A stretch of 64,000 nt of DNA from Escherichia phage PECP14, in sequence record OQ870555.1; one strand, given 5' to 3'. Both the position numbers and the translations under genes were made by a program. How positions within the stretch are numbered: the stretch's first letter is position 1; each line of letters opens with the position of its first letter. Below are positions 1 through 64,000 of this stretch, one piece after another. The notes beneath the pieces were generated by a model, which was given only the letters and a program-made list of their open reading frames with translations, did no database searches and had not been told where the DNA came from.

Positions 1-1565
1 TTAAATTTGGTGGAGTTCCTATCGGAGATTATAAGATCAGAATATCTGGTCAAGTAACTATGCCTGATGGTGTTACAGTTGATTCTTCTGGTTACTATGA
101 GTTCCCTAGTATTCTAACTGTAGCTTATAATTTTGTTCCTCCTACTGCACCTATCGATATTGTTTTTAAAGCTGCACGAATTGCTGATGGTAAAGAACGA
201 TATGATGTTAGAATTGAGTGGGATTGGGAACGCGGTGCTGGTGCTAATGTTCGTGAGTTCTTGGTTACTTATATAAACTCCGAAGAATACGCTAAGACTG
301 GCTGGGCTAAAGCTCAAAAGATAAACGTGGGGGCTGCTAGAGCTGCAACGATTATATCATTCCCATGGAAAGTTGAACATACCTTTAAGGTTTCATCAAT
401 TGCCTGGGGACCAAATAAGCAAGATATAACAGAATCAGCTCCTGTAACATTTATTCTGAATGAGGATACTCCTCTAGATAACAGTTTTGTCAATGAGACG
501 GGTATTGATGTTAACTATGCCTTTATTAAGGGTAGTATGAAAGATGGGGAAATCTGGAGACAGACATTCTTAATTGATGCAGCTACTGGTGCTATTAACA
601 TTGGTCTGCTCGATGAAGAAGGAAAAGCACCTATTTCTTTCGACCCTATAAATCGTGTTGTTAACGTTGATGGTAAAGTAATTACTAGAGATATTAATGC
701 TGCGAACTTTATCATGACTAACTTGTCTGGTAAAGATAATCCAGCAATTTACACTCAAGGTAAATCTTGGGGAGATAATAACTCTGGTATTTGGATGGGT
801 ATGGATAATACCTCTGCCAAAGCGAAACTAGACATTGGTAATGCTACACAATGGATACGTTATGATGGTACTACTCTGCGCATCTCTAGTGGTGTAGTAA
901 TTGGAACGCCAAATGGTGACGTAGATATTGGAACTGGTTTACAAGGTAAGCAAACAGTATTTGTTTATAAGTTAGCAACATCTTTACCGGCCAAACCGCT
1001 AGAACAAGATTATCCGCCTCCTGGTTGGTCAAAAACTCCACCTAACCGTACAGATATGACACAAAATATCTATGCGACTACAGGTACACTTGATCCAGTT
1101 ACTAACAAACTTCTTGAAGGTACTAGCTGGTCTGATGTAGTTCAGTGGAGTGGTACTGAAGGTACTATAGGACATGATGGACAGCGTGGTCCTGGGATGT
1201 ACTCCATGGGTATTCCTGGACTAGGTGGTTGGGATGATGGACAAGCTAACGCATTCTTCCAAAATAACTTTGGAAAACCTCCGGTTAAGTATGATGTTCT
1301 AACACAATTTAACAGTAATGCTCCGCAAACAGCATTTACCCGTCAATGGAACGGAGCTGGATGGATTAACCCTGCAATGGTTCTTCATGGCAATATGATT
1401 GTTAATGGGACTGTTACTGCGGATAAGATTGTGGCAGGAAATGCCTTCTTATCGCAAATCGGTGTTAATATAATCTACGATAGAAATGCTGCATTATCAG
1501 GGAACCCTGAAGCATACTACAAGATGAAGATAGACCTAAATAGTGGGTATATCCATATAAGGTAA
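1..1565 (+). CDS. tail/baseplate structural protein, 5'-partial (pb4-like by position)
   Basis: Frame of ORF 60..1565 is open to the window edge (no in-frame stop in 3..59), so the gene probably starts upstream; beta-rich FN3-like segments; sits just upstream of the fibre genes. Confidence 0.55.
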
Positions 1566-1570
1566 TTATA

Positions 1571-1993
1571 ATGAGTACAGAAAACCGAGTTATTGATATT
1601 GTTGTTGATGAAAAAGTACCTTATGGTCTTATCATGCAATTTATGGATGTTGATGATAGTGTATATCCACCAACAGAAGTTCCTGTTAACTTGACGGGGT
1701 ATTCTCTCCGAGGGACTATTAAGTCTAGTTTAGATGAGAACGCCGAGGTTCTAGCTAATTTTAAAGCTCGTGTTATTGATGCTGCTCAAGGTGCTGCTGC
1801 AATTAGTCTTTCTGTTGCAGACGTTACAAATATTGGTGAAAAAGCATCTAAAGAACGTGATAAGTACAACCCAAGACAACGTTTTGCAGGTTATTATGAT
1901 ATCCTAATGACTCGTGATGTGATTGGCTCTGAAGTCAGTTCTTTCCGTATTATGGAAGGTAAAGTATACATCAGCGATGGAGTAACTCAATAA
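1571..1993 (+). CDS. small tail protein (140 aa), p132/collar-like by size and position
   Basis: ATG at 1571 five nt after the upstream stop; ORF abuts the fibre gene (TAATG overlap at 1993). Confidence 0.45.
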
Positions 1994-4900
1994 TGGCACT
2001 TAAAACTAAAATTATTGTACAGCAGATTCTGAACATAGATGACACTACAACTACTGCTAGTAAGTATCCTAAATATACAGTAGTTTTAGGTAATTCTATT
2101 AGTTCTATTACTGCTGGTGAATTAACTGCTGCTGTAGAAGCCTCTGCTGCTTCTGCTGCGGCAGCAAAAGATTCTGAAATAGCAGCTAAGGAATCTGAAA
2201 CAAATGCTAAGGACTCGGAGAACCTAGCTGCAATTTATGCTACTTCTTCTGAAACATCTGCAACTCAATCTGCGGCATCTGCCGCGGAAGCTGAGAGACA
2301 AGCTGGTCTGTCACAAAAGAGTGCTGAAGCATCCGCTACATCGGCGGAAGAATCTAAAGGATTCAGGAATTCTGCTGAATTAGCTGCTCAAAATGCGGAG
2401 ACCAGTCGTAGACTTGCCGAACAAGCTAAAACTGCGGCTCAACAAGCTCAGACAGCTGCAGAAACTGCTAAGACTGGTGCTGAAACAGCAAAAGCAGGTG
2501 CAGAAGCTGCTGCTACAACTGCTGGAGAACATGCTGCTTCCGCTAAACAATCAGAATTAAATGCTAAAGAATCAGAAACTAATGCGGCTGGTTCTGCTGT
2601 AGAAGCAGGAGATAAGGCTGTAGATGCTACTACTGAGGCAAATCGTGCTAAGGCTGAAGCCGATCGCGCAGCTCAGATTGTAGATAGCAAGCTGGATAAA
2701 GAAGATATATCTGGTTTCATCAAAGTTTATAAGACAAAAGCAGAAGCTGATGCAGATGTTGCAAATCGTGTTCTGGGTGAAAAGATTCTAGTCTGGAACC
2801 AAACTGATTCAAAATATGGTTGGTATAAGGTTGCTGGTACTGCTGAGGCTCCTGTCCTAGAATTAGTAGAAATTGAACAGAAACTCGTATCAATCAATAA
2901 CGTTCATGCAGATGATGCTGGTAACGTACAGATCACTCTTCCAGGAGGTAACCCTTCTTTATGGTTAGGTGAAGTTACTTGGTTCCCTTACGATAAAGAT
3001 TCGGGTGTTGGATACCCTGGTGTTCTGCCAGCTGATGGTCGTGAAGTACTTCGTGTTGACTATCCTGATACTTGGGAAGCCATCGAAGCTGGTCTAATTC
3101 CTTCTGTTTCAGAAGCTGAATGGCAGGCCGGTGCAACTCTCTACTTCTCCACTGGTGATGGTTCCACAACCTTCCGTTTACCAGATATGATGCAAGGGCA
3201 GGCTTTTCGTGCACCTACTAAGGGAGAAGAAGACGGCGGTGCTATTAAGGAACAGATTCCTTATATCACTACTGTGAATGGAATTGGTCCTGCTGATGAT
3301 ACTGGAGCTATTAAGCTTCCTTACGTGGCAATGGTCAATGGAACTATTCGTCCAGATGAGAACGGAAATCTAGCACTAGGTAACGTAGTAACCAAAAACG
3401 TTTGGAACGGTACTGATGGAGAAGTCTTACTAAGGGGTGCATTTGGTTTAGGTGGTGCTGGTATAATTCTTAATGAACCAGATCTAGTATCCTTCTTTAA
3501 AGCAATGCGTGCTTTCGGTTCAGGGTATTATAGAAATGATAACGAGAGTAACTTAGTAATCCCTAAGTATTCTGCTGGATTCTACTCTAAAGTTGGAGAT
3601 ACCCATACCTTTATTTGTTCTGCCTATAGCAATGGTGTTGCTTTTGTAGCTTCTGCTTCTGATAGAGATTTAGATGAAGAATCTACAGTACATACTAATA
3701 TTCTTTATGGTACTGCAAATAAGCCTGATTTAAATAATGATACTCAAGGTGTCTTAGGTCTCGATAAAGGAGGAACAGGAGCTTCTACAGTTAGTTCTGC
3801 CAAAACTAACCTAGAAGTGGATAGAATAAAGCAGCTAGTAGGAGGAACACATATAACCTCTCAGGATCAAAATATAGTGTTTATGGTTCAGGACACTAAA
3901 ACCTGGGGGGTATACGACCATTCTGAAAACAAGTGGATATCTTTACCTGTTGAACATGGGGGTACTGGAGCTACTGAGCCAGTTCAAGCTAGAAAAAATT
4001 TAGGGGCTGCAAGTGCCGGTATTAACTCCGATATTACTCAGCTACGTAATATGGAGGGTTGGCCTCTTAGCATTAAGAACGGTGGTATTATTACTCGTAA
4101 ATACCACGCAGTTCCTTCGGATGGGTTTTACTTAGGATCGGAAGTTTTTTCTGCTCAGGTCCAACTGGATAATTCAGAGGATCCAGATACCCCTCGTTTA
4201 GAGGCATTATTTTACGCTGAAGGTAACTATGCCCAATCTCGTACTGAAAGGGCTACAGTAGCTGCTTATAGGCGTACTGCAGATGGTTCGTTAACTGCTA
4301 CTAAATATGCTAACCTGTACATGGATTCAGGGGCTTGGAATGCAGAACGTATGCAAGCTCTAGGGTATTCTAAAGGTTGGGACGATGATTCCTTTGGTTT
4401 CCTCGCTCCTTTTCAAGCTTCTGATGTAACGGGCAATGATCATGGATTCGTACCTATTATTAGTGCTATGACTCAATCCACAGGTGGCTACCCAATGAGG
4501 GCTACTACTGGATTAATATCTCGAGGTACTAGTACTTGGCCTGCCTATGCATTTAGACTTCGTGGAGATTCTAATTGGGGATGTACCTATCAGTTCCACA
4601 TGACAGGGGATATTGACGGATGGGGGTCAGACTATAATAACGTTGTCTTTAACTTTACTTACACAAAAAATGCGGTGTCGGATATCAATCTAAAAGATAA
4701 TATTCAAGACGTATCGGGTGAAGAATCTCTTGAAAACATTGAAAAAATGGAGTTCAAGAAATTCACCTATAAGTTTGATAAGAAAAAGAGTATTAGACGT
4801 GGTGTTATTGCACAACAAATAGAGTTGATTGATCCTCAATATGTTAAAGCTATTGGCAATCCTGAAACCGACGATATTACTTTAACCCTAGATACCAATC

Positions 4901-5076
4901 CATTGTTAATGGATGCTTTAGCTGCTATTAAGGTATTATCTGAAAGAAATAAGTCTCTTGAGACTAAACTACAAGAGATGTCTACTGTTATTGAAAACAT
5001 TAACGAAAAGCTTAATTTGATGACTAGATTATCAAATATAGAAGCAGAGTTAGATAAAATGAAAGGTACTAGTTAA
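1993..5076 (+). CDS. L-shaped tail fibre protein A with C-terminal intramolecular chaperone (S74-type) domain
   Basis: 1027 aa; N-terminal Ala/Ser/Glu-rich helical repeats; C-terminus ...SDINLKDNIQDVSGEESLENIEKMEFKKFTYKF...GVIAQQIELIDPQYV... matches the self-cleaving chaperone module of T5 pb1-type fibres. Confidence 0.8.
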   Translation: MALKTKIIVQQILNIDDTTTTASKYPKYTVVLGNSISSITAGELTAAVEASAASAAAAKDSEIAAKESETNAKDSENLAAIYATSSETSATQSAASAAEAERQAGLSQKSAEASATSAEESKGFRNSAELAAQNAETSRRLAEQAKTAAQQAQTAAETAKTGAETAKAGAEAAATTAGEHAASAKQSELNAKESETNAAGSAVEAGDKAVDATTEANRAKAEADRAAQIVDSKLDKEDISGFIKVYKTKAEADADVANRVLGEKILVWNQTDSKYGWYKVAGTAEAPVLELVEIEQKLVSINNVHADDAGNVQITLPGGNPSLWLGEVTWFPYDKDSGVGYPGVLPADGREVLRVDYPDTWEAIEAGLIPSVSEAEWQAGATLYFSTGDGSTTFRLPDMMQGQAFRAPTKGEEDGGAIKEQIPYITTVNGIGPADDTGAIKLPYVAMVNGTIRPDENGNLALGNVVTKNVWNGTDGEVLLRGAFGLGGAGIILNEPDLVSFFKAMRAFGSGYYRNDNESNLVIPKYSAGFYSKVGDTHTFICSAYSNGVAFVASASDRDLDEESTVHTNILYGTANKPDLNNDTQGVLGLDKGGTGASTVSSAKTNLEVDRIKQLVGGTHITSQDQNIVFMVQDTKTWGVYDHSENKWISLPVEHGGTGATEPVQARKNLGAASAGINSDITQLRNMEGWPLSIKNGGIITRKYHAVPSDGFYLGSEVFSAQVQLDNSEDPDTPRLEALFYAEGNYAQSRTERATVAAYRRTADGSLTATKYANLYMDSGAWNAERMQALGYSKGWDDDSFGFLAPFQASDVTGNDHGFVPIISAMTQSTGGYPMRATTGLISRGTSTWPAYAFRLRGDSNWGCTYQFHMTGDIDGWGSDYNNVVFNFTYTKNAVSDINLKDNIQDVSGEESLENIEKMEFKKFTYKFDKKKSIRRGVIAQQIELIDPQYVKAIGNPETDDITLTLDTNPLLMDALAAIKVLSERNKSLETKLQEMSTVIENINEKLNLMTRLSNIEAELDKMKGTS

Positions 5077-7061
5077 TGTCACGTAATTTAATGCCAAAAA
5101 GTGGGGCTATGGCCCCATATGTTGTAGTTAATAGAGACGCCGCAGTTGCCGGCGTTTTCTCTGTTGATGGAGAAGCTGGTGCTGTTGTGCTAACTTCCAA
5201 ATACCTGCAAATCTCTAAGTATACTACTGATAAAGCTGCTACTGATGCAGCTATCAATAATATTAACGAGTCGATTGGTAATATTAATACTGCATTAGGA
5301 GGTGTTAATACTACTTTAGATACTAAAGCTGCTAAAGGTGCCAATAACGATATTACAGAATTAAATGCACTTACTAAAGCTATTAAAATTTCTCAAGGTG
5401 GTACTGGGGCAGTAACGCTAGAAAATGCTAGAGCAAATCTACAAGTAGAACGCCTACGTCAGCAAGATAACGGAACTTTTATTACCTCTCCTGACGGTAA
5501 ATATTCTTTATTTATCTATAATAGTGGAGATTTTGGTTTAATTAATAGTGCTAGTACAGCAGTTAGTGCTATGAAAGTTGCTTTCGGTGGTACGGGTGGA
5601 ACTACTCCTAAAACTGCAAGAAAAGGCCTTAATGTCCCTGTTGGTGCCTTGGCTGAGATAGTACCTGATGGAGATAACGTATTGAACTATGTAGCTGTTG
5701 CTGGCCAGAGTGGGTATTATTCCTCTGGTGACGCAATAGTTAACGGGCCTCCCAAGCAAGAGGGTTGGTGGACGTATAACTTCCACTGTCATGGAGTAGA
5801 CATAAATGGTGTGGCACAATACGGTATACTTCGTGCAGTTGGATTGTCTGGTAGTTCCTGGGTTAACGTTCTTGATGGTACTGATAACTGGAGAGGATGG
5901 CAGGAACAATTTAATGTTCAAACTACTGTTCAAATCTCTAATGGGGGTACTGGTGCTCAGAGTGTAGGACAAGCAAGAAGTAATCTTGGAATTGGTGAAA
6001 CTGATATTCCTGTTTTTAGGGGTGTGAATCTTATTGAAAAGAATGGTGCTAATTCCGGCATTCTTTACCTAATAAACAAGAACGCAGAAGGTGTGCAACT
6101 TTCATATTCCAGGATCTACAATGAAATTCAAGGAGCGACCGCTAAAGCAACAATACAAGTAACAAGAGAAGGTGGTGATAATAACTATTATCAATTTGAC
6201 GAGCATGGTAATGCACTAAACTATAACTCTATAACAGTAGGTCGTGGTATTGGTAACGCTCTTGGTGATAATTCATTGGTTATTGGTGATACTGACACTG
6301 GCTTTAAATGGGGTGGTGATGGTATTATTCAAATTCATTGCAATGGTAGTAATATTGCATCTTATGAAGCGCACAATATGCATATTAATGGATTACTTAC
6401 AATATGGCCTACTGAGAATAACGCAAATGGGGTTAGAGTTTCAGGCGCTAGAACTGGTGGCGGTAATGCGTTAATTGGGGGTCAAATTGCTGGCGGCGGC
6501 TGGGATGGTTGGCGAGATCGCGCATCTGGTCTACTTGTTGAACTACCAGGTGATGATGCCGCATCAAACATATTCAAGGCTGTTAGGTGGGGCGGTGATT
6601 GGGCTGCTGGTCTTGATGTTGTAAGATATGGTGCTGGAGGTTGTGAGGCGCACCTTAATATAAGAGGTGCAACTTACACATTTAATGATGCTGGGTATGC
6701 GTCTGCTGTTCAGTGGGTTAACACATCCGATATTCGCCTGAAAGCAAATCTAAAAGAGATTGAAAGCGCTAAAGAAAAAGTGAAATCGATTAAGGGTTAT
6801 ACTTATTTTAAGCGTAATAATCTTGATGAAGATGAACACTCTATTTATTCTGAGGAAGCGGGTGTAATAGCTCAGGATGTGCAGGCTGTTTTGCCGGAGG
6901 CTGTTTATAAAATCTCTAACAGTGAGTATTTAGGTGTAAGTTATAGTGGTATTACCGCTCTCCTAGTTAACGCTTTTAATGAACTTAATGAAGTTGTTGA
7001 AAAGCAGCAGCAAGAAATTGATGAACTTAAGAAATTGGTAAAACAATTACTTGATAAGTAA
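5076..7061 (+). CDS. second L-shaped tail fibre protein (LtfB-like) with C-terminal intramolecular chaperone domain
   Basis: 661 aa; Gly-rich beta-helix-like body; C-terminus ...SDIRLKANLKEIESAKEKVKSIKGYTYFKRNN...AGVIAQDVQAVLPEAVYK... is a second copy of the chaperone module. Confidence 0.75.
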   Translation: MSRNLMPKSGAMAPYVVVNRDAAVAGVFSVDGEAGAVVLTSKYLQISKYTTDKAATDAAINNINESIGNINTALGGVNTTLDTKAAKGANNDITELNALTKAIKISQGGTGAVTLENARANLQVERLRQQDNGTFITSPDGKYSLFIYNSGDFGLINSASTAVSAMKVAFGGTGGTTPKTARKGLNVPVGALAEIVPDGDNVLNYVAVAGQSGYYSSGDAIVNGPPKQEGWWTYNFHCHGVDINGVAQYGILRAVGLSGSSWVNVLDGTDNWRGWQEQFNVQTTVQISNGGTGAQSVGQARSNLGIGETDIPVFRGVNLIEKNGANSGILYLINKNAEGVQLSYSRIYNEIQGATAKATIQVTREGGDNNYYQFDEHGNALNYNSITVGRGIGNALGDNSLVIGDTDTGFKWGGDGIIQIHCNGSNIASYEAHNMHINGLLTIWPTENNANGVRVSGARTGGGNALIGGQIAGGGWDGWRDRASGLLVELPGDDAASNIFKAVRWGGDWAAGLDVVRYGAGGCEAHLNIRGATYTFNDAGYASAVQWVNTSDIRLKANLKEIESAKEKVKSIKGYTYFKRNNLDEDEHSIYSEEAGVIAQDVQAVLPEAVYKISNSEYLGVSYSGITALLVNAFNELNEVVEKQQQEIDELKKLVKQLLDK

Positions 7062-7064
7062 AAG

Positions 7065-7096
7065 AAAACCCCAGTGGATTTCCACTGGGGTTTATT
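7065..7096. terminator. bidirectional rho-independent terminator between convergent tail and replication modules
   Basis: AAAA-CCCCAGTGG-ATTT-CCACTGGGG-TTTATT: perfect 9-bp stem, A-run before and T-run after, between the stop at 7061 and the minus-strand stop at 7098. Confidence 0.8.
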
Positions 7097-7097
7097 A

Positions 7098-7364
7098 TTA
7101 TCTGCTGCCAGCAATAACACCTAAGTTAAACACTGCTAACATAGCTCTAAGAGTAGGATCTTCTGAATTGCTACATAGTTCGACAAAAGCCTCTTCATCC
7201 CACTGGATTACATTGCCTTCACGATCTACCTTAAGAACTACGTTATTCACATCCGGTTCTGCTACCATAACATGATGATACGTAGCGGGATGTTCAAATG
7301 ATCCTATCATATTAGGATCAGCAAAATTATTTACTTCCTGAGCTTCCAAAGCCGCCTTCTCCAC
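7098..7364 (-). CDS. hypothetical protein (88 aa, GTG start)
   Basis: ORF track; overlaps the dUTPase 3' end; no recognisable domain. Confidence 0.4.
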   Translation of the reverse strand: MEKAALEAQEVNNFADPNMIGSFEHPATYHHVMVAEPDVNNVVLKVDREGNVIQWDEEAFVELCSNSEDPTLRAMLAVFNLGVIAGSR

Positions 7365-7773
7365 GATCAGTCTCCTCTAGTTCGTCAACGATTTCAAAAT
7401 GATGAGTTGAGTAGTGTGGTAGTACTACTAGCTGACAAAGTCTCTCGAAATTCTCCAGAGTTTGCATTTCAGAACCGTAGTTAAACAGGTTCATCTTAAT
7501 AGTACCACGGTAGTCTGAGTCGATCACTCCTGCGGTATTTGCGATCATTAGTTTACGCTTACCTAAAGAGCTGCGAGGAACTACCAAACCAAACCAACCT
7601 CGCGGAATTTCCACCGCGACACCGGTGTCAATCATAAGGGATTTGCCTGGTGCAATAGCACGTAAATCTGCCGCAAGGTTAGTACCAAAGAATGCACGCA
7701 GATCCATACCTGCGGCATCATCAGAACCAATCCTCGGCATGCAATCTGGATGAGTTAGTTTAATTTTAATCAT
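7327..7773 (-). CDS. dut: dUTP diphosphatase
   Basis: 148 aa; dUTPase motifs (..AGMDLRA.., ..IANTAGVIDSDYRG..); ATG at 7773 overlaps the upstream stop. Confidence 0.85.
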   Translation of the reverse strand: MIKIKLTHPDCMPRIGSDDAAGMDLRAFFGTNLAADLRAIAPGKSLMIDTGVAVEIPRGWFGLVVPRSSLGKRKLMIANTAGVIDSDYRGTIKMNLFNYGSEMQTLENFERLCQLVVLPHYSTHHFEIVDELEETDRGEGGFGSSGSK

Positions 7774-8645
7774 TGTCCTGCGATCTCCAAAATATCTTTC
7801 GTAAACTTATCTAATACGTCTTGACCCACAGCAGCAATAGCATCTACACAATAGGTCGGTAAATCAACCAGAATCAGATTTCGGAAAAGCAACTCCTCCG
7901 ATGCGTTCAGATTCTGTATATATTTCTGTTTCCCAGGCAGAGGGAGTTGATCAATAATATCCAGAACATTACCAAATTCACGGATAATATTATAACCACG
8001 TTTTGCACCGATGCCTTCAACACCACGGATGTTATCACCAAGATCTCCCATAATTGCTTTCAGAGAGATAAACTGATCTACATCGTCAACGTTATGATGT
8101 TCATACATATCACGAAGATGGTACTCACGACGTGTGGTGAAGGAGAAGCGAGAAACTCGATCAGTTAATAGAGTATCCCAGTCACCATCAGTAGAGATCA
8201 GCCAAACGTGATCATATAAATGACCAATGAGCTTAACAATATAAGCTGCCATATCGTCTGCTTCTACACCACGAATAGTGAAAGTTGGGAATGTGGTTTC
8301 ACACAACTCGAAAGCATCACGAAGATACTCGAAGAACTGTTCATCTAGTGCTTTCTCTTCTTCTGTACGTTGAGCATACTTTTCATCACGGTTGCCCTTA
8401 TAATCAGGAAGGTGCTCTAAACGGAATACAGACTTTCCTTTATCACCGAGAACGATTGTAGTTCTAGCTGAGTAGGATTTTGCGAGAGATTGAATTGTAG
8501 AAACATAACTTGAAGCGAAGGGTTTCTTACTATTATTATGTTTGAAGCGGAAGCCTAAGTTAGTTCCATCAACAATCATTAGGTTGCGACGAGAAGCCAG
8601 CTCAGCTTCTTCCTCTTCAATAAATTTTCCCCAGGATTTACTCAT
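7770..8645 (-). CDS. flap endonuclease / 5'-3' exonuclease (T5 D15-like)
   Basis: 291 aa; PIN-like N-terminus (MIVDGTNLGFR...), helix-3-turn-helix (...GDLGDNIRGVEGIGAKRG...). Confidence 0.8.
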   Translation of the reverse strand: MSKSWGKFIEEEEAELASRRNLMIVDGTNLGFRFKHNNSKKPFASSYVSTIQSLAKSYSARTTIVLGDKGKSVFRLEHLPDYKGNRDEKYAQRTEEEKALDEQFFEYLRDAFELCETTFPTFTIRGVEADDMAAYIVKLIGHLYDHVWLISTDGDWDTLLTDRVSRFSFTTRREYHLRDMYEHHNVDDVDQFISLKAIMGDLGDNIRGVEGIGAKRGYNIIREFGNVLDIIDQLPLPGKQKYIQNLNASEELLFRNLILVDLPTYCVDAIAAVGQDVLDKFTKDILEIAGQ

Positions 8646-9127
8646 TATTTAATTAAGTCCTCAACAGATGCGTGATGTAACCACGGTTCGAATAACCCGA
8701 TTACGATTTCCATGTCTTTCTTATTTAACACCATATGGGTACGACTCATTAAGTTGTCGACCATAGGGTCTGAGCTATCCAAAGCAATTAACCACTGTCC
8801 TCTGTCTTTCTTGAATATTAAGGCTGGTTTGGAGTTCATCTGTTCACCTTCACGGGAACACTGCTGCCACCACTTCTCTAGAGTGGATTCACCAACGTTA
8901 AATAAATTACTTGATATGTTATCATCTTTATACCACTTAACTTCGAAGCAGTATTTACTAATGTGTCCGCTTTGTGGTGGAAGGTAGATGTCACCCTTCA
9001 GTCCATGGCTCTGGCCAAAAGCACCAGAACCTGGAACACGTTCCCACTCAAGACCTGTACGTTCACGTAGTATATCTCTTACCTGATATTCACCACGTTT
9101 ACCTTTCTCTCTACTATCTACGGCCAT
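8645..9127 (-). CDS. hypothetical protein (D14-like position)
   Basis: 160 aa ORF coupled between the flap endonuclease and SbcC-like genes. Confidence 0.5.
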   Translation of the reverse strand: MAVDSREKGKRGEYQVRDILRERTGLEWERVPGSGAFGQSHGLKGDIYLPPQSGHISKYCFEVKWYKDDNISSNLFNVGESTLEKWWQQCSREGEQMNSKPALIFKKDRGQWLIALDSSDPMVDNLMSRTHMVLNKKDMEIVIGLFEPWLHHASVEDLIK

Positions 9128-9130
9128 GTT

Positions 9131-10969
9131 TTATTCTAAGTAGGAAAATCCTTCTGCATCTTTTTTGACAGTAATCTTATGGGCTACTGGATGCGTATGC
9201 CCATGAGAAACAATGATAGAATTCAGACTATCTTCCTCATTTAATAATTCAACGAGAGTATCAAGTCCTTTCGTATCAATAAAGCTAATAACTTCGTCAA
9301 GGAACAGAAGATTAATATTAACTTTACTAATAGATGTTAACAGCATTCGAATAGCTAACAGAGTTGCTAGGTTAATTCTACTCTGCTGACCAGTAGAGCA
9401 GTTCTCCATACTGGTGCGGTTTCCATCATTGAAGATTACTACTTGTAATTTAGTTTCATCAAGTTCAAATCCAAGTGCGAACTTACCACCAGTCATAATA
9501 GAAAGATATTTATTAATCAATTCCTCAAATACTTTCACACTATGCTCTAATTTATATCCTACCAGATTTTTCAATGCAGTGATCAGAATATCAAGATCAG
9601 CAACAGCTTCTGATACTCCATCCAGTTTGGACGTTATCTCAGACATTTCTGCCTCAGCTTTCTCAATCTGTTCTAGTTTCGCTTTATATTTTGCATTGGC
9701 TAACTCGACATTTGCATTATGCTCTTTGGCAATTGCAACTTTAGAACGTCCATCTGCGATTTCCTGTTCTAATTGTCGGATTTGCACCTGTAGGATTTGC
9801 ACATTGAGTTCTTCAAAAGAAGCATCACTCATTGAATTTTTGAACTCGTCCCTAGCTGCTATTGCCTTATCCAAAGCATCCTTAGCTCTAGTATATGCAG
9901 TGTACTCGACTTGTTCTTTCTTCAACTGCTCCAATGTAGCTTCAAGAGATTGTTTCTCTTTAAACAGAGGATCATATTCTGTTCTAGCCATATCCATTGC
10001 TTTTTGAGCAGCAGTTGTATCAAGATGCGTACCACAAGTAGGACATTCAGTATTTGAAGCCTCTTGCTTAAACTTCTGATAACGTTTCTTGACTTCTCCC
10101 GCACGTGAGGTAACAATCGTTAAGTCACGCGTAACACTTGAGATCTCTTCAGATTGGTCAGTGGGCGCAGGGAAATTTTTGAAAGGCTCGAAAGATTGTT
10201 CGGCAACTTGTACAGCTTTGTCCAAATTACGGAGTTTAGTAATATTAGCCTCTTGTGACTTGGCTAATGCCGCCTTAATTTTCGATTCAGTAAGTTCTTG
10301 TGCTAATGGTTCTTCATCAAACTCTGGAACTTCAACTGGCTCTTGTAAACTTCCGAGATTGCCTTTTCCGTTGAGGATCTTCGTAATTACGGCCATCTGG
10401 CCTTGCAAGTTACTTAACGTACTTGCCACTTCTTTACGATCAGCCTTAATAGTTTCTGACATCTCTTTATACTGTTCCTGATTGAACAGATTAACAAGAA
10501 AAGCTTTACGTGTCGCATCAGTTGCTTTGAGGAAGTCTAGATTGGAACCTACAGATTGATAGATCAGTTTAGTGAATGTTTGGAAGTCACCACCCATAAT
10601 CTCTTCAATCATCTTATACGTTTGAGTTGCTGTGTGTCCACTGATATCTTCTCCATTCTTAATCAGTGTAACCTTAGCAGTTGATTTAACTACTTTATGC
10701 AATTCATACTCATCTTCATCTTTCGAGAAGTAAGCATGCATATCATACTCTTTCTTCGGAGAACCCCAAGAGAATAGGGCGTCCTTCTTGATACCACGTG
10801 AGTTCTTGTTATAAAACAATTCCTCAATAACAGTAGCAATAGTGGACTTCCCTAGACCGTTTCCTCCGATTAACTGAGTAACTGGATTCTTATCGAAATG
10901 AATTACGATATCCTTACCGTAAGACATAACGTTGCTGAATTTTAGTGTCTTAATTATAATCTTTGACAT
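9131..10969 (-). CDS. SbcC/Rad50-like ATPase (D13-like)
   Basis: Walker A GGNGLGKST, long coiled coil, ABC signature CSTGQQSRINLA, Walker B LFLDEV; track ORF starts at a TTG at 11044, ATG at 10969 (MSKIIIKTL) preferred. Confidence 0.8.
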   Translation of the reverse strand: MSKIIIKTLKFSNVMSYGKDIVIHFDKNPVTQLIGGNGLGKSTIATVIEELFYNKNSRGIKKDALFSWGSPKKEYDMHAYFSKDEDEYELHKVVKSTAKVTLIKNGEDISGHTATQTYKMIEEIMGGDFQTFTKLIYQSVGSNLDFLKATDATRKAFLVNLFNQEQYKEMSETIKADRKEVASTLSNLQGQMAVITKILNGKGNLGSLQEPVEVPEFDEEPLAQELTESKIKAALAKSQEANITKLRNLDKAVQVAEQSFEPFKNFPAPTDQSEEISSVTRDLTIVTSRAGEVKKRYQKFKQEASNTECPTCGTHLDTTAAQKAMDMARTEYDPLFKEKQSLEATLEQLKKEQVEYTAYTRAKDALDKAIAARDEFKNSMSDASFEELNVQILQVQIRQLEQEIADGRSKVAIAKEHNANVELANAKYKAKLEQIEKAEAEMSEITSKLDGVSEAVADLDILITALKNLVGYKLEHSVKVFEELINKYLSIMTGGKFALGFELDETKLQVVIFNDGNRTSMENCSTGQQSRINLATLLAIRMLLTSISKVNINLLFLDEVISFIDTKGLDTLVELLNEEDSLNSIIVSHGHTHPVAHKITVKKDAEGFSYLE

Positions 10970-11927
10970 ATTTAGCAGCTCTAGCCAAGATTCTATCAAT
11001 GTCGTCTTGAGACAGCTTTTCAACTTCACGGAAGTAAAGCTCAAGCTCGCCTAACATATCAAGATCAACAAGATTTAACTTAGCATCTTTAGTAACTCGA
11101 TGGTTAATCTTTTTATCTAAGAGATCGGAATCTTTAATAGACTTTAACTGAACGACGTCACCAGTGACTTCATAAATTACACGGTCATAGTCACTAGGCT
11201 CCATTTCCTCACCAACTCCGATTGTTTTACGAATCAGTTGTGGTAAGTCACCAAGTTCAATCCATTCTACTTTTAATGTGTCGGTATCAATGATAAAACA
11301 ACCATTTGTACCTTTTGTTCGTTCTCTATGGAACGATGTAGTTAATGGAGATCCTGGATAAAGAAGTCTAGTAGAACCAACAGTTTGACTATTAGTATAA
11401 GAATGTAAATCGCCAGCAATTACAGTGTCATAACAGTTATACCTCGTTAGATCAATCTCTGGTTTTACATGTGGAGGGATTTCACCACGAACATGCGTGA
11501 AACATAGTTTTGATTCAGATGGTTTCCACTTTGGTTTGTGGATTTCATCATAAGGGATAATATCAAATTCAGGAGAACGATATGGTTTAGTAATGACTTC
11601 CCAATTTCCGTTTGTTACTTTATTAATAACTCCTGCATAATGATACAGACATGAAATAGTTTTAGTTAACATTTCATGGTTCCCAGTGAAGATCTTGCCT
11701 GAATGGTCAAGTCTTGACATGAACTGTTCAAGAAGTTCTATTTCTTCCGACGATGGGTCGGCAACATCAAGAATATCACCACCAGCAATATGCAGATCAC
11801 AGTTATGATTATGGAATATGTCATTTAACCGTTCTCCTAGCATCAGGAAGCGACGCTTCTGCCATTCCTTTGGAACTTTATCTTGTCCTAATTTGATATG
11901 ATGATCAGCACTAAATAGTATTCTCAT
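10950..11927 (-). CDS. SbcD/Mre11-like nuclease (D12-like)
   Basis: 325 aa; calcineurin-like phosphoesterase motifs (FSADHHI, GDILD, GNHE); directly upstream of the SbcC-like gene. Confidence 0.8.
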   Translation of the reverse strand: MRILFSADHHIKLGQDKVPKEWQKRRFLMLGERLNDIFHNHNCDLHIAGGDILDVADPSSEEIELLEQFMSRLDHSGKIFTGNHEMLTKTISCLYHYAGVINKVTNGNWEVITKPYRSPEFDIIPYDEIHKPKWKPSESKLCFTHVRGEIPPHVKPEIDLTRYNCYDTVIAGDLHSYTNSQTVGSTRLLYPGSPLTTSFHRERTKGTNGCFIIDTDTLKVEWIELGDLPQLIRKTIGVGEEMEPSDYDRVIYEVTGDVVQLKSIKDSDLLDKKINHRVTKDAKLNLVDLDMLGELELYFREVEKLSQDDIDRILARAAKYVKDYN

Positions 11928-11966
11928 AAGTTAAAAAGAAAGGGAGCCGTAGCTCCCCTTGGTTTA

Positions 11967-12740
11967 TTAGTCGTCCAGATCGCTAGCAGCTTCAGCGTCG
12001 ATGCCTTTCTGAGAACCAGCATCACCACCAGACTTAGTGTCACCGCCGTCTTGCTTCTCACGACCTTCCATGAAGGCGAGAATAGCTTCTTTCTGCTCTT
12101 CGTAGGACGGAACCGGGTAGGTTTCTTCCAGAGAAGGAACTTTTTCAAACTTGATGAACTCACCAGTATCATCACACATAGCTTCACCGAGAATATCGGC
12201 ATCTGCGGCGTGCAGTTTAGCTTCTGCGCTAGTAGGATCTTTCAGAGCCATCTGGAACTGCATTGCTGCGATCTGCTGTACATCGTACTCAGTATCGAAG
12301 CCTTTACCTTTCTTCTCGATAGAAATATCGATATCGAACGGGTCGGACAGTTTCAGCTGCTTCATGATAGACTGGATGCCTTTCAGGATAGTAGCTTTAA
12401 CTTCCATAACTTTCAGTTTGTTATCAGAACGGTCGATAACGAAAGCGATGTAGTTTTTCTTCGGTTTCAGCGGAACACGATTACCATCTTTGTCCAGCTC
12501 TTTCTCGAAGAAGCCCATTTCGTGAATCGGGTCAGCTTTACCGCGAACGAAGCTCTCTTTAGTACGGTTGAAACGCAGGCACTCAAACGGAGCTGCATTA
12601 CCATCTTTGTTAGTCAGCCAGTAGACATAACGTGGAAGAACACCAGAAACGATACGAACACGAGTTACACCGTTGTTGAATTTCAGGAAGTCGATTTTAT
12701 CGTTAGAACCGCCAGTAGTTTCGCCCCAAGACTTAGCCAT
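11967..12740 (-). CDS. putative ssDNA-binding protein (acidic C-terminal tail)
   Basis: 257 aa; strong RBS AGAGGAAA; acidic tail ending ...DAEAASDLDD; G+C-richer codon usage suggests high expression. Function is inference. Confidence 0.5.
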   Translation of the reverse strand: MAKSWGETTGGSNDKIDFLKFNNGVTRVRIVSGVLPRYVYWLTNKDGNAAPFECLRFNRTKESFVRGKADPIHEMGFFEKELDKDGNRVPLKPKKNYIAFVIDRSDNKLKVMEVKATILKGIQSIMKQLKLSDPFDIDISIEKKGKGFDTEYDVQQIAAMQFQMALKDPTSAEAKLHAADADILGEAMCDDTGEFIKFEKVPSLEETYPVPSYEEQKEAILAFMEGREKQDGGDTKSGGDAGSQKGIDAEAASDLDD

Positions 12741-13095
12741 ATTTTATTTCCTCTTTAAAGATTATCTTCGATTTATTGATTGCAATTAGTGGGTTAGTGT
12801 CGATTACAGAACGTGGTATCCATATGGGAACATATTGCATGTCCAAACTCGGATCGTTTGTAAACTTATATTCGGCATAATTTCGTAGACTTAGAATTCC
12901 TAGATATTCTGCCAGTTGTCTATTAGACAATTTGTAAGGGTTATCAACAATAGTTGATTCATTCAAGATGAATGAAGAACCGACCAGTAACTGGTGAGCA
13001 TCAGGCTCTGCAAGCATTCTATTAAATAGCTTGACAATCAGGTCGGAGTTTCCTCTAGCTAAGAGGTAAATTCTCTCGTAATCAAAGAATTTCAT
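12733..13095 (-). CDS. hypothetical protein
   Basis: 120 aa; preceded on the minus strand by a promoter module and RBS (..TTGATGAGAGACAAAAATG). Confidence 0.5.
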   Translation of the reverse strand: MKFFDYERIYLLARGNSDLIVKLFNRMLAEPDAHQLLVGSSFILNESTIVDNPYKLSNRQLAEYLGILSLRNYAEYKFTNDPSLDMQYVPIWIPRSVIDTNPLIAINKSKIIFKEEIKYG

Positions 13096-13235
13096 TTTTG
13101 TCTCTCATCAATTTATGTATATATTATACATTAAATCGGGAGGATTTGACAAGTACAATTTTTATTTTTCTGCTTCGGACTTTCTTATCAATCCGAAACT
13201 TTCTCTCTCAAATTTATGAGTATATTATACAATAA

Positions 13236-14588
13236 TTATGAGCAGTTGCCAAATGCAATTTTAGCTAATTGTACTGCTTTCTCCGGAGTCATAGTAATAG
13301 TTTTCCATGCATTATTGCGATACACGGCCATACGTCCAGAAGCCTGTCTTAAACCAGTACCTCCTTTCATAATTAAATCTACAACAATCGGATCTAGCTT
13401 TCCGTCAACAATACGTTGAACGCGGCCTGCTAACTGTTCTATGAGAGATTCATTATTAATGAGACTTCCCATTATTAAACAAGACAGCTCGTTAAGAGAA
13501 ATACCTTCTGAGAAGATACTCTGAGCTGCTGCAAGCACACAGGGTCCGCCCTCCGCTACATCTTTCTGGATTCTCAATCGGTCATCCAAAGGAGTTGCAC
13601 CTATAATCTCATAGGTTGTAACACCACGTTGTGCGAGAGCTTCTAATATTGTTTGGATTAGTTCCGTCCTATCACTTACAAAGAGAACCTTATGCCCCAT
13701 AGACACATATAAATGTGCTAGGTTTATAATAGTTTCCCGATATTCAGGATGATTATATACATCATTAGCACGTAGTGCCCACGGTACGTTCTGGTTTCCT
13801 GATAACTCGACAGGTACGGAGTACCTATGGATTGTGGGTGGAACAGTGTTATTAACAGGGGGACTAAAGATCTTATATCCAAAGAAATCTTTGAACATAA
13901 CTTGTAGCCCATCTTTACGTTTTAATGTACCTGATAGACCGATCTTGTAGCGAGCACATGAGATCTCTAGGAAATTAGTGAAAGTTGTAGCTACACAGTG
14001 GTGAACTTCATCAACTATAACAGTACCGAATACCTTAGAAAGATTATTCGCATGTTTGTTCACTGTTTGTATATTACTGACCACGATTGGTGGATCAATG
14101 TTATACTTTCCAGAACCTATAATACCCGGCTCGAATCCAAACCATTTACGAACTTCTGCAGCCCACATTTCACGAATGGATGTGTTAGTGCAGATTACCA
14201 GAGTTTTCTGGCCAAACTTATATGCAAGAGCTAGAGCTAGGATAGTTTTACCAAATCCAGGCTTACCATTAATAATACAGGTATCATCGCACTCTTCATA
14301 TATAGGAAGCTGATCTTCTTCACGTAGCTTGAACTGAGGTTCTGGTATTTCTACCGGAGCTAATGTGCGTTTATCAACTAATTCGTATTTTACTCCCTTA
14401 GCATCTAGTAAATCCAGACGCGTAATGGGAATCCACTTAATCTCTTTAGCAACAACACCACTATTCTTATACATAATAGGGTATTTACTAGTCATTGTCT
14501 CGATGTGATAAGTGGTTTGCTTACTACAATAATCCCAGAGTTCATCATCGGGCTTGAAATAGGCTTTATTAGATATAACAACCTTCAT
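13236..14588 (-). CDS. SF2 DNA helicase (D10-like)
   Basis: 450 aa; Walker A GKPGFGKT, DEVHH box, C-terminal helicase domain. Confidence 0.75.
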   Translation of the reverse strand: MKVVISNKAYFKPDDELWDYCSKQTTYHIETMTSKYPIMYKNSGVVAKEIKWIPITRLDLLDAKGVKYELVDKRTLAPVEIPEPQFKLREEDQLPIYEECDDTCIINGKPGFGKTILALALAYKFGQKTLVICTNTSIREMWAAEVRKWFGFEPGIIGSGKYNIDPPIVVSNIQTVNKHANNLSKVFGTVIVDEVHHCVATTFTNFLEISCARYKIGLSGTLKRKDGLQVMFKDFFGYKIFSPPVNNTVPPTIHRYSVPVELSGNQNVPWALRANDVYNHPEYRETIINLAHLYVSMGHKVLFVSDRTELIQTILEALAQRGVTTYEIIGATPLDDRLRIQKDVAEGGPCVLAAAQSIFSEGISLNELSCLIMGSLINNESLIEQLAGRVQRIVDGKLDPIVVDLIMKGGTGLRQASGRMAVYRNNAWKTITMTPEKAVQLAKIAFGNCS

Positions 14589-15082
14589 AATTTTATTCTA
14601 AGTCTAGGAATTTCAGGCTCCTCTTGATGGACTTGATAAATAACAGGGCTATTATTTACCAGAATATAGCTTATATAAGCTGGAACATAGGATAGCACGA
14701 ATGGATACGGGACTTTAGCCACATAGCATTGATACTTTCCATTATAAATTCTTGCAGAATGCAGAACTTTAGATGTGATAACATCATAGAACGTAGTTTT
14801 CTTCCAGTTAATGAGATTTCCATCAGAATCTATGAACTGGCTACGCTTTGACCCAACTAATTGGGACAACATTGATATTCTACCACGAATAGGATAGAGC
14901 TTATAAGGTAATTCTTTCCGCTTCTCAAATAAGGCTAACCTACGTTGAGAGAATGTGCCAGGCAACTCCCTGTTATCCAGCACATATTTATTATATCTTG
15001 TTGTAATTACGGAATAATCACCTTCCTGCTCAATTGATACAAACGCCCGTAAAGCATATACGGGCAATTTGAAATCAAGCAC
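14585..15082 (-). CDS. hypothetical protein (GTG start)
   Basis: 165 aa ORF starting 5 nt after the polymerase stop. Confidence 0.45.
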   Translation of the reverse strand: MLDFKLPVYALRAFVSIEQEGDYSVITTRYNKYVLDNRELPGTFSQRRLALFEKRKELPYKLYPIRGRISMLSQLVGSKRSQFIDSDGNLINWKKTTFYDVITSKVLHSARIYNGKYQCYVAKVPYPFVLSYVPAYISYILVNNSPVIYQVHQEEPEIPRLRIKL

Positions 15083-17642
15083 CTAAAATCCTTTTCACAT
15101 TATCCAGATCTTTACATACAGCAATAAACTTATCATCCTTGTACTTGCTGTGGTCTGGATGCTCTTTATCCATTGCAGCTAACTTCTTATACTCGAAATC
15201 TGCATCGAGTAATACACCCTTAACATAACGAGTATACTCATCATCATCAATACAAGCGATTGATGGGTGCTGTTTCTTCATCTTACCACAAGAGTAGTCA
15301 CGAGAACCACCTTTCTCAGAATCAGAATCAATACCGATTGGGCAGCCAGGGATACTAATACCACGATCCTTCTGGATGTTACGAATCAGAATCTCGTTAT
15401 ATTGATCAATCAGATCTTCACGTACAATAGCAACCACGGAGTCGTGAACCAACATGACGATCTTCATCTCTTTTCCTAGACCCAGGGACAGGATTTCCTC
15501 ATCCGCATCAATAGCACCTAACAACAGGCTATCAGAAGATGCAGACTGAATGATTGCGTTAAATCCAGAACGGATTTCTTCACCCTGAACACCGCGATCT
15601 TCGGAGTGGATATTGTGCAGACGACGCTTACGACCAAAGTGACTATAGATGAATCCAAAGTTCTTGATCTGATCGTGGCACTTATCAATCCAACGCTTAA
15701 GCTGAGGGAACTGACCGAAGTAAGTTTCGATATAGTCCTTCGCATCTGCAACGGTACATTCAACAAACGGTTCGCCTGTCTTAGCAGCCTGTTCCAGAAG
15801 AGCTTCGTTAACAGAATGAGCTACTTTAGCTGGGCCAGAACCATACAGAATACCGAAGGTAATTGCCTTAGCAGCCTGACGCAGAGCTGGGAACAGCTTC
15901 TTAACATCACGTGGTTCACAGGTCAGTTTAAATACCATGTGTGCGATGTTTGAGTGGAAGTCAGGGTATTTATCAGGCTCATTCTTCATGTTGATAAATA
16001 CTTGTTGCATGTTTCTGTCACCAGACAGTACAGCAGCGTAATAAACTTCCGCAGTTGTTAAGTCCCATGCGATTACACGATATCCAGGGGGAGCTACTAC
16101 ACAACCCTTAATAATAGATTCATCACGTGGTAACTGTTGCAGGTTTAGCTTACCAGAAGAACTCAGACGACCAGAAGTAGTCATGTGTTCGTGGAAACCG
16201 GTACGAATGCAACCATCTGCATCGATGCTCAGAAGAATCTTCTCAACATAAGTAGAGATCAGCTTAGTCAGCTTACGAATCTCTAGCAGAGTTTTCGCAA
16301 TCGGGTGCTGAGTAGCCAATTCATTCAGAGCTTCTGCGTTTGTAGAATCTGCACCTGTATCTGTCAGTTTACCAGTTGGAGTCAGACCAACATAATCAAA
16401 CAGAAGAACACGAAGTTGCTTAACAGAGTTCGGGTTAAATGCTTCGTTCTGATCTTTCTCTAGCTGAACGACTTCTGGATAAGTATACAGCTTTTCACGA
16501 GCCTTGTTCAGGTTGTGAGTTAACTGATACTGAGCTTCTTTCAAGCGATCAACAGAAATTGGTACACCACGATCTTCAACACGTTGCAGGAATACGCAAC
16601 CAGGCATCAGAACATCATAGTATAGACTGCGAAGTTTTTCATTCTTCTCAATTTTCGGTAAGAAGAAGTTATGCAGACGCAGAGTAGCATCGGTATCTTT
16701 TGCAGCATATGGCCACATAATATCAAATGGAATCAGATCATAGCTGAAATCCTCTTTTTTGATCTTATGTGCCTTGCAATAATCATCCTTGAACTTATCC
16801 AGTTCAAAGTCGTAATCGCCCATGTCAGTATACTTCATAGCCAGAGATTTCAGGCCGTGGGTACCACGACGTTCATCGAGAACATAGTGTTGTAACATGG
16901 TATCATGAAGTCTACGCTCTTTATGTGCTTTCTCAAAGGAAAGTCCTAAATGATAGGAATAAAAGTGCATATCGAACTTCAAGTTATGAAAAACGATCTG
17001 ATGATTCTTGCTATCCAGAATTTTCTGGAGATAATGTACAGCTACTTCGGTGATGCTGTCAGAGTCAATATAAACACCCTGATACTCTTGGTGAGACATA
17101 GAAACACCAAGCAGATAACCATCACGAGCGTACAAAGCTGAGGTTTCGGAGTCGAATGCGACAGGTCCGATAACCATGTTATACACCATCTTAATGTATT
17201 CTTCAGCTTCGTCTGGATCAGTAATAGGACGATAATCACCAGCTTTTGCAATCTTCTCACGACCATTAATAATGTCATGAATACTTTCTACAGTTGCATC
17301 GAAAACTGGTTTCATTTCAGGTTTAAAGTGTAGCTGAGCTGGACTAATACTTGCAATCCAGTTGGCATAGCCGCCATGCTCTACACGTTTACCAGTATAA
17401 TCACCGATACCTTTCTTACCTGCGAAATACAGGAAAGGTTCAGCACCAACTAGTACAACAAAATCGTAATCGTTCGGATCGAACGGGTTAACTGGAGTTC
17501 CGATTGTAATATGCTTTTTCAGCAAACGGCCAGATAACTTCTCGTTACACATATGGAATACATCAACTTCCTCACCGTAAAGCTGGAAGTGTTTATCATA
17601 ACGAGTGTTATTTAGAGCTTTATCAACTACTGCAATTTTCAA
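15075..17642 (-). CDS. DNA polymerase, family A (T5-type, with 3'-5' exonuclease domain)
   Basis: 855 aa; exo motif FDSETS, Pol A motifs (...RQAAKAITFGILYG..., ...LVHDS...); TTG start with strong RBS AAGGAG 7 nt upstream. Confidence 0.9.
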   Translation of the reverse strand: MKIAVVDKALNNTRYDKHFQLYGEEVDVFHMCNEKLSGRLLKKHITIGTPVNPFDPNDYDFVVLVGAEPFLYFAGKKGIGDYTGKRVEHGGYANWIASISPAQLHFKPEMKPVFDATVESIHDIINGREKIAKAGDYRPITDPDEAEEYIKMVYNMVIGPVAFDSETSALYARDGYLLGVSMSHQEYQGVYIDSDSITEVAVHYLQKILDSKNHQIVFHNLKFDMHFYSYHLGLSFEKAHKERRLHDTMLQHYVLDERRGTHGLKSLAMKYTDMGDYDFELDKFKDDYCKAHKIKKEDFSYDLIPFDIMWPYAAKDTDATLRLHNFFLPKIEKNEKLRSLYYDVLMPGCVFLQRVEDRGVPISVDRLKEAQYQLTHNLNKAREKLYTYPEVVQLEKDQNEAFNPNSVKQLRVLLFDYVGLTPTGKLTDTGADSTNAEALNELATQHPIAKTLLEIRKLTKLISTYVEKILLSIDADGCIRTGFHEHMTTSGRLSSSGKLNLQQLPRDESIIKGCVVAPPGYRVIAWDLTTAEVYYAAVLSGDRNMQQVFINMKNEPDKYPDFHSNIAHMVFKLTCEPRDVKKLFPALRQAAKAITFGILYGSGPAKVAHSVNEALLEQAAKTGEPFVECTVADAKDYIETYFGQFPQLKRWIDKCHDQIKNFGFIYSHFGRKRRLHNIHSEDRGVQGEEIRSGFNAIIQSASSDSLLLGAIDADEEILSLGLGKEMKIVMLVHDSVVAIVREDLIDQYNEILIRNIQKDRGISIPGCPIGIDSDSEKGGSRDYSCGKMKKQHPSIACIDDDEYTRYVKGVLLDADFEYKKLAAMDKEHPDHSKYKDDKFIAVCKDLDNVKRILGA

Positions 17643-17704
17643 ATTTAGTCTCCTTTTGGTAAGTAAGTATAACTTCAGTGTTTCTTCTCTAACTTACCAA
17701 TATA

Positions 17705-18595
17705 TTATACCAAATCTTTGAGCGATTCGGCAACTAAAATTTCAATACGTTGAGCCAACATATCGATCTCTTCTTTATTTAAATCACCTGGGTCTTTGCC
17801 TTCTGGAAGAAGGAAGTTACCAACTACAGGTGTTAAACGTGTTTTTGTACGAATTAGCTTCGCTAGTGCTTGAGCAGCTTTATTACCAGAGGCATCATTA
17901 TCTAATAGGATAACTACTACTCTTACTCCAGCAATAATGTAAGGACTGAACTTATCAGCAATGTTATCAGATGTAAACTGATGTGTACCAAAGCAGCAAG
18001 AAGCATAATCCACACCGTTATCTTCTAGATTTAACATATCAAAGATACCTTCAACTAGAACAAGAACTGGTGTATTATATCGTACAGGGAAAATCGGTGG
18101 TGAAACTTGTTTTGGTTTTACTAAGTATTTAGGAGGGGCAGAACCGTTTATAGAACGTCCCAGAAATAGGATATTGCGTCCAACAGCATCTGTTATTGGG
18201 AATACAATTCTGCCTTCCCAGTCTGCTTGATGTTGGAAAGCAAAATATTTCTTCAAGGTCTTAGAACTGATACCTCGGAAATCACCTTCGAAAAGGTAAG
18301 CAGATTCAGGAATTGCAAGATTCGTAGATCCATTCCTAATCTCTGAAATCTTTTTACGTACTTGTGACAATCTTGGTGACTGTCTGTACTGAGTCTCATT
18401 AAAATAATGGTAAATGCTCGGTATTCCTCTACCGAAGCCACAACTCAAGCAGTGCATAATACCTGATTCAGGATCAATACGCAAACTTGGGTGTTTATCA
18501 TCATGATCTGGATTGAGACAACAGATGAGGATGTCCCCACCTGTGTCTTTGTATTCAATGCCTTTCAGATCAAGTAGTTCTGTTATTCTACTCAT
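17705..18595 (-). CDS. DNA primase (DnaG-like, zinc finger + TOPRIM)
   Basis: 296 aa; Cys cluster CLNPDH...CLSCGFG, TOPRIM-like VLVEGIFD and LLDNDASG. Confidence 0.8.
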   Translation of the reverse strand: MSRITELLDLKGIEYKDTGGDILICCLNPDHDDKHPSLRIDPESGIMHCLSCGFGRGIPSIYHYFNETQYRQSPRLSQVRKKISEIRNGSTNLAIPESAYLFEGDFRGISSKTLKKYFAFQHQADWEGRIVFPITDAVGRNILFLGRSINGSAPPKYLVKPKQVSPPIFPVRYNTPVLVLVEGIFDMLNLEDNGVDYASCCFGTHQFTSDNIADKFSPYIIAGVRVVVILLDNDASGNKAAQALAKLIRTKTRLTPVVGNFLLPEGKDPGDLNKEEIDMLAQRIEILVAESLKDLV

Positions 18596-20064
18596 ATATC
18601 GCTGGCCTGTTCACCTGTTGAATTTTCAGCTTTGTCTTTCTTAGCACGTTTAGGTTGAGCTGGTTTATCCTTTTCAATAGGAATAACGAACTCAGCTTCC
18701 ATTTGCGCAATATCTTCCATTGCTAGGTTGGTAGTATTATCCATTCGCAGAGTTTCCCAGTTCATCTTAGGCATAAACTTCACACTATCAGAGGAACGAG
18801 TCTTAACGAAGTCAAACATAATAGCACCTTGACCGTTATCAGCTTTTGCAGCATTAAGATTAGCAGCCATATCTGCGGAATCAAGAATCCCTTTAGACAT
18901 ACGCGTTCTACCATCTTGGTCAATCTGGTAAGGGGCAACACCAGCCACGTTATGTTTCTGGCAGATAGATTTGAAAGATGAACTAACAACCATCTGTTCT
19001 TTCCAGTCATACATATCAATGGTCTTTGAATCTGGAAGTCTTGTTTGGTTAATATAGTCTAGAAGAGCTACAGTAACCTTATCACCATACTTAGCAACTA
19101 GTTTATTTAATTCTACGTCAACCGTCGTAATAGACAGTTCAGGATCGTAAACGATGATCATAGGAGTGTGAAGCTCATAGCCTTCAAGGAGTTTACTTTC
19201 CATATCATAGAAGTCACTCATTTTAGCCATAGTGTATTGCTTAACGAAGTTATCGAAAAGCTCTTCACCACCATTAAACATCCTAGCCCTAGTTCTGGCT
19301 AATCTCAACAGAGCAGCACCTTCAAGAGTGTTATTACGCATTGCTAATGCAGATACTCCAGCTAACATAGCCAGATTACGTCTAAACACTTCGTGCTCTT
19401 TCATCTCAATTGAGAAGTATGGAGCAATGTCTCCATTCAAATATTGCTGAACCTGTATGTTTGAACAGATAATGGATTTACCAGTACCACGCCAACCACC
19501 AAGCAGTAACGTTTCTGTGCGAGCTAAACCAATTTGAGCGTCGAACTCATTACAAATACCAAGAGCGATCAAGTTCAGTTTGGTATCTTCTTCTCTCTGG
19601 AAAATACGCATTGTGTCTGCGTTGAATACCTTTCCAGTATTCGTTACTTTCTCTTCTAATTTTAAGTGAAGGGAGGCAACTCGGTTGAGAATTTCTCCCT
19701 GATCCAGCATTGTTAAATCTTGAAGCACGTCTGTTTCTAGAAGTTTCAGGAATAGATCCTGTGTATATTCGGCTTCTAGGACTTCAAGCGCCTGTTCCAT
19801 GCTCACTTCTGGAATTTGAGTGTTAGCTAAGACGACAAGAGCTTGAGAAAGGCGGGCGTTCCTATTGGCCTCAAGCATCAGTGCGTCAATGGACGGCATT
19901 GCGTTATATTTCTTATAATAATTCTGGACGGCTTGGTAAATTGAGGAGAAAGCGTCATTAAAATGATCTTTATGCAGTTTTGAGAATGTTTCCAATGCTA
20001 TTTGCTTCTGTTCAGAAGCGAGAAGCATCTTCAACACTACAGCTTGCACGTTAAACAAGGTCAT
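18592..20064 (-). CDS. replicative DNA helicase (DnaB-like)
   Basis: Walker A GGWRGTGKS; track ORF starts at 20115 inside a terminator-like hairpin, so ATG at 20064 is preferred (start uncertain). Confidence 0.75.
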   Translation of the reverse strand: MTLFNVQAVVLKMLLASEQKQIALETFSKLHKDHFNDAFSSIYQAVQNYYKKYNAMPSIDALMLEANRNARLSQALVVLANTQIPEVSMEQALEVLEAEYTQDLFLKLLETDVLQDLTMLDQGEILNRVASLHLKLEEKVTNTGKVFNADTMRIFQREEDTKLNLIALGICNEFDAQIGLARTETLLLGGWRGTGKSIICSNIQVQQYLNGDIAPYFSIEMKEHEVFRRNLAMLAGVSALAMRNNTLEGAALLRLARTRARMFNGGEELFDNFVKQYTMAKMSDFYDMESKLLEGYELHTPMIIVYDPELSITTVDVELNKLVAKYGDKVTVALLDYINQTRLPDSKTIDMYDWKEQMVVSSSFKSICQKHNVAGVAPYQIDQDGRTRMSKGILDSADMAANLNAAKADNGQGAIMFDFVKTRSSDSVKFMPKMNWETLRMDNTTNLAMEDIAQMEAEFVIPIEKDKPAQPKRAKKDKAENSTGEQASDI

Positions 20065-20146
20065 TCTCCTTTGCACGCTTTCGTGCCTTCTAAATGCAAA
20101 AAGGGGAAGGAGCATAGCCCCCTCCCCTTAGGTTTAATTTACCAGA

Positions 20147-20914
20147 TTATTCAGCAGCCGCAGCTTTTGCATCCAGTTTAGCACGCTTAGCGGCACCATC
20201 ATAGTCCTTAGCAACCAGACCACGACGAGACAGCATAGATTTAACACCGCGCTCAGACTTACCAGTTTTCTCAGCGATCTCAGCAACAGTCATGTTAGCC
20301 AGATCCAGACCTTCTAACAGATCTTCACGAGTTTTAGCACTTGAAGTTTCCTGTACCGGCATAGCAGCGATACGACCTTCACGAAGCAGACTCAGAGCTT
20401 TACCACGGATCTGCTTAATATTGCGACCGAAGTGAGCAGCGATAGCTTCAATAGTAGCACCAGCAACAACCTGATTAACGAAATCAGTTTCTTCGTCAGG
20501 AGTGAAGGAACGAACAGCAGCAGCTTTTTCGGTTGGCTTAACAGAAGCAGTCATTTCCAGACTCAGGATCTTACCCTGTACCTGCTTAGCACCGAACTGA
20601 CCACCAGCTACAGCAGCAGCGATTTCAGCGTAAGTATACTGACCAGCATGAGCGTTCAGGAAATCAACCAGTTCAGCTTCCTGCTCAGGAGTCCACGGGG
20701 ATTTCTGTACTTCGTTTGCTTTCTGTACTTCGAAACCTTCTTTACGCAGCTTAGAGCCAACAGAGCGAGCGGTAACGTCTTTGCCAGTCTCGGTAGCCAA
20801 TTCAGCAGCGATAGCAGCTACTTGTTCTTGAGAGATTACAGCAACACCCAGAGCAGTGGCTTTTGCTTTCAGAGACTCGGTTACACCTTCTACGTTCCAG
20901 TTCAGTTTAGACAT
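20147..20914 (-). CDS. DNA-binding protein with four tandem helix-turn-helix-like repeats
   Basis: 255 aa; about 60-aa units each containing ..(T/Y)..AEIA..G.......G...S..G... ; strong RBS GGAGAAAAATAATAATG. Confidence 0.55.
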   Translation of the reverse strand: MSKLNWNVEGVTESLKAKATALGVAVISQEQVAAIAAELATETGKDVTARSVGSKLRKEGFEVQKANEVQKSPWTPEQEAELVDFLNAHAGQYTYAEIAAAVAGGQFGAKQVQGKILSLEMTASVKPTEKAAAVRSFTPDEETDFVNQVVAGATIEAIAAHFGRNIKQIRGKALSLLREGRIAAMPVQETSSAKTREDLLEGLDLANMTVAEIAEKTGKSERGVKSMLSRRGLVAKDYDGAAKRAKLDAKAAAAE

Positions 20915-21686
20915 TATTATTTTTCTCCAATAGTTCTTTAATCGACAGGATTTCTATCCCATTCGTTTCGGCTTTCTTATAAGATGAGGAAGAACGTTTT
21001 GATTCATCCTCACAGATTAGGTATTTGACGTCTTTGGTAACGGACTTCTTAACCGTATATCCTAGACTTTCTAAATAGTTTGTTGCATCCGTTCGATTTG
21101 CAAAATCTTGCAAAGATCCGGTAATACAGACCGTGATTCCATTTGGCTGGGTAACTAAATCATCTGTAATGATGATATCCGCTTTAGCACCTCGAATACC
21201 TGTTGAGAATTTCCACGGTAATTCAATAACATCCTTGCCTTGTGGGGAATTTAGCCAGGTTTTGTAATTTTCTCCAGCCTTGCCGTCAGCCTTCACATCG
21301 TGGAAGCTAGTGCAATTTTGGGACAGTTTCTTTGCTGCAACCTCTCCAATAAGAGGAATTCCTAAAGAACCGAGAACTGAACCAAAGTCAGTGTCTCCGC
21401 GAACCTTAGTATTTAACTCGCTAATCAATTTAGCGGCAACCTTGCTACCCACAGCTCCGACCAAATCTTCTTCGGTCAGGTAAAACAGTTCTGAGATCTT
21501 AGTCAGCTCCAGCTTCTCAATAGTTTTCGGGCCAAAGCCCTTTAACTTCATTTTTGTGCAGAAGTTCTCGATTAACTTACTTGATTGCGCTGGACAGTTG
21601 GACTTATTCCTACAGAATAATTGCCCGTTGACAAGATCTAGCTTAGAACCACAAGAGGGACATTGTGTTGGAATTTCGATTTTCAT
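20907..21686 (-). CDS. NAD-dependent DNA ligase, C-terminal subunit (Zn finger, HhH, BRCT-like)
   Basis: 259 aa from ATG at 21686; C4 zinc motif CPSCGSKL...C..C; complements the adenylation subunit upstream. Confidence 0.8.
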   Translation of the reverse strand: MKIEIPTQCPSCGSKLDLVNGQLFCRNKSNCPAQSSKLIENFCTKMKLKGFGPKTIEKLELTKISELFYLTEEDLVGAVGSKVAAKLISELNTKVRGDTDFGSVLGSLGIPLIGEVAAKKLSQNCTSFHDVKADGKAGENYKTWLNSPQGKDVIELPWKFSTGIRGAKADIIITDDLVTQPNGITVCITGSLQDFANRTDATNYLESLGYTVKKSVTKDVKYLICEDESKRSSSSYKKAETNGIEILSIKELLEKNNNV

Positions 21687-21716
21687 CAAATTTCTTCCTT
21701 ATCAATTTATATAAAT

Positions 21717-21745
21717 ATTATAACAAGTATTTAAGCATTTAGCAA
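21717..21745 (-). promoter_or_regulatory. early promoter module (minus strand) upstream of ligase C-terminal subunit
   Basis: Minus strand reads TTGCTA-17 nt-TATAAT followed by ATAAATTGATAAGGAAG RBS leader. Confidence 0.6.
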
Positions 21746-21809
21746 CTACAATTTTAACTAACTTTGCTTACCCTCGCCATAACTTTCTATCCCTCAACTG
21801 AATGATAAT

Positions 21810-21838
21810 AGTATATACCTAAGCGGCGAAAATGTCAA
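21810..21838 (-). promoter_or_regulatory. near-consensus sigma70 promoter (TTGACA-17-TATACT), minus strand, in the ligase inter-subunit spacer
   Basis: Minus strand reads TATTGACATTTTCGCCGCTTAGGTATATACT. Confidence 0.55.
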
Positions 21839-21888
21839 TAACCACTTTATAATTCCGACATGGTAAACGGGTAGCAAAGGGTTACGAA

Positions 21889-22860
21889 TTAGTCGTATAC
21901 TCGCTCTACTATACAAGGGATTACACCACCAGCACGAATCACTCGAATCTGGCAACCGATCTCTAAATCGAGAGCGTTAATATAATCAACGTTATTAAGA
22001 GTTGCTTTAACGATTGTGGCATCATCAATAATCACCGGCTCGAAATAACCAACTGGAGTTACTTTACCAGAAGCCCCTACTTGCCATTCAACTTTAACAA
22101 GTGTGGTAATTTCGCCTTCTTCATCCTCTTTAATAGCAAATGCGCCACGAGGAAATTTATTAGTCCAACCTTCACGGAAGAATTTGTTGTTATCATTAAT
22201 ACGAACAACTTTACCATCTGTCGGAATCCATTTAAAGAAGGAACGAACATTAACAACTGTCAAGAAGTTCTCATTCTCTAGCCAAAGCATATCTTTTAAA
22301 TAGGCTTCTGTAATACCGACTGTTTCCGCTGAACACTGGATACCATATGCAACGAAGATTAAACCACCTTCACCAATACGTTGGATGAAATCATCGCTGT
22401 CTTTCAGGTTAATAGCACCTGAAGCGTAGTTACGTTTGTTCTCTACTTCTTTAGTAATGAGAACTTCACCAGTGATTTGAGTTGGAACTTTTTGGGAAAT
22501 AGTTTTAGGGATGTTCAGCATTTTAACATTATGCGTTACATCATTCCCTAGAATACCGTTACCACGAGTTAACGCTTGAACAAATTCACCATTAATATAT
22601 AATAGAGAAATCGCACAACCATCTAACTTATCAGTTTCAACCTGACCTAATGGATTGAATGGAGCTTTATCACCGCGACCGTAATAGACTTTCTGCAAAG
22701 AATACATACGATACAAATGAGGAATATCACCTTTCGGTCCGATTTCTTCCTCCAGTGGGAATCTTTTAATCAGACGATCATATTCTTCATCGGAAATAAG
22801 ACTCATTCCCTGGTAGTACGCTTCTTGACAACGTTTGATAAAGTCTTTTACATTATTCAT
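21889..22860 (-). CDS. NAD-dependent DNA ligase, N-terminal adenylation subunit
   Basis: 323 aa; adenylation lysine motif KLDG (VETDKLDGCAISLLY); OB-fold region. Confidence 0.8.
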   Translation of the reverse strand: MNNVKDFIKRCQEAYYQGMSLISDEEYDRLIKRFPLEEEIGPKGDIPHLYRMYSLQKVYYGRGDKAPFNPLGQVETDKLDGCAISLLYINGEFVQALTRGNGILGNDVTHNVKMLNIPKTISQKVPTQITGEVLITKEVENKRNYASGAINLKDSDDFIQRIGEGGLIFVAYGIQCSAETVGITEAYLKDMLWLENENFLTVVNVRSFFKWIPTDGKVVRINDNNKFFREGWTNKFPRGAFAIKEDEEGEITTLVKVEWQVGASGKVTPVGYFEPVIIDDATIVKATLNNVDYINALDLEIGCQIRVIRAGGVIPCIVERVYD

Positions 22861-23053
22861 CGTCTGCGATTTCCATTTTGAGTTCTTTGTTATACTGAGC
22901 AGCCATACCAGCTAAATCAGCAGCTTCTTTCAACCACGCATCTTTGTACGCTTTCTGGTTTGGAGTGCCGATACTATCCTGGTAATTGATTCTTGCTATG
23001 GAGAGCAAATTAAGTTTTGCTTGAATCTTTGGAAGTGTTATTGTCATTGCCAT
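22853..23053 (-). CDS. hypothetical small protein
   Basis: Start moved to ATG at 23053 (MAMTITLPK) behind a promoter module and GAGAGGAT RBS. Confidence 0.45.
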   Translation of the reverse strand: MAMTITLPKIQAKLNLLSIARINYQDSIGTPNQKAYKDAWLKEAADLAGMAAQYNKELKMEIADDE

Positions 23054-23138
23054 AATTGATCCTCTCATCAATTTATATAAATATTATATATGAAAACTGA
23101 GTCGAAAGCAAGTACATTTATAAAGAAAAAGCCAAGAA

Positions 23139-23447
23139 CTAGGCATTCTTGGCTTTGAGTTCTTCAGCTCGTTTCTGTACTTCATGCAAGACCTCGGATT
23201 CACTGAGGATTTGCGTAAAAGCGTAGAATAGCTGTGATGTAGTTTCTAGGGTATAAGGAAAAGAGAAGCCGGATTTCGTTGGAAACCACTCTCCAGTAAT
23301 ATCTTGGAGCCAGTAACGAATTCCCATGTATAGATTCCCACGAAATTCAGATACGGTTAGTCTTACTTGTTCCCCCTCCTTCTCCCAAAGCATGATGGAC
23401 TGGTCGTCAACGTGTCCTTCATAGTTTTGATTTACCTGATCGCTCAT
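23139..23447 (-). CDS. hypothetical protein
   Basis: 102 aa ORF with ATG start. Confidence 0.5.
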   Translation of the reverse strand: MSDQVNQNYEGHVDDQSIMLWEKEGEQVRLTVSEFRGNLYMGIRYWLQDITGEWFPTKSGFSFPYTLETTSQLFYAFTQILSESEVLHEVQKRAEELKAKNA

Positions 23448-23497
23448 TTACATATCCCAAATACACAAAAAGCCCCATATAGGGGCTAATTGGTTTC

Positions 23498-23794
23498 TTA
23501 TCGGCCTACTGGAGAAGCACGATCTAACTCTGACTGGAGGCTCGTCACACGGCGAACTTTCGCAACAGGAATGAAACGGAAGCTATCGTTAGTACGAGAG
23601 AAAACGAGGATTTCATCTTCTTTCGGCTTACGGATGCGCTCACGTTTAATACGCTCAGCCAGGTATTTATCCTGAGCTGGATCAAATTCCATTGTACCCT
23701 GAAGGTACGTGGTTCCTTTCTGACGAAGTTTTTCGTAATGAAGATAAAACTCACCAAATTTTTCGCATTGAGCAATAATTTCAGCTTTATTCAT
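23498..23794 (-). CDS. hypothetical protein
   Basis: 98 aa ORF with RBS AAGGAAT. Confidence 0.5.
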   Translation of the reverse strand: MNKAEIIAQCEKFGEFYLHYEKLRQKGTTYLQGTMEFDPAQDKYLAERIKRERIRKPKEDEILVFSRTNDSFRFIPVAKVRRVTSLQSELDRASPVGR

Positions 23795-23830
23795 AACTGT
23801 ATTCCTTGTGTTGGTGGATTTATCTAAGAA

Positions 23831-24241
23831 TTACTTAGTGATAGCTCGGATAGCTTCTGCCAGATGAGCAGCTGCTTTACCGGTCAGCTTGTCGATGATT
23901 GCGTCGTCCAGGAAGTCCGGTGCTAAGCCAGCATCAGAGAATGCAGAGCGAAGATCGGAGTGAGCCTGAGCTTTGGAAGTACGAGAACCACCAGAAGCTT
24001 TTTCTCCAGTAGATGCGCTTGATTTAGAAGTAGAGCCAGCAGCTTTCTTGATATACAGACCTGCTTTGGTCAGCTTCATACGGAAACCGTTCGGAGTTAC
24101 ACCATTTTCCTGAGCAATTTCGCTAACAATTTCCATGCTAACGCCCGGACGCTCATCTTCTGGGAATTGCTCCATACGAGCAACGTAGTCGGAAGACATT
24201 TTTTCGAACAGTTCATCAGTCCACTGAGTTGGAGTAGTCAT
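23831..24241 (-). CDS. hypothetical protein
   Basis: 136 aa ORF with ATG start. Confidence 0.5.
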   Translation of the reverse strand: MTTPTQWTDELFEKMSSDYVARMEQFPEDERPGVSMEIVSEIAQENGVTPNGFRMKLTKAGLYIKKAAGSTSKSSASTGEKASGGSRTSKAQAHSDLRSAFSDAGLAPDFLDDAIIDKLTGKAAAHLAEAIRAITK

Positions 24242-24348
24242 ATTTTTCGATTTCCTTAATTAAGAATTAAACAGAATAGTTCTTTCAAACTATGAGAATA
24301 TTATATCAAGAATTACAGGATTAAGCAACTGAAATTTTTCAGTAACTG

Positions 24349-24603
24349 CTACACATCTAGTTCAACGATCTCCCAATCGTTGGCCAGAGCTTCGTCTAGA
24401 GTTAGCTCAGTGGTTTTCCACGATGCATCGTCTAGCGTGAGTTTAGTGCGTCCATCTTTAGACCACCACCATGTAAATTCTACGATGTCATTATTATCAA
24501 CATCTACTTTGATAATAGTAGTAGAATAAGTATTGTTTTCCCAGCTATCTCGCTGGAGATATTTTACATCTCCAGCTTTTAACAGATCAGTTAGTTTACT
24601 CAC
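24349..24603 (-). CDS. hypothetical protein (GTG start)
   Basis: 84 aa ORF coupled to the upstream gene. Confidence 0.45.
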   Translation of the reverse strand: MSKLTDLLKAGDVKYLQRDSWENNTYSTTIIKVDVDNNDIVEFTWWWSKDGRTKLTLDDASWKTTELTLDEALANDWEIVELDV

Positions 24604-25300
24604 GGCGTTTTCCTTTCTCTTTATCGAGTTTCAGGGCAGCTTTAACAGCTTCATTAACCAACGTGATAACTTCTTCACGACTCCACTTAAAGCCTAGAGC
24701 TTTAACGTCAACACCCAGCTTTTCCAGATGTTTAACAGAAGCTAATTCGTAGTGCATATAGTGCACGTTCTGTTGTTTACCTTCTGATAACAACCAAACA
24801 CGATAACAACCAACTGGATTAGTCATTGCTTTCTTGATCTCACCAATACACTGATAGCCAGGAACCCAAACAAGTTCACCAACTTCAAACTCTTCTGCCA
24901 TTGCATCATCAGGAATCAGCGGAGGATTCAATGGATCAACAATATCGTTTAAACGAAGCAGAGCACCATAACGTTCCAGAACAGATTTAATCATCGCTAC
25001 AGAACGATAGTTACGATCAGCAATTTCTTCAAAAGAATCACCAGAAAGATACTGTTCAATTACGTTTGCAAGCTCAACACCCTCAATCAGTGTTCCGCGC
25101 TTCTTCTTTTTCATTTCCGCAACTTGAACCTGACGATCTCTCCATTCTTCGATCATTCGTTCCATAGTTGGGTTAGAAGAAACACCGAGCATTTCACATG
25201 CTGCTTTCTTAGTACCACCATTCTCCAGATGTTCAATAACCTTTTTAAAGGTTTCATCAGGGATTTCATGGATAAGTTTCTTTCTACGAGAACCAGCCAT
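24596..25300 (-). CDS. hypothetical protein (234 aa)
   Basis: ATG start; N-terminal HTH-like segment (..GGTKKAACEMLGVSSNPTM..). Confidence 0.55.
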   Translation of the reverse strand: MAGSRRKKLIHEIPDETFKKVIEHLENGGTKKAACEMLGVSSNPTMERMIEEWRDRQVQVAEMKKKKRGTLIEGVELANVIEQYLSGDSFEEIADRNYRSVAMIKSVLERYGALLRLNDIVDPLNPPLIPDDAMAEEFEVGELVWVPGYQCIGEIKKAMTNPVGCYRVWLLSEGKQQNVHYMHYELASVKHLEKLGVDVKALGFKWSREEVITLVNEAVKAALKLDKEKGKRRE

Positions 25301-25369
25301 ATTTAAACTCCTCTCTCAAATTTATGAATCTATTATACAGAAAATTTTTCCTGAAAGCAAATAAAATTT

Positions 25370-25603
25370 TTATGATTCTTTGAGCAAAGAAGCAAGTTCA
25401 GCATAGACTTTATCTAACTCAAAGCCAATGCGAAGAGACACACGAGTCTTCCGTTGTTTAAGTAACCATATGGAGACATTAGGGATGCCAGCGAGACGAG
25501 GTGGTACAACCCTACATAGTTTCTCCGCAGTATCGTAAACAGAAGTTTTACGTTCTTTTATGGGAAACTTCCTTGTTTCCCACTTTTTATTCTTCACTGT
25601 CAT
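25370..25603 (-). CDS. hypothetical small basic protein
   Basis: Start moved to ATG at 25603 with RBS GGGAG; overlaps upstream gene end by 17 nt. Confidence 0.4.
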   Translation of the reverse strand: MTVKNKKWETRKFPIKERKTSVYDTAEKLCRVVPPRLAGIPNVSIWLLKQRKTRVSLRIGFELDKVYAELASLLKES

Positions 25604-28376
25604 TTCTAGCTCCCAATTCAGCAAGAGCTTCCTCATGCATCTGACGTTCTTCATCTGTCATAAACTTAACTGGAATCGGCATACATTCGATCTTACAGTA
25701 AGTTCTGTACCAGTCCACAATCTTTTCCGTATCCAGATCTTTACCGATACCCATCATGCCAAGATACATACGAGCATATTTTGGGTTAGCGCTCTGACCT
25801 GTCTTAAGGAAGAAATCCTTCTTCTTATTCTTAAGAGCTTCGATAAACGGTTTGATTGTTACGTTTGAACACTTTTTAATATCTTCCCAGAACATCTCGT
25901 GCATCTTATGGAAAAATGCAGCTCGATCATTCGGTTTATCCTTGATATACTGTTCAACGTGTTCCACTGTTACATCTTTAATAGAATCCAGATGATAATA
26001 GCGAACCAGAAGTAACTTGGCTTCATAGGCATCTGCATGACGTGGTGCGCAATATTCAGGAGTTGAGTGCAGAATAGCTTTGATTCGCTCTTCTGTATAC
26101 TCTTTGCCTGCACCTTCGATAGTCCCCCAGCTTTCACTGAAGATATCAATAGTTGCACCTTGATCGAGAAGATAATAACGCAAAGTACTGGTATAGTTTC
26201 TAGATTCCAGCTCACGACGGCGTGCGTACAGTTGCTGAGCTAACTCAATCCAACCCTCGTCAATATTATATTGCTCGGAACCCGCAGAGAATCCACTCGT
26301 AGATTTATCAATAAAATAATAAATGTTCTGAGCACCACGGTCGCGCCTGATTGCTTGAAAACGCATGTTTGGCGCTTGGTTTGAGGTTCTAGTGATTACG
26401 AATACGTTATCAAAATAGTTAAAGTCAACACCACTCGTTACAGATGGACTACATAATAAACAATCAATCTGTTGATCAATTAGCTCATTAGTTGTATAAT
26501 CCAGAATACGTCGGATATCTACATCAGACGTAGAGTTTGAGTGAATTTCTTTAACTAACGCACCAGTATTACGACGTAATGCCATTCCCTTCTCATTCAG
26601 TTCATCCGGGCCACAGTCAGATACTAGGATTGATTTCTCCCCCATCTCTAAAGATGTTTGAAGTGCAACCCAAATACTGGATTCATCAGGGAATTCATAA
26701 GCATGAGCTTTCGCCAGCATTTTACGGTGGTGATTATAAAATGCGACTGGTTTATCAAAATCAATCAAAGAACCATAGGCTTCAATCGTTTCTGCACTGA
26801 TATCACCATCGGATAAGATAACAGTTTTAGCAGTAATAAGGATATCACGAAGAACCTGAATACATTCACGACGGTTTTTAACAACCGGAGCGAATAACAG
26901 ATCATTCATTACTGCGTCACATTCATCAATAAAGATCGTATCAATCTGACCCACAAAGCTCTTGAACTTATGGATAGAGTGAATAGTTGAAGACATACGA
27001 TCAATGGCACCACGTTTGAAGTTCAGCATATCAACTGACTTATCATACTGACCAGCACCGAATTTCTTCGCGTTAGAAGATACAAGTGCCCTAGTATTTG
27101 TGATTGCAATAAAGTTTCCTGGAAGAACACCTGCATCTAGCCACTTAGTTACTGCTGTAGTTTTACCCGTACCAAGACTTGCCTTAACAAATGTTAAATG
27201 TCCTTTTGGGGGTACAATGTTAATTTTCAGGTACGGAACTTCTGGTGGAGAATCTGTGTCTAGACGTTTTAATGGTACACCTTTTAAGTTTGGTGGAATC
27301 TCACGTTTGGAGTTATTTACAAAGGCTTTGAGAGCCTGCTTACGACCGTTATTAAAGTAATCTTGAATATTACGACTATTATCTTTAGTCGCAATATACT
27401 CAGATAAAGCTGGTTTAATCTCACGTTCTAACCACGTAAAGTCAACACCATCTTCTAACGCTCTGTGATAAAGTTTTGGGATAATACGCAGGTACACTCC
27501 ATCCTCAGCTTCTTCTAGTTCGCTGATGGTTTCTTCCACTTTATCAGATGCAGCCTTCTTGCCTTTAATTTGATCAAGTAAGGAGTAGAACTCTTCTTTA
27601 AACTCACCTCTAGTTGTTTCAAAGTCAACTAGGTTATTAGGTAGATTCACCTTCGAACCCTTAACATATACAAGACGTGGTTTATTCTCCGCTTTAAACG
27701 GATCGACTATACCATCATCAAATAAGGGATCTGCAAAATAGTGAAGCTGAACAGAAGAATAATAAGCTAAGTCAGCAATATCAAAGCCATACTTTTGCTT
27801 ACTACTGTCATTGATAGATGTAAATAAGAACTTTAACTGTCCCTGCGTTACCTTGACATTAGATTCTAGCATTAAGTGCATTCGGATACCTGGTTTTAAT
27901 CCAGCCGAAGACGATGCATGGGCAATAAACCCTGCATCAAGAGGAAACATATCCTCACTAATACTATTCAACATCTTAATAATATGACGTGCCATGCCAA
28001 CAAGATTAAACTTGTCATAGCCACCAGTATCTACAATACCATCCACGTCCATAGCAATAATATGACTAGGATTGGATACGTTAAAGTTTCCCCTGGTACG
28101 ACGCACATTATCTTTTGGAGCTAAACATTTACCACGAATAGCTACAATATGCGGGTCTTTGGTAAGACGACGCATGATAGGTAACATTTCAGCAAGGTTT
28201 TGCGGGTCAAGTTCTTCAAGTACATCAAATTTGAAGGGCATGGAAGCTGGTTTACCTTCTGGATGCTCTTTAGAGAATCGCTTTGCAAAGGTGTAATCTT
28301 CCACTTTGATCTCTTTCCAGATGCCAGTGGCTTTATCTCTGGAAAATCCTGCGTGACCTTGTAGGATTGAGAACAC
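25587..28376 (-). CDS. large Walker-A/B ATPase, putative replication-initiation or helicase-like protein
   Basis: Walker A SLGTGKTT, Walker B IFIDECD; first 41 codons of the track ORF are low-complexity, GTG at 28376 with RBS AGGAG is the likelier start. Confidence 0.65.
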   Translation of the reverse strand: MFSILQGHAGFSRDKATGIWKEIKVEDYTFAKRFSKEHPEGKPASMPFKFDVLEELDPQNLAEMLPIMRRLTKDPHIVAIRGKCLAPKDNVRRTRGNFNVSNPSHIIAMDVDGIVDTGGYDKFNLVGMARHIIKMLNSISEDMFPLDAGFIAHASSSAGLKPGIRMHLMLESNVKVTQGQLKFLFTSINDSSKQKYGFDIADLAYYSSVQLHYFADPLFDDGIVDPFKAENKPRLVYVKGSKVNLPNNLVDFETTRGEFKEEFYSLLDQIKGKKAASDKVEETISELEEAEDGVYLRIIPKLYHRALEDGVDFTWLEREIKPALSEYIATKDNSRNIQDYFNNGRKQALKAFVNNSKREIPPNLKGVPLKRLDTDSPPEVPYLKINIVPPKGHLTFVKASLGTGKTTAVTKWLDAGVLPGNFIAITNTRALVSSNAKKFGAGQYDKSVDMLNFKRGAIDRMSSTIHSIHKFKSFVGQIDTIFIDECDAVMNDLLFAPVVKNRRECIQVLRDILITAKTVILSDGDISAETIEAYGSLIDFDKPVAFYNHHRKMLAKAHAYEFPDESSIWVALQTSLEMGEKSILVSDCGPDELNEKGMALRRNTGALVKEIHSNSTSDVDIRRILDYTTNELIDQQIDCLLCSPSVTSGVDFNYFDNVFVITRTSNQAPNMRFQAIRRDRGAQNIYYFIDKSTSGFSAGSEQYNIDEGWIELAQQLYARRRELESRNYTSTLRYYLLDQGATIDIFSESWGTIEGAGKEYTEERIKAILHSTPEYCAPRHADAYEAKLLLVRYYHLDSIKDVTVEHVEQYIKDKPNDRAAFFHKMHEMFWEDIKKCSNVTIKPFIEALKNKKKDFFLKTGQSANPKYARMYLGMMGIGKDLDTEKIVDWYRTYCKIECMPIPVKFMTDEERQMHEEALAELGARNDSEE

Positions 28377-28992
28377 AACAATACTCCTATGTTGGTTATT
28401 CGGATATCTTTCTTTAGGACTATTCAAAAGAATAGAACAACTATTACTACCATTTACACAAACATTAATCATCATCAAGCAGTATGAATAAGTTATCATA
28501 CCTCAGTGCTGCGCTCTCTTAACTCTTATCCAGATCAGAACCTAGGTCATTGGCCGCTAAGCCGATTCTGATTGCCCTCACTATCCTATTGGTAGGTGGC
28601 TACTGGACGTGTCACCATTCGCTGCTCTTTTCGTTCGCACCCCCATATAAAGCTCTGCCTATATAACGAGCTAAATATGCACGGTTTGGATTTACCTTTC
28701 CGAATTCAGGGTACGCAGATCACTTAATTGATAATTAACTAATGCAGTATAAACACTAGTAATAGTTAAAACAACCCTTAATGGGGCAGCCTAACTGTTC
28801 CGTATTGCGGATTGTAAACAAGAAAAATTAGCAAAATCAATTTTTACTAATGTCTCTCAATTCAATATAAATATTATATCAAGATTTTGAGCATCCTGCA
28901 AGTAAAATTTTTCCGAAGGTGCTATCAGTGTCTTTGAGCACAGAGAAAACCGAGTCAAAACGACTCGGTAATCAGGATTGAGCTAATGAAAA

Positions 28993-29388
28993 TCAATCAT
29001 CATTTAGGCCTGGGACATAGATTCCAATGCGATTTAATCGACCTTTAGCTTCTTCGAGAATATCTTCGGTGTACTCCCAAATATCATCTTCTACTTGCAA
29101 AAGATAAGGGGATTCACCAGTTTCGGGGTCACGTGTAATGGCTAAACCACGTGGATGGAATATAGAGAAGTTGAGGGCAACAATCAAGCCCATGCTGGAC
29201 AATTCATTCCAGTCAGCTTCCCAACCATCATCTTCATCTTCGTCCACAAAGACACCTACACTAGGGTCTGTTACAGAAGTAAACGGAAATGTTACACTAA
29301 CCTTGTCAACCCCCAACCAACGTGCAAGGAGCCCCTCAGCACGCTCTACCAAACTAGGATCTATCTGACGCCAAAATACTTGTTCCAT
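28993..29388 (-). CDS. hypothetical protein, tandem paralogue A
   Basis: 131 aa; RBS AGGAGG; shares ...G(L/M)(I/V)(V/F)ALN...R.G..(V/I)PGL... with the next gene. Confidence 0.55.
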   Translation of the reverse strand: MEQVFWRQIDPSLVERAEGLLARWLGVDKVSVTFPFTSVTDPSVGVFVDEDEDDGWEADWNELSSMGLIVALNFSIFHPRGLAITRDPETGESPYLLQVEDDIWEYTEDILEEAKGRLNRIGIYVPGLNDD

Positions 29389-29397
29389 TCTGCCTCC

Positions 29398-29826
29398 TTA
29401 AGCAGTTAAACCTGGGATCATATACCCGAAACGACGAAGTTTCTGAATCCCCTCATTTACTTCTTCGGGCGAGTATGACCAGCCCTCACGTTCATTTACC
29501 TGGAAAGCAGGAGCTTCACCAGTGCGATAATTTACAATAAGACGGTGATTTGCAGGCATAAACAGCTTATGGTTCAAGGCAAAAACCAGACCCATTTCAT
29601 CAAGTTCTTTCCAGTCTACAATCTCTTCTACTCCCTCGCCTAAATCCACACTAACTCCAATACACGGAGCTTCCTCTAGCGGGCCTTTAAAGGATAAGAA
29701 GATATCGTTATTCTCACACCAAATCTTGAGCAGATTGATGGTTTCATTATACATACCATTAGGGAGAGAGCGCCAGAAGTTGAGAAGCATAGGATTTACC
29801 TCTTTCATGAAAATATTATTGAACAT
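29398..29826 (-). CDS. hypothetical protein, tandem paralogue B
   Basis: 142 aa; same conserved blocks as the 131-aa neighbour. Confidence 0.55.
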   Translation of the reverse strand: MFNNIFMKEVNPMLLNFWRSLPNGMYNETINLLKIWCENNDIFLSFKGPLEEAPCIGVSVDLGEGVEEIVDWKELDEMGLVFALNHKLFMPANHRLIVNYRTGEAPAFQVNEREGWSYSPEEVNEGIQKLRRFGYMIPGLTA

Positions 29827-29828
29827 GC

Positions 29829-30344
29829 TTATACCTTAAGTTTCTGAAGAGCCTTACACATTTCAAGATCTGGACTAAATTCCAGCATATAGCTGATAGC
29901 ATTTAAATCTTGAAGGTTTATTCCAGTCCTGCCATTTACAATAACAGTAGGAAATTGGTACATCATAGCACCAGCATCATCTAGGACGCACCAATGCTTG
30001 AGCTTATGTTTTTCTACGAAACGTAAGACAGAATTACCCCGAGATAAACCACCTCCAGTAAAATCTGTTGTACCAAGAAAACGATCGATCAAACCGAGTC
30101 CGGTCATAATCTGAACGTTCTCCATTTCATTTCGTACAGAAAACCATGAAGATACCCCAACAATCATTATTGGGGATGGCTTAAGAAAGTTCTGAAAAGC
30201 CTGGAGTAATGGCTTGTAAACCCAATCACCACCAAAGAATAGCTTCTCACTATCTGGAGCATGATGGTGAGAGATGCTCGAATTGAGCACCCCATCAATA
30301 TCCAGGAAAATCACAGGAGTATTACTTATTTCCACCAGTAGCAT
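29829..30344 (-). CDS. HAD-superfamily phosphatase-like protein
   Basis: Motif VIFLDIDGVLN near the N-terminus; start uncertain (30368 or 30344). Confidence 0.55.
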   Translation of the reverse strand: MLLVEISNTPVIFLDIDGVLNSSISHHHAPDSEKLFFGGDWVYKPLLQAFQNFLKPSPIMIVGVSSWFSVRNEMENVQIMTGLGLIDRFLGTTDFTGGGLSRGNSVLRFVEKHKLKHWCVLDDAGAMMYQFPTVIVNGRTGINLQDLNAISYMLEFSPDLEMCKALQKLKV

Positions 30345-30507
30345 CCCACGTCCAGACTTTAACTTCATCAGTAAAAGGAACTGGAACCTTCAATTCACCT
30401 TTACCCCACATAACAGATAGGAACAGAGAATAAATGGTAATCATACCGATTAGGTTGACAAACCATACTAGACCTTTCCAGATACCCTTAAAAATCTTCT
30501 TCACCAT
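30322..30507 (-). CDS. small membrane protein
   Basis: Start moved to ATG at 30507 with RBS AAGGAGGGAG; one hydrophobic helix. Confidence 0.4.
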   Translation of the reverse strand: MVKKIFKGIWKGLVWFVNLIGMITIYSLFLSVMWGKGELKVPVPFTDEVKVWTWDATGGNK

Positions 30508-30670
30508 ATTCTCCCTCCTTAATAAGGAACTCTTTCCATTCTGCTGTATCCTCATAGATAACGCAGAAATCATCACTCTTCCATGAGAAGTCATCAGTAG
30601 CAAATTCGAAACGGTAGCACCAACTACCGTCTGGCCATACTAAAAGATCACACATGCTTTTCTGGGACAT
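30488..30670 (-). CDS. hypothetical small acidic protein
   Basis: Start moved to ATG at 30670 with RBS GGAGGG inside the end of the Sir2-like gene. Confidence 0.4.
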   Translation of the reverse strand: MSQKSMCDLLVWPDGSWCYRFEFATDDFSWKSDDFCVIYEDTAEWKEFLIKEGEYGEEDF

Positions 30671-31499
30671 AAATATTTCCCTCCATAAAAGCTTCAACTT
30701 GATCAATAAAGTGTTTATTACCAAAAACTTCGGCAGCTCCAGCACGCCATACAGTAACACCACGTTTCTCATACTCAAGCTGTTCGTCATAACGAACTTG
30801 TGGGTTAACAACCATCATCTTAGTTCCACGACATACAGCAGGAAATAGCTCCCAGTTGAAGTCGATTACTTGGTTGCTACAACCTACTACAATAACCATA
30901 TCATTGCTAGTAAGTGTATCAAACAGGTTAATCTGACCCATATACCACGGAGCCGTCTCACCAAAGAATGTTACGTTTGGTTTTACCCATTCGTAATCCT
31001 CAGGGGCAATCGCAGTATACCCAACATCTTCGATGATTTGGTTGCGACCCTGACGATAGATCACCTCTTTCAAGTACCCGTGAGCGTGAATGATTTCATC
31101 ACGAGGGATACCAGCACGTTCCAGAAGGTCATCAACGTTAGTAGTGAAGTTCTTCACGCTATCCTCACCATAACGCTGGAACCATTCTGCAATTCGCAGA
31201 TGGGCAATGTTAGGCTCAACAGTCTGTAATTCCTGACGACGCATGTTGTAGAACTCATGAGTCTTGAGATACAGATCGTTACCATCTTTATCAATGCCAG
31301 GGAAACGAGCACTGAAGTAGTTAGGATCATCTTCACCACAGAAGCGACGGAAGCCAGCTTCAAAGTTAGGCAAGCTACATACTTCCTCTAGATCGTACTC
31401 ATCCCACAAGGATTTCCCACTAGCAGTATCAGTACGGAAAGCACGAACACCACTATCTACACTCAAACCTGCACCACTAACAACGATTAGTCTACGCAT
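30648..31499 (-). CDS. Sir2-family (sirtuin-like) NAD-binding protein
   Basis: 283 aa; N-terminus VVSGAGLSVDSGVRAFR matches the sirtuin GAG(I/L)S..SGI..FR motif; later TTNVDDL...HG resembles the NID/HG block; no Zn-Cys cluster seen. Confidence 0.7.
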   Translation of the reverse strand: MRRLIVVSGAGLSVDSGVRAFRTDTASGKSLWDEYDLEEVCSLPNFEAGFRRFCGEDDPNYFSARFPGIDKDGNDLYLKTHEFYNMRRQELQTVEPNIAHLRIAEWFQRYGEDSVKNFTTNVDDLLERAGIPRDEIIHAHGYLKEVIYRQGRNQIIEDVGYTAIAPEDYEWVKPNVTFFGETAPWYMGQINLFDTLTSNDMVIVVGCSNQVIDFNWELFPAVCRGTKMMVVNPQVRYDEQLEYEKRGVTVWRAGAAEVFGNKHFIDQVEAFMEGNIYVPEKHV

Positions 31500-31693
31500 T
31501 ATACGATTCCTTGCTTGAATCCTTCGATGATATTTTGGAGCAGAATTGCTTCTTCTGGGCGAACCTTCTCTTGCTTAATAAGCATATCCAAACCAGCAAT
31601 ACAGGTAGCTACTCCAGCATTATACCCAGCATTCCACTGCTCCATGAGCATATTTTCTAAATTACTTTTTAGATTCTGATTCAAGAAGTCCAT
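31499..31693 (-). CDS. hypothetical small protein
   Basis: Start moved to ATG at 31693 with RBS GGAGG; stop overlaps the Sir2-like start (TAATG). Confidence 0.4.
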   Translation of the reverse strand: MDFLNQNLKSNLENMLMEQWNAGYNAGVATCIAGLDMLIKQEKVRPEEAILLQNIIEGFKQGIV

Positions 31694-31865
31694 AAAGTTT
31701 TTCCTCCAATTCCATAATACGATTTTCGTAAGAAGCACGCAGCTTCTCGATGGACAAAGCACGAACTGTAACTTCATCTGAATTGATCGCTAGCTGAGCT
31801 AGATCTTCTGTTTCCATACGTCCGTTGTAAATTAAGCGATATTTAAGATGTTTTACGTTTTTCAT
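31662..31865 (-). CDS. hypothetical small protein
   Basis: 67 aa ORF with ATG start. Confidence 0.4.
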   Translation of the reverse strand: MKNVKHLKYRLIYNGRMETEDLAQLAINSDEVTVRALSIEKLRASYENRIMELEEKLYGLLESESKK

Positions 31866-31874
31866 TCTTGTTCC

Positions 31875-32156
31875 TTAGTTCTGTACTGTAAATTCATTCT
31901 TATCACAGTGAGCATAATAATACCCATACATACGATAAATTTTCACAGCCTTAGTAGACCCCTTCGATTCTTCATAATCAATCCAGAGCCACTTGTCTTT
32001 ACCTACATAATGTACCCGAAACTTCTTAACTTTCTTATCATTCCATGTTGCAACAACACGACGATAATCAAATCCGCCCAACCAATCTAGAGCCTTACGT
32101 TCTTCACTAGGCTCTCCAAGATGGGAAACATCTACTTTTGGAAGCAATTCGCTCAT
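31875..32156 (-). CDS. hypothetical protein
   Basis: 93 aa ORF just downstream of nrdD on the minus strand; no radical-SAM CxxxCxxC motif, so not an NrdG activase. Confidence 0.5.
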   Translation of the reverse strand: MSELLPKVDVSHLGEPSEERKALDWLGGFDYRRVVATWNDKKVKKFRVHYVGKDKWLWIDYEESKGSTKAVKIYRMYGYYYAHCDKNEFTVQN

Positions 32157-32254
32157 AGCTTTCTCCTCTCAAATTTATAAATCAATTATACATAAGTTTT
32201 AGCTCGAAAGCAAATAAAATAAAAGCCAGGTCGACTAGCAACCTGGCTGATTCA

Positions 32255-34129
32255 TTATTTAGCGCGAATGTCTTGATGTTTCACTCGACCCATAACCTCA
32301 TGTTGTTTACCTGGGTTAAACGGACGAGCACCTGGATTTCCAAGATATCCACAAACTCGACGAGTTACCTCAAGAGTCTCAGGATCATGATTGCCACAAA
32401 TTGGGCATTTGAAACCATCCTCAGAAGCTATAGTTTCACCCAAGAACCCACATTCCCCACAAGAGTCTACTGGAGTATTAATACCGAAGTAATGAACTTT
32501 ACTTGCAGCATAGTTAATAACCCATTCCAGTGCATCAGGGAATCGTTTCATATCCGGTAATTCCACATAGGAAATGCACCCACCAGAAGCAATAGGAGTA
32601 AAGTTAGACTCATAATCAAACTTCACATTTGGAGCAACCTTACGTTCTACATCAAGGTGATGGGAATTAGTGTAATATCCTTTAGCCAGAATATCTTCAT
32701 GCTCTGGGAAATACTCACGGTCTAGGCGACAGAAGCGATCACATAGAGATTCAGATGGTGTAGCATACAGACTATACCCTAATTGAGTCTCTTCCTTCTT
32801 CTGATCAGCACGATCACGCATGTATTGTAGCACACGTTGAACGAACTTGATACAAGACTCAGACATTGTATCTACATCTTTACCAAACATGAGCTGCAAC
32901 ATTTCGTGGCAACCAATATATCCTAGAGATACAGAAGCACGCTTGTAGAAATGATCAAATACATATTCATCTGGCCCCAGACGTAATCCAAAGGCTCCTG
33001 ACATATAGAGGATGGGCGCAGCTTTAGCTTGAATGTATTTTAAGCGATCAACCCTCCACTCCAATGCTTTTAACGCGGTATCCACACGCAGCTCAAGCAG
33101 ATCGAAGAATAGATCAATATTTCCTTCCGCTTCGATAGCGATTCGAGGAAGGTTTACGGAAACAACGCCTAAGTTGTTACGACCAGAAGTTTCACCATCT
33201 TCCGCAGCAGCCAGGAACGAACGACAGCCCATAGAGACTTTGTAGTCCCCCGTAACTTCTACAACCTTATCATAACTGATGTAGTCAGGATACATACGTT
33301 CAGCAGTACATTTCATAGCTAACTTCTTGATATCATAGTTAACATCACCAGGTTTCATGTTTACGCCCTCACGCAAAACAAATACCAGTTTAGGGAAGAT
33401 AGCTGTACGTTTATTGATACCCAAACCATCCATACGTACTTCTAGTATTGCTTTCTGTACAAGACGTGCTTCCCAAGAAGTTCCTAGACCAAAACCAAAG
33501 GTAATAAACGGACTTTGACCATTAGAGTTGAACATCGTATTGATTTCATACTCCAGGCCCTGACAGGCATCGTAAACTTCTTTCTCAGTCATTTCCGTAG
33601 CCATTACAGATGCTTTGGCTTCATCCTTAGTCCAACGCTTTGCAAACGCATGATTCTTATCATAAGACTTACGAACATAAGGAGCCAATACTTCATCTAA
33701 TCGGTCTACAGAAGTACCCCCATATTGATGTGAACTAACCTGAGTGATAATCTGAGCTGTGATAGCAGCCGCAGTAGTAATAGAGTTTGGTGTACTGATT
33801 TCAGCATTACCAACCTTCATACCATTCTTCAACATATCTTCCAAAGCAACCAGGCAACAGTTAGTCATACCTAATGCAGCGTAATCAGCATCATGGAAGT
33901 GAATATCACCAATCATGTGAGCATTTCGAATCTGGATTGGCATTTCTTCCAGAATCAGATATTTACTCAATTCCCCTGCAAGCATATCCCTTTGTGTAGG
34001 GAAACGTTCTGAGGGCTTATTGGCATTATTAAACAGCAGCTCTTCATCTGCTGAACCTTCGATAATTTCTTTGCAGTTTCGAATCAAGGACTGCATTCCT
34101 TTATACTTTAGTTCTTCATTGCGATTCAT
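32255..34129 (-). CDS. nrdD: anaerobic ribonucleoside-triphosphate reductase
   Basis: 624 aa; C-terminal glycyl-radical motif RVCGYLG and Zn-ribbon cysteines (CGECG...CPICG); RBS GAAGGAGGG. Confidence 0.9.
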   Translation of the reverse strand: MNRNEELKYKGMQSLIRNCKEIIEGSADEELLFNNANKPSERFPTQRDMLAGELSKYLILEEMPIQIRNAHMIGDIHFHDADYAALGMTNCCLVALEDMLKNGMKVGNAEISTPNSITTAAAITAQIITQVSSHQYGGTSVDRLDEVLAPYVRKSYDKNHAFAKRWTKDEAKASVMATEMTEKEVYDACQGLEYEINTMFNSNGQSPFITFGFGLGTSWEARLVQKAILEVRMDGLGINKRTAIFPKLVFVLREGVNMKPGDVNYDIKKLAMKCTAERMYPDYISYDKVVEVTGDYKVSMGCRSFLAAAEDGETSGRNNLGVVSVNLPRIAIEAEGNIDLFFDLLELRVDTALKALEWRVDRLKYIQAKAAPILYMSGAFGLRLGPDEYVFDHFYKRASVSLGYIGCHEMLQLMFGKDVDTMSESCIKFVQRVLQYMRDRADQKKEETQLGYSLYATPSESLCDRFCRLDREYFPEHEDILAKGYYTNSHHLDVERKVAPNVKFDYESNFTPIASGGCISYVELPDMKRFPDALEWVINYAASKVHYFGINTPVDSCGECGFLGETIASEDGFKCPICGNHDPETLEVTRRVCGYLGNPGARPFNPGKQHEVMGRVKHQDIRAK

Positions 34130-34481
34130 TATACCCTCCTTCTCTAACTAAGACTACTATTATAACTCATTCGAAGGCGGATGTCAACAATATTTTACTA
34201 TAAAGTTCTGTAACATGATCTGAGTCAAAAAATTTTATTTGCCAACCTCTACTAAAAATAGTATAATCACGCACCCGTGTACGCGATATAAAATGATTAT
34301 CTAGTACCATACATCTCCCAGTAAAAGCAAGTAAATTTTTTATTTAAATGCAATATCATAGGCTTATTTAAAATTGTAGTTGCCTTTTACTGTATATAAT
34401 GGTATAATATATTTGTAAGTTGATAAACAAGATCTTTTTGTTGATCCTCTGTTAGCGAAGTACACTATAGGAGTGTTATTT

Positions 34482-35234
34482 ATGGGAAAACCGCGTCAGA
34501 AAAGAGAGAACCGTAATGGTTCAAGAAAGCGTAGCAACAAGTACGAGAGTAACGTAATTCAGGCTGACTTTTCGAATGATTACGCCAATCCAGTTGCTAA
34601 ATCCCTAGTTGGTAAAAACCGTGAGCAAAAATCATATATCAATATGATCAAGAATAACACAGTGACTGTGGGTATTGGTGAACCAGGTACTGGTAAAACC
34701 TTCATCCCGTCAGTTCTTGCAGCTCAGGAACTCGTAGACATTCACTCAGATATTGAGCAAGTGATCCTCGTGCGTCCGAACGAACCTCTAGGTAAATCTC
34801 TTGGTATGCTCCCAGGTGATCTGGCAGAAAAGCTAGAGCCTTGGTTGGAACCAATAGCCGATGGCATGAAATGGGCAATCGGTGATCACGCCTACAAAGG
34901 ATATGTCGAACGCCAGAAAATTAAATTCCTGGCTATCGAACATGCCCGTGGCCGAACTTTCAACAACTCCTATGTAATTGTCGATGAAGCTCAGAATATC
35001 TCCGTTGAAGCAATGATCTGTCTCCTGACTCGTGTCGGACAGGATTGCCGTTTAATCATCTGTGGAGATATCGCTCAGAAAGACATTAAGGGTGACTCCG
35101 GTCTAGCACTTCTTATGGAAGTCTATGAGAAGTACGAGAACGCCCCTTTCTCAATGATCGAACTAATTGATAACGTTCGTTCTGTTGAGTCTAAAGCATT
35201 CTACGATATCTTTAAGGATATGGGGAAGGTATAA
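34482..35234 (+). CDS. phoH: PhoH-like ATPase
   Basis: Walker A GEPGTGKTF, Walker B VIVDEAQN; ATG at 34482 with RBS AGGAG. Confidence 0.85.
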   Translation: MGKPRQKRENRNGSRKRSNKYESNVIQADFSNDYANPVAKSLVGKNREQKSYINMIKNNTVTVGIGEPGTGKTFIPSVLAAQELVDIHSDIEQVILVRPNEPLGKSLGMLPGDLAEKLEPWLEPIADGMKWAIGDHAYKGYVERQKIKFLAIEHARGRTFNNSYVIVDEAQNISVEAMICLLTRVGQDCRLIICGDIAQKDIKGDSGLALLMEVYEKYENAPFSMIELIDNVRSVESKAFYDIFKDMGKV

Positions 35235-35235
35235 T

Positions 35236-35478
35236 ATGGGAAACGTCGTACATCTGCACCGCAAAACTAAGATCCACCGTACTTCACTGAGTGCTGCTAA
35301 TATGATTACACGCAAAGAAGGGGAAGAAAGTCCAAAGACTTCCCTAGCGTGGAAAATTGTAGCCTCTAACCCAAACCGGCCATTCAATTATAACGAACTT
35401 TCAACATCAGTAGATATTCTTCTGAGGGCGAATGCGAAAGCAAAAGTAATTAATCAAGCCGAAAAACTAGACTGGTAA
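35236..35478 (+). CDS. hypothetical small basic protein
   Basis: ATG at 35236 (MGNVVHLHRK) with RBS GGGGAAGG. Confidence 0.5.
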   Translation: MGNVVHLHRKTKIHRTSLSAANMITRKEGEESPKTSLAWKIVASNPNRPFNYNELSTSVDILLRANAKAKVINQAEKLDW

Positions 35479-35599
35479 TATAGAAGGCCTGGGTATGAAA
35501 ATACTCGGGCCTTTTCTATCAGAAAATTTTATTTGCCAAATGACTGAGAATAAAGTAAACTATTTCCTTAATCCTGATAATTACAAAAAGGAAAGCCAA

Positions 35600-37930
35600 A
35601 TGAGCCATCGCATCGAAAAAGTAATTAAACGTGACGGTACTGTTCAGGACTTTGCTCCTGAAAAACTCAATGATTGGGCCGCATGGGCATGTAAAGATAC
35701 TGACGTAAGTTGGTCTGCCGTAGTTATGGCTGCCCTGAAAAATCTACCCAAAGGTGTTGTAGACTCCGATACACTCCAAGATGTGTTAATTAAAGCCGCT
35801 GAAGGTCTTATCAAAGACAATCCAGCATATGATACTGTAGCAAAGGAATTACGTCTTGCGCAGATGCGTAAACGCCTATATGATTCCTTCGAACCACCTT
35901 CTCTGCGTTTCTTCCACGATCATATGGTTCGTGTTGGCGCTTGGGAAGACATGAGTGCATGGATTAGCGATGATCAGTTTGACGCTCTGAATCAAGTTAT
36001 TGACCATGATCGCGATCGTTTATTCACCAGTGGTGGACTGAAACAGTTCTTCGACAAGTATTCCCGTCGTAATATTGCAACTGGTGAAATTTATGAAACC
36101 CCGCAGTTTGCCTACATGGGTATGGCAATGGCGATGTTATCTCAACCTAACTGGACAATTCTAGATGCAATCGACCTCTACAATGCAATGTCGCTCCACA
36201 AAATCAACGTTCCTACGCCGCCACTGGTTGGCCTGCGCTCTAGTGACCGTGGATTTGCTAGTTGCTGCCTCGTGGATTCCACTGACACTCTGGATTCAAT
36301 CGACACAGCCGAGCACATCGTCTTCAAAATGGTCGCAGCCAGAGCGGGAATCGGGTATCATCTTGAAAGCCGATCAATTGCTGATCCGGTGCGAAATGGG
36401 GCATTCCCGCATTCCGGAAAACTGCCATATTATCGACACATTGACCGTTCAGTAAAAGCTAACACTCAGCAAACCCGTGGCGGTTCTGCTACTGTGTCTT
36501 ATCCATACTTCGATCCTGAAATCATTCAGTTGATGCAGGTTAAACAGCAACGTGCTACAGACGAGAATAAAATCGATAAAATGGATTACTCTCTGAGCTT
36601 TAACAACCTTCTGTTAAAACGTTACCTGAAAAACGAAGATATTACGCTAATGTCCTACTTCTACGCACCAGAAGTTCATGAAGCGTTTTATGGCGAAGAT
36701 GAGGCTAAGTTTGAAGAAATCTACATGGCAGCGGAGAAACGTGTGGCATCTCTTACAAAGATCGACCACGAAGGGAAAACAATTCCAGCAGCTCCTAGAA
36801 TCTCTGCAAAAGAAATCCTAGATACTTGGTTACGCATCCGTATGGAAACAGGGCGTATGTACGCTCATCATATTGGTGAATCTAACCGTCATGGTAACTT
36901 CCTTGACCCGATTCGTATGACCAACCTTTGTGTAGAGATTACTCAGCCTACTCGTCCATTCCAGCACATTACGGAACTGTACAAAACTGCGGATCAATTA
37001 GATGATATGCGTCCAGAAGATATTGGTGAAGTATCTCTGTGTAACTTAGGTGGTGTTGTACTTGGACGCATGGAATCTCTGGCTGAGTGGGAAAAAACTT
37101 GCTACATCCTACTGAAATTCGTTGATACAATTATTGAAATTCAGGATTATCCGTTCCCAACTATGGAATATACAGCTAAGAAACGTCGTAATGTTGGTAT
37201 TGGCCTGATGAACGCAGCAGGTGCAATGGCAGCAGAAGGTCTGGCTTATGAAGGTATTGAAGCCCGTAACTGGATTCACCGTGAGGCTGAAAAACTGTCT
37301 TACTTCCTGCATAAAGCCTCTGTACGCCTAGCTAAAGAACAGGGTGCATGTGAGTGGTTTGATCGTACTAAACCATCTAAAGGAATTCTGGTAATCGACA
37401 CGTACAAGAAAACTGTTGATGAACTGGTATCCGTAGGTCTAGAAATGGATTGGGAGTCTCTGCGTGCAGATATTCTGAAATATGGTATGCGTAATTCTGT
37501 TCTGACTGCTCAGATGCCAGGAGAAAGTTCTTCTGTTCTGCTAGGAGTTACTAACTCTATCGAACCGCCTCGTAAGATTGTATCTATCAAGGGTAGTGCA
37601 GTGAATAAAGTAATTGCAATTGCTCCAGGTGCAACCGATTGGGAAACGTTAATGAGCTATAAACTGGCTTATGATGTAGATCGTATCGAGTGGATCAAAT
37701 GGGTAGCAACTATGCAGAAATTCTTCAGTCAGTCTATCAGTACGAATATGTACTATGACTACACCAAGTTTGATAATGAAATCATTCCTGGCCCAGTAGT
37801 AGTTCGTGATTTCATGACTGCTGTTAAGTATGGGTGGAAAACTTTCTACTATGCAAACTTCAATACCGCAAATGGTGGAGGTGCTGGAGAAGAAGCAGCC
37901 GGTTGTGCATCCGGCGGTTGTACTATTTAA
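35600..37930 (+). CDS. nrdA: ribonucleoside-diphosphate reductase alpha subunit
   Basis: ATP-cone N-terminus (MSHRIEKVIKRDGTVQDF), catalytic region with NLCVEI; ATG at 35600 with RBS AAAGGAAAG. Confidence 0.9.
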   Translation: MSHRIEKVIKRDGTVQDFAPEKLNDWAAWACKDTDVSWSAVVMAALKNLPKGVVDSDTLQDVLIKAAEGLIKDNPAYDTVAKELRLAQMRKRLYDSFEPPSLRFFHDHMVRVGAWEDMSAWISDDQFDALNQVIDHDRDRLFTSGGLKQFFDKYSRRNIATGEIYETPQFAYMGMAMAMLSQPNWTILDAIDLYNAMSLHKINVPTPPLVGLRSSDRGFASCCLVDSTDTLDSIDTAEHIVFKMVAARAGIGYHLESRSIADPVRNGAFPHSGKLPYYRHIDRSVKANTQQTRGGSATVSYPYFDPEIIQLMQVKQQRATDENKIDKMDYSLSFNNLLLKRYLKNEDITLMSYFYAPEVHEAFYGEDEAKFEEIYMAAEKRVASLTKIDHEGKTIPAAPRISAKEILDTWLRIRMETGRMYAHHIGESNRHGNFLDPIRMTNLCVEITQPTRPFQHITELYKTADQLDDMRPEDIGEVSLCNLGGVVLGRMESLAEWEKTCYILLKFVDTIIEIQDYPFPTMEYTAKKRRNVGIGLMNAAGAMAAEGLAYEGIEARNWIHREAEKLSYFLHKASVRLAKEQGACEWFDRTKPSKGILVIDTYKKTVDELVSVGLEMDWESLRADILKYGMRNSVLTAQMPGESSSVLLGVTNSIEPPRKIVSIKGSAVNKVIAIAPGATDWETLMSYKLAYDVDRIEWIKWVATMQKFFSQSISTNMYYDYTKFDNEIIPGPVVVRDFMTAVKYGWKTFYYANFNTANGGGAGEEAAGCASGGCTI

Positions 37931-37938
37931 TAAAAACA

Positions 37939-37964
37939 AGGAGATCTTCGGGTCTCCTTTTTCT
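37939..37964 (+). terminator. rho-independent terminator after nrdA (UUCG tetraloop)
   Basis: AGGAGATC-TTCG-GGTCTCCT followed by TTTTTC. Confidence 0.7.
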
Positions 37965-37976
37965 TTGAAATTTTAC

Positions 37977-38005
37977 TTGCTAATCGCTACCAGATTTGCT
38001 ATAAT
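37977..38005 (+). promoter_or_regulatory. early promoter module ending 6 nt before the HNH endonuclease ATG
   Basis: TTGCTA-17 nt-TATAAT, then ATCTAT-ATG; implies a leaderless or very short-leader transcript. Confidence 0.6.
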
Positions 38006-38011
38006 ATCTAT

Positions 38012-38509
38012 ATGAAATTAACACAGAGTAGATTAAAAGAGCTAATCTCCTATGACCCTGAAACTGGCGAATTTACCTGGCTCCCAAGAAAAACTTTAGC
38101 AAAGCATTTATGGAACGCTAAAGCAGGAACCTATGATAAATTAGGGTATCTTCGTATAAAAGTTGAAGGAGTTCAATATTTAGCTCATCGCCTAGCCTTC
38201 TTGTATATGACTGGAGAAATACCAGAAGGAAAAATTGACCATAAAGATACTAATCCGTCTAATTGCGCCTGGGATAATCTCCGTGAAGCCACGAGTTCTC
38301 AAAATTCTATGAACTCGTGTGCAAGATCGGATAACCAGCTTGGAATGAAAAATATTCGTGTAAAAGGCACTTCATTTCAGGTTAGGATAGGCAAAGACGG
38401 CAAATCTTATACAAAAACTTTTAAAACCCTAGAAGAAGCTATAGAATGGAGAGACACCAAACTACTAGAACTTCATGGGGACTTTGCAAACAACGGAGAA
38501 GCTAAATGA
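38012..38509 (+). CDS. free-standing HNH homing endonuclease with AP2-type DNA-binding domain
   Basis: 165 aa; HNH core (...LAHRLAF...KIDHKDTNPSNCAWDNL...), AP2-like C-terminus (NIRVKGTSFQVRIGKDGKSYTKTFKTLEEAIEWRD); between nrdA and nrdB, 4-nt overlap with nrdB. Confidence 0.8.
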   Translation: MKLTQSRLKELISYDPETGEFTWLPRKTLAKHLWNAKAGTYDKLGYLRIKVEGVQYLAHRLAFLYMTGEIPEGKIDHKDTNPSNCAWDNLREATSSQNSMNSCARSDNQLGMKNIRVKGTSFQVRIGKDGKSYTKTFKTLEEAIEWRDTKLLELHGDFANNGEAK

Positions 38510-39651
38510 CTACTTTACTTAACTTAGAATGGGATCATACTAACGCTGATCTTTTCCTCGGTGATTCTTTGGGTATCGCAGATTATGTGCGTGTGGCACA
38601 CCCCGAACTAGAGCGATTAGCTCTGTTGCAGCGTTCCCAGTTCTGGACTGAAACTGAAATTAGTCTTGAAGCTGATAAAAAGCAGTGGGGTAATCTCCCA
38701 CGTGATATTCAGGAAATTACTCTCCTGAACTTAGCATGGCAGACCCAAACAGATTCTTTCATTAGCCGTGCTCCTGAAGCAGCTATTATGCCGCTTGTAA
38801 GCCGTCCTGAATTGGAGGGTATGCTCAAGCAGTGGAGCTACTTCGAAGATCTGCACAGCCGTGCGTATAGTAATATTATTCGTAACGTTCTGACTGATCC
38901 AGCAGAATTTATTGATTCTGTAACTAAAAACCAAGAAGCATTTGCACGTATCGCAGATTCTGTTGAACTGTTTGATGAATTGTATCTGTTAGGTCAGTAT
39001 TTCCTTGCAGTACGTGATCATCGTGGTGATAATACTTATCCAGAAACTGAGTTCCCTGAAGTTAAACGTGAAACTCAGGCTAAGCTGTTAGATGCTTACT
39101 TTGCAATCTACGGTCTGGAAGCAATGCAGTTCTACGCATCCTTTGCATGTACCTTTGCTCTAGCAGAGAACGATATTCTGCAAGGTATTGCTAAGAACCT
39201 GCAATTAATCGCTAAAGATGAAGCTCTACATACTCAAATGTCTAAAGCTATCATCCAGATTATGTTCCAGCAGTTTGATAAAGATCTGGTAGACGAAGCA
39301 TTAGCTAAAGCACCAGCACAACTCCTAAAAACTCTGAAAACTGAGATTGAATGGGGTCACTTTATCTTTAAAGGCCGTAGTCTGATTGGTTTGAACGCAG
39401 AACTGCTTGAAGAATACCTTTACTTTGTAGGACGTAACGCATTTATGCACATTGGTGTAGAATGGCCAAGCCACTTACCTGTAATTACTAAGAATCCGAT
39501 TCCGTGGATCATGAACTGGTTGGATACTACTTCTCTACAACCTGCTCCGCAAGAGATTCAGATTGGTGCAGCCTACCGCGTAGGTCAAGTCACAGAAACC
39601 TCTGCTGATACTCTGAAAGATCTTGGCAACGAATTTGAGGGTATGTTCTAA
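38506..39651 (+). CDS. nrdB: ribonucleoside-diphosphate reductase beta subunit
   Basis: 381 aa; diiron/tyrosyl-radical ferritin-like fold (..EDLHSRAYS.., ..KDEALHT..). Confidence 0.9.
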   Translation: MTTLLNLEWDHTNADLFLGDSLGIADYVRVAHPELERLALLQRSQFWTETEISLEADKKQWGNLPRDIQEITLLNLAWQTQTDSFISRAPEAAIMPLVSRPELEGMLKQWSYFEDLHSRAYSNIIRNVLTDPAEFIDSVTKNQEAFARIADSVELFDELYLLGQYFLAVRDHRGDNTYPETEFPEVKRETQAKLLDAYFAIYGLEAMQFYASFACTFALAENDILQGIAKNLQLIAKDEALHTQMSKAIIQIMFQQFDKDLVDEALAKAPAQLLKTLKTEIEWGHFIFKGRSLIGLNAELLEEYLYFVGRNAFMHIGVEWPSHLPVITKNPIPWIMNWLDTTSLQPAPQEIQIGAAYRVGQVTETSADTLKDLGNEFEGMF

Positions 39652-40181
39652 TGATAGCAGCAATCTATGCAACTGGGCCGAATGGGGAGTTCGGCCTCAA
39701 TGGTAAGCTCCCCTGGGGTTCTTTCAAAGAAGAACTAGATATCTTCTATGCTACATTGGATTCTCTAGCACCTGATAATATTATTGTAGGAGCAGGAACT
39801 TGGTTAGCCTTCCCTGAGACTCTGCAAAAAAGAATACTAGGAGATTCTGACCTATTTATTTATGCAAATAGACCACTACCTAACTCTGTAGGATCAGCTA
39901 CACGCATAAGCAACATTGGATACCGTCTGCCTGATTTTCTCAAGGAAGAGGTAACTGTAGTATTAGGGGGAGCAACTCTGCTTCTTGAAATGTATGTCAA
40001 AAATCATCTAGATATGGCGTATATCTCTACTATTACTTCAGCCACACCATTATCCGCTGATGTACATCTGCATCATCATATTACTTTAACTAATTCAATG
40101 GCAACTAGAATGGACTATGTGGCAGGACAGAATGCAGATAAAACGCTTTCATTCTTACAAGAATTGGTGATATTTAAATGA
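39651..40181 (+). CDS. frd: dihydrofolate reductase
   Basis: 176 aa; N-terminal DHFR pattern ([22 protein letters not shown]); lies beside thyA. Confidence 0.75.
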
Positions 40182-41032
40182 AGCAATATATTGAAACTGG
40201 AAAACGTATTCTTGAAGAGGGTGTATGGGTAACGAATCCTAGAACAGGGGTTCGTTGCCTAACCATTATTGATGCAGACTTTACCTTTAACGTAGGGGCG
40301 GGAGAACTGCCGCTAGTAACTACTCGTAAAGCATTTGCTAAACAAGCAATAATGGAAATGATCGGATATCTCCGTGGGTACGACTCAGCAGCACAATTCC
40401 GCGCTATTGGTGTTAATACATGGAATGCTAATGCAAATGAAAATATTGCCTGGCTAGGTAATCCATTCCGTAAAGGCGAGGATGATATGGGACGAGTCTA
40501 TGGTGTTCAAGGACGTCATTGGACTAATTCTGATGGTATGGTATTTGATCAGTTAGCCAAAGTCTATCATAATTTGAAGAAAGGGATTGACGATCGTGGA
40601 GAAATTTTAACTTTTTGGAACCCTGGGGAATTTCGTAAAGGATGCTTACGTCCATGTATGCATACCCATCAATTCTCTATTTTAGGTGATACACTATACC
40701 TAAACTCTTTCCAGAGGTCTAATGATTTCTTGCTGGGCCAAGTATTTAATATGGTGCAATGTTATGCACTTCTAGCTATTATGGCACAGATTACAGGTCT
40801 TAAGCCAGGTATTGCTCGTCAAAAGATTATCAATCTTCATATCTATGAAGATCAGTATAATGTTCTGATGGAGCACAAGCAATTCGATCGTAAACCTTTT
40901 GCATCTCCTACTTTAGAAATCAATCCAAATATCCAAACTTTGGATGATGTATTAACGTGGGTAAATAAGGATGATTTTACTGTTCGTGGCTATGAACACC
41001 ATCCTGCTATTGCATACCCATTCACAGTCTAA
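40178..41032 (+). CDS. thyA: thymidylate synthase
   Basis: 284 aa; ThyA blocks (...[10 protein letters not shown]..., ...SNDFLLG...). Confidence 0.9.
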
Positions 41033-41037
41033 TTCAA

Positions 41038-41062
41038 ATAGCCCTTCGGGGCTATTATATTT
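41038..41062 (+). terminator. rho-independent terminator after thyA (UUCG tetraloop)
   Basis: TAGCCC-TTCG-GGGCTA followed by TTATATTT. Confidence 0.7.
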
Positions 41063-41071
41063 AAATTTCAT

Positions 41072-41100
41072 TTGCTTACTGAGTGAAATTCAAATATAAT
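41072..41100 (+). promoter_or_regulatory. early promoter module
   Basis: TTGCTT-17 nt-TATAAT, then ..ATAAATTGGAGACACTT-ATG. Confidence 0.65.
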
Positions 41101-41124
41101 ATATTTTATAAATTGGAGACACTT

Positions 41125-41379
41125 ATGGGACTCTTTAAAAAGAAAGTTTATTTAACACAAAGTCAAGAACGCAGGTTCTTAGCTCTGTCTCAGTATTACC
41201 ATTTACCTTTCGATCATTTCATAGAACGGGCGTTAGAACAATTCCTAGAAAAGGAATTAAGGGCAATTAGACCTGAACCGCCAAGAGCACCAAATGATGC
41301 ACAGAGAGGTCATCCACGTATCCCACCTATGCCGCCAGTTCCACCAGCGACTAGGGTCATTATAGAAGGTGATAAATAA
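41125..41379 (+). CDS. hypothetical protein, possible ribbon-helix-helix DNA-binding protein with Pro-rich tail
   Basis: ATG at 41125 (MGLFKKKVYLTQSQERRF...) downstream of the promoter; C-terminal PEPPRAPND...PPMPPVPP. Confidence 0.5.
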   Translation: MGLFKKKVYLTQSQERRFLALSQYYHLPFDHFIERALEQFLEKELRAIRPEPPRAPNDAQRGHPRIPPMPPVPPATRVIIEGDK

Positions 41380-41648
41380 TGTCTATTCTTTTATCTGCTT
41401 TAGAAGCAAAGCAAAATACTATTGCTAGTATTAAAAAGGAAGTAATTGATCTGGAATCACTTATCGCCGTAGAAATCGATAAAGCCATTAAAGATAAAGA
41501 ATTTAACTGCCACATCCAGGGACTGACTGAATACTCAGAAAACGCTAGAAATAGCGTTATGCAAAAACTTAGCAAACTAGGTTATGTTGTAGAAGCTAAG
41601 TATGAACAGCGTGAAGGTTTTTGGCTTGAAATTGATTGGAGCAAATAA
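41379..41648 (+). CDS. hypothetical protein
   Basis: 89 aa ORF coupled by TAATG to the upstream gene. Confidence 0.5.
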   Translation: MSILLSALEAKQNTIASIKKEVIDLESLIAVEIDKAIKDKEFNCHIQGLTEYSENARNSVMQKLSKLGYVVEAKYEQREGFWLEIDWSK

Positions 41649-42124
41649 TGTCGGTTTTCCACATATATACAGATGGTGCATGTAAAGGCAATCCTGGTTT
41701 AGGTGCGTGGGGATTTGTTGTCTATAATGATAATGATGATCGTATTGGCTCTAAATCTGGCTTTAGCCCTAAAACTACTAATAACGAAATGGAACTTACT
41801 GCAATTGTAGAAGTTCTTCGTTGGTCTACTAAGAAAGATAATCGTCCAGTAATTATCTACACTGATTCTGCTTACTGCAAAAATGGTATGGAAAGCTGGA
41901 TGTGGTCTTGGCAGAAGAAAGGCTGGAAGAAGGGAGATGGTGAAACTCCTCTCAATTTAGAACTCTGGCAAGAAGCGTTTAAACTAACTCAACAGTATAT
42001 TAATTTCCATGATACTAACCCAACCTTTGTTAAGGTTAAAGGTCACTCAGGTATTCGTGGTAATGAAGAAGTTGATGCTCTATGCAATACTGTAATTACT
42101 GAGCAAGAACTTGATGAGATGTAA
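41648..42124 (+). CDS. rnhA: ribonuclease H (RnhA-like)
   Basis: N-terminus HIYTDGACKGNPG, then ELTAI..., ...YTDS..., ...GHSG...NEEVD; ATG at 41648 with RBS GGAG. Confidence 0.8.
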   Translation: MSVFHIYTDGACKGNPGLGAWGFVVYNDNDDRIGSKSGFSPKTTNNEMELTAIVEVLRWSTKKDNRPVIIYTDSAYCKNGMESWMWSWQKKGWKKGDGETPLNLELWQEAFKLTQQYINFHDTNPTFVKVKGHSGIRGNEEVDALCNTVITEQELDEM

Positions 42125-42144
42125 TAAATAAATTAAAAATTCAC

Positions 42145-42173
42145 TTGCTTAAAGCCCTCGAATTTAGTATAAT
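42145..42173 (+). promoter_or_regulatory. early promoter module
   Basis: TTGCTT-17 nt-TATAAT upstream of the 92-aa gene. Confidence 0.65.
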
Positions 42174-42200
42174 ATTCGTATTGAAAGTGAGGAGGGCTTT

Positions 42201-42479
42201 ATGCGAATTTACAACTCAAATTCATTAGGATTTAAACCTTTGAGAAAACGCGCACAATCTCCGCGTCAGATCAGAAAGGCAAATATTGGTGAGCCAGAAA
42301 CTAGGCTTCCACCACCTCCGGAGCAACGTCTAGTTTACCTAGACGAAGAATTAGCCGAAAGGGAACGCAAAGCTCAAGAAGAAATTGAGCGTAAGAAACT
42401 ATGTACTGCTCCTGCATATAATAAGGGTGGTTATCAGTACGTTTCCAGTGAGGAACAAGCTAAGATGATCGGCAGATAA
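42201..42479 (+). CDS. hypothetical protein
   Basis: 92 aa ORF with RBS GGAGGG. Confidence 0.5.
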   Translation: MRIYNSNSLGFKPLRKRAQSPRQIRKANIGEPETRLPPPPEQRLVYLDEELAERERKAQEEIERKKLCTAPAYNKGGYQYVSSEEQAKMIGR

Positions 42480-42495
42480 TTTTTAAAAAATTCAT

Positions 42496-42524
42496 TTGCT
42501 AAACGCTTCAAAATTTCGTATAAT
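42496..42524 (+). promoter_or_regulatory. early promoter module
   Basis: AAAAATTCATTTGCTAAACGCTTCAAAATTTCGTATAAT. Confidence 0.65.
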
Positions 42525-42563
42525 ATATCTCATAAATTGATTAACAAAAAAGGAAAACAAATA

Positions 42564-43079
42564 ATGGCTAAGCAGAAAAACGCAAAAACTCAGGCAGCTC
42601 CGGCAGTTAAAACTTTCGCTCAGACCGAAGCCAATCGTAAGGCTCGTCTGGAACGTCATCTGCGTAAGCATCCTACTGATGCTCAGGCTCAGACTGCCCT
42701 GAAGTCTGCGGCTCCGGTTCGCCAGAAGCCGAAGGCCAAGAACTCTACTCGCGCAACTGCTAAGCAGGTTGTGTTCATCAAGGGTGAAGGTCATAAGTCT
42801 GTACCGGTAACTCTGAGCTTTAACGGCGGTGCTGAGATGTTCGCCCGCAACGGTATGGCTCTGAAAGACTACGAAAAAGCAGTCAATCAGAAGCGTAAGC
42901 CAATGGCTGACGTAATACGTGAATCCCGTGGACAGTTTGGCTCCGTTAAACCGAATATTTTCGGTGTAGAGTATAGCCGTGACAACGTTCGCGCTCTGTG
43001 CTACGGTATCGGTATTAAGTTTACTGGTGCTTCTGATCGTAAATCCGCTAAACCTACTCGTAAGCGTAAAGCGAAGTAA
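42564..43079 (+). CDS. hypothetical basic protein (171 aa)
   Basis: ATG at 42564 (MAKQKNAKTQ...) with RBS AAAAGGAAAAC; Lys/Arg-rich ends. Confidence 0.55.
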   Translation: MAKQKNAKTQAAPAVKTFAQTEANRKARLERHLRKHPTDAQAQTALKSAAPVRQKPKAKNSTRATAKQVVFIKGEGHKSVPVTLSFNGGAEMFARNGMALKDYEKAVNQKRKPMADVIRESRGQFGSVKPNIFGVEYSRDNVRALCYGIGIKFTGASDRKSAKPTRKRKAK

Positions 43080-43140
43080 TGATTGATGGGGCGAAAGCCC
43101 CATATACTAACTCTTTCTCTGACTAATTAAGGATATTTTT

Positions 43141-43356
43141 ATGTTCTCTAAGAAACCACGTTCCGTTACTGAAATCGTTGCTTCCTTTACCACTATTACT
43201 GATGAACTTCAAGCTCGTATTGAAGCTGACCAGAAAACTGCTGCTGATATTCAGAAACAGCAGGAAGAACTCGCTCTGAAACTGGCTGAAACCAATAAGA
43301 GTGAAAAATCTGCTCAAACTATTAAGGAAAATATCCTTAAACTGCTGGACAAGTAA
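43141..43356 (+). CDS. hypothetical coiled-coil protein
   Basis: 71 aa ORF, ATG start. Confidence 0.5.
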   Translation: MFSKKPRSVTEIVASFTTITDELQARIEADQKTAADIQKQQEELALKLAETNKSEKSAQTIKENILKLLDK

Positions 43357-43364
43357 TTTAAATC

Positions 43365-43390
43365 AGGGGGCGAAAGCCCCTCTTATTTGG
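43365..43390 (+). terminator. rho-independent terminator (GNRA-type GAAA loop)
   Basis: AGGGGGC-GAAA-GCCCCT followed by CTTATTT; a sister hairpin GGGGCGAAAGCCCC sits near 43087-43103. Confidence 0.6.
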
Positions 43391-43397
43391 AGAAACT

Positions 43398-43610
43398 ATG
43401 CGTAACTTCGTTGCAAAGAATGATTTTAACCGTGCTAGCACTCACAAGTCTGCTAGAGACTACACTCGTCTTTCTAAACATGAGCTTCTAGAAGAAATCA
43501 TGGAAGAAAACTGGGATGTTAGTGAAAATGGAACAGACCTGTTTGAAGAAGAGGAACTTCCTCTGAAAGACCCCAAACAGTGGGAGTCTATTAAAGAGAC
43601 AGCTCTTTAA
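43398..43610 (+). CDS. hypothetical acidic protein
   Basis: 70 aa ORF with RBS GGAGAAA. Confidence 0.5.
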   Translation: MRNFVAKNDFNRASTHKSARDYTRLSKHELLEEIMEENWDVSENGTDLFEEEELPLKDPKQWESIKETAL

Positions 43611-43640
43611 TAGTTTTCTACAACAATAAAGGACATAATT

Positions 43641-44342
43641 ATGAAATTCAAGCCCTTTGGTATGCTGGACATTGAATCTCTAGGTACTCCAGGAAATTGC
43701 GGTACTACTCATATTGCAATGCCTTCTTTCGCTTTTGTAGCGATGCACGGAATTGATAAAGATCCTGATCTGGTATTCGTTACTCTAGACGTTCAAGATC
43801 AGCTTAATGCGGGTGCTAAGGTAACTGCCTCTACTATTGCATTCTGGATGGATCAAGCTAAAAACAGTCCATCTGCGCTCCATATTATGGAGGCTCTAAA
43901 TGGTCGTAATCCTAAACTGATTGCCTTCCGTGATGGTAAGCATCACTGCACTAATGACGTAGGCTCTAATTATGCTGCCTTCTCTATGGCTCAGAACATT
44001 ATGGAATTGTCTCTAGGAGATAATGCTCTGTATTACGGCAATGGCCCAGAGTTTGATATGACAATCTACTCTGCAAATACGTTCCATGCCGGAACCCATG
44101 AAGAAATAGTTCCGTGGAAATTCTGGAACTTAGGTAACGTTCGATCTTTCCGTAATCAGTGGATGCAAGCTGGTTATAGCTATAAAGATCTAGAAGCCGA
44201 AGGTGCTAGCTGGGCAAAAGCTAAAATGGAAAAGATGGACACCATTCGTTATGGAATCTATCCTGTGAAGCATGATCCAGCATTCGATGCTTTAGTTGAA
44301 AGTTATTGTGTAGCCGTCATGATCGAAAAAATCAAAATTTGA
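43641..44342 (+). CDS. DEDDh-family 3'-5' exonuclease-like protein
   Basis: 233 aa; Exo I MLDIESLG, Exo II YYGNGPEFDMTIY, Exo III KHDPAFDALVESY (H-x4-D). Confidence 0.65.
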   Translation: MKFKPFGMLDIESLGTPGNCGTTHIAMPSFAFVAMHGIDKDPDLVFVTLDVQDQLNAGAKVTASTIAFWMDQAKNSPSALHIMEALNGRNPKLIAFRDGKHHCTNDVGSNYAAFSMAQNIMELSLGDNALYYGNGPEFDMTIYSANTFHAGTHEEIVPWKFWNLGNVRSFRNQWMQAGYSYKDLEAEGASWAKAKMEKMDTIRYGIYPVKHDPAFDALVESYCVAVMIEKIKI

Positions 44343-44343
44343 T

Positions 44344-44372
44344 TTGCTTTCAGCTCCAAAATTCTGTATAAT
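44344..44372 (+). promoter_or_regulatory. early promoter module
   Basis: TTGCTT-17 nt-TATAAT, then ..ATAAATTTGAGAGAACAACAAAAGGAAAACAATT-ATG. Confidence 0.65.
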
Positions 44373-44412
44373 ATATTCATAAATTTGAGAGAACAACAAA
44401 AGGAAAACAATT

Positions 44413-44595
44413 ATGCCAGTATCTAAAAACGTCCGTAAAAATGGTAAAGTAGCAAAACGTAACCTGGGTCTGCGTCGTATGGCTGAACGTCAGTCCGGCA
44501 TCCAGAAAATCTTTAACGTACTGAATCGCGCCAATCCGAATATTGATAACAGTTCTGATACTGTTCTGCGCACTCTGCTGGCAATCGGTCTGTAA
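44413..44595 (+). CDS. hypothetical small basic protein
   Basis: 60 aa ORF downstream of a promoter module. Confidence 0.45.
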   Translation: MPVSKNVRKNGKVAKRNLGLRRMAERQSGIQKIFNVLNRANPNIDNSSDTVLRTLLAIGL

Positions 44596-44649
44596 TAGAC
44601 CGTTTTTAAAACAAATTCAAATCTCAAACTTCATATAAGGAAGCAAATA

Positions 44650-45288
44650 ATGACTACTCGTATCTCTAAAACTCGTGCTCTGGCAACTATCAAGTCTCTG
44701 GAAGCTAAAATCCGTAAAGCTACTGAACAACAGCTTTTGATTGCTGTTGGTGAAGGTAAAGACAAGAATCAAGTTGTCGTTGGTGCTGCAATCGAAGTAG
44801 ATGCTCTGTCTACTCGTATTAAAACTGATTTCCAGTCTCTGCTGGATATGATGACCCAGCGTGATCATCTGAAAGCAGCGCTGATCAAGAGCAATGCTGA
44901 AACTGTTGTAGAGATCGGTTCCCGCTCTATGACTGTTGCGGAAGCAATCGAAGCTAAGCGTTCTATGGAACTCAAAGCTCAGTTGCTGGCTAACATGCGT
45001 AAGCAGTTCCATGCTGCTACTGTTAAGTTTAACACTCAGAAGGCTCAGTTTGATGCCAAGTATGAGCGTTTGCAGGATACCATGGCTACCCGCGACAAGA
45101 AGACTTCCGAGGATGAAGTTAAGATGCAGCTTAACCTGCTGGAACTCAAGAACACTCCGTTCCTGATCGATCCGCTGGAGCTGGAAAAGCTGATCAAGCA
45201 ACACGACGAAGAATACCAGGACTTTGCAACCAACGTTGACTTTGTTCTGTCTGAGTCCAACGCCTCTACTTTTATCGAAGTAGAGTAA
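44650..45288 (+). CDS. hypothetical alpha-helical protein
   Basis: 212 aa ORF with RBS AAGGAAG. Confidence 0.55.
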   Translation: MTTRISKTRALATIKSLEAKIRKATEQQLLIAVGEGKDKNQVVVGAAIEVDALSTRIKTDFQSLLDMMTQRDHLKAALIKSNAETVVEIGSRSMTVAEAIEAKRSMELKAQLLANMRKQFHAATVKFNTQKAQFDAKYERLQDTMATRDKKTSEDEVKMQLNLLELKNTPFLIDPLELEKLIKQHDEEYQDFATNVDFVLSESNASTFIEVE

Positions 45289-45672
45289 TAATTTAAAAGA
45301 CTAGTAAATCGGTAGACGAAAGCCCAAGCATCTTACCTCGCAGCAGCGGTTGAAATACGAGGTTAAATAAGACCGCTGACCATACTATAAAGTATAATCT
45401 ATTGGAGATTATGTTTATTACATCAGACATTTAATCTGACACGTAAAAACAAAAGGTCGTTGGTAGTACCAACACAACTTCAAAGATCAACGCTCAAGTA
45501 TGAAAGCTGAAAAGTTAAAAGCACTCAAACTTCTAACCTTCTAAAGCTAAAAGATGCAAAGTATTCGTTGATGATTCAAACCCTAGATCAAAGGTACATG
45601 GCTCATAAGATATGGCCTGTGGCGCCTCTAGGCTGTTTATCGGTTTACTAGTCTCTCAATTTAAAAATGTAT

Positions 45673-45701
45673 TTGCTAATTAGTTTAGTTTTCTGTATAA
45701 T
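45673..45701 (+). promoter_or_regulatory. early promoter module
   Basis: TTGCTA-17 nt-TATAAT, then ..TTTAAATTGATGAGACGAGG..ATG. Confidence 0.65.
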
Positions 45702-45731
45702 ATATTTTTAAATTGATGAGACGAGGCTATT

Positions 45732-46049
45732 ATGATTTTTCATATTCTGATTGATGATGTGCGTAACCTTCATGGAATGGACATTATCATTCGAACCCCC
45801 GAAGCCGCTGTTGAGTTTCTGAATAAAACCGATACCACAGGTCATTTCGTTTATATGGATAACGATCTGGCTGTAGATGGTATGGAAGGTTATCAAATTC
45901 TTCGTTTACTCCTAGAATTTGGTCAGAGACCCAAGAAAGTGGTACTAGTAACCTCGAACCCAGTAGCTAAAGAGACCATGCGTAATGATCTCTTAGACGA
46001 AGGGTATCAAGAAAGCCCTAATCGTATTGAGTACGATTGGCCGGAGTAA
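45732..46049 (+). CDS. hypothetical protein, possible receiver (CheY-like) fold
   Basis: 105 aa; alternating hydrophobic/acidic pattern (IFHILIDDV...YMDNDLAVDGMEGYQILRLL...VVLVTSNP) resembles a stand-alone receiver domain. Inference only. Confidence 0.5.
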   Translation: MIFHILIDDVRNLHGMDIIIRTPEAAVEFLNKTDTTGHFVYMDNDLAVDGMEGYQILRLLLEFGQRPKKVVLVTSNPVAKETMRNDLLDEGYQESPNRIEYDWPE

Positions 46050-46054
46050 ATAAA

Positions 46055-46504
46055 ATGAAGGCAGCTTTGCTTTTAATAGCTGCCCTAACCTATAGCTTCA
46101 ATAGTCATGCGACCTACGACTCAAAGCAGATTGATTGCATTGCAAAAAATATCTACTTCGAAGCACGAGGTGAGGGCACTAAAGGAATGATCGCAGTTGC
46201 ACAGGTTACTAAAAACCGTGTTAACTCTGGTACTTTTCCTGATTCTTACTGTAAAGTAGTATATCAGTCTAACCAGTTCTCTTGGGTGGCCAAGAGACCA
46301 AAAGTTGATAAAACCGATGAGGCTTGGCAAGTTGCTAAGAATTTAGCTAGAGTGATATACTACGTTGATTTACCACAAGATCCAACACATGGAGCGTTAT
46401 ACTTCCATAGTGGTAAAGATAAACCGTACTGGACAAAGAAGTTTAAGAAAACAACGAAGATTCAAGGCCATACGTTTTACAAGCCTGTGGTTAAGAAAAC
46501 TTAA
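46055..46504 (+). CDS. secreted cell-wall hydrolase, SleB/Hydrolase_2-like
   Basis: ATG at 46055; signal peptide MKAALLLIAALTYSFNSHA; domain ...CIAKNIYFEARGEGTKGMIAVAQVTKNR...SYCKVVYQSNQFSW.... Confidence 0.65.
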   Translation: MKAALLLIAALTYSFNSHATYDSKQIDCIAKNIYFEARGEGTKGMIAVAQVTKNRVNSGTFPDSYCKVVYQSNQFSWVAKRPKVDKTDEAWQVAKNLARVIYYVDLPQDPTHGALYFHSGKDKPYWTKKFKKTTKIQGHTFYKPVVKKT

Positions 46505-46513
46505 AAAATTCGA

Positions 46514-46542
46514 TTGCTTAAAGCCTTAAATTTCTGTATAAT
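46514..46542 (+). promoter_or_regulatory. early promoter module
   Basis: TTGCTT-17 nt-TATAAT, then ..ATAAATTAATGAGAGGAAGCG..ATG. Confidence 0.65.
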
Positions 46543-46573
46543 ACTTTCATAAATTAATGAGAGGAAGCGAAAT

Positions 46574-46744
46574 ATGAAATCAGTTGTAATTATTGGTGTT
46601 AATACTCGTGGTATCCGTACTACGAAAACAGTTAAAACTACTAACGTTGCTGAAATTACTACAAACCCTAAGAAGTTTGATTTCGCCAAAGTCTCGGCAG
46701 TTATGACAGAACAATCTTTTAACCAAGCACTGGGAATTAAATAA
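46574..46744 (+). CDS. hypothetical small protein (56 aa)
   Basis: Not in the supplied track (under 60 aa); ATG with RBS GAGAGGAAG; coupled by TAATG to the next gene. Confidence 0.4.
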   Translation: MKSVVIIGVNTRGIRTTKTVKTTNVAEITTNPKKFDFAKVSAVMTEQSFNQALGIK

Positions 46745-47193
46745 TGGAAGAGAATATTCTAGATGTTTTGCGTAGGGCTTTGCAGGAATCTAAGGTTGAT
46801 GGTTCTGATAAAGAAGTAGCTAAAAGCTACCAGACCATAATCGGAGATCTTCAGCGTGTTGATAAAGACTTCATTACTTCTGAACAGTTTGTATCTTATC
46901 TAAAAGCTCAACTGAAAAGCATTAATCAGACGAAAGCTAAACTTCACGGTCAAGACCTTGATAATTATAGCTTGCAGTCTGCTCAGTATGAATATATACT
47001 GAACAAATGGTTACAACAGTATCTGCCGCCTCAGCTTTCTGATTCTGAGATTCGCAAATACTTTGCAGAATTAGTTAAGTTGAACCCTGGGATTACGAAG
47101 GGTATGCTGATGAAAGCGATTAAGGAAGAATTCCCTGGTCGTTATGATGGTGGTATTGCTGCTCAAGTTGCTGGCGAATTCAATAAAAATTGA
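46744..47193 (+). CDS. GatB/YqeY-domain protein
   Basis: 149 aa; ...NKWLQQYLPPQLSDSEIRKYFAELVKLNPGITKGMLMKAIKEEFPGRYDGGIAAQVAGE... matches the YqeY pattern (yLPqqLs.eE...GRaDG). Confidence 0.6.
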   Translation: MEENILDVLRRALQESKVDGSDKEVAKSYQTIIGDLQRVDKDFITSEQFVSYLKAQLKSINQTKAKLHGQDLDNYSLQSAQYEYILNKWLQQYLPPQLSDSEIRKYFAELVKLNPGITKGMLMKAIKEEFPGRYDGGIAAQVAGEFNKN

Positions 47194-47194
47194 T

Positions 47195-47223
47195 TTGCTA
47201 AACGCTTCAAAATTCTGTATAAT
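47195..47223 (+). promoter_or_regulatory. early promoter module directing transcription into the ORF-free segment
   Basis: TTGCTA-17 nt-TATAAT; the -35 overlaps the YqeY-like stop codon. Confidence 0.65.
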
Positions 47224-48057
47224 AGATTCATAAATTAGAGAACAGCGAGCCGATTACGCTGAGTGAGTTTAGTGATTCCTAATAGGATAGCTATTCCACT
47301 GAATAGAGTCGGTGAGTTGGAGACTAGTAAGTACTCTGAGAGAGGCTACGAGCTAACGCTTATTGCTATTGATAGGGAACTGAAAATCTGCGGAAAACTC
47401 GGGAGCTGTCCCGAAATCTCGTAAACTCTTCTCTAGTTTATGTTAGTGGGGTGTCGAACTGACTTATGTGATAACACTGCCAGATGCTCACAGGCTGACA
47501 TTGAGCTTTACTGCTCCTTCTGGAAAGAATCGGATAACTCGGGCTTATACCGGATAAGCATTCGCTGCTGGAGTACATACTATGACGGTTCAGGAGGTAC
47601 GCCACCTGATCAGTATTAGGTTAGAATCGAAACAGCTAAACCACGAGGAAACCTGACGGCCTCAACCAAACTCGGAACTCGGGATCACTGCCTAGTGTGT
47701 ACCCCGTTTAACCTGAGACTAGGCATCCAGCTTCGCATCGAAAATCGGAGGTGCGATTCTAACAGACCGCGTAACTATGAGAGTGGGAAACGCTGACATG
47801 AGAGATGTCACTAATGGTGCCCAATAGTACAGGTAATTCGCGATAATTCCTGTTGAGCGGCAGCAGTAGGCTGGGAGTCATGACCTAAGCCTAACCGAGT
47901 TCTTCACATACGGAGAACATAACCACAAAGTCACCCTGACTTAAACTGGAAGATATTGTCTGACGGAAGGGCTGCAGAGCTTAATCTGAGGGGGCTGACC
48001 CTACCTACCGTCGGGTATCTTTAAGAGCTTTTATAAGAGTTCTTAAAAATACCTAAA
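47224..48057 (+). ncRNA. candidate large structured non-coding RNA (ORF-free, promoter-driven, ends at tRNA-Arg)
   Basis: No ORF of 60 aa or more in any frame between 47194 and 48158; visibly more G+C-rich than flanking DNA; recurring AACTCGG(G) motif and several short hairpins. Identity unknown. Confidence 0.4.
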
Positions 48058-48132
48058 CGGGGTGTAGTCTAAGGGATAGGCAGGAGTCTTCTAAATTCCT
48101 TTATGCAGGTTCGAATCCTGTCACCTCGGCCA
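48058..48132 (+). tRNA. tRNA-Arg (anticodon UCU)
   Basis: Hand-folded: acceptor CGGGGTG/CACCTCG, anticodon arm GGAGT-CTTCTAA-ATTCC, T-arm GCAGG-TTCGAAT-CCTGT, encoded CCA. Confidence 0.75.
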
Positions 48133-48158
48133 ATTTTATTAACTGCTAGGAAAATAAA

Positions 48159-48359
48159 GTGAAAACACGATATATAGTAAAAGTAGTAGGTGAACATTCA
48201 CAAGTAAATACCACCGATGTTACAGCGCTAGCATTTGAAGTAGTCTCCGGTATAGTCATATTTCATAACGGAGATATCAAAGCTCCTGAATTTGCTGTGG
48301 ATGCTAGCCTGTTTATTTCTGCAACTAAAGTAACTGTAGTAGCTAACTCTTCTAAATAA
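48159..48359 (+). CDS. hypothetical small beta-rich protein upstream of the SPFH gene (GTG start)
   Basis: 66 aa ORF ending 11 nt before the SPFH gene. Confidence 0.45.
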   Translation: MKTRYIVKVVGEHSQVNTTDVTALAFEVVSGIVIFHNGDIKAPEFAVDASLFISATKVTVVANSSK

Positions 48360-48370
48360 TAAGGAAATAT

Positions 48371-49315
48371 ATGTTTACTAAAAACACTAAAGAACTGACT
48401 TCCGATCAAAAAGTAATTCGTACTATTAAACGTTGGGGTGTTGGTGCTGTAGTTGGTCTTGGCGCTCTTATTCTGGCTCTCAATTCCTATACAGTTGTTC
48501 AGGACGGTACGGTTAAAACTCAGACTTTCCTGGGTAAAGTTAGTCCTAATCCTGTATTGCCGGGGTTCCATATTGTCAACCCATTCGCCTCTTTTGATAC
48601 TTTTAGTACGAAAGATATTTCTATGAAACTGGATAAACTTCAGGTTCCTAGCCAGGATAAGTTTAAGTCTACAGTTGACATTACCGTTATGTTGCAGTTT
48701 GATGGTGCTAAAGCTCCTATGAACCGTGTTAACGCAGGTACTCAGGATCAAGCTCTGAACAAGTACGTTGAAGAGAAGATGCTGTCTACGATTCGTGAGT
48801 TTGGTAAGTCTGTACCAAAAGCACAAGATCTGTTCGACGCTAAGATTCAGGCTCAACTGCAAACCGCTATTCAGCAAGAAGTAGAAGAGTATGCGCGTCC
48901 TTATGGTTACACCGTTAAGCAAGTATTCCTTCAGGATATTACTCTGCCACCGGTAATCATGGAACAGGTACAGAACACCAAAGTTCGTGAAGAACAAGTT
49001 AACGCTGCAAAAGCTGAACTGGCTCGTGTTGAACAAGAAGCACAGCAGAAAGTTAAGCAAGCTGAGGCAGATCGTTCCGCTCGTGAAAACATGGCAGTAG
49101 CTAACGAACGTGACGCAGATGCTAAACTGTACGCAGCTAAGAAAGAAGCTGAAGCTAACGCCGCTCTGCAACGTACCATTACTCCTGAAATGATTCGTTG
49201 GAAGCAGCTGGAAGTTGAAATGCTTCGTGCTGAAAAATACCAAGGGGGTGTACCACAGACTGTTGTCGGTACTGGCTACGATGGTCAAATGATCATGGAT
49301 ATGCGTAACAAGTAA
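48371..49315 (+). CDS. SPFH/band-7 (stomatin/prohibitin-like) membrane protein
   Basis: 314 aa; N-terminal TM helix (WGVGAVVGLGALILAL), SPFH body, C-terminal Ala/Glu/Gln-rich coiled coil; RBS AAGGAAAT. Confidence 0.75.
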   Translation: MFTKNTKELTSDQKVIRTIKRWGVGAVVGLGALILALNSYTVVQDGTVKTQTFLGKVSPNPVLPGFHIVNPFASFDTFSTKDISMKLDKLQVPSQDKFKSTVDITVMLQFDGAKAPMNRVNAGTQDQALNKYVEEKMLSTIREFGKSVPKAQDLFDAKIQAQLQTAIQQEVEEYARPYGYTVKQVFLQDITLPPVIMEQVQNTKVREEQVNAAKAELARVEQEAQQKVKQAEADRSARENMAVANERDADAKLYAAKKEAEANAALQRTITPEMIRWKQLEVEMLRAEKYQGGVPQTVVGTGYDGQMIMDMRNK

Positions 49316-49338
49316 TAGTTACACGTAATCTTCGAACC

Positions 49339-49375
49339 AAGCCCGCGTTTCCTTCGAGAGCGCGGGCTTTTCTGT
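49339..49375 (+). terminator. rho-independent terminator after the SPFH gene
   Basis: AAGCCCGCG-(13-nt loop)-CGCGGGCTT followed by TTCTGTATTT. Confidence 0.7.
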
Positions 49376-49385
49376 ATTTAAGGCA

Positions 49386-49430
49386 AAAGAAAAAGCCCCT
49401 TACCTTTCGGCAGGGGCTTTTGTTTTTTGG
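49386..49430. terminator. bidirectional terminator between convergent plus- and minus-strand genes
   Basis: AAAAAGCCCCT-(loop)-AGGGGCTTTTGTTTTTT, A-run upstream and T-run downstream. Confidence 0.7.
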
Positions 49431-49635
49431 TTTAGAACCATACTCTCTTGTTACAACAACCACTCATACGGGAGACCAATCTTGACTGAAAATCTACTCT
49501 AGGGGGCAGGATAAGAGTAGGCTTAAAGGCAAACGGATTGAACACCGGTATTTGTGTAAACATTGCTGGAGAGCAACAACGTGCTACAGGTATTGGGCAG
49601 CACGAAACAGATTTTCTGCAACACATAATTCCTCC

Positions 49636-50052
49636 TTAGGAGTTATTACCGCCATTTTGAGCTTTTGCAACTTGGCTTTGGCAGAAGCTATTAAACTTAC
49701 CCATAAGTGCTACAAGCTGTTTCCCATCCTCTGTCTTTGCGAAGTCTTCGAAAAGGGCTAGTACTGCCTGTCCTTCCGCAGAAACCTGCGGTTGTTGGGT
49801 TTGTTGCTGAACTTGCTGCTGAGGCACCTGTTGCTGCATTTGTTGAGGCATTTGCGACTGCCCGCTCATTTGCTGCATCATTTGCATAGGACTCACACTT
49901 CCAGGGTTTTGCTGGAGTTGCTGCTGCATCTGTTGCGCTTCTGCTAAACGCTGTTGCAACTGTTGTAGGTAAGGGTTATCCAGACCCGGAATGGGCTGCT
50001 GAGAGCCCATTGGTTGATTAAATCCGTTGTTCACAAAACCATATTTACTCAT
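49636..50052 (-). CDS. Gln-rich low-complexity protein
   Basis: 138 aa, about 35 percent Gln; RBS GGGGAGGAG before the ATG. Confidence 0.5.
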   Translation of the reverse strand: MSKYGFVNNGFNQPMGSQQPIPGLDNPYLQQLQQRLAEAQQMQQQLQQNPGSVSPMQMMQQMSGQSQMPQQMQQQVPQQQVQQQTQQPQVSAEGQAVLALFEDFAKTEDGKQLVALMGKFNSFCQSQVAKAQNGGNNS

Positions 50053-50074
50053 AATGGGCTCCTCCCCTTAAAGA

Positions 50075-51076
50075 TTAGGCTGGTACTTTAGCCTGTAGAG
50101 CTGCTAGAGTCTGAGTAATTGCACCCAGGCTTACAGCGATTTGATTGATTACCTGACCGTTTGCACCGCTACCTGCAGCGATTGCTTCACGCAGACGGCA
50201 TTCATTCAGTTCGTCTTGGATACGCGCAGTAGTTACACCAGCAATCGCAGTCTGAAGTTCGCAGCAGCACTCAGCAAGCTGACGTTCGATAGCGTTCTGG
50301 TTAGCACACATCTGAGCCTGAACAGCGGCAAACTGGTTGTTAGTCTGAAGAGACTGCTGGAAAGCAATCTGGGCAGAGTCAAACTTGTCTTGTGCACGAG
50401 CGATCTGGTTAGCAGCGAAAGCTTGATCCATCTGGCGAGAAAGATCGAACTGACCCTGAATAACGTTACGAGTTTCCTGACAGATCTGGTTGGACAGGTT
50501 AGCACCAGTACCATACACAGTAGTCAGAATCTGTTGAGTGCTAGAAGCTTGAGCAGCACCTACACCATTAACAGCGCTCAGAACAGCACCAGTACCTTGA
50601 TTCGCTTCGGTACGAGCAGTGTTGATTGCAGCTAGAATACTTGCAGTATCCTGGTTAGATAGGATAGCATCCACAGCAGTTCCCTCAGCGGCAACACCAG
50701 CACCACGTCCGAAACCACCGAAACCACCGAATCCGCCTGTTAATAGAGCACCAATCAGGATAGCTCCGAATAGACCCATACCTTCACCGCCGAAAGCACC
50801 ATTTGCTACTGCTGGGTAACCACCCATCAGACCTGGGAAGCCGCTAGTGAATACGTTTACTGGTTCTTGCATTTTATGTTTCCTATGTTTATGACAGCCC
50901 TCATGGTCGTCATCTTCATCATCTTCATCGTCATCATCGTGATCACGATGTTTCTTTTCGTAGGCCTTGACCTTCTCCCACTTATGTTTGTCTGATTCCT
51001 CATGACGTCTCAGTTCTGCTGCGACTTCACTGACGGTCTCAGGTTTCTTAGTTGCTTCTTCTGTCATTTTTGACAC
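50075..51076 (-). CDS. acidic His/Asp-rich protein with glycine-zipper membrane segment and Gln/Ala-rich C-terminal region
   Basis: 333 aa; HRDHDDDDEDDEDDDHEGCHKHRKHK; LFGAILIGALLTGGFGGFGGFG; C-terminal ECCCELQ and CRLRE; RBS AGGAGGTG. Confidence 0.55.
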   Translation of the reverse strand: MSKMTEEATKKPETVSEVAAELRRHEESDKHKWEKVKAYEKKHRDHDDDDEDDEDDDHEGCHKHRKHKMQEPVNVFTSGFPGLMGGYPAVANGAFGGEGMGLFGAILIGALLTGGFGGFGGFGRGAGVAAEGTAVDAILSNQDTASILAAINTARTEANQGTGAVLSAVNGVGAAQASSTQQILTTVYGTGANLSNQICQETRNVIQGQFDLSRQMDQAFAANQIARAQDKFDSAQIAFQQSLQTNNQFAAVQAQMCANQNAIERQLAECCCELQTAIAGVTTARIQDELNECRLREAIAAGSGANGQVINQIAVSLGAITQTLAALQAKVPA

Positions 51077-51273
51077 CTCCTAGTATATAGAAAATGTGTG
51101 TCTCTTTGATCACTCATCTATAACATATACTTTACACTACCCCAGCGAAAATGTCAAGGGGTCTTTAAAAATTGCCCCCGGATTTTTAGTGGGATAACAA
51201 TTTCTGGACCTCACCACTCACCTGCTACCCTTAAGTGCCCTGCGATTTTCCACTAAAAAGTTTAAAAATTCGA

Positions 51274-51302
51274 TTGCTTGAATGCTAAATTCTCTGTATA
51301 AT
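51274..51302 (+). promoter_or_regulatory. early promoter module upstream of the NadR-like gene
   Basis: TTGCTT-17 nt-TATAAT, then ..ATAAATTTGAGAGAGGAATCAAAT-ATG. Confidence 0.65.
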
Positions 51303-51332
51303 ATATTTATAAATTTGAGAGAGGAATCAAAT

Positions 51333-52388
51333 ATGATTAAGACTGGTCTAGTAATTGGTAAGTTCGCACCATTAACGCGTGGTCATATTAACCTAATAAA
51401 CACAGCAGCAACTATGTGTGAACGAGTTATTGTTGTAGTTAGTCATGATAATCGTTGGCTGGATAAGCAGAACACACGTGATCAGGAAGTATTACAGTTA
51501 AAGAATCGACTTCGTTGGTTAGAACAAACTTACGCGGATATTGAGCACGTTTCGGTAGAGTACATTATTGAAGATGATATTCCTGAATATCCGAATGGTT
51601 GGCCGGAATATGCTAGAATCCTTAATGAAAATTATGGACATTTGCCTGAGATCACCATTTTCTCTAGCGAACTAGACTATGATGCAGAATATAAGAAATA
51701 TCTGCCGAAGTTTGGTCATTATATTGTAGATTCTGATCGGACTCGTGTTCCAATCTCAGCTACAATGATTCGTAATGATCTTATGAAGTATTGGGAGTTT
51801 CTTCCTAGCGTAGTTCGTAAAGATTACGTGCGTAAGGTTGTAATCATTGGGACTGAAAGCTCAGGCAAAACAACTTTAACAAAGTACCTTGCGAAATTAT
51901 ATAATACTTCGTGGGTAGAAGAATATGGTCGTACTTACTGCGAAGTTGATCTAGTTGGTAATGAAGAACTCCTGACTAGCGAGGACTATAATAAAATTGC
52001 ATTCAGGCACAAAGAGCTAGAGTTTGAGGCAGAACGTACTGCAAATAAGATCATGTTTGTAGACACAAATGCTTTCATTACAGAGTTTTATCACAGACTT
52101 TACGAGCATCGTAAAAATCCGGTTGTAACAGCTATTGCTAAAGAAGAGCATTATGATTTAGTTATAGTTTTAGCACCTACTGTTAAGTGGGTAGATGATG
52201 GTTTACGTATTAACTCCGATCGTTCAATTACTTCTGAACTGTTCGAGCAGATGAAGAAAGAATTTCCTAATCAGTTTCCAGAAGGGCGTACTGTATATAT
52301 TGACTCCCCGGACTATAAGGTTCGTATGGACGAAGCAGTAAACGCAGTAGACTGGCTGATTCATCACTTTAACGTTGGAGAGTTTTAA
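51333..52388 (+). CDS. nadR: bifunctional NMN adenylyltransferase / ribosylnicotinamide kinase (NadR-type)
   Basis: N-terminus GLVIGKFAPLTRGHINLI (nucleotidyltransferase H-x-G-H); central P-loop VVIIGTESSGKTTL (kinase); ATG at 51333. Confidence 0.8.
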   Translation: MIKTGLVIGKFAPLTRGHINLINTAATMCERVIVVVSHDNRWLDKQNTRDQEVLQLKNRLRWLEQTYADIEHVSVEYIIEDDIPEYPNGWPEYARILNENYGHLPEITIFSSELDYDAEYKKYLPKFGHYIVDSDRTRVPISATMIRNDLMKYWEFLPSVVRKDYVRKVVIIGTESSGKTTLTKYLAKLYNTSWVEEYGRTYCEVDLVGNEELLTSEDYNKIAFRHKELEFEAERTANKIMFVDTNAFITEFYHRLYEHRKNPVVTAIAKEEHYDLVIVLAPTVKWVDDGLRINSDRSITSELFEQMKKEFPNQFPEGRTVYIDSPDYKVRMDEAVNAVDWLIHHFNVGEF

Positions 52389-52389
52389 T

Positions 52390-53067
52390 ATGACTAACTA
52401 TCTTGTAAATGACTTTAAAAACTGGAAACCTTTGGAATATCTGTGGCTGTTTATAGCAGTCGCCTTTATTAGTTTAGCTAACTATAATGGTACAGCTCTA
52501 GATTGGGCTACTGCAATAACCAACGTGGTTTGTGTTATTCTGGTTGCAAAAGGACGTGTTTCCAACTATATTTGGGGCTTAGTTGGTGTTCTTACCTATG
52601 GTATTACAGCTTTAAACGCAGATCTTTATGGTAACGCTGCACTAAACCTGCTATACTACGTTCCTATGCAGTTTTATGGAATGTACTTATGGCATAAAAA
52701 TAAGCCAAGTAATCTGCCAGATGTTCCAACTAAGGTTCTGACTAAAGCCCAAGCTCTGCTGACTCTAGGGATTCTAGCAGTAGCCACGTTAGGGTATGGT
52801 AGTTTCTTAGCTACTACGGCTGATCCATTCCCAATGTTGGATGCATTTACTGCGGTAGGTAGTGTGATCGCTATGTGGCTTATGGTTAAGCAGTATGCCG
52901 AGCAGTGGCTGATCTGGATTGCTATTAACATTGGTACTGTATATATTTGGCTTGTAACTGCCCAGTCTACGGGTGCTTCTTATGCAATCCTAGCAATGTG
53001 GCTGGTGTTCTTAGGTAACTCTATTATGGGAGCCTATAAAGGCTACTTTGTAAGAGTTAACAAATAA
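52390..53067 (+). CDS. pnuC: nicotinamide riboside transporter (PnuC-like)
   Basis: About 225 aa with multiple TM helices and a WxxxxP-type region; start overlaps the nadR stop (TAATATG). Confidence 0.7.
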   Translation: MTNYLVNDFKNWKPLEYLWLFIAVAFISLANYNGTALDWATAITNVVCVILVAKGRVSNYIWGLVGVLTYGITALNADLYGNAALNLLYYVPMQFYGMYLWHKNKPSNLPDVPTKVLTKAQALLTLGILAVATLGYGSFLATTADPFPMLDAFTAVGSVIAMWLMVKQYAEQWLIWIAINIGTVYIWLVTAQSTGASYAILAMWLVFLGNSIMGAYKGYFVRVNK

Positions 53068-53074
53068 AGTAGTT

Positions 53075-53100
53075 ATAGCCCTCTAAGCGAGGGCTATTAT
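53075..53100 (+). terminator. rho-independent terminator after pnuC
   Basis: ATAGCCCTC-TAAGC-GAGGGCTAT followed by TATAC. Confidence 0.65.
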
Positions 53101-53114
53101 ACAGAAATTTTCAC

Positions 53115-53143
53115 TTGCTTTATATAGAAAATTTCTGTATAAT
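53115..53143 (+). promoter_or_regulatory. early promoter module
   Basis: TTGCTT-17 nt-TATAAT, then ..ATAAATTTGAGAGAGGAATCAAAC-ATG. Confidence 0.65.
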
Positions 53144-53173
53144 ATATTTATAAATTTGAGAGAGGAATCAAAC

Positions 53174-53470
53174 ATGAAACACATTGTACTTGCATTGACT
53201 CTAGTATCTACTTCTGTATTTGCTGCTCCACAACAGGAACTTTGTCAAGTTCAAGTTTGTAATAAGCTAGAACGATTTACTCTAGACATTTGGTCGCACA
53301 TTAAAGATAATATGGGTGAACAGTGTTTTGATATTGTTCTGCCAAAAGAACAAGCTGTTCCTGGGGCTGTTCTCAGCTCAGAATCACGTTGGTGGCAGGG
53401 TTCTTCTATCAACCCAACTAAGAAGTCAGTGACACGTATCAAACAAGTATATCAGTGCAATGTTCAGTAA
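53174..53470 (+). CDS. secreted small protein with signal peptide
   Basis: ATG at 53174; MKHIVLALTLVSTSVFAAPQQ signal peptide, several Cys. Confidence 0.5.
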   Translation: MKHIVLALTLVSTSVFAAPQQELCQVQVCNKLERFTLDIWSHIKDNMGEQCFDIVLPKEQAVPGAVLSSESRWWQGSSINPTKKSVTRIKQVYQCNVQ

Positions 53471-53478
53471 AATTTCAC

Positions 53479-53507
53479 TTGCTTAATGCCGAAATTTTCT
53501 GTATAAT
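53479..53507 (+). promoter_or_regulatory. early promoter module upstream of the tRNA-Ser/tRNA-Met pair
   Basis: TTGCTT (53479-53484), 17-nt spacer, TATAAT (53502-53507). Confidence 0.65.
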
Positions 53508-53521
53508 ATATTCATAAATTC

Positions 53522-53615
53522 GGAAGATTAACCCTAAAGGTAAGGGAGCTGTTTGCTAAACAGCCAGTAGCTGTGGAGACACGGTGTGCCAGTTCGAATC
53601 TGGCATCTTCCTCCA
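53522..53615 (+). tRNA. tRNA-Ser (anticodon GCU), class II
   Basis: Acceptor GGAAGAT/ATCTTCC, anticodon arm GCTGT-TTGCTAA-ACAGC, long variable arm, T-arm GCCAG-TTCGAAT-CTGGC, CCA. Confidence 0.75.
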
Positions 53616-53620
53616 AATTT

Positions 53621-53698
53621 GGTTCTCAAGCTCATTTGGTATGAGCCGTCGCCTCATAAGCGAAAGGTAGGTAGGTTCGAATCCTCCGGGAGCCACCA
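53621..53698 (+). tRNA. tRNA with CAU anticodon (Met, fMet or Ile-lysidine), copy 1
   Basis: Acceptor GGTTCTC/GGGAGCC with G-U pairs, loop CTCATAA, T-arm GTAGG-TTCGAAT-CCTCC (one mismatch). Confidence 0.7.
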
Positions 53699-53715
53699 AT
53701 TAACTAGGAGACTAT

Positions 53716-53901
53716 ATGTCTAGATTCTATGAAATGAAGAAAGCATTAGAAGAATGTCGGTGTAAGGATTGTCATGGTGGTGGTAGGCAGGATGATGCAG
53801 AACCTGGGGATATTTTCTGTAGAGAATGGGAATGTCCTACATGTAAAGGTACTGGTATCAACCCTGAATATGCAATTTGTCTAGACATTGAGCGAGGCTA
53901 A
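53716..53901 (+). CDS. hypothetical small Cys-rich protein (possible zinc ribbon)
   Basis: 61 aa; CRCKDCHGG...CPTCKG. Confidence 0.5.
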   Translation: MSRFYEMKKALEECRCKDCHGGGRQDDAEPGDIFCREWECPTCKGTGINPEYAICLDIERG

Positions 53902-54241
53902 GATGGATATTTTTACTACTCCGGCAATAAACCTTTTAGGTGTTGGCTTGTTCCAAGCTACGGTGTATCGTACTGATGATTCTACTGATGTGGTAACGTT
54001 CATCGTACCTGAGTTCTTCCTAGAAAAGTTCTTTGAAGAGTTTGAGCAGTTCCGTGAAGAACACAATGCTCATTCCGATATGGAAGATCTAGCAGCTATG
54101 TTCCCTGTGGTTTACGGCTATATCTTTGAAGGTAATGGCCTAGATCTTAATAAATCTGAACTCGTTGAACTTAATTGGGGCATCAATTTTGAAGTTGGCT
54201 CTCCATTCCCTCGATATTTCCAGGGTTTAGAGATTCGCTAA
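53888..54241 (+). CDS. hypothetical protein
   Basis: 117 aa ORF overlapping the upstream gene by 14 nt. Confidence 0.5.
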   Translation: MSEAKMDIFTTPAINLLGVGLFQATVYRTDDSTDVVTFIVPEFFLEKFFEEFEQFREEHNAHSDMEDLAAMFPVVYGYIFEGNGLDLNKSELVELNWGINFEVGSPFPRYFQGLEIR

Positions 54242-54249
54242 GATTACAT

Positions 54250-54326
54250 GGGGGTGTAATCGAATTGGCATAGGTACTGGACTTAAAATTCAGGTTTTGT
54301 GGGTTCGAATCCCACCACCCCTACCA
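54250..54326 (+). tRNA. tRNA, anticodon loop CUUAAAA (UAA, Leu-type) with short variable arm; isotype uncertain
   Basis: Acceptor GGGGGTG/CACCCCT, anticodon stem CTGGA/TTCAG, T-arm GTGGG-TTCGAAT-CCCAC, CCA; D-arm folds poorly by hand. Confidence 0.5.
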
Positions 54327-54477
54327 AATTAAGGAAATAAAATGAAAGCTATTAAGAAAGCACTACGTAAATTTATGTACTGTCGTTTTCATAGCATCAA
54401 GACTTCAACTAATGGTACGACTTATGATCGCTATGATCCTAAGTTTGGCTTACATTCTAAATAACTGGAGATAATAA

Positions 54478-54684
54478 ATGGCTAATCCTGAAATTACTGC
54501 ACAGCGCTTTATGCTGAAAGGTATTATTGCTGAAGCAGGCATGACAGAAGAAGTTGCAGATTTTCAAAAGCAGTTCCTAAATATTCTCACTCAAGCCAAA
54601 GAGCTAGGAGAGAAAGAACATGGCGCGGCTATTATGGCAATCACATTGGTTGGGCTTGATCTGGCAGAAGAATCAGGAGTTTAA
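54478..54684 (+). CDS. hypothetical protein
   Basis: 68 aa ORF with RBS GGAGATAATAA. Confidence 0.45.
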   Translation: MANPEITAQRFMLKGIIAEAGMTEEVADFQKQFLNILTQAKELGEKEHGAAIMAITLVGLDLAEESGV

Positions 54685-54714
54685 CTCCTCCAAGCAGAAA
54701 TTTTAAAAATGTAC

Positions 54715-54744
54715 TTGCTTTTTACTTAAGATTTCTGCTATAAT
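54715..54744 (+). promoter_or_regulatory. early promoter module
   Basis: TTGCTT-18 nt-TATAAT, then ..ATAAATTGATGAAGGAGTTAACGA-ATG. Confidence 0.6.
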
Positions 54745-54774
54745 AGTTATATAAATTGATGAAGGAGTTAACGA

Positions 54775-55050
54775 ATGTCAAAACGTGTTACTGCAACTGG
54801 TGTTGAAAGTGCTGTTTGTAAATCCTGGGGTGGCTGGGAAGGTGAGATTGAATGGCTTTATTTCTACGATGTAGAACTTCTGCCGGAAGTCAAAGCTAAA
54901 TGTGTGGAAGCTGGTATGGCTCCTGATGCAAAGGCTGATATCGAAATCACCATGACTAAGCTAGAAGGTCGTGTAATTACGCTCAATGATGATTATGAAG
55001 AAGTGTTCGAGCTTCCATTCAAACTGAGTGTCACCCCTAGCTTCGAGTAA
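54775..55050 (+). CDS. hypothetical protein
   Basis: 91 aa ORF with RBS GAAGGAG. Confidence 0.5.
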   Translation: MSKRVTATGVESAVCKSWGGWEGEIEWLYFYDVELLPEVKAKCVEAGMAPDAKADIEITMTKLEGRVITLNDDYEEVFELPFKLSVTPSFE

Positions 55051-55086
55051 CTGATATAGCACTGAGCAAGTTCTTTAAAATTTGAC

Positions 55087-55115
55087 TTGCTCAGTCCTTC
55101 AAAACTTGATATAAT
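55087..55115 (+). promoter_or_regulatory. early promoter upstream of a four-tRNA cluster
   Basis: TTGACTTGCTC...TGATATAAT; -35 read as TTGCTC, 17-nt spacer. Confidence 0.6.
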
Positions 55116-55179
55116 AGTTATCTAATTTGGAAAACATATTTAAAAGTGTTTAAACTAGTATTTGAATATTTCTAAATAT

Positions 55180-55270
55180 GTTGGATTAGTATCGTAGAGG
55201 TAGCGAAGCAGACTGTAAATCTGCCGACTCGGAAGGGTCTCGGGTGGTTCGACTCCATCATCCAACACCA
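55180..55270 (+). tRNA. tRNA-Tyr (anticodon GUA), class II
   Basis: Acceptor GTTGGAT/ATCCAAC, anticodon arm GCAGA-CTGTAAA-TCTGC, long variable arm, T-loop TTCGACT, CCA. Confidence 0.75.
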
Positions 55271-55277
55271 AATTTAA

Positions 55278-55354
55278 GTCCTGTTAGACAAACTGGTAAA
55301 GTCACTACCCTTTCAAGGTAGGATTTGCGGGTTCGATCCCCGCACAGGACGCCA
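55278..55354 (+). tRNA. tRNA-Glu (anticodon UUC)
   Basis: Acceptor GTCCTGT/ACAGGAC, anticodon arm CTACC-CTTTCAA-GGTAG, T-arm GCGGG-TTCGATC-CCCGC, CCA. Confidence 0.8.
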
Positions 55355-55362
55355 AATTCTGC

Positions 55363-55439
55363 ATTCCTAGAGTGTTACTGGACAGCATGTCGGTCTCCAA
55401 AACCGTACGGTCTAGGTTCGAGTCCTAGTAGGTTTGCCA
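55363..55439 (+). tRNA. tRNA-Trp-like (anticodon CCA) with imperfect acceptor stem; possible pseudo-tRNA
   Basis: Loop CTCCAAA, T-arm CTAGG-TTCGAGT-CCTAG, encoded CCA, but the best acceptor pairing carries two U-U mismatches. Confidence 0.4.
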
Positions 55440-55445
55440 ATATTT

Positions 55446-55520
55446 GCACCTTTAGCTGAGATGGATTAGCGCTTGCCTGAAGAGCTTGAGAGGTTGGATC
55501 GTTACCAACGGGGTGCACCA
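55446..55520 (+). tRNA. tRNA-Phe-like (anticodon GAA) with atypical stems
   Basis: Acceptor GCACCTT/GGGGTGC, D-stem GCTG/TAGC, loop CTGAAGA, unusual T-loop ATCGTTA, CCA; anticodon stem has two mismatches. Confidence 0.45.
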
Positions 55521-55537
55521 ATTTGAAGGAGATGCTG

Positions 55538-55810
55538 ATGCATCCTGAAAACTTCTTTATTTACTGTGCGGATAAGTCACTGAAACGCAGAATTAACAAA
55601 GTCTATCATTATCGTGCTAGTCAACAGCCTTATGTTTATGCTTTTGATGGAGAAACCATTCCACTAGAGCAGTTGGCTTGTGATTACATGGTATTGAAGA
55701 ACTTTGATGAGACAAAGATCTCAAGCGTTCATAATCGACAGAACCCATTAACGTGGAAGTATAAGAAGAAAAAGAAAGGCATCATATTTCTGAAAAATGT
55801 AGTTGCTTAA
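55538..55810 (+). CDS. hypothetical protein
   Basis: Track ORF starts at a TTG at 55523; ATG at 55538 follows RBS GAAGGAG. Confidence 0.5.
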   Translation: MHPENFFIYCADKSLKRRINKVYHYRASQQPYVYAFDGETIPLEQLACDYMVLKNFDETKISSVHNRQNPLTWKYKKKKKGIIFLKNVVA

Positions 55811-55831
55811 CCGCTTAAAGTTCTGTATAAT
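55803..55831 (+). promoter_or_regulatory. early promoter module
   Basis: TTGCTT-17 nt-TATAAT; overlaps the stop of the upstream gene. Confidence 0.65.
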
Positions 55832-55860
55832 TATTACATAAATTGAACTGGAGAAGCAAC

Positions 55861-56085
55861 ATGACAGAACAAGAATTGAAAGAACGTAAGCTGGTAATGC
55901 TTCGCTTACTAAACATTTTCTCTGGTATGGATGGTGGTATTGACTTCGTTAATCTACGTTGCTTTGTAGAAGAAGCAGAAGGTGAGGCTATCACTAGGAT
56001 TCTTAAACATATGGGTTTGTTATTAGATGTTGCTAATGTGGCTACTCAATATAAGCTCGAAGATTTACCGGAGCGTGTTAAATGA
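55861..56085 (+). CDS. hypothetical protein
   Basis: ATG at 55861 (MTEQELKERK) with RBS GGAGAAGC. Confidence 0.5.
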   Translation: MTEQELKERKLVMLRLLNIFSGMDGGIDFVNLRCFVEEAEGEAITRILKHMGLLLDVANVATQYKLEDLPERVK

Positions 56086-56273
56086 AAATGTTAGTTAAAT
56101 TTAAGTGTTGTGGTTCTGAACATATTTTCACTCGTTATAGAGAGTTTAAGATGTGTGAGTGTGGTAAGTCAGGCTATGATGCTGGAGATGGCTATTATGC
56201 TAGATCTATAGGACATTATAAAGATCTAGAGTTTACTAATCTCGAAAAGCAAGATAAATCGACCGTTGGCTGA
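56082..56273 (+). CDS. hypothetical small protein, possible zinc ribbon
   Basis: 63 aa; CCGSEH...CECG; 3' end overlaps the tRNA-Cys 5' end. Confidence 0.45.
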   Translation: MKMLVKFKCCGSEHIFTRYREFKMCECGKSGYDAGDGYYARSIGHYKDLEFTNLEKQDKSTVG

Positions 56274-56335
56274 ATGGCTTAGGCGGAGGCCTGCAAAACC
56301 TCCTTATGTGAGTTCGAATCTCATGCGGTCGTCCA
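56260..56335 (+). tRNA. tRNA-Cys (anticodon GCA)
   Basis: Acceptor CGACCGT/GCGGTCG, loop CTGCAAA, T-arm GTGAG-TTCGAAT-CTCAT, CCA. Confidence 0.65.
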
Positions 56336-56342
56336 AATTTTA

Positions 56343-56425
56343 GGGTCGTTAGCCAAGCGGTTTGGCGGTGGACTGTTAATCCATGTCGAAAGACAACGTA
56401 GGTTCGAATCCTACACGGCCCGCCA
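56343..56425 (+). tRNA. tRNA-Asn (anticodon GUU) with an unusually long (about 13 nt) variable region
   Basis: Acceptor GGGTCGT/ACGGCCC, D-stem GCCA/TGGC, anticodon arm GTGGA-CTGTTAA-TCCAT, variable GTCGAAAGACAAC (mini-hairpin), T-arm GTAGG-TTCGAAT-CCTAC, CCA. Confidence 0.65.
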
Positions 56426-56528
56426 TATTCTGTGTAGAGTTAAGTAAACCGGTAGCCAACCAGCTATCATTACTGATATCGAATTCAGTCACAGATACCA
56501 TTTTTCATTAACAACTGAGGAAATAGAT

Positions 56529-56714
56529 ATGACAACTCGTGCAATTGCTCGACTAGAAGCTGATCGTGATAATCTGATTAATAATATTAAGGTTCGTGGT
56601 AATATTATTAAGGCTCTGAAAGCTGAACTTCTTGAAGAACTTCAAGGTCAAGTAGAGCGTCGTGAAGCTCTAAAAGAGGTTGAGGAAGCTATCGAAAAAC
56701 TCAAAACTGAGTAA
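56529..56714 (+). CDS. hypothetical coiled-coil protein
   Basis: 61 aa ORF with RBS GAGGAAATAG. Confidence 0.45.
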   Translation: MTTRAIARLEADRDNLINNIKVRGNIIKALKAELLEELQGQVERREALKEVEEAIEKLKTE

Positions 56715-56723
56715 ATAAATTAT

Positions 56724-56800
56724 GCGATCGGGGCTGGCTTGGTAATGGTACTCCCCTGTCACGGGAGAGAATGTGGGTTCGAATCCCATCGGTCGCGCCA
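56724..56800 (+). tRNA. tRNA-Asp (anticodon GUC)
   Basis: Acceptor GCGATCG/CGGTCGC, anticodon arm CTCCC-CTGTCAC-GGGAG, T-arm GTGGG-TTCGAAT-CCCAT, CCA. Confidence 0.8.
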
Positions 56801-56814
56801 ATTTAGGCTATAGT

Positions 56815-57006
56815 ATGACACGCAAATATTTAGTTATTAAAGGTGAACATGCAGGACAAACTGTATACTCATTGAAATTTCATGATTATGGTTTAGCCTC
56901 AGATGATACTCGATATACTGGAATAGAGCATACAAGTGTAACATTAGACGAAACAGGTGATTATCCTAGTTTTACTATTCCTAAAGATTTCTTAAAAGAG
57001 ATTTAA
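56815..57006 (+). CDS. hypothetical protein
   Basis: Track ORF (from 56773) begins inside tRNA-Asp; ATG at 56815 (MTRKYLVIKG) preferred. Confidence 0.45.
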   Translation: MTRKYLVIKGEHAGQTVYSLKFHDYGLASDDTRYTGIEHTSVTLDETGDYPSFTIPKDFLKEI

Positions 57007-57007
57007 T

Positions 57008-57084
57008 GCTTCCATAGCTCAACTGGTTAGAGCTACCGCCTCTTAAGCGGAGGGTTGAAGGTTCAAGTCCTTCTGGGAGTACCA
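57008..57084 (+). tRNA. tRNA-Lys (anticodon CUU)
   Basis: Acceptor GCTTCCA/TGGGAGT (two G-U), D-stem GCTC/GAGC, loop CTCTTAA, T-arm GAAGG-TTCAAGT-CCTTC, CCA. Confidence 0.7.
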
Positions 57085-57287
57085 AACAAATAGAGTAAAG
57101 GCTACAGTAGGTGCACCCTTACGGACTGCTACACCGGACTCTATTCATTAACAAACATTCTAGCGTGGTGGAGAGGGGACACCAGCTTGCCGAGGGTAGA
57201 AGCTCGTTCGATTCGAGTGAAAGAATGGTTCTCGTAAATCCGCACAAGTGATAGCAGGTTCAAGTCCTGCCTAGATTGACTTATTAT
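57085..57287 (+). other. tRNA-like remnants / unassigned structured segment
   Basis: Two T-arm-like hairpins (GCTCG-TTCGATT-CGAGT near 57202-57218; GCAGG-TTCAAGT-CCTGC at 57254-57270) and an acceptor-like pairing ATAGAGT/ACTCTAT (57090-57146), but no complete cloverleaf or CCA in my folds. Confidence 0.35.
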
Positions 57288-57361
57288 GCGTTCGTAGTTA
57301 AAAGGTATAATTTTTGGTTGCCAACCAGAAGTTGAGGGTTCGATTCCCTCCGACCGCACCA
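57288..57361 (+). tRNA. tRNA-Gly (anticodon GCC)
   Basis: Acceptor GCGTTCG/CGACCGC, loop TTGCCAA, T-arm GAGGG-TTCGATT-CCCTC, CCA. Confidence 0.7.
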
Positions 57362-57609
57362 AATTTAGGTTTCTGCTTCCTAGAGAACGAACTCCTAGAT
57401 AAACAAGGTGATGAGTTTCCGGCCGGTTCTAGTCGCTGAAAATCCTCCCGACCAGGTAGGTGTAAGTAAACGAAAGTTTACTTATTAAGTAAGTCCGACA
57501 CATCGGCGGGTGTGTTCTAGTACTTAAAGAAGGTCTAGCAAACTTTCTCGCTAGCATGAGTTGATAGCTCGGTGACTTACCTAATAAGTAAATTTATTAA
57601 AAAATGTAG

Positions 57610-57638
57610 TTGCTATTTAGCTTAATTCTCTGTATAAT
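57610..57638 (+). promoter_or_regulatory. early promoter module upstream of tRNA-Pro / tRNA-CAU
   Basis: TTGCTA-17 nt-TATAAT. Confidence 0.65.
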
Positions 57639-57670
57639 ATATTTTATAAAGTGAGTTAACAAAGAATATT

Positions 57671-57748
57671 CTCCGTGTAGCTCAGTTTGGCCAGAGCGTT
57701 TCGTTTGGGGCGATAGGGTCGGGGGTTCAAATCCTCCCACGGAGACCA
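57671..57748 (+). tRNA. tRNA-Pro (anticodon UGG)
   Basis: Acceptor CTCCGTG/CACGGAG, D-stem GCTC/GAGC, loop TTTGGGG, T-arm GGGGG-TTCAAAT-CCTCC, CCA. Confidence 0.75.
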
Positions 57749-57754
57749 AACAAT

Positions 57755-57832
57755 TGCGGGTTAGATCTCTGGTAGAGATCGCTAGTCTCATAAGCTAGAA
57801 AGAGGTAGGTTCGATTCCTGCACCCGCTTCCA
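57755..57832 (+). tRNA. tRNA with CAU anticodon (Met, fMet or Ile-lysidine), copy 2
   Basis: D-stem GATC/GATC, anticodon arm CTAGT-CTCATAA-GCTAG, T-arm GTAGG-TTCGATT-CCTGC, CCA; first acceptor pair is a mismatch. Confidence 0.7.
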
Positions 57833-57853
57833 ATTCAATAGAAGGATTTCGAA

Positions 57854-58018
57854 ATGAAATTATTTCGCTTAAAAGTAAGTGATCTACGTTCTAGTAAAGA
57901 TCGTAAGAAGTATCTATTAGCCCATTACGGTAAAGATAAAAATGAAGTAATGGCGGAATTTGGTATTAATCATCCTTACTTGAAAGTCTACTCTATTAAA
58001 GAAGTATACATGTACTAA
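57854..58018 (+). CDS. hypothetical small protein (54 aa, not in supplied track)
   Basis: ATG at 57854 after GAAGGATTTCGAA; reads MKLFRLKVSDLRSSKDRKKY.... Confidence 0.35.
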   Translation: MKLFRLKVSDLRSSKDRKKYLLAHYGKDKNEVMAEFGINHPYLKVYSIKEVYMY

Positions 58019-58020
58019 AT

Positions 58021-58099
58021 AGATCGCTAGCTCAATTGGTTTAGCAGCACCCGGCTTTTAACCGGAAGGTTCTGGGTTCGAGTCCCAGGCGGTCTACCA
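58021..58099 (+). tRNA. tRNA-Lys (anticodon UUU)
   Basis: Acceptor AGATCGC/GCGGTCT, loop CTTTTAA, T-arm CTGGG-TTCGAGT-CCCAG, CCA. Confidence 0.7.
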
Positions 58100-58116
58100 A
58101 TTTAAAGGAATTTGTT

Positions 58117-58434
58117 ATGAATATTAACAAAGTTCTAGAAACAATATCAGAAATGTCTGGTAGAGCTGGAAAACGCTTTACTGAACTATGTATTAAAAAT
58201 CAAAAAGTACCAGAACATCAATGTCATTATTGTCGAGATTGTGAACAATACCATGAAATGTGTATGGTTGAAGATTGGGTCTGGAATCAGATAAGAAAAG
58301 AACAACCCAAAGATATTGTTCTATGTTTTACTTGTATGGAACGACGTTTAGGACGTAAAATTACTCTTAAAGATCTTAAACATGTTCCCTGTAACGCTCC
58401 TTACTTCATTGGCTTTAGAATGGAGAGATTTTAA
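58117..58434 (+). CDS. hypothetical Cys-rich protein (possible zinc-binding)
   Basis: 105 aa; CHYCRDCEQYHEMC...CFTCMERR; RBS AAAGGAA. Confidence 0.5.
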   Translation: MNINKVLETISEMSGRAGKRFTELCIKNQKVPEHQCHYCRDCEQYHEMCMVEDWVWNQIRKEQPKDIVLCFTCMERRLGRKITLKDLKHVPCNAPYFIGFRMERF

Positions 58435-58567
58435 TGACTATCTGGTTTTACTTAATGAAGCAGAAAATAAAAGATCCCTATGTATTCTCTGCCGATTTTA
58501 CAATAGGTATGTTTATAGCAGGTTTCTGTGAATTTGTAGTTGAAGCCTACATTATAGGAAGTCTTTT

Positions 58568-58641
58568 GCTCGGTTAGTTTAATGGGAGAACCCCGTCTTT
58601 ACACGGCGGTTGCGATAGTTCGATTCTATCACCGAGTACCA
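58568..58641 (+). tRNA. tRNA-Val (anticodon UAC)
   Basis: Acceptor GCTCGGT/ACCGAGT, anticodon arm CCGTC-TTTACAC-GGCGG, T-arm GATAG-TTCGATT-CTATC, CCA. Confidence 0.7.
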
Positions 58642-58660
58642 ATTAACTCAAAATAAGGAA

Positions 58661-59020
58661 TTGCAAATGCAATTATCAAGCAAGGTTCAAGGCTATTTCG
58701 GACATGTAACAATGGAGTTCGCTATCTCTAAAGGTTGGGACTTCGAACAAGATTTAGCTGAGTTCTACAAAGATATTGATCTGAACGTACCGTACATGGG
58801 ACTCTCAACTGGTCAAGAGATCACAGAAGCCGACGTGTTCAAGGCAAGTCAAGGTGAGGTAACACCTAGTTTTGCCGAGTTCTGGTTAGGTATCACACTG
58901 AAAGAAGATGCACCGGATAGTGGAGTACTAATGACTAGTATGCACTCTGGAAGCTCTGATTACCTTTTCGTTAGTGACGTTAAGGAAATACAAGAAATCT
59001 GCAAAAATGTACTTGCTTGA
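58661..59020 (+). CDS. hypothetical protein (TTG start per track; ATG 6 nt downstream)
   Basis: 119 aa ORF with RBS AAGGAATTG. Confidence 0.5.
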   Translation: MQMQLSSKVQGYFGHVTMEFAISKGWDFEQDLAEFYKDIDLNVPYMGLSTGQEITEADVFKASQGEVTPSFAEFWLGITLKEDAPDSGVLMTSMHSGSSDYLFVSDVKEIQEICKNVLA

Positions 59021-59041
59021 TGCTTAATTTCTTGTTATAAT
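59013..59041 (+). promoter_or_regulatory. early promoter module directing transcription into an ORF-free 0.36-kb segment
   Basis: TTGCTT-17 nt-TATAAT; overlaps the stop codon of the upstream gene. Confidence 0.6.
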
Positions 59042-59401
59042 ATTTATATAAATTGATGTGAAAATAGCTGCCTAGATATTAGGTGTATGACGTCTACACT
59101 AGCAGAGCTACCGAAAAAAGAGATCCTCAGGATAAACGCCGTAGCAAAATTAGTCTGATATCCATCAATTTAGTTCACTAAGGTATTAGCTCGACCTAGG
59201 ACTGGCTGCCAAAAAGCACGGTTGCAATTAGACCCATAATGGCGGGGGATACTTTGCAAGAAGTTCTAGATTAGTCCACTAGATTCAGCGGCAACTGAAT
59301 AGTGTATCGGGTTTGTGGAGAGCGGTTATCCTCTACTGGCTAATGTCTGAGGGTAATACGCACACCGAGCTAATAGCCTTAGTAAACTAGAAGGAATATC
59401 T

Positions 59402-59665
59402 ATGTTTGATCTTAAAGATATGGCTAAGAAACTAATGTCGCAACGTTATCAACAAAGAACCCTCCATAAACGAGTTTCCGATATGAAGAAACGTTGCAAT
59501 AATGCTAAGTATTATAATAGTCTTAATAAACTATCTGATATAGATCTTGCTAAAACTGAAGCAATATATAATCACTTAGTAGTAGAATCTGATATAGTGA
59601 ATAAAGATATTGCTAGGCTAGAAGCTCAGATTGTAGCAACTGTTCTCGATATGTATAGAGAATAA
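59402..59665 (+). CDS. hypothetical coiled-coil protein
   Basis: 87 aa ORF with RBS GAAGGAATATCT. Confidence 0.5.
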   Translation: MFDLKDMAKKLMSQRYQQRTLHKRVSDMKKRCNNAKYYNSLNKLSDIDLAKTEAIYNHLVVESDIVNKDIARLEAQIVATVLDMYRE

Positions 59666-59674
59666 ATAAATTTT

Positions 59675-59753
59675 GGGGAATGGGTCTGCATGGAGTGGAC
59701 ACCTCGCTTGCACCGAGGACATCAGAACGGTTCGATTCCGTTATTCTCCACCA
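59675..59753 (+). tRNA. tRNA-Ala (anticodon UGC)
   Basis: Acceptor GGGGAAT/ATTCTCC with G3-U70, anticodon arm CCTCG-CTTGCAC-CGAGG, T-arm AACGG-TTCGATT-CCGTT, A73, CCA. Confidence 0.75.
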
Positions 59754-59759
59754 AAATTC

Positions 59760-59835
59760 GGGGTCATAGGTTATTTGGTTAAACTTACTGCCTTGCAAGC
59801 AGTGGAACTCAGTTCAATTCTGAGTGACTCCACCA
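59760..59835 (+). tRNA. second tRNA-Ala-like (anticodon UGC), divergent sequence
   Basis: Acceptor GGGGTCA/TGACTCC also with G3-U70, anticodon arm ACTGC-CTTGCAA-GCAGT, T-arm CTCAG-TTCAATT-CTGAG, A73, CCA. Confidence 0.65.
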
Positions 59836-59854
59836 AACAAATTAAGGAAATAAT

Positions 59855-60073
59855 ATGGTATTCTTAGCAGCCTCTGTAGTTCTTGCAGCTTTAGCACTAG
59901 CTATCTATTTTAGAACTATTAAAGATTTAGCTAAAGAAAAGAAAACTTTCTTTACTGATTATTCTTGGGGCGCTCCATATACCGTCCGCTTTATCAGCTT
60001 AGAAGCTATGCTGATAATGGTATTCAGTGGTATAGGTTCCGTTGTTACAGGGTTACTATTTATTTCTAACTAA
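59855..60073 (+). CDS. hypothetical small membrane protein
   Basis: 72 aa; two hydrophobic segments; RBS AAGGAAATAAT. Confidence 0.5.
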   Translation: MVFLAASVVLAALALAIYFRTIKDLAKEKKTFFTDYSWGAPYTVRFISLEAMLIMVFSGIGSVVTGLLFISN

Positions 60074-60080
60074 ATAAAAT

Positions 60081-60161
60081 GGGGATGTGGCGAAATTGGC
60101 AGACGCGCTAGATTTAGGTTCTAGTCTTCGGGTGTGGGTTCGAGTCCCTCCATCCCTACCA
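60081..60161 (+). tRNA. tRNA-Leu (anticodon UAG)
   Basis: Acceptor GGGGATG/CATCCCT, anticodon arm CTAGA-TTTAGGT-TCTAG, about 9-nt variable region, T-loop TTCGAGT, CCA. Confidence 0.65.
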
Positions 60162-60335
60162 AACATTGGATTAACTCATGATGAAAACTCCTATAACTGA
60201 TATCTGGTTAGCTGTTAATACATTAACTAAAGAGTATGTGTTTATAGAGTATGGTCAGAGGTATGACCAAAAGATGTATAATCTCATACTTCCAGTATCC
60301 GCTAATGAAGTTTATGATTTAATCCTGAGATCTAC

Positions 60336-60426
60336 GGAAGAGCAAATCGATTAGGTGACGAAAACCACTTGGAAAGTGGCTGACTGGTAAAACGGCTTGA
60401 GAGTTCGAATCTCTCTTCTTCCGCCA
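60336..60426 (+). tRNA. tRNA-Ser (anticodon GGA), class II
   Basis: Acceptor GGAAGAG/TTCTTCC, loop TTGGAAA, long variable arm, T-arm GAGAG-TTCGAAT-CTCTC, CCA; 5' end overlaps a sub-60-aa ORF. Confidence 0.6.
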
Positions 60427-60433
60427 AACAACT

Positions 60434-60523
60434 GGAAGGTAGGACATAGTGGTATGTAACAGGTCTTGAAAACCTGCCCGCTGTAGCGATATGGTGATGG
60501 TTCGACTCCATTACCTTCCTCCA
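60434..60523 (+). tRNA. tRNA-Ser (anticodon UGA), class II
   Basis: Acceptor GGAAGGT/ACCTTCC, anticodon arm CAGGT-CTTGAAA-ACCTG, long variable arm, T-arm GATGG-TTCGACT-CCATT, CCA. Confidence 0.75.
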
Positions 60524-60541
60524 ACTAATAAGGAAAACCTT

Positions 60542-60745
60542 ATGAAACACATTGTTAAGTATACCGAAAGCGAACGTGGCTGGGGTGGTGAAATCTGGTA
60601 TCGTCCATTTGACACCGAGGCCGAAGCCTTGATGGAAGTTAATGATGTAAATAAAGATCTACCTAAAGATCATGTGCCAACATACTACATCCAAGCTGAG
60701 TATATTGGTGTTAAGGATAAGGTTCCCGAAGGTTACAAGTTTTAA
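60542..60745 (+). CDS. hypothetical protein
   Basis: Track ORF (from 60491) begins inside tRNA-Ser; ATG at 60542 (MKHIVKYTES) follows RBS AAGGAAAACC. Confidence 0.5.
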   Translation: MKHIVKYTESERGWGGEIWYRPFDTEAEALMEVNDVNKDLPKDHVPTYYIQAEYIGVKDKVPEGYKF

Positions 60746-60749
60746 ATAA

Positions 60750-61064
60750 TTCTTGAAGTATGCCGGAATCGGTAGACGGGGCTTCCTAAAGGGCGTAAGG
60801 GGAACATCCACTCCTCATAAGATACCCGAAAACGAGGCTGAGATAAATGGTCTATCTCGTGAAGGTTCAAGTCCTTCTGCTTCTTGATACATCAATGGCT
60901 CAAAGAGTAACGGTGCACCTTTCTAGAGAATTTCCTGGGCGAGAATCCAGGTGTAATCAACTAGTTGTTAGTGTGATGAGTTTCGGAGAGCCGCCACAAT
61001 TGAAGTCTTTAGAATGGGTATCGCCCTTTAGCCCCTCCGAAAGGGATAACTAGAGATTTCAATT
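60750..61064 (+). other. ORF-poor structured segment with an orphan T-arm-like hairpin and a 12-bp inverted repeat abutting tRNA-His
   Basis: GAAGG-TTCAAGT-CCTTC at 60861-60877 with no matching acceptor or CCA; arms GCCACAATTGAA (60993-61004) and TTCAATTGTGGC (61058-61069) separated by 53 nt; the 3' arm overlaps tRNA-His. Confidence 0.35.
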
Positions 61065-61141
61065 GTGGCTATATCATAATTGGTTAATGATCCTGATTGT
61101 GAATCAGGCCTATGTGGATTCGAATTCCACTAGCCACCCCA
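61065..61141 (+). tRNA. tRNA-His (anticodon GUG)
   Basis: Acceptor GTGGCTA/TAGCCAC, anticodon arm CCTGA-TTGTGAA-TCAGG, T-arm GTGGA-TTCGAAT-TCCAC, CCA. Confidence 0.8.
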
Positions 61142-61148
61142 AATATTG

Positions 61149-61222
61149 CGTCCTTATTTCAATGGAAAGAATGTAAAGCTACGAACTTTACGATCGGGGT
61201 TCGATTCCCTGAGGATGCACCA
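61149..61222 (+). tRNA. tRNA-Arg (anticodon ACG)
   Basis: Acceptor GCGTCCT/AGGATGC, anticodon arm TAAAG-CTACGAA-CTTTA, T-arm CGGGG-TTCGATT-CCCTG, CCA. Confidence 0.75.
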
Positions 61223-61246
61223 ATTAACTTATATAGGAACTAAAAT

Positions 61247-61447
61247 ATGGCTGATTTCTGCAAAGAATGCTCTATCGATATGTGGGGCAAAGATACTGGT
61301 GATCTTTCTGGTCTGATTACAGAAGCCGAAGTTAAAGAAGGCTATGGTGCTGTTGTAATCTGTGAAGGTTGTGGTATTATTCGTGTTGATCATAATGGTA
61401 AACGTCTAGAAGAACCAGATCCAATTGCCACGGTTCCTGTAGAATAA
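61247..61447 (+). CDS. hypothetical small Cys-containing protein
   Basis: 66 aa; CKEC...CEGCG; RBS ATAGGAAC. Confidence 0.5.
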   Translation: MADFCKECSIDMWGKDTGDLSGLITEAEVKEGYGAVVICEGCGIIRVDHNGKRLEEPDPIATVPVE

Positions 61448-61454
61448 AAATTAT

Positions 61455-61530
61455 TGGGATGTAGATCAATTGGCAGATCGTCGGCCTCTGACTCCGAAGG
61501 TTCCACGTTCGATCCGTGGCATCCCAGCCA
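61455..61530 (+). tRNA. tRNA-Gln (anticodon CUG)
   Basis: Acceptor TGGGATG/CATCCCA with U1-A72, loop CTCTGAC, T-arm CCACG-TTCGATC-CGTGG, CCA. Confidence 0.7.
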
Positions 61531-61536
61531 AATACT

Positions 61537-61612
61537 TGGAGAGTAGTGTAACGGTTAGCACAACGGCCTTTGACTCCGTTAATGGTAGGTTCGATTCCTC
61601 CTTCTCCAGCCA
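61537..61612 (+). tRNA. tRNA-Gln (anticodon UUG)
   Basis: Acceptor TGGAGAG/TTCTCCA with U1-A72, loop CTTTGAC, T-loop TTCGATT, CCA. Confidence 0.7.
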
Positions 61613-61618
61613 ATTTAT

Positions 61619-61693
61619 GCGTGATTAGTTCAGTGGCTAGAATAACTGGCTTCCAACCAGTAGACACGAGTTCGACTCTCGTATCCCGCACCA
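61619..61693 (+). tRNA. tRNA-Gly (anticodon UCC)
   Basis: Acceptor GCGTGAT/ATCCCGC, anticodon arm ACTGG-CTTCCAA-CCAGT, T-arm ACGAG-TTCGACT-CTCGT, CCA. Confidence 0.75.
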
Positions 61694-61709
61694 AATATAA
61701 GGAAACGTT

Positions 61710-61931
61710 ATGCACGTTTTTGAGTTTCGTAATAAAAACCCTAATAGACGAGTTTTAATTATTGGTGAAACATATCGAGCTTATGAGCAAGAAGATGGTT
61801 CGGTTTTATTAAATGATGAAAAGCAAGGCTATAGTTTTCATCCAGAAGAAACATATGAGGAATTTCGTACTAAGTTTCTTTTACCAGACTGGCTAGCAAT
61901 AGCTGAGCAAAGAGAACCCGAAGATGGCTGA
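61710..61931 (+). CDS. hypothetical protein
   Basis: 73 aa ORF with RBS AAGGAAACGTT. Confidence 0.5.
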   Translation: MHVFEFRNKNPNRRVLIIGETYRAYEQEDGSVLLNDEKQGYSFHPEETYEEFRTKFLLPDWLAIAEQREPEDG

Positions 61932-62098
61932 TAATCTAAAGCTAAAGGTAGATAAACAAATGAAGTGCGTTGAGGTTGAGTTGGGTGAAGAACGTTTAAA
62001 ACTCTCCTTCGAATTCTTACAACAGTTGGCTATGACAGTAATGTCTGATAAGTCTCCTGTATTTGAAAAAGAAATTCCGTTGAAATAACGGGTTTATT

Positions 62099-62173
62099 GC
62101 TCCTAAAGCATTGCTGGCAATGCAGTTGCCTTGTAAGCATCTGAACCGGGTTCGATTCCTGGTGGGAGCACCA
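62099..62173 (+). tRNA. tRNA-Thr (anticodon UGU)
   Basis: Acceptor GCTCCTA/TGGGAGC, loop CTTGTAA, T-arm CCGGG-TTCGATT-CCTGG, CCA; one mismatch in the anticodon stem. Confidence 0.65.
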
Positions 62174-62188
62174 AATTTAAAAATTCAT

Positions 62189-62217
62189 TTGCCTTCTCTC
62201 TTATTTCTTGTTATAAT
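62189..62217 (+). promoter_or_regulatory. early promoter module
   Basis: TTGCCT-17 nt-TATAAT, then ..TATAAATTAATGAGAGGGAAGGCAA-ATG. Confidence 0.6.
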
Positions 62218-62247
62218 ATTTATATAAATTAATGAGAGGGAAGGCAA

Positions 62248-62541
62248 ATGAAACGTTATCTTTCTGTCGTATTCCAAACGGGTGGTCAACGCTACACTTA
62301 CGAATTTCCTGAGTCTTGGAAAATCAAAGAGGGTGATCAAGTTGTTGTGCTAACACCTCGTGAAGGCTTCAAAGTAGTAACGGTTAAACAAGTATTTCCA
62401 AAAGATCACGAACCATCTAAGTCTATTAACTATAAGATGATTCATGGTCTGGTACGAAAAGTACCTAGAACAGAAGTCGAAGTAGATAAAACTGGAGAAG
62501 CTAAATACCAGTATACCTCTTACTTAGACGAAATGATGTAA
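62248..62541 (+). CDS. hypothetical protein
   Basis: 97 aa ORF downstream of a promoter module. Confidence 0.5.
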   Translation: MKRYLSVVFQTGGQRYTYEFPESWKIKEGDQVVVLTPREGFKVVTVKQVFPKDHEPSKSINYKMIHGLVRKVPRTEVEVDKTGEAKYQYTSYLDEMM

Positions 62542-62542
62542 T

Positions 62543-62618
62543 GCTCCGATAGTTCAAACGGTTAGAACAGGCGACCGATAATCATCAAATCTTGGTTCGA
62601 TCCCAAGTCGGAGTACCA
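62543..62618 (+). tRNA. tRNA-Ile-like (anticodon GAU), C at position 33 in my fold
   Basis: Acceptor GCTCCGA/TCGGAGT, loop CCGATAA, T-arm CTTGG-TTCGATC-CCAAG, CCA; anticodon stem has one mismatch. Confidence 0.55.
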
Positions 62619-62624
62619 AATTAT

Positions 62625-62700
62625 AGTTAGTTGGCAGAGTGGTTATGCACCTCCTTCATACGGAGTGACTACAGTGGTTCAAATCCACTACTAACTACTA
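62625..62700 (+). tRNA. tRNA with CAU anticodon, copy 3; 3'-CCA not encoded
   Basis: Acceptor AGTTAGT/ACTAACT, loop TTCATAC, T-arm AGTGG-TTCAAAT-CCACT; sequence after the discriminator is CTA. Confidence 0.6.
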
Positions 62701-63069
62701 AACAGAGGATCAGGTCATTGTACCAGATCCTGCTGAGAAGAGAGTCCACATTCTATAAATGCCCGGGCGTGACAGCAGGAAGTAGACTGCAACTCCATGC
62801 TATCCAGGAGTATAAATGTAGAAGCTAGGACTTTAGATAGACATTGTCTTAGCGTGAGCAATCACGTAGTTGCAACAGACCTGGAAGATCGCAACGTTAA
62901 AATCAAAGTTCCAGTGCTTATTTATCTAATCGAGACCATCAATCTCACCGGAATGCTAGCACCCCAACAGTAGCTAGTGATTAGATAATAAGCAAGCCTG
63001 CCTTCCAGTTTTTATCTTGCTTCTGGGTTAACAAAAAGCTGAGCCAAATTCTAACATCAGGGAGATCTA

Positions 63070-63438
63070 ATGAAAGCATATCAAAGTCTTAAGTCTGGCG
63101 TAATTAACATTGTTCATAACAATCAGATCATTCAACTATATTCTAAAGATGGTGAACTTAAACAGAAAGTTCTAGTCGAAGATCTAGAAGGTATCACACC
63201 TCACTTTGACCCTGAGGCCTTTCGCATTGTAGATGTGGAAGTGGTTCCTCAAGTCGAGGGTGGTCAGCACCTAAATGTCAATGTGTTAAGCCGTGATCAG
63301 CTTTTGGATGCACAGAAACATCCTGAAAAATATCCTCAGTTGACCATCCGTGTCTCTGGCTATGCTGTTCGATTTAACGCATTGACGCGTGAACAACAGA
63401 ACGACGTTATTAGTCGTACATTTACTCAGGCGATATAA
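63070..63438 (+). CDS. hypothetical protein
   Basis: 122 aa ORF with RBS AGGGAGATCTA. Confidence 0.5.
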
Positions 63439-63519
63439 TGGGGTTTGGATACGATTTCTCCCAGCTACGCAAGGTAGTCGAGCAAACTCCATTTATCTCC
63501 CAAGTTTTAGGAGAAATGT

Positions 63520-63813
63520 GTGGATCGAGCATTAAGACGCCATCACCGGCAACGTGTGAAAAACAATCGCAAGAAGTATTGGACAGTCTTCCCACATGAA
63601 GAAAGCCCTAAGCGGTTAGGCATTATCACTACCACTCCTTGCATCTGTTCTTGTTGGATGTGTGGGAATCCTCGCAAATACCATAAGAATAGTAAAGCAG
63701 GCATGAAAATCTCGGAGATTAAAAAGATGGATGCAATGATCTTAGGTATCGGATACGGCGAAGGTATTTCAAATGATGAATTTGATGGCTTCGTAGGTTT
63801 CGGTGAAGGTTAA
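63520..63813 (+). CDS. hypothetical basic, Cys-containing protein
   Basis: 97 aa; basic N-terminus RRHHRQRVKNNRKKY; CICSCWMCGNPRKYHK. Confidence 0.5.
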   Translation: MDRALRRHHRQRVKNNRKKYWTVFPHEESPKRLGIITTTPCICSCWMCGNPRKYHKNSKAGMKISEIKKMDAMILGIGYGEGISNDEFDGFVGFGEG

Positions 63814-63822
63814 TTAATAACA

Positions 63823-63858
63823 AACCCCAGCTATTGAATAAGTAGTCTGGGGTTTTCT
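63823..63858 (+). terminator. rho-independent terminator
   Basis: AACCCCAG-(16-nt loop)-CTGGGGTT followed by TTCTTG. Confidence 0.6.
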
Positions 63859-63877
63859 TGTATATAGGATTTTCGAA

Positions 63878-64000
63878 ATGAAAATTTTTAAAGTGAACTA
63901 TAGCGGCCTGTGGTTAGGTGGTACAGCTATTGTTGTTGCGGAAACTGCGGAAGAAGCAATCGAACTGGCTAGAAACCATAGAAGTTCTATAGAATTCGAG
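63878..64000 (+). CDS. hypothetical protein, 3'-partial (runs off the window end)
   Basis: ATG at 63878 after TTTCGAA; open to position 64000. Confidence 0.4.
   Translation, partial: MKIFKVNYSGLWLGGTAIVVAETAEEAIELARNHRSSIEFE

What the first reader, a model, noticed from the sequence alone, without database searches (positions are those of the whole stretch)
53522..62700. About 30-gene tRNA island with several atypical tRNAs
Hand-folding gives tRNAs for most amino acids. Oddities: three separate CAU-anticodon tRNAs (53621, 57755, 62625; the last lacks encoded CCA), consistent with initiator, elongator Met and Ile-lysidine species; two divergent tRNA-Ala(UGC)-like genes both with G3-U70 (59675, 59760); two tRNA-Gln with U1-A72; a GUU-anticodon tRNA with a 13-nt variable region (56343-56425); a UAA-anticodon tRNA with class-I architecture (54250-54326); and two tRNAs with mismatched stems (55363-55439, 55446-55520).
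Basis: seen in the sequence. Interest (0 to 1): 0.5.

Follow-up and report, generated by a model that had tools for sequence, protein, structure and literature searches.

The report
T5-like phage tRNA gene island
This is the well-known tRNA-rich region of a T5-like phage: 29 co-oriented tRNA genes covering all 20 amino acids, which supply the phage's own adaptors when the host's are scarce or destroyed. Its odd-looking tRNAs are real and conserved, not reading errors.

Summary
Positions 53522-62698 hold 29 tRNA genes, all on the + strand. A 30th, Arg(UCU), lies at 48058. Together they cover all 20 amino acids. The window is a T5-like phage (Demerecviridae, Epseptimavirus-like), 97% identical to sequenced phages that annotate the same genes. 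It is syntenic with the T5 tRNA region, which has been studied since the 1980s and was recently shown to defeat tRNA-cleaving defences (PARIS, retron Eco7, PrrC).

Every listed oddity is in the sequence:
- three CAU tRNAs, which T5 annotates as Ile2, initiator and Met; the last has lost its encoded CCA through a C-to-T change;
- two Ala(UGC) genes with G3-U70;
- a class-I-sized Leu(UAA);
- an Asn(GUU) with a 13-nt variable hairpin;
- mismatched Trp and Phe.

U1-A72 in tRNA-Gln is not odd, because E. coli tRNA-Gln has it too. The atypical tRNAs are conserved across phage genera with compensatory changes, so they are unlikely to be pseudogenes.

Class-I Leu(UAA) and long-arm Asn also recur in unrelated viral contigs. 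I additionally found C33 in Ile(GAU), no encoded G-1 in His, an A54/U58 T-loop in Phe, seven T5-type promoters, and homologues of T5's unexplained "stable RNAs". The island itself is already known. Only the purpose of the structural variants remains open.

The parts
48058..48132 (+). tRNA-Arg(UCU), outlying member of the island, preceded by the RNAX-like region
   Evidence: ARAGORN; Rfam 49.3 bits
53469..53507 (+). T5-type early promoter (A-tract, TTGCTT, 17-18 nt, TATAAT); the Ser(GCU) gene starts about 15 nt downstream
   Evidence: motif search (0.38 matches expected per shuffled window); T5 promoter P15b at the syntenic place
53522..53615 (+). tRNA-Ser(GCU), class II, U73
53621..53698 (+). 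tRNA(CAU) type A; orthologue of T5 tRNAI2(CAU), the presumed lysidine-modified AUA reader; mismatches at 27:43 and 50:64
54250..54326 (+). tRNA-Leu(UAA) with class-I architecture: 5-nt variable loop GTTTT, G1.U72, A73, Leu-type D-loop GAATTGGCA
   Evidence: (57.4 bits)
54705..54744 (+). T5-type promoter-like site (TTGCTT, 18 nt, TATAAT) ahead of ORF 54775-55050
   Evidence: read directly from the sequence
55077..55115 (+). T5-type promoter ahead of the Tyr-Glu-Trp-Phe block
   Evidence: T5 P14a at the syntenic place; a strong phage tRNA-Tyr promoter is reported in PMC11555353
55180..55270 (+). tRNA-Tyr(GUA), class II; anticodon stem-loop identical to E. coli tyrU
55278..55354 (+). tRNA-Glu(UUC)
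55363..55439 (+). tRNA-Trp(CCA) with U2.U71 and U3.U70 mismatches; A1-U72 and G73 kept
   Evidence: (36.3 bits); the cloverleaf is not the MFE fold
55446..55520 (+). tRNA-Phe(GAA) with U.U mismatches at 28:42 and 29:41 and T-loop ATCGTTA (A54/U58)
   Evidence: Rfam 33.4 bits; ARAGORN relaxed
55793..55831 (+). T5-type promoter
56260..56335 (+). tRNA-Cys(GCA), U73
56343..56425 (+). tRNA-Asn(GUU) with 13-nt variable region forming the hairpin GUC-GAAA-GAC; G73
   Evidence: (59 bits)
56428..56500 (+). Homologue of T5 RNA3 ('putative tRNA-like RNA'); ends ...ACCA
   Evidence: blastn 96% over 73 nt; T5 annotation
56724..56800 (+). tRNA-Asp(GUC)
57008..57084 (+). tRNA-Lys(CUU); absent from T5
57156..57280 (+). 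Homologue of T5 RNA2 ('tRNA-like stable RNA with unknown functions')
   Evidence: blastn 90% over 125 nt
57288..57361 (+). tRNA-Gly(GCC); absent from T5
57494..57545 (+). Partial homologue of T5 RNAIV (stable RNA, function unknown)
   Evidence: blastn 79% over 53 nt
57599..57638 (+). T5-type promoter ahead of Pro and initiator-like tRNA
   Evidence: T5 P13a at the syntenic place
57671..57748 (+). tRNA-Pro(UGG)
57755..57832 (+). tRNA(CAU) type B, initiator-like: U1.U72 mismatch, G2-C71, C3-G70, A11:U24; lacks the three G-C pairs in the anticodon stem; identical to T5 tRNAfM
58021..58099 (+). tRNA-Lys(UUU); positions 36-41 read UAACCG where the host has UAAUCA
   Evidence: AriB site from PMC12409363
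58568..58641 (+). tRNA-Val(UAC)
59003..59041 (+). T5-type promoter ahead of the RNA2H-like region
   Evidence: T5 P13b
59162..59389 (+). Homologue of T5 RNA2H (stable RNA, function unknown)
   Evidence: blastn 76-79%
59675..59753 (+). tRNA-Ala(UGC) no. 1: G3.U70, A73, 7-nt variable loop, GG at positions 8-9, unusual D-arm
   Evidence: ARAGORN; Rfam 36.3 bits
59760..59835 (+). tRNA-Ala(UGC) no. 2: G3.U70, A73; seen only in the Epseptimavirus members of the panel
   Evidence: (59.6 bits)
60081..60161 (+). tRNA-Leu(UAG) with a shortened 9-nt variable arm, G1.U72, A73
60336..60426 (+). tRNA-Ser(GGA), G73; overlaps the 3' end of ORF 60178-60354 by 19 nt
   Evidence: ARAGORN relaxed, (start off by 3 nt); Rfam weak match 60336-60422; orthologues; T5 tRNAS2(GGA)
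60434..60523 (+). tRNA-Ser(UGA), U73
   Evidence: ARAGORN; Rfam tRNA-Sec model 40.5 bits (below gathering score)
60752..60896 (+). Homologue of T5 RNA1 ('tRNA-like stable RNA'): acceptor stem, Leu-type D-arm, about 60-nt extended anticodon arm, variable hairpin, T-arm, no CCA
   Evidence: 92% identical to Klebsiella phage KpGranit; 11 of 40 pairs with compensatory changes
60897..60996 (+). Homologue of T5 RNAI (stable RNA): conserved GGCTC...GAGCC stem, then GCCA at the 3' end
   Evidence: (T5 RNAI sequence printed)
61065..61141 (+). tRNA-His(GUG): C73, but T at position -1, so no encoded G-1
61148..61222 (+). tRNA-Arg(ACG); absent from T5
61455..61530 (+). tRNA-Gln(CUG): U1-A72, G73
61537..61612 (+). 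tRNA-Gln(UUG): U1-A72, G73
61619..61693 (+). tRNA-Gly(UCC)
   Evidence: 65.5 bits
62099..62173 (+). tRNA-Thr(UGU); positions 36-41 read UAAGCA where the host has UAAUCA
62179..62217 (+). T5-type promoter
   Evidence: T5 P11
62543..62618 (+). tRNA-Ile(GAU) with C33 (anticodon loop CCGAUAA)
62625..62697 (+). tRNA(CAU) type C; orthologue of T5 tRNAM(CAU), the elongator Met; followed by CTA instead of CCA

Best explanation
**What it is.** This is the tRNA-rich region of a T5-like (Demerecviridae, Epseptimavirus-type) lytic phage. In 9.2 kb it holds 29 tRNA genes, small ORFs of unknown function, and several tRNA-like 'stable RNA' genes.

**How it is expressed (inferred from the anatomy).**
- At least seven strong T5-type sigma-70 early promoters drive it as polycistronic transcripts.
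- Neighbouring tRNAs are only 5-9 nt apart.
- 28 of the 29 genes in the island encode CCA, so host RNase P and 3' trimming should suffice to mature them.
- The CCA-less Met tRNA would need 3' trimming plus the host CCA-adding enzyme.

**What it does (shown for T5, inferred here).** Host synthetases charge the tRNAs. This gives the phage a near-complete decoding set that does two things:
- It supplies codons the AT-rich phage uses more than its host does.
- It keeps translation running when host defences cleave host tRNAs. Phage copies either carry substitutions at the nuclease site or are simply overproduced.

**The 'atypical' genes.** They are functional lineage variants, not decay products.
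- The three CAU genes are the AUA-reading Ile2, an initiator-like tRNA and the elongator Met.
- The class-I-sized UAA tRNA is a tRNA-Leu that lost its long arm but kept the features E. coli LeuRS needs: A73, G1.U72 and the Leu-type D-loop.
- The GUU tRNA keeps the AsnRS determinants (GUU, G73) and carries an added GNRA hairpin.
For: **Shown here**
- Identity and synteny with T5-like phages.
- 30 tRNA calls.
- Promoters at 53469, 55077, 55793, 57599, 59003 and 62179 match a motif with 0.38 matches expected per shuffled window. The site at 54705 was read from the sequence.
- Encoded CCA and spacer lengths.
- In 44 ORFs of the window, AUA is 11% of Ile codons, AGA 15% of Arg, CUA 16% and UUA 21% of Leu. 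GC content is 40.6%. All 20 amino acids are served.

**Conservation with compensatory changes across genera**
- Ala no. 1: the acceptor, D and T stems co-vary in Sw2, KpGranit and PM135, and G3.U70 is always kept.
- Phe: the T-stem changes GTTGG/CCAAC to GTACG/CGTAC around the same odd T-loop.
- Trp: 6:67 and 7:66 co-vary in KpGranit while the U.U pairs persist.
- Class-I Leu: 18 of 20 cloverleaf pairs show compensatory changes across 24 sequences.
- Among 63 distinct class-I UAA tRNAs from viral contigs, 62 have A73 and 43 have G1.U72. E. coli leuZ has the same two features.

**Nuclease site.** Lys(UUU) and Thr(UGU) differ from the host at position 39 of the AriB site U36AAUC|A41.

**From papers**
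- T5 Lys, Thr and Asn tRNAs resist or neutralise PARIS AriB (PMC11464382, PMC12409363).
- T5/SP15 tRNA-Tyr, expressed from a strong promoter, defeats retron Eco7, and the phage tRNA-Lys defeats PrrC (PMC11555353).
- E. coli LeuRS needs A73 and the D/T tertiary core, not the long arm (PMC9976931).
- A type I tRNA-Leu is charged by LeuRS in Streptomyces (PMC6614811).
- T5 tRNA-Phe is a PheRS substrate (PMC9976931).
Against: - Nothing here measures expression, charging or modification of this phage's tRNAs.
- The split of the two non-initiator CAU genes into Ile2 and Met rests on the T5 annotation. The only extra support is a recalled rule: 62625 shares U4-A69 and A5-U68 with E. coli tRNA-Met.
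- The initiator-like tRNA lacks the three G-C pairs normally needed for P-site selection.
- tRNA-His has no encoded G-1, which is the main HisRS determinant.
- The Trp cloverleaf is not the predicted minimum-energy fold (z = +0.3).
- T5 notes say many scaffolds (Phe, Trp, Asn, Ser2, Met, Thr and others) do not become amber suppressors. That could mean poor function, or simply anticodon-dependent charging.
- The window's Asn keeps the host-like AriB site UAAUCC, so resistance cannot be assumed for it.
- The codon analysis uses remembered E. coli values for comparison.
Confidence: 0.85

Rival explanations
1. Codon supply only. The island exists solely to match the tRNA pool to the AT-rich phage's codon usage, and the sequence peculiarities are neutral drift.
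For: - The phage is 40.6% GC and uses AUA, AGA, CUA and UUA at 11-21% of their families.
- tRNAs reading exactly these codons are present: CAU/Ile2, Arg UCU, Leu UAG and Leu UAA.
Against: - The set also duplicates tRNAs that are abundant in the host, and it covers all 20 amino acids.
- In T5 the region is dispensable on plain hosts but required on hosts with PARIS, retron Eco7 or PrrC (PMC11464382, PMC12409363, PMC11555353).
- Lys and Thr differ from the host exactly at the mapped AriB site.
- The two roles are not mutually exclusive.
Confidence: 0.3
2. The atypical genes are decaying or non-functional copies. This would cover Trp, Phe, Ala no. 1, class-I Leu(UAA), long-arm Asn and Ser(GGA). 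On this reading they are tRNA pseudogenes, or only processing signals within the transcripts.
For: - Scores are low: Trp 36.3, Phe 33.4, Ala no. 1 36.3 bits.
- Default ARAGORN misses Phe and Ser(GGA).
- The stems carry mismatches.
- Trp does not fold as a cloverleaf by energy alone.
- Tyr(GUA) and Ser(UGA) are annotated tRNA-Pseudo in one relative, and other relatives list unnamed tRNA-OTHER entries.
- T5 notes report 'does not convert into amber suppressor' for Phe, Trp, Asn and Ser2.
Against: - The same variants persist in different genera (Epseptimavirus, Sugarlandvirus, Novosibvirus). An unrelated Xanthomonas jumbo phage also carries the Phe variant. Stem changes are compensatory, and the odd features themselves are preserved.
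- Identity elements are intact: G3.U70 and A73 in Ala; A73 in Leu; GUU and G73 in Asn; A1-U72 and G73 in Trp.
- T5 tRNA-Phe is aminoacylated in vitro (PMC9976931), and T5 Asn and Thr rescue infection under PARIS (PMC12409363).
- Failure to become an amber suppressor is expected for synthetases that read the anticodon.
Confidence: 0.12
3. The long-arm GUU tRNA is a recoding tRNA. Its G73 and Ser-like GNRA variable hairpin would let SerRS charge it, so that it inserts Ser at Asn codons, as allo-tRNAs do.
For: [quoted passage not shown]
- E. coli tRNA-Ser variable arms also end in a GAAA loop (my recollection).
- Several viral long-arm GUU tRNAs have Ser-type D-arms and 4-5 bp variable stems.
Against: - In this window the extra hairpin has only 3 bp.
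- The D-arm is not Ser-type.
- The full AsnRS set (G34, U35, U36, G73) is present.
- No other Asn tRNA is encoded, so the phage would lack an Asn adaptor.
Confidence: 0.05

Closest known systems
Bacteriophage T5 tRNA gene region (the 'tRNA-rich region', TRR; NC_005859 about 28.0-41.6 kb)
   Same: - Same gene order and orientation.
- Same neighbour pairs: Ser(GCU)+CAU, Pro+CAU, Ile(GAU)+CAU, Tyr-Glu-Trp-Phe, Cys-Asn, and Gln-Gln-Gly.
- His is also retained and is identical to T5's.
- Same promoter type.
- Same stable RNAs: RNA1, RNA2, RNA3, RNAI, RNAIV, RNA2H and RNAX.
- The His and initiator-like tRNAs are 100% identical to T5's.
   Different: - The window has five tRNAs that T5 lacks: class-I Leu(UAA), Lys(CUU), Gly(GCC), a second Ala(UGC) type, and Arg(ACG).
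- It has none of T5's HNH homing endonuclease genes in the island.
- Its Asn carries the 13-nt variable arm; T5's is 78 nt with a 5-nt loop.
- Its Met gene has lost CCA.
- It has an extra 370-nt non-coding stretch after the last tRNA.
Epseptimavirus genomes (Salmonella phages Sw2, 3-29, UTK0009, JN-S202001; E. coli phage NG_S8)
   Same: The region is 95-97% identical to the closest of these (NG_S8, 3-29, Sw2). The tRNA set is the same as in Sw2, gene for gene, including the class-I Leu(UAA), the long-arm Asn, the two Ala genes and the CCA-less Met.
   Different: Only small indels and point differences. For example, A41 in Ile(GAU) creates a C.A mismatch here where Sw2 has G. UTK0009 carries a long-arm Thr(UGU) that is absent here.
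Type I (short-variable-loop) tRNA-Leu: Streptomyces coelicolor tRNALeu(CAA) and human mitochondrial tRNALeu(UUR)
   Same: A Leu anticodon on a class-I body. These are charged by LeuRS despite the missing long arm (PMC6614811, PMC9976931).
   Different: - The phage tRNA must be charged by an enterobacterial LeuRS. That enzyme is known to tolerate arm deletion only in engineered substrates.
- It keeps the E. coli tRNALeu(UAA) signature of G1.U72 and A73.
Phage T4 tRNA cluster
   Same: Clustered phage tRNAs processed by host RNase P. From memory, it includes a CAU-anticodon Ile tRNA, and some of its genes lack encoded CCA.
   Different: T4 has 8 tRNAs, not a full set. The CCA-less state is the exception here (1 of 30). 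This comparison rests on my recollection and was not tested.

Membership tests
T5-like (Demerecviridae) tRNA-rich region | Nucleotide similarity and gene order shared with T5-like phage genomes | tested here: met
   627 phage records match, and 104 cover at least 80% of the query; the best are 97% identical. Synteny with Sw2 and T5.
T5-like (Demerecviridae) tRNA-rich region | More than 20 co-oriented tRNA genes interspersed with small ORFs within about 8-10 kb | tested here: met
   29 tRNAs on the + strand in 9.2 kb. The ORFs belong to PHROG families, mostly of unknown function.
T5-like (Demerecviridae) tRNA-rich region | T5-type early promoters (A-tract, TTGCT, TATAAT, ATAAATT) | tested here: met
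   Seven in the island. The motif has 0.38 matches expected per shuffled window. They lie at the same places as T5 P11-P15.
T5-like (Demerecviridae) tRNA-rich region | Presence of the T5 'stable RNA' genes | tested here: met
   RNA1, RNA2, RNA3, RNA2H, RNAIV and RNAX homologues at 76-96% identity. RNAI shows up in a longer alignment and through its conserved ends.
T5-like (Demerecviridae) tRNA-rich region | Dispensable on plain hosts, required against tRNA-cleaving defences | not testable with these tools
   Shown for T5 and SP15 only (PMC11464382, PMC11555353, PMC12409363).
tRNA (Rfam RF00005) | Score at or above the 29-bit gathering score | tested here: met
   28 of 30 genes score 32.6-65.5 bits. 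The class II Ser(UGA) and Ser(GGA) are listed only under the related tRNA-Sec model, at 40.5 and 23.6 bits, below its 47-bit gathering score. ARAGORN calls both.
Bacterial initiator tRNA (57755) | Unpaired 1:72 position | tested here: met
   U1.U72 here, against C1.A72 in E. coli metZ. Positions 2-6 (GCGGG) are identical to metZ.
Bacterial initiator tRNA (57755) | A11:U24 in the D-stem | tested here: met
   The D-stem is GATC/GATC, so position 11 is A and position 24 is U. The rule itself is from my own knowledge.
Bacterial initiator tRNA (57755) | Three consecutive G-C pairs at 29-31:39-41 | tested here: not met
   The anticodon stem is CTAGT/GCTAG: A29-U41, G30-C40, U31.G39. The Xanthomonas phage X1 homologue does have GGG/CCC.
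Bacterial initiator tRNA (57755) | Formylation by MTF and use in initiation | not testable with these tools
   T5 annotation says 'initiator tRNA fMet'.
tRNA-Ile2 (lysidine, AUA reader) (53621) | CAU anticodon and orthology to an annotated tRNA-Ile2 | tested here: met
   Orthologue of T5 tRNAI2(CAU), next to Ser(GCU). AUA makes up 11% of Ile codons and no UAU anticodon is encoded.
tRNA-Ile2 (lysidine, AUA reader) (53621) | TilS determinants C4-G69 and C5-G68 (recalled from Ikeuchi et al. 2005) | tested here: inconclusive
   53621 has U4-A69 and C5-G68. The rival gene 62625 has U4-A69 and A5-U68, as E. coli tRNA-Met does. No isotype-specific model was available.
tRNA-Ile2 (lysidine, AUA reader) (53621) | Lysidine at position 34 | not testable with these tools
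   Needs mass spectrometry of the tRNA.
Bacterial tRNA-Leu (54250) | Long variable arm (class II) | tested here: not met
   The variable loop is 5 nt, GTTTT. The Pantoea phage AAS21 Leu(UAA), at the same place after Ser(GCU)+CAU, is class II at 86 nt.
Bacterial tRNA-Leu (54250) | A73 discriminator and a Leu-type D-loop with G18G19 | tested here: met
   A73, D-loop GAATTGGCA, and G1.U72 as in E. coli leuZ. LeuRS requirements from PMC9976931.
tRNA-Ala (59675, 59760) | G3.U70 wobble pair, plus A73 | tested here: met
   Both genes and all 11 panel orthologues keep G3.U70 and A73.
tRNA-Asn (56343) | GUU anticodon and G73 | tested here: met
   The same holds in all Demerecviridae panel orthologues and one of the two Xanthomonas phage X1 copies.
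tRNA-Asn (56343) | Class-I body (4-5 nt variable loop) | tested here: not met
   13-nt variable region with a 3-bp GAAA hairpin.
tRNA-Gln (61455, 61537) | U1-A72 and G73 | tested here: met
   Same as E. coli glnX and glnU, fetched from MG1655.
Bacterial tRNA-His (61065) | Genome-encoded G-1 opposite C73 | tested here: not met
   C73 is present, but position -1 is T here and in the seven other Demerecviridae members of the panel.

The most novel reading that the evidence does not exclude
The structural class switches may be adaptations rather than drift. They are a Leu(UAA) that has shed its long arm, an Asn that has gained a GNRA hairpin arm, C33 in Ile(GAU), the A54/U58 T-loop in Phe, and the non-G-C anticodon stem of the initiator-like tRNA. 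On this reading they are body-shape changes that let phage tRNAs escape host tRNA-targeting enzymes which recognise overall tRNA architecture, not only the anticodon-loop sequence. That would extend the current 'anticodon-loop mutation' model of phage tRNA immunity evasion.

Support is indirect. Each variant recurs in unrelated phage lineages on different sequence backbones. Long arms appear in some isotypes (Asn 10%, Ile 15%, Cys 12%) and never in others (0 of 100 Arg, 64 Gly, 49 Glu, 42 Ala, 39 Asp).

My one specific test did not support it. Long arms do not track retention of the AriB site: UC at positions 39-40 in 7 of 11 long-arm versus 45 of 113 short Asn tRNAs.
Probability: 0.2. Interest if true: 0.6.

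Novelty: already known. Interest (0 to 1): 0.3.

Why it matters
The island is a textbook example of a phage carrying its own near-complete tRNA set. It belongs to the family in which phage tRNAs were first shown to defeat tRNA-cleaving immunity (PARIS, retron Eco7, PrrC). This window adds no new kind of element, because the same genes are already deposited and annotated.

What it does offer is a compact catalogue of conserved tRNA shape variants whose purpose is untested:
- class-I Leu(UAA);
- long-arm Asn;
- C33 in Ile(GAU);
- A54/U58 T-loop in Phe;
- tRNA-His without G-1;
- an initiator-like tRNA without the G-C stack.

It also carries seven 'stable RNAs' that have been unexplained since the 1980s. 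If any of these prove to be evasion devices or decoys, they would point to which host enzymes recognise tRNA shape.

Tried and rejected
1. **Long arms versus the AriB site.** I tested whether long variable arms compensate for keeping the host-like AriB site UAAUC. The small panel suggested it. Long arms also occur in Ile, Cys, Met, Trp and Val. Rejected as a specific explanation.
2. **Generic sigma-70 and terminator scan.** It was not above shuffles: 27 promoter-like sites found against 26 expected. Only the specific T5 promoter motif is informative.
3. **Rfam at permissive E-values.** It gave no family for the non-coding gaps; the only matches there were spurious miRNA-like hits at the 62179 promoter.
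4. **Sequence identity to E. coli tRNAs.** The three E. coli CAU tRNAs do not separate Ile2 from Met (0.58-0.68 identity). Only the initiator assignment is helped.
5. **Relaxed ARAGORN with introns and tmRNA.** This produced many obvious false positives. A 'Tyr' at 27991-28064 on the minus strand lies inside coding sequence and was discarded.
6. **Literature searches.** Searches for long-arm phage tRNA-Asn or class-I phage tRNA-Leu found no description in the held library.
7. **Odd annotations in phage JN-S202001.** Its 'tRNA-TERM', 'tRNA-Val' and 'tRNA-Cys' entries are anticodons read as codons (TGA, GTA, TGC), not different isotypes.
8. **Not done.** tRNAscan-SE isotype models were not available. 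No scan of bacterial genomes was made.

Full report
**1. What is there.**
- ARAGORN at default settings tRNA genes in the window, all on the + strand. Of these, 27 lie between 53522 and 62698 and one, Arg(UCU), is at 48058.
- Rfam's tRNA model at gathering score and adds a GAA-anticodon gene at 55446-55517.
- With a slightly lower ARAGORN threshold the count in 47-64 kb is 30. This adds Phe(GAA) at 55446-55520 and Ser(GGA).
- With laxer Rfam filters the first Ala gene scores 36.3 bits. The two class II Ser genes are listed under the related tRNA-Sec model instead.
- The anticodon table covers all 20 amino acids.
- One correction: Ser(GGA) starts at 60336. GGAAGAG pairs with the 3' strand TTCTTCC, and the Rfam match begins there. 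ARAGORN's 60339 is 3 nt too far downstream. The gene overlaps the end of ORF 60178-60354.

**2. Where it comes from.**
- The 9.4-kb region matches 627 phage records. The best are E. coli phage NG_S8 and Salmonella phages 3-29 and Sw2, at 97% identity over 92-94% of the region. Divergence grades down to phage T5 itself.
- Sw2 (Demerecviridae, Epseptimavirus) annotates the same genes in the same order.
- The curated T5 record shows the same architecture, with promoters P11-P15 and eight 'stable RNAs with unknown functions'.
- The feature is the T5-type tRNA region. Azam et al. call it the 'tRNA-rich region': about 8 kb, prevalent in T5-like phages and lost in laboratory deletion mutants (PMC11555353).

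**3. The listed oddities.** A cloverleaf parse of every gene is, and ARAGORN drawings are.

*(a) Three CAU genes.*
- 53621 is the orthologue of T5 tRNAI2(CAU), which also sits next to Ser(GCU).
- 57755 is identical to T5 tRNAfM, annotated 'initiator', next to Pro.
- 62625 is the orthologue of T5 tRNAM, next to Ile(GAU).
- 57755 has a U1.U72 mismatch. Its positions 2-6 (GCGGG) are identical to E. coli metZ, and it has A11:U24. It lacks the three G-C pairs of the anticodon stem. It passes two of three initiator hallmarks.
- 62625 shares U4-A69 and A5-U68 with E. coli elongator tRNA-Met. This fits the T5 assignment, but I could not run isotype-specific models.
- 62625 is followed by CTA where T5 has CCA. 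It is the only gene of the 30 without encoded CCA.

*(b) Two Ala(UGC) genes.*
- Both have G3.U70 and A73.
- The 79-nt type (59675) also occurs in Klebsiella phage KpGranit and Proteus phage PM135. There its acceptor, D and T stems carry compensatory changes.
- The 76-nt type (59760) is seen only in the Epseptimavirus members of the panel.
- T5 and AAS21 carry a third type.

*(c) tRNA-Gln with U1-A72.* This is what E. coli glnX and glnU have. It is canonical, not atypical.

*(d) Asn(GUU).*
- The 13-nt variable region folds as GUC-GAAA-GAC within an otherwise standard cloverleaf.
- PM135 has the same arm with one more base pair.
- T5, KpGranit and AAS21 have ordinary 5-nt loops.

*(e) Leu(UAA).*
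- It is 77 nt with the 5-nt loop GTTTT. It keeps A73, G1.U72 and the D-loop GAATTGGCA.
- E. coli leuZ also has G1.U72 and A73.
- The Pantoea phage AAS21 gene at the syntenic spot is class II at 86 nt. The arm was therefore probably lost within this phage group.

*(f) Trp and Phe.*
- Trp has U2.U71 and U3.U70. KpGranit keeps both mismatches while 6:67 and 7:66 co-vary.
- Phe has U.U at 28:42 and 29:41 and the T-loop ATCGTTA.
- Phage JN-S202001 keeps that T-loop with a fully compensated T-stem.
- T5 and a Xanthomonas jumbo phage keep the mismatched anticodon stem.
- T5 tRNA-Phe is a documented PheRS substrate (PMC9976931).

**4. Are the atypical genes functional?**
- Conservation across genera, compensatory stem changes and intact identity elements argue that they are.
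- Against this are low model scores and a Trp sequence whose cloverleaf is not the minimum-energy fold.
- There are also 'pseudo' calls for Tyr and Ser(UGA) in one relative's annotation.
- T5 notes say several scaffolds do not become amber suppressors. That last point is expected where the synthetase reads the anticodon.
- I put the pseudogene reading at about 0.12, mainly for Trp.

**5. How the island works.**

*Shown here.*
- Seven T5-type promoters lie on the + strand inside the island: 53469, 54705, 55077, 55793, 57599, 59003 and 62179. The motif has 0.38 matches expected per shuffled window.
- Neighbouring tRNAs are 5-9 nt apart, and CCA is encoded in all but one of the 30 genes.
- The phage is 40.6% GC. 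It uses AUA, AGA, CUA and UUA at 11-21% of their codon families.

*Inferred.* Transcripts are polycistronic and matured by host RNase P and 3' exonucleases. The CCA-less Met tRNA would need the host CCA-adding enzyme.

*From the literature on T5.*
- PARIS AriB cuts E. coli tRNA-Lys(UUU), Thr(UGU) and Asn(GUU) between positions 40 and 41, within U36AAUC|A41. The T5 versions resist and rescue infection (PMC11464382, PMC12409363).
- Phage tRNA-Tyr expressed from a strong promoter defeats retron Eco7, and phage tRNA-Lys defeats PrrC (PMC11555353).

*In this window.*
- Lys(UUU) reads UAACCG and Thr(UGU) reads UAAGCA. Both are changed at position 39, where a U-to-A change abolishes cleavage of the E. 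coli tRNA.
- Asn reads UAAUCC, identical to the host.
- The Tyr anticodon arm is also identical to the host's.

The best-supported account is therefore a dual one: codon supply plus replacement of host tRNAs under nuclease attack. Some copies would be protected by site changes and others by abundance.

- Of 114 UAA-anticodon tRNAs carrying the GGTTCGAATCC T-arm, 68 are class-I sized. Among 63 distinct well-paired sequences, 62 have A73 and 43 have G1.U72.
- A 24-sequence alignment shows compensatory changes in 18 of 20 cloverleaf pairs.
- Of 124 Asn(GUU) matches, 11 have 11-20 nt variable arms on unrelated backbones, mostly with G73.
- Across 1338 distinct tRNAs in those contigs, long arms occur in Asn (10%), Ile (15%, mostly UAU), Cys (12%), Trp, Thr, Met and Val. 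They never occur in Arg, Gly, Glu, Ala or Asp.
- Precedents exist: type I tRNA-Leu(CAA) in Streptomyces (PMC6614811) and allo-tRNAs with long arms and non-Ser anticodons (PMC7609411).
- I found no paper in the held library describing these two variants in phages.
- My specific idea, that the extra arm compensates for keeping the AriB site, was not supported.

**7. Other things in the span.**
- The non-coding gaps are homologues of the T5 stable RNAs.
- The RNA1-like gene (60752-60896) is 92% identical to Klebsiella phage KpGranit, although little else aligns between the two genomes.
- It folds as a tRNA-like molecule: acceptor stem, Leu-type D-arm, about 60-nt extended anticodon arm, variable hairpin and T-arm. 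Eleven of 40 pairs show compensatory changes.
- Their function remains unknown.
- Ile(GAU) has C33 here and in five other panel phages.
- tRNA-His has T at position -1 throughout the family.

**8. Verdict.**
- The feature is already known and already annotated in near-identical genomes.
- Residual interest lies in the untested purpose of the conserved shape variants and the stable RNAs.

Noticed in passing
window 62543-62618: tRNA-Ile(GAU) has C at position 33 (loop CCGAUAA) instead of the near-universal U33. The same C33 occurs in Sw2, UTK0009, KpGranit, AAS21 and both Ile(GAU) genes of Xanthomonas phage X1. T5, JN-S202001 and PM135 have U33. Lys(UUU) of JN-S202001 also has C33.
   Followed up: partly
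window 61064-61141: tRNA-His has C73, but the base at -1 is T, so the G-1 that E. coli HisRS relies on is not encoded. All eight Demerecviridae panel members have T at -1. The gene is 100% identical in T5, where the scaffold is noted as an effective amber suppressor.
   Followed up: partly
window 55492-55498 (T-loop of Phe); L008:3143-3213: The T-loop ATCGTTA swaps the usual T54/A58 for A54/U58. It recurs in Phe of several T5-like phages and in an Ile(GAU) of Xanthomonas phage X1, so it is a repeated phage tRNA motif rather than a one-off defect.
   Followed up: partly
window 60752-60896 and 60897-60996: These are homologues of T5 RNA1 and RNAI, stable RNAs of unknown function. The RNA1-like gene is 92% identical to Klebsiella phage KpGranit and folds as a tRNA-Leu-like body with a roughly 60-nt extension of the anticodon arm and no CCA. 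The RNAI-like gene keeps a GGCTC/GAGCC terminal stem followed by GCCA.
   Followed up: partly
window 56428-56500, 57156-57280, 57494-57545, 59162-59389, 47424-48057: These are homologues of T5 RNA3, RNA2, RNAIV, RNA2H and RNAX at 76-96% identity. No Rfam family matches any of them. RNAX-like segments are also conserved in KpGranit and AAS21.
   Followed up: partly
window 62699-63069: A 370-nt stretch after the last tRNA has no convincing ORF. It is absent from T5, 84-91% conserved in UTK0009, and partly conserved in KpGranit and AAS21. Sw2 annotates two tiny ORFs there. It may be another non-coding RNA.
   Followed up: partly
window 57085-57155: A gap between Lys(CUU) and the RNA2-like gene contains the inverted repeat AATAGAGT...ACTCTATT. 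It did not align to any of the five panel phages compared (T5, UTK0009, KpGranit, PM135, AAS21).
   Followed up: no
L003:10550-10633 (Salmonella phage UTK0009): This relative's Thr(UGU) is 87 nt by ARAGORN, with a long variable arm (GGAGCAATCCCA) and a class-II-like D-arm. It keeps the host-like UAAUCA anticodon-stem sequence. That differs from the 75-nt Thr in the window.
   Followed up: no
IMG/VR loci L019-L250: In viral contigs, long variable arms occur in tRNAs for class-I amino acids: Asn, Ile(UAU), Cys, Trp, Thr, Met and Val. They never occur in the sampled Arg, Gly, Glu, Ala or Asp tRNAs. Some long-arm GUU tRNAs have Ser-type D-arms and G73, which raises possible dual identity.
   Followed up: partly
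L005 (Salmonella phage JN-S202001, NC_107033): The RefSeq annotation lists 'tRNA-TERM', 'tRNA-Val' and 'tRNA-Cys' at the Ser(UGA), Tyr(GUA) and Ala(UGC) positions. These are anticodons translated as if they were codons, an annotation artefact.
   Followed up: yes
search hit H6, MG065642.1: A record named Campylobacter phage A148 (host C. jejuni) is 96.8% identical to this enterobacterial T5-like island over 92% of the query. The host label looks doubtful.
   Followed up: no
window 51282-53067 and 63070-63438: The island is flanked upstream by NAD-salvage genes and downstream by a conserved small protein. In Sw2 the upstream genes are annotated as nicotinamide-nucleotide adenylyltransferase and a PnuC-like transporter. 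The downstream protein (phrog_1209) is annotated there as acetyltransferase-related with a glycine-radical signature.
   Followed up: no
window 60081-60161: Leu(UAG) has a shortened 9-nt variable arm and is 81 nt long, against 85 nt in T5 and in E. coli leuW. PM135 has a fully class-I Leu(UAG) of 78 nt. Arm shortening therefore affects more than one Leu isoacceptor in this phage family.
   Followed up: partly

What the first reader, a model, noticed from the sequence alone, without database searches (positions are those of the whole stretch)
57085..57287. T-arm-like hairpins without a complete tRNA between tRNA-Lys and tRNA-Gly
About 200 nt contain two canonical T-arm hairpins (GCTCG-TTCGATT-CGAGT; GCAGG-TTCAAGT-CCTGC) and an acceptor-like pairing (ATAGAGT ... 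ACTCTAT), but I could not assemble any into a cloverleaf with matching acceptor and CCA. They may be decayed tRNA genes, a permuted or split tRNA, or tRNA-like processing elements.
Basis: seen in the sequence. Interest (0 to 1): 0.55.

Follow-up and report, generated by a model that had tools for sequence, protein, structure and literature searches.

The report
T5-family tRNA-like RNA2 plus hairpin
The interval holds two separate conserved small-RNA genes of a T5-like phage: the long-annotated, function-unknown "RNA2", which is a tRNA-shaped RNA whose anticodon loop is replaced by a 60-base insert carrying a second T-arm, and an unannotated 57-base three-way-junction hairpin also found in the tRNA clusters of two other phage families.

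Summary
Both T-arm hairpins and the ATAGAGT/ACTCTAT pairing sit where stated, and neither ARAGORN nor Rfam calls a tRNA.

The three features belong to two modules.

(1) Window 57156-57281 is the ortholog (92% identity) of "rna2/RNA2, tRNA-like RNA with unknown functions", annotated in phage T5 and Salmonella phage 5.
- An alignment of 21-29 distinct homologs gives a full class-I cloverleaf, supported by compensatory changes.
- Its parts are a 7-bp acceptor stem (ATTCTAG/CTAGATT), a D arm, a 5-bp anticodon-stem equivalent (GCTTG/CAAGT), a short variable loop and T-arm 2.
- The anticodon loop is replaced by a roughly 56-61-nt insert that holds T-arm 1 and the invariant CTCGTAA-N-TCCGCA.
- Stems covary while loops are invariant, so it is not a decayed, permuted or split tRNA.
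- It has no anticodon loop, no conserved acceptor identity and no CCA in this window, so it is probably not a decoder.
- I read it as a tRNA-scaffolded RNA processed like its tRNA neighbours. Its partner is unknown.

(2) Window 57089-57145 is an independent three-way-junction element.
- It is absent from some sister phages.
- It is present in Ackermannviridae and in a Schitoviridae phage.
- It is not annotated in any record I examined.

RNA2 is already known. Its fold and the hairpin family are modest additions.

The parts
57156..57281 (+). RNA2 gene, the ortholog of phage T5 / phage 5 'rna2'. It is a tRNA-like RNA of 126 nt, running from C(-1) to the 3' tail GACT.
   Evidence: blastn gives 92% identity over 125 nt to the annotated phage-5 RNA2. 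T5 and phage 5 annotate it as misc_RNA rna2. CM R1 scores 138 bits, E about 1e-34, at exactly 57156-57281.
57157..57163 (+). Acceptor stem, 5' strand ATTCTAG. It pairs with 57271-57277 (CTAGATT), with a U2-U71 mismatch in this window. C57156 can pair with G57278.
   Evidence: A2 columns 2-8 with 122-128: 7 of 7 pairs change on both sides and 97% of cells are paired. Variants include TATGGGG/TCCCATA, TACGGGG/TCCCGTA and AGACAAT/ATTGTCT.
57166..57184 (+). D arm. Stem TGGT(G)/(C)ACCA; the loop contains GGGG. It is preceded by C8 G9 (57164-57165).
   Evidence: A2 columns 11-14 with 26-29: 3 of 4 pairs covary (UA/CG, GC/AU) and 98.8% of cells are paired. 6 of 11 D-loop positions are invariant.
57185..57189 (+). 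Anticodon-stem equivalent, 5' strand GCTTG. It pairs with 57245-57249 (CAAGT).
   Evidence: RNAalifold found it without any prior structure. For columns 30-34 with 96-100, 4 of 5 pairs change on both sides and 99% of cells are paired.
57190..57244 (+). Insert that replaces the anticodon loop (55 nt here). It forms an irregular extended arm made of GGGT 57194-57197 with ATCC 57238-57241, AGAA 57198-57201 with TTCT 57229-57232, T-arm 1, the AATGG segment, and the invariant CTCGTAA 57231-57237 and GCA 57242-57244.
   Evidence: RNAalifold on a register-corrected alignment. The pair at columns 42-88 switches CG to UA. Invariance is shown. The inner pairing is only partly resolved.
57202..57218 (+). 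T-arm 1 (GCTCG-TTCGATT-CGAGT). This T-loop hairpin caps the extended arm.
   Evidence: Read. There are two allelic forms, GCTCG/CGAGT and TACGG/CCGTA. They differ on both sides at 4 of 5 pairs and share the loop TTCRAYT.
57250..57253 (+). Variable loop GATA. With T57249 as position 44 it has the 5-nt class-I length.
   Evidence: Alignment A2/A4. GAT is invariant.
57254..57270 (+). T-arm 2 (GCAGG-TTCAAGT-CCTGC). This is the true T arm, directly abutting the 3' acceptor strand.
   Evidence: Columns 105-109 with 117-121: pair types GC/AU/GU and CG/UA/GC, 98% of cells paired.
57271..57281 (+). Acceptor 3' strand CTAGATT, discriminator G57278 and tail ACT. There is no CCA.
   Evidence: The homologs in Erwinia phage KEY, Klebsiella rec13 and SIY1lw end in ACCA, TCCA and GCCA.
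57089..57145 (+). Independent 57-nt three-way-junction element.
- Outer stem: 57089-57096 with 57138-57145.
- P2: 57098-57101 with 57117-57120, with a 15-nt loop that contains the palindrome GGTGCACC.
- P3: CGG 57122-57124 with CCG 57134-57136, with a loop that contains GCTACA.
   Evidence: RNAalifold and pair counts: 98.3% of cells paired against 24-51% when slid, and 5 pairs change on both sides. CM R2 scores 83 bits at 57084-57150, against at most 16.5 bits on the opposite strand in other loci. The element is absent from L023, L039 and phiR2-01, where a tRNA directly precedes RNA2.
57085..57090 (+). AACAAA spacer. It is repeated at 57150-57155 on the other side of the hairpin element.
   Evidence: Read. 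Taipeivirus copies are flanked by ATACAAA on both sides.

Best explanation
The interval contains two co-oriented small-RNA modules of the early tRNA cluster of a T5-like phage.

Module 1, RNA2 (57156-57281)
- Structure (shown): it folds as a class-I tRNA with a 7-bp acceptor stem, a D arm with GG, a 5-bp anticodon-stem equivalent, a short variable loop and a canonical T arm.
- Structure (shown): the 7-nt anticodon loop is replaced by a roughly 56-61-nt irregular arm. That arm is capped by a second T-loop hairpin and studded with invariant unpaired nucleotides (CUCGUAA-N-UCC-GCA, AAUGG).
- Biogenesis (inferred): it is transcribed with the neighbouring tRNAs. The acceptor/T-arm minihelix lets host RNase P and the 3'-trimming enzymes cut it out as a stable RNA.
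- Not a decoder (inferred from sequence): it has no anticodon loop, the acceptor sequence and discriminator differ freely between lineages, and most lineages, this window included, lack an encoded CCA.
- Role (inferred, partner unknown): the tRNA body serves as a processing and stability scaffold, and perhaps as a tRNA mimic. The conserved insert is the working surface that binds a protein or RNA partner. One speculative possibility is a host factor that recognises tRNA.

Module 2 (57089-57145)
- It is a separate, horizontally shared mini three-way-junction RNA that sits just 3' of a tRNA.
- Its function is unknown.
For: Identity
- Annotated rna2/RNA2 in T5 and phage 5.
- 92% identity to phage-5 RNA2.
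- One copy in every T5-like locus searched.

Fold
- RNAalifold recovers the acceptor stem, D arm, long-range stem and T2.
- 17-18 of 32-33 pairs change on both sides, 96.5% of cells are paired, and the slid controls give 29-43%.
- The single-sequence MFE folds of the My1, KEY and T5 homologs recover the acceptor, D arm and T arm 2; those of My1 and KEY also recover the long-range anticodon stem, while T5 pairs that 5' strand with a different partner.
- Ordinary tRNAs align globally to the RNA2 model, positions 1-125, at 15-32 bits by skipping the insert.

Selection
- Stems vary: acceptor 1/7 and 0/7 positions invariant, anticodon stem 0/5 and 1/5.
- Unpaired elements do not: CTCGTAA 7/7, GCA 3/3, T1 loop 6/7.

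Strand
- G-U pairs occur on the + strand, for example columns 30-100 (GU in 18 sequences) and 41-89 (GU in 21).

Not a decoder
- The discriminator is G, A or T, and the tail is GACT, GACA, ACCA, TCCA or GCCA.
- There is no G3:U70.

Modularity
- The downstream neighbour differs between phages: tRNA-Gly here, RNAIV in T5, an ORF in phage 5, tRNA-Pro in the Klebsiella phage, tRNA-Thr in KEY.

Hairpin element
Against: - No expression or end-mapping data were available here. The GenBank note calls RNA2 'tRNA-like' rather than 'stable RNA', so it may have been predicted rather than seen.
- Only about 7-8 independent lineages exist, all within Demerecviridae. The covariation counts therefore rest on few events, and the shuffle control does not correct for relatedness.
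- The two T-arm-1 forms may reflect one block replacement by recombination rather than stepwise compensation.
- The inner pairing of the insert is ambiguous. Both GGG 57194-57196 and GG 57227-57228 could pair with CC 57240-57241.
- The window's own MFE fold differs from the model and is no better than shuffles (z = 0.03). The model structure scores -18.8 kcal/mol (-26.3 constrained) against an MFE of -34.1.
- The acceptor stem in this window has a U-U mismatch.
- T5 variants with large deletions in the tRNA-gene region remain viable (PMC11464382). By T5 coordinates one of these deletions appears to span the RNA2 locus, so any function would be conditional.
- No partner has been identified. The scaffold or decoy role is inference.
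Confidence: 0.6

Rival explanations
1. Pure punctuation element. RNA2, and perhaps the hairpin, exists only as a tRNA-shaped cleavage signal for RNase P or RNase E. It would separate the neighbouring tRNAs and small ORFs in the polycistronic early transcript, and the excised RNA itself would have no function.
For: - It lies between tRNAs, small ORFs and other stable RNAs in every phage examined.
- The acceptor/T-arm minihelix is the best-conserved structural feature.
- There is no CCA and no anticodon.
- Large tRNA-region deletions that appear to span the RNA2 locus are tolerated in T5.
Against: - A cleavage signal needs only the acceptor/T minihelix.
- Here the D loop, a long-range stem with compensatory changes, a second T-loop and a 14-nt invariant unpaired motif inside the insert are all maintained across genera.
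- The flanking genes that would need this punctuation differ between phages.
Confidence: 0.15
2. Decaying relics. The interval would hold one or two dead tRNA genes, for example a tRNA-Arg followed by a truncated tRNA, drifting neutrally.
For: - ARAGORN calls the first 70 nt of the SIY1lw homolog a tRNA-Arg(ccg).
- A local stem GCT/GGT with a 7-nt loop containing NCG can be drawn.
- In T5-type sequences AGAATG after T-arm 1 can pair with CATTCT.
- The window has a U-U mismatch in its acceptor stem and lacks CCA.
Against: - The local stem shows only one-sided G-U changes, and no pair changes on both sides. The mutually exclusive long-range stem has 4 of 5 pairs changed on both sides.
- The alternative acceptor closure is not compensated. 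KEY and the Klebsiella phages changed the 5' strand and the distal 3' strand but kept GAATGG/AAATGG, so 4 of 5 pairs depart only by becoming unpaired.
- Unpaired motifs are invariant across Tequintavirus, Epseptimavirus, Myunavirus, the Klebsiella phages and an Erwinia phage. That is incompatible with neutral drift.
Confidence: 0.07
3. A functional decoding tRNA that carries an intron or an expanded anticodon arm. It would be spliced or used as it is, then aminoacylated.
For: - The insert sits exactly where tRNA introns sit, in the anticodon loop.
- Three lineages encode NCCA.
- CUCGUAA looks like an anticodon loop: C32, U33, anticodon CGU, A37, A38.
Against: - The insert is only about 56-61 nt. 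Rfam finds no group I intron or other intron family.
- Removing the insert leaves no 7-nt loop with U33.
- The stem that would close CUCGUAA is mismatched or absent in the Klebsiella, My1 and SIY1lw types.
- Acceptor sequence and discriminator, which are needed for identity when there is no anticodon, are not conserved.
- Positions 8 and 14 are C and U rather than U and A.
- From background knowledge, the enterobacterial hosts have no tRNA splicing endonuclease.
Confidence: 0.06
4. A small protein-coding gene. Some GenBank records place a 'hypothetical protein' here, and the window has ORFs at 57111-57251 (+) and 57141-57362 (-).
For: - The ORFs are listed.
- 'Hypothetical protein' features lie under the match in several records.
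Against: - Single-nucleotide and other non-triplet indels occur among homologs, at A2 columns 19, 38, 79-80 and 95.
- The + ORF starts inside the hairpin module, which sister phages lack.
- The - ORF runs through tRNA-Gly.
- The substitution pattern is base-pair compensatory, not codon-like.
Confidence: 0.01

Closest known systems
Phage T5 / Salmonella phage 5 'rna2' (RNA2, 'tRNA-like RNA with unknown functions'; GenBank AY692264, AY543070, AJ604531)
   Same: It is the same gene: 92% identity over 125 nt, the same ends, and the same place in the tRNA cluster downstream of tRNA-Asp.
   Different: - The window allele has a 5-bp D stem with a different D loop (GAGAGGGGA).
- It has CCGA instead of GCGA/GCTA in the internal loop, and a UA instead of a CG pair at GGGY/RUCC.
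- Its tail is GACT, and its acceptor stem has a U-U mismatch.
- It is flanked by tRNA-Lys(CTT) plus the hairpin upstream and tRNA-Gly(GCC) downstream. T5 lacks all three.
T5-family RNA1 and RNA3 (also annotated 'tRNA-like RNA with unknown functions')
   Same: - They lie in the same cluster and carry the same annotation class.
- RNA1 (window 60752-60896) also has an acceptor-like pairing, a D arm, one canonical T arm and extra internal sequence.
- RNA1 shares ATAAATGGTCT..CTCGT with Klebsiella-type RNA2.
   Different: - RNA1 has a class-II-like D loop and a variable-arm hairpin.
- It does not match the RNA2 model except at the T arm (10 bits).
- RNA3 is only 73 nt and ends in ACCA.
- Common descent was not tested.
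Phage T4 RNAC and RNAD (species 1 and 2 RNAs)
   Same: - They are small RNAs encoded at the end of a phage tRNA cluster, and their roles are still unknown (PMC3014915, PMC9697503).
- RNAC has a canonical T arm (CCGGG-TTCGAAT-CCCGG) a few bases from a 3' end ...ACA, like the T5-type RNA2 tail GACA.
   Different: - There is no detectable homology. The RNA2 model gives RNAC 13.9 bits, less than it gives ordinary T4 tRNAs.
- The architecture of RNAC and RNAD was not analysed here.
Canonical tRNA (Rfam RF00005)
   Same: All helices of the cloverleaf are present, in the normal order and with normal lengths. The GG D loop, the TTCRANY T loop and the 4-5-nt variable loop are also present.
   Different: - There is no anticodon loop; a 56-61-nt insert takes its place.
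- Positions 8 and 14 are C and U instead of U and A.
- There is no CCA.
- It is not detected by ARAGORN or by Rfam at gathering score.
tmRNA (tRNA-like domain with a large functional insertion between the halves of the tRNA)
   Same: It follows the same design principle. Acceptor and T arm give tRNA-type processing and recognition, and a non-tRNA domain replaces the anticodon region.
   Different: - ARAGORN, which also searches for tmRNA, finds none.
- There is no G3:U70, no tag reading frame and no pseudoknots.
- RNA2 has a true D stem, and it is only 125 nt long.
Engineered 'tRNA scaffold' chimeras, in which an RNA is inserted in the anticodon stem of a tRNA for stable expression in E. coli. 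This comparison is recalled from the literature and was not checked here.
   Same: The topology is the same: a foreign structured RNA replaces the anticodon loop, and the tRNA body ensures processing and stability.
   Different: RNA2 is natural, conserved and phage-encoded. The analogy is functional only.

Membership tests
T5-family RNA2 (rna2) | Sequence homology to the annotated T5 / phage 5 rna2 over its full length | tested here: met
   92% identity over 125 of 125 nt to phage-5 RNA2. The blastn hits fall on features annotated rna2. CM R1 scores 138 bits.
T5-family RNA2 (rna2) | Single copy, on the same strand as the tRNAs, inside the early tRNA cluster downstream of tRNA-Asp | tested here: met
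T5-family RNA2 (rna2) | Accumulates as a discrete RNA in infected cells | not testable with these tools
   No expression data were available. No paper on RNA2 was found in the searchable library.
Canonical tRNA | 7-bp acceptor stem, D arm, 5-bp anticodon stem and T arm in cloverleaf order | tested here: met
   Ordinary tRNAs align globally to the RNA2 model.
Canonical tRNA | 7-nt anticodon loop with U33 and an anticodon | tested here: not met
   The loop is replaced by a 55-nt insert here, 56-61 nt in the family.
Canonical tRNA | Detected by tRNA finders or by the Rfam gathering score; U8/A14; 3' CCA, which is encoded in this phage's own tRNAs | tested here: not met
   ARAGORN finds none. Rfam gives 12.5 bits against a gathering score of 29. 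Positions 8 and 14 are C and U, and the tail is GACT.
Permuted or split tRNA | 3' half encoded upstream of the 5' half, or the halves at separate loci with complementary leader sequences | tested here: not met
   The elements lie in the normal 5'-to-3' order in one contiguous locus.
tRNA with a group I intron | Intron of about 200 nt or more with the P1-P9 core in the anticodon loop; matches the Rfam Intron_gpI family | tested here: not met
   The insert is 55-61 nt, and Rfam finds no intron family at E<=10.
tmRNA | tRNA-like domain with G3:U70, a tag ORF and pseudoknots | tested here: not met
   ARAGORN's tmRNA search is negative. The acceptor pair 3:70 is U-A (U-G, C-G or A-U in homologs). 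The RNA is 125 nt with no ORF.
T4 RNAC/RNAD | Sequence and structure homology to T4 rnaC or rnaD | tested here: not met
   The RNA2 model gives 13.9 bits on rnaC and nothing on rnaD, below its scores for T4 tRNAs.
Any Rfam 15 family (for the 57089-57145 hairpin) | Covariance-model match | tested here: not met
   No match covers 57086-57150 at E<=10.

The most novel reading that the evidence does not exclude
RNA2, probably together with RNA1, would be a natural 'tRNA-scaffolded' effector RNA.
- The tRNA body would get it processed, stabilised and recognised as a tRNA.
- The invariant insert (a second T-loop elbow plus CUCGUAA-N-UCCGCA) would capture a specific host or phage factor. One example would be a tRNA-directed defence nuclease or another tRNA-binding enzyme, making RNA2 an RNA decoy in the same arms race in which T5 tRNA-Lys neutralises PARIS.
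- Independently, the 57-nt three-way-junction hairpin would be a new mobile small-RNA module exchanged between the tRNA clusters of Demerecviridae, Ackermannviridae and Schitoviridae.
Probability: 0.15. Interest if true: 0.7.

Novelty: already known. Interest (0 to 1): 0.35.

Why it matters
Phage tRNA clusters carry small RNAs whose roles have stayed unknown for decades. Examples are T4 RNAC and RNAD, and T5 RNA1-3, RNA I, RNA III, RNA IV, RNA 2H and RNA X.

T5 tRNAs have recently been shown to counter tRNA-cleaving defence systems, PARIS and retron Eco7, as described in PMC11464382 and PMC10644984. That makes the non-decoding, tRNA-shaped RNAs beside them obvious candidates for related functions.

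This analysis adds nothing to the existence of RNA2, which is already annotated. It adds three things:
- A covariation-supported architecture: a tRNA frame with an insert in place of the anticodon loop, a second T-loop, and invariant unpaired motifs. This says which nucleotides to mutate.
- Evidence that the element is under selection across several genera.
- Recognition that the upstream 'acceptor-like' stem belongs to a separate structured RNA, unannotated in the records examined, that is shared by three phage families.

Neither element matches a family in Rfam 15.

Tried and rejected
- **First model of RNA2.** I first read it as a tRNA-Arg-like cloverleaf (acceptor, D arm, local stem GCT/GGT with an 'anticodon' CCG, T-arm 1) followed by an appended T-arm 2. 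ARAGORN's tRNA-Arg(ccg) call in SIY1lw prompted this. I rejected it because the local stem has only one-sided changes, while the exclusive long-range stem covaries.
- **Acceptor closure by AGAATG after T-arm 1.** Inverted repeat I2 suggested it. It is not compensated in KEY or the Klebsiella phages.
- **Which tRNA the frame derives from.** No isoacceptor in the window stands out.
- **Wider homolog searches.** The IMG/VR patterns and the metagenome pattern returned only the same lineages. A 14-mer pattern gave mostly chance hits.
- **Hairpin in bacterial genomes.** There was no match in 5,426 E. coli genomes.
- **Antisense target.** The window contains no credible target for the invariant insert motif (one 2-mismatch hit, with 0.85 expected by chance).
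- **Single-sequence folding of the window interval.** It was uninformative (z = 0.51 and 0.03).
- **CM realignment.** It did not fix the 1-nt register offset of T-arm 1 between the two allelic types. I handled this with a regex-parsed manual alignment. The KEY row is slightly mis-parsed there and was left out.
- **Literature.** Four searches found nothing on RNA2 function, and the Glukhov 2018 deletion paper is not held.
- **T4 RNAC/RNAD.** They are not homologs by the RNA2 model.
Full report
**Context**

The window is from a T5-like phage (Demerecviridae). The 1-kb neighbourhood is 95.5% identical to Salmonella phages ende, S114 and SH9, which belong to Epseptimavirus. ARAGORN finds 28 tRNA genes between 48.0 and 62.7 kb, all on the + strand. 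tRNA-Lys(ctt) ends at 57084 and tRNA-Gly(gcc) starts at 57288.

**Checking the observation**

- GCTCG-TTCGATT-CGAGT at 57202-57218.
- GCAGG-TTCAAGT-CCTGC at 57254-57270.
- ATAGAGT 57090-57096 pairing with ACTCTAT 57138-57144. The repeat finder extends this to 8 bp.

No tRNA is called in the interval. ARAGORN finds none. Rfam finds none at E<=1 over 17 kb. When the 202 nt are scanned alone, Rfam gives only a 12.5-bit partial tRNA match, against a gathering score of 29.

**What it is: two modules**

blastn of the interval splits it in two.

The 3' part, query positions 68-203, is found in about 450 T5-like phage records. In T5 (AY692264) it lies under a misc_RNA called rna2. In Salmonella phage 5 (AJ604531) it lies under "RNA2, tRNA-like RNA with unknown functions".

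The phage-5 record annotates a whole set of such RNAs in the tRNA region:
- RNA1, RNA2 and RNA3 are called "tRNA-like".
- RNA I, III, IV, 2H and X are called "stable RNA with unknown functions".

The annotated 125-nt phage-5 RNA2 aligns to window 57156-57280 at 92% identity.

The 5' part, query positions 8-58, has a different distribution. It occurs in only a subset of T5-like phages, but also in about 250 Ackermannviridae genomes and in Schitoviridae phage FSL SP-058.

Sister phages with the same RNA2 allele type as the window (L023, L039) and phiR2-01 have a tRNA directly upstream of RNA2, with no hairpin. The ATAGAGT/ACTCTAT stem is therefore not part of RNA2.

**Structure of RNA2**

I collected distinct homologs from several sources:
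- GenBank: T5, phage 5, Shivani, My1, SIY1lw, phiR2-01, Klebsiella phages P2 and rec13, and Erwinia phage KEY.
- IMG/VR.
- Metagenomes.

They give about 7-8 lineages. I used 21 distinct sequences in alignment A2, 23 in A4, and 29 in the manual alignment.

RNAalifold, run without any prior, predicts the following:
- An 8-bp terminal stem.
- A D arm.
- T-arm 2.
- A long-range helix between GCTTG (57185-57189) and CAAGT (57245-57249).

Pair counts for this structure:

| Element | Pairs changed on both sides | Example variants |
|---|---|---|
| Acceptor stem | 7 of 7 | ATTCTAG/CTAGAAT, TATGGGG/TCCCATA, TACGGGG/TCCCGTA, AGACAAT/ATTGTCT |
| D stem | 3 of 4 | |
| Long-range helix | 4 of 5 | GCTTG/CAAGT, GCCTG/CAGGT, GCCAT/GTGGT, GTCTG/CAGAT |
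| T2 stem | 2 of 5 | |

Overall 96.5% of cells are paired, against 29-43% when the partners are slid. None of 500 shuffles reached the observed values. The shuffle control ignores relatedness, and the number of independent events is small, so I treat these as strong but not formal statistics.

The result is a complete class-I cloverleaf:
- 7-bp acceptor stem.
- Two linker nucleotides (C, then G or A).
- 4-bp D stem and a D loop with GGGG.
- 5-bp anticodon-stem equivalent.
- Variable loop GATR.
- T-arm 2 directly abutting the 3' acceptor strand.
- Discriminator.

Consistent with this, ordinary tRNAs from all the phages align end to end to the RNA2 covariance model, positions 1-125, at 15-32 bits simply by deleting the insert. 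Each T5-like genome searched has exactly one full match at 110-155 bits.

The difference from a tRNA is that the anticodon loop is replaced by an insert of 55 nt here and up to 61 nt elsewhere.

**The insert**

On a register-corrected alignment, RNAalifold extends the anticodon stem into an irregular arm:
- GGGY pairs with RUCC. The fourth pair switches C-G to U-A between the T5 type and the window type.
- A 2-4-bp helix follows (AGAA/UUCU or UGAG/CUCG).
- T-arm 1 then forms the cap.

T-arm 1 exists in two forms, GCTCG/CGAGT and TACGG/CCGTA. They share the loop TTCRAYT and differ on both sides at four of five pairs. This may be one block exchange rather than stepwise compensation. KEY combines a Klebsiella-like D arm and anticodon stem with the T5-type T-arm 1, which suggests that alleles recombine.

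The inner pairing is not fully resolved. The invariant GG of AAUGG (57227-57228) competes with GGG 57194-57196 for CC 57240-57241. It might instead dock on the T-arm 1 loop, as G18 and G19 do in a tRNA. That last idea is my speculation.

Across eight lineage representatives the helices are free to vary, while the unpaired elements are fixed:

| Element | Invariant positions |
|---|---|
| Acceptor strands | 1/7 and 0/7 |
| Anticodon-stem strands | 0/5 and 1/5 |
| T1 stem strands | 1/5 each |
| CTCGTAA | 7/7 |
| TCC | 3/4 |
| GCA | 3/3 |
| T1 loop | 6/7 |
| D loop | 6/11 |

This is the signature of a selected, structured RNA. G-U pairs place it on the + strand.

**Alternatives tested for RNA2**

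- *Local 'anticodon' stem.* This is the fold that lets ARAGORN call a tRNA-Arg in SIY1lw. It shows no pair changed on both sides, and it excludes the covarying long-range stem.
- *Closure of the 5' strand by AGAATG after T-arm 1.* This is not compensated. KEY and the Klebsiella phages changed both true acceptor strands but kept GAATGG/AAATGG.
- *Intron.* The insert is too small, and no intron family matches. Removing it leaves no U33-type loop.
- *Coding sequence.* Non-triplet indels occur among homologs, and the window's ORFs depend on modules that are absent elsewhere.

Thermodynamics alone is weak evidence. The window sequence does not fold better than shuffles, and its MFE differs from the model. 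The MFE folds of the My1, KEY and T5 homologs recover the acceptor stem, D arm and T arm 2. Those of My1 and KEY also recover the long-range stem, while the T5 fold pairs that 5' strand with a different partner.

**How it probably works**

What is shown is the fold, the selection on it and its modular position. The rest is inferred.

- *Processing.* RNA2 sits in the same transcription direction as the tRNAs. No promoter-like or terminator-like site on its strand separates it from them, and the next strong promoter is the P13a homolog at 57589-57654. An acceptor/T-arm minihelix is the known minimal substrate of RNase P and of the CCA-adding enzyme; this is established knowledge and was not tested here. 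I therefore expect RNA2 to be excised like a tRNA.
- *Not a decoder.* It has no anticodon loop. Positions 8 and 14 are C and U. The acceptor sequence and discriminator (G, A or T) are not conserved. CCA is encoded only in KEY, rec13 and SIY1lw, although this phage's genuine tRNAs do encode CCA.
- *Likely role.* The most economical reading is a tRNA frame that provides processing, stability and perhaps tRNA mimicry. It would present a conserved insert that contacts a partner still to be identified.
- *Dispensability.* T5 variants with large deletions in the tRNA-gene region are viable (PMC11464382). By T5 coordinates, the 30661-38625 deletion appears to span the RNA2 locus at about 32960-33086. 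The function would then be conditional.
- *Decoy idea.* The same literature shows that T5 tRNAs counteract PARIS and retron Eco7. That makes a decoy role conceivable, but it is unproven.

**The hairpin element (57089-57145)**

Twelve distinct copies give the following structure:
- An 8-9-bp outer stem.
- A 4-bp helix P2 with a 15-nt loop.
- A 3-bp helix P3 (CGG/CCG) with a 9-10-nt loop.
- One-nucleotide linkers between the helices.

98.3% of cells are paired, against 24-51% when slid. Five pairs change on both sides. These include two P2 pairs that switch between A-U, G-C and U-A.

Its covariance model finds one copy per locus, always on the tRNA strand (77-91 bits, against at most 16.5 bits on the opposite strand). 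Where the locus annotation shows its neighbours, it lies among tRNA genes. The copies are in Kuttervirus, Taipeivirus, Limestonevirus, Ithacavirus SP-058, My1 and DU_PP_V, and part of Epseptimavirus.

It matches no Rfam family and nothing in 5,426 E. coli genomes. The bacterial hits to a loose pattern were groEL coding sequence.

The loops are nearly invariant. GUAG in the P2 loop could kiss CUAC in the P3 loop. A loop palindrome, GGUGCACC, is kept as GUGCGCAC in Taipeivirus.

With an outer stem that could stack on P3 and a D-arm-like P2, the element resembles the top half of a tRNA without an anticodon arm. This is only a resemblance. Its function is unknown.

**Comparison with known families, and novelty**

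RNA2 is a member of the annotated T5-family rna2, so it is already known. It fails the tests for membership of canonical tRNA, permuted or split tRNA, intron-containing tRNA, tmRNA and T4 RNAC/RNAD; the membership table gives the details.

The closest functional analogies are tmRNA and engineered tRNA-scaffold chimeras, in which a functional domain is inserted into a tRNA frame. T4 RNAC and RNAD are also comparable. They are small RNAs of a phage tRNA cluster with still unknown roles. RNAC carries a canonical T arm near a ...ACA 3' end.

I found no published structure or function for RNA2 in the searchable library. The older T5 literature is not held there, so I cannot exclude that the cloverleaf-plus-insert fold was described before.

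**Verdict**

The finding is real, but its core is a known and annotated element. What this analysis adds is the covariation-supported fold, the evidence of selection, and the recognition of a second structured RNA that is unannotated in the records examined and shared across phage families.

Noticed in passing
window 55446-55517: Rfam tRNA match of 33.4 bits that ARAGORN does not call. The equivalent place in Salmonella phage S114 is annotated tRNA-Phe-GAA.
   Followed up: partly
window 56428-56500: Homolog (96%) of phage-5 'RNA3, tRNA-like RNA with unknown functions'. It is 73 nt, lies directly after tRNA-Asn, and the phage-5 copy ends in ACCA. Neither ARAGORN nor Rfam calls it.
   Followed up: partly
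window 60752-60896: Homolog (88%) of 'RNA1, tRNA-like RNA' (145 nt). It has a class-II-like D loop (AATCGGTAGA), one canonical T arm (GAAGG-TTCAAGT-CCTTC), a hairpin GAGATA-AATGGTC-TATCTC and extra internal sequence. It shares ATAAATGGTCT..CTCGT with Klebsiella-type RNA2, so it may be a relative or carry a shared motif.
   Followed up: partly
window 57362-57670: The next 'empty' interval holds a homolog of the T5 stable RNA IV at about 57486-57588. Its hairpin has a compensated change (ATAGA..TCTAT in T5, ACACA..TGTGT here). It also holds the P13a promoter homolog at 57589-57654, with TTGCTA-17-TATAAT at 57610-57638. The stretch 57362-57485 is unassigned. The whole interval folds better than shuffles (z = -2.29).
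   Followed up: partly
window 59184-59315 and 47236-48057: Homologs of the T5-family stable RNAs 'RNA 2H' and 'RNA X' (785 nt in phage 5, upstream of tRNA-Arg(tct)). Both are of unknown function.
   Followed up: no
window 60336-60422: Weak tRNA-Sec/Ser-like Rfam match (23.6 bits) just upstream of tRNA-Ser(tga), at the place where phage 5 has a second tRNA-Ser. It may be a degenerate tRNA-Ser.
   Followed up: no
window 57085-57090 and 57150-57155; L046 and related loci: The hairpin element is flanked by the same hexamer, AACAAA, on both sides. Taipeivirus copies are flanked by ATACAAA on both sides. This could be a duplication made on insertion, or a recurring inter-module spacer or processing signal.
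   Followed up: no
window 57110-57117 (P2 loop of the hairpin): The self-complementary GGTGCACC is replaced by GTGCGCAC in Taipeivirus copies, so the palindrome is kept while the sequence changes. This hints at loop-loop dimerisation of the RNA or at a palindromic DNA site.
   Followed up: no
L005 703-772 (Salmonella phage SIY1lw): ARAGORN calls the first 70 nt of that phage's RNA2 homolog a tRNA-Arg(ccg). Automated annotation could carry such a call as a spurious extra tRNA.
   Followed up: yes
L224 about 8137-8200 (IMG/VR contig of 208,908 bp): A match to CTCGTAAGTCCGCAC, found by that 15-nt pattern, is followed by a T-arm-like GCCG-TTCGAAT-CGGC in an unrelated large viral contig. It is probably coincidence and was not examined.
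   Followed up: no
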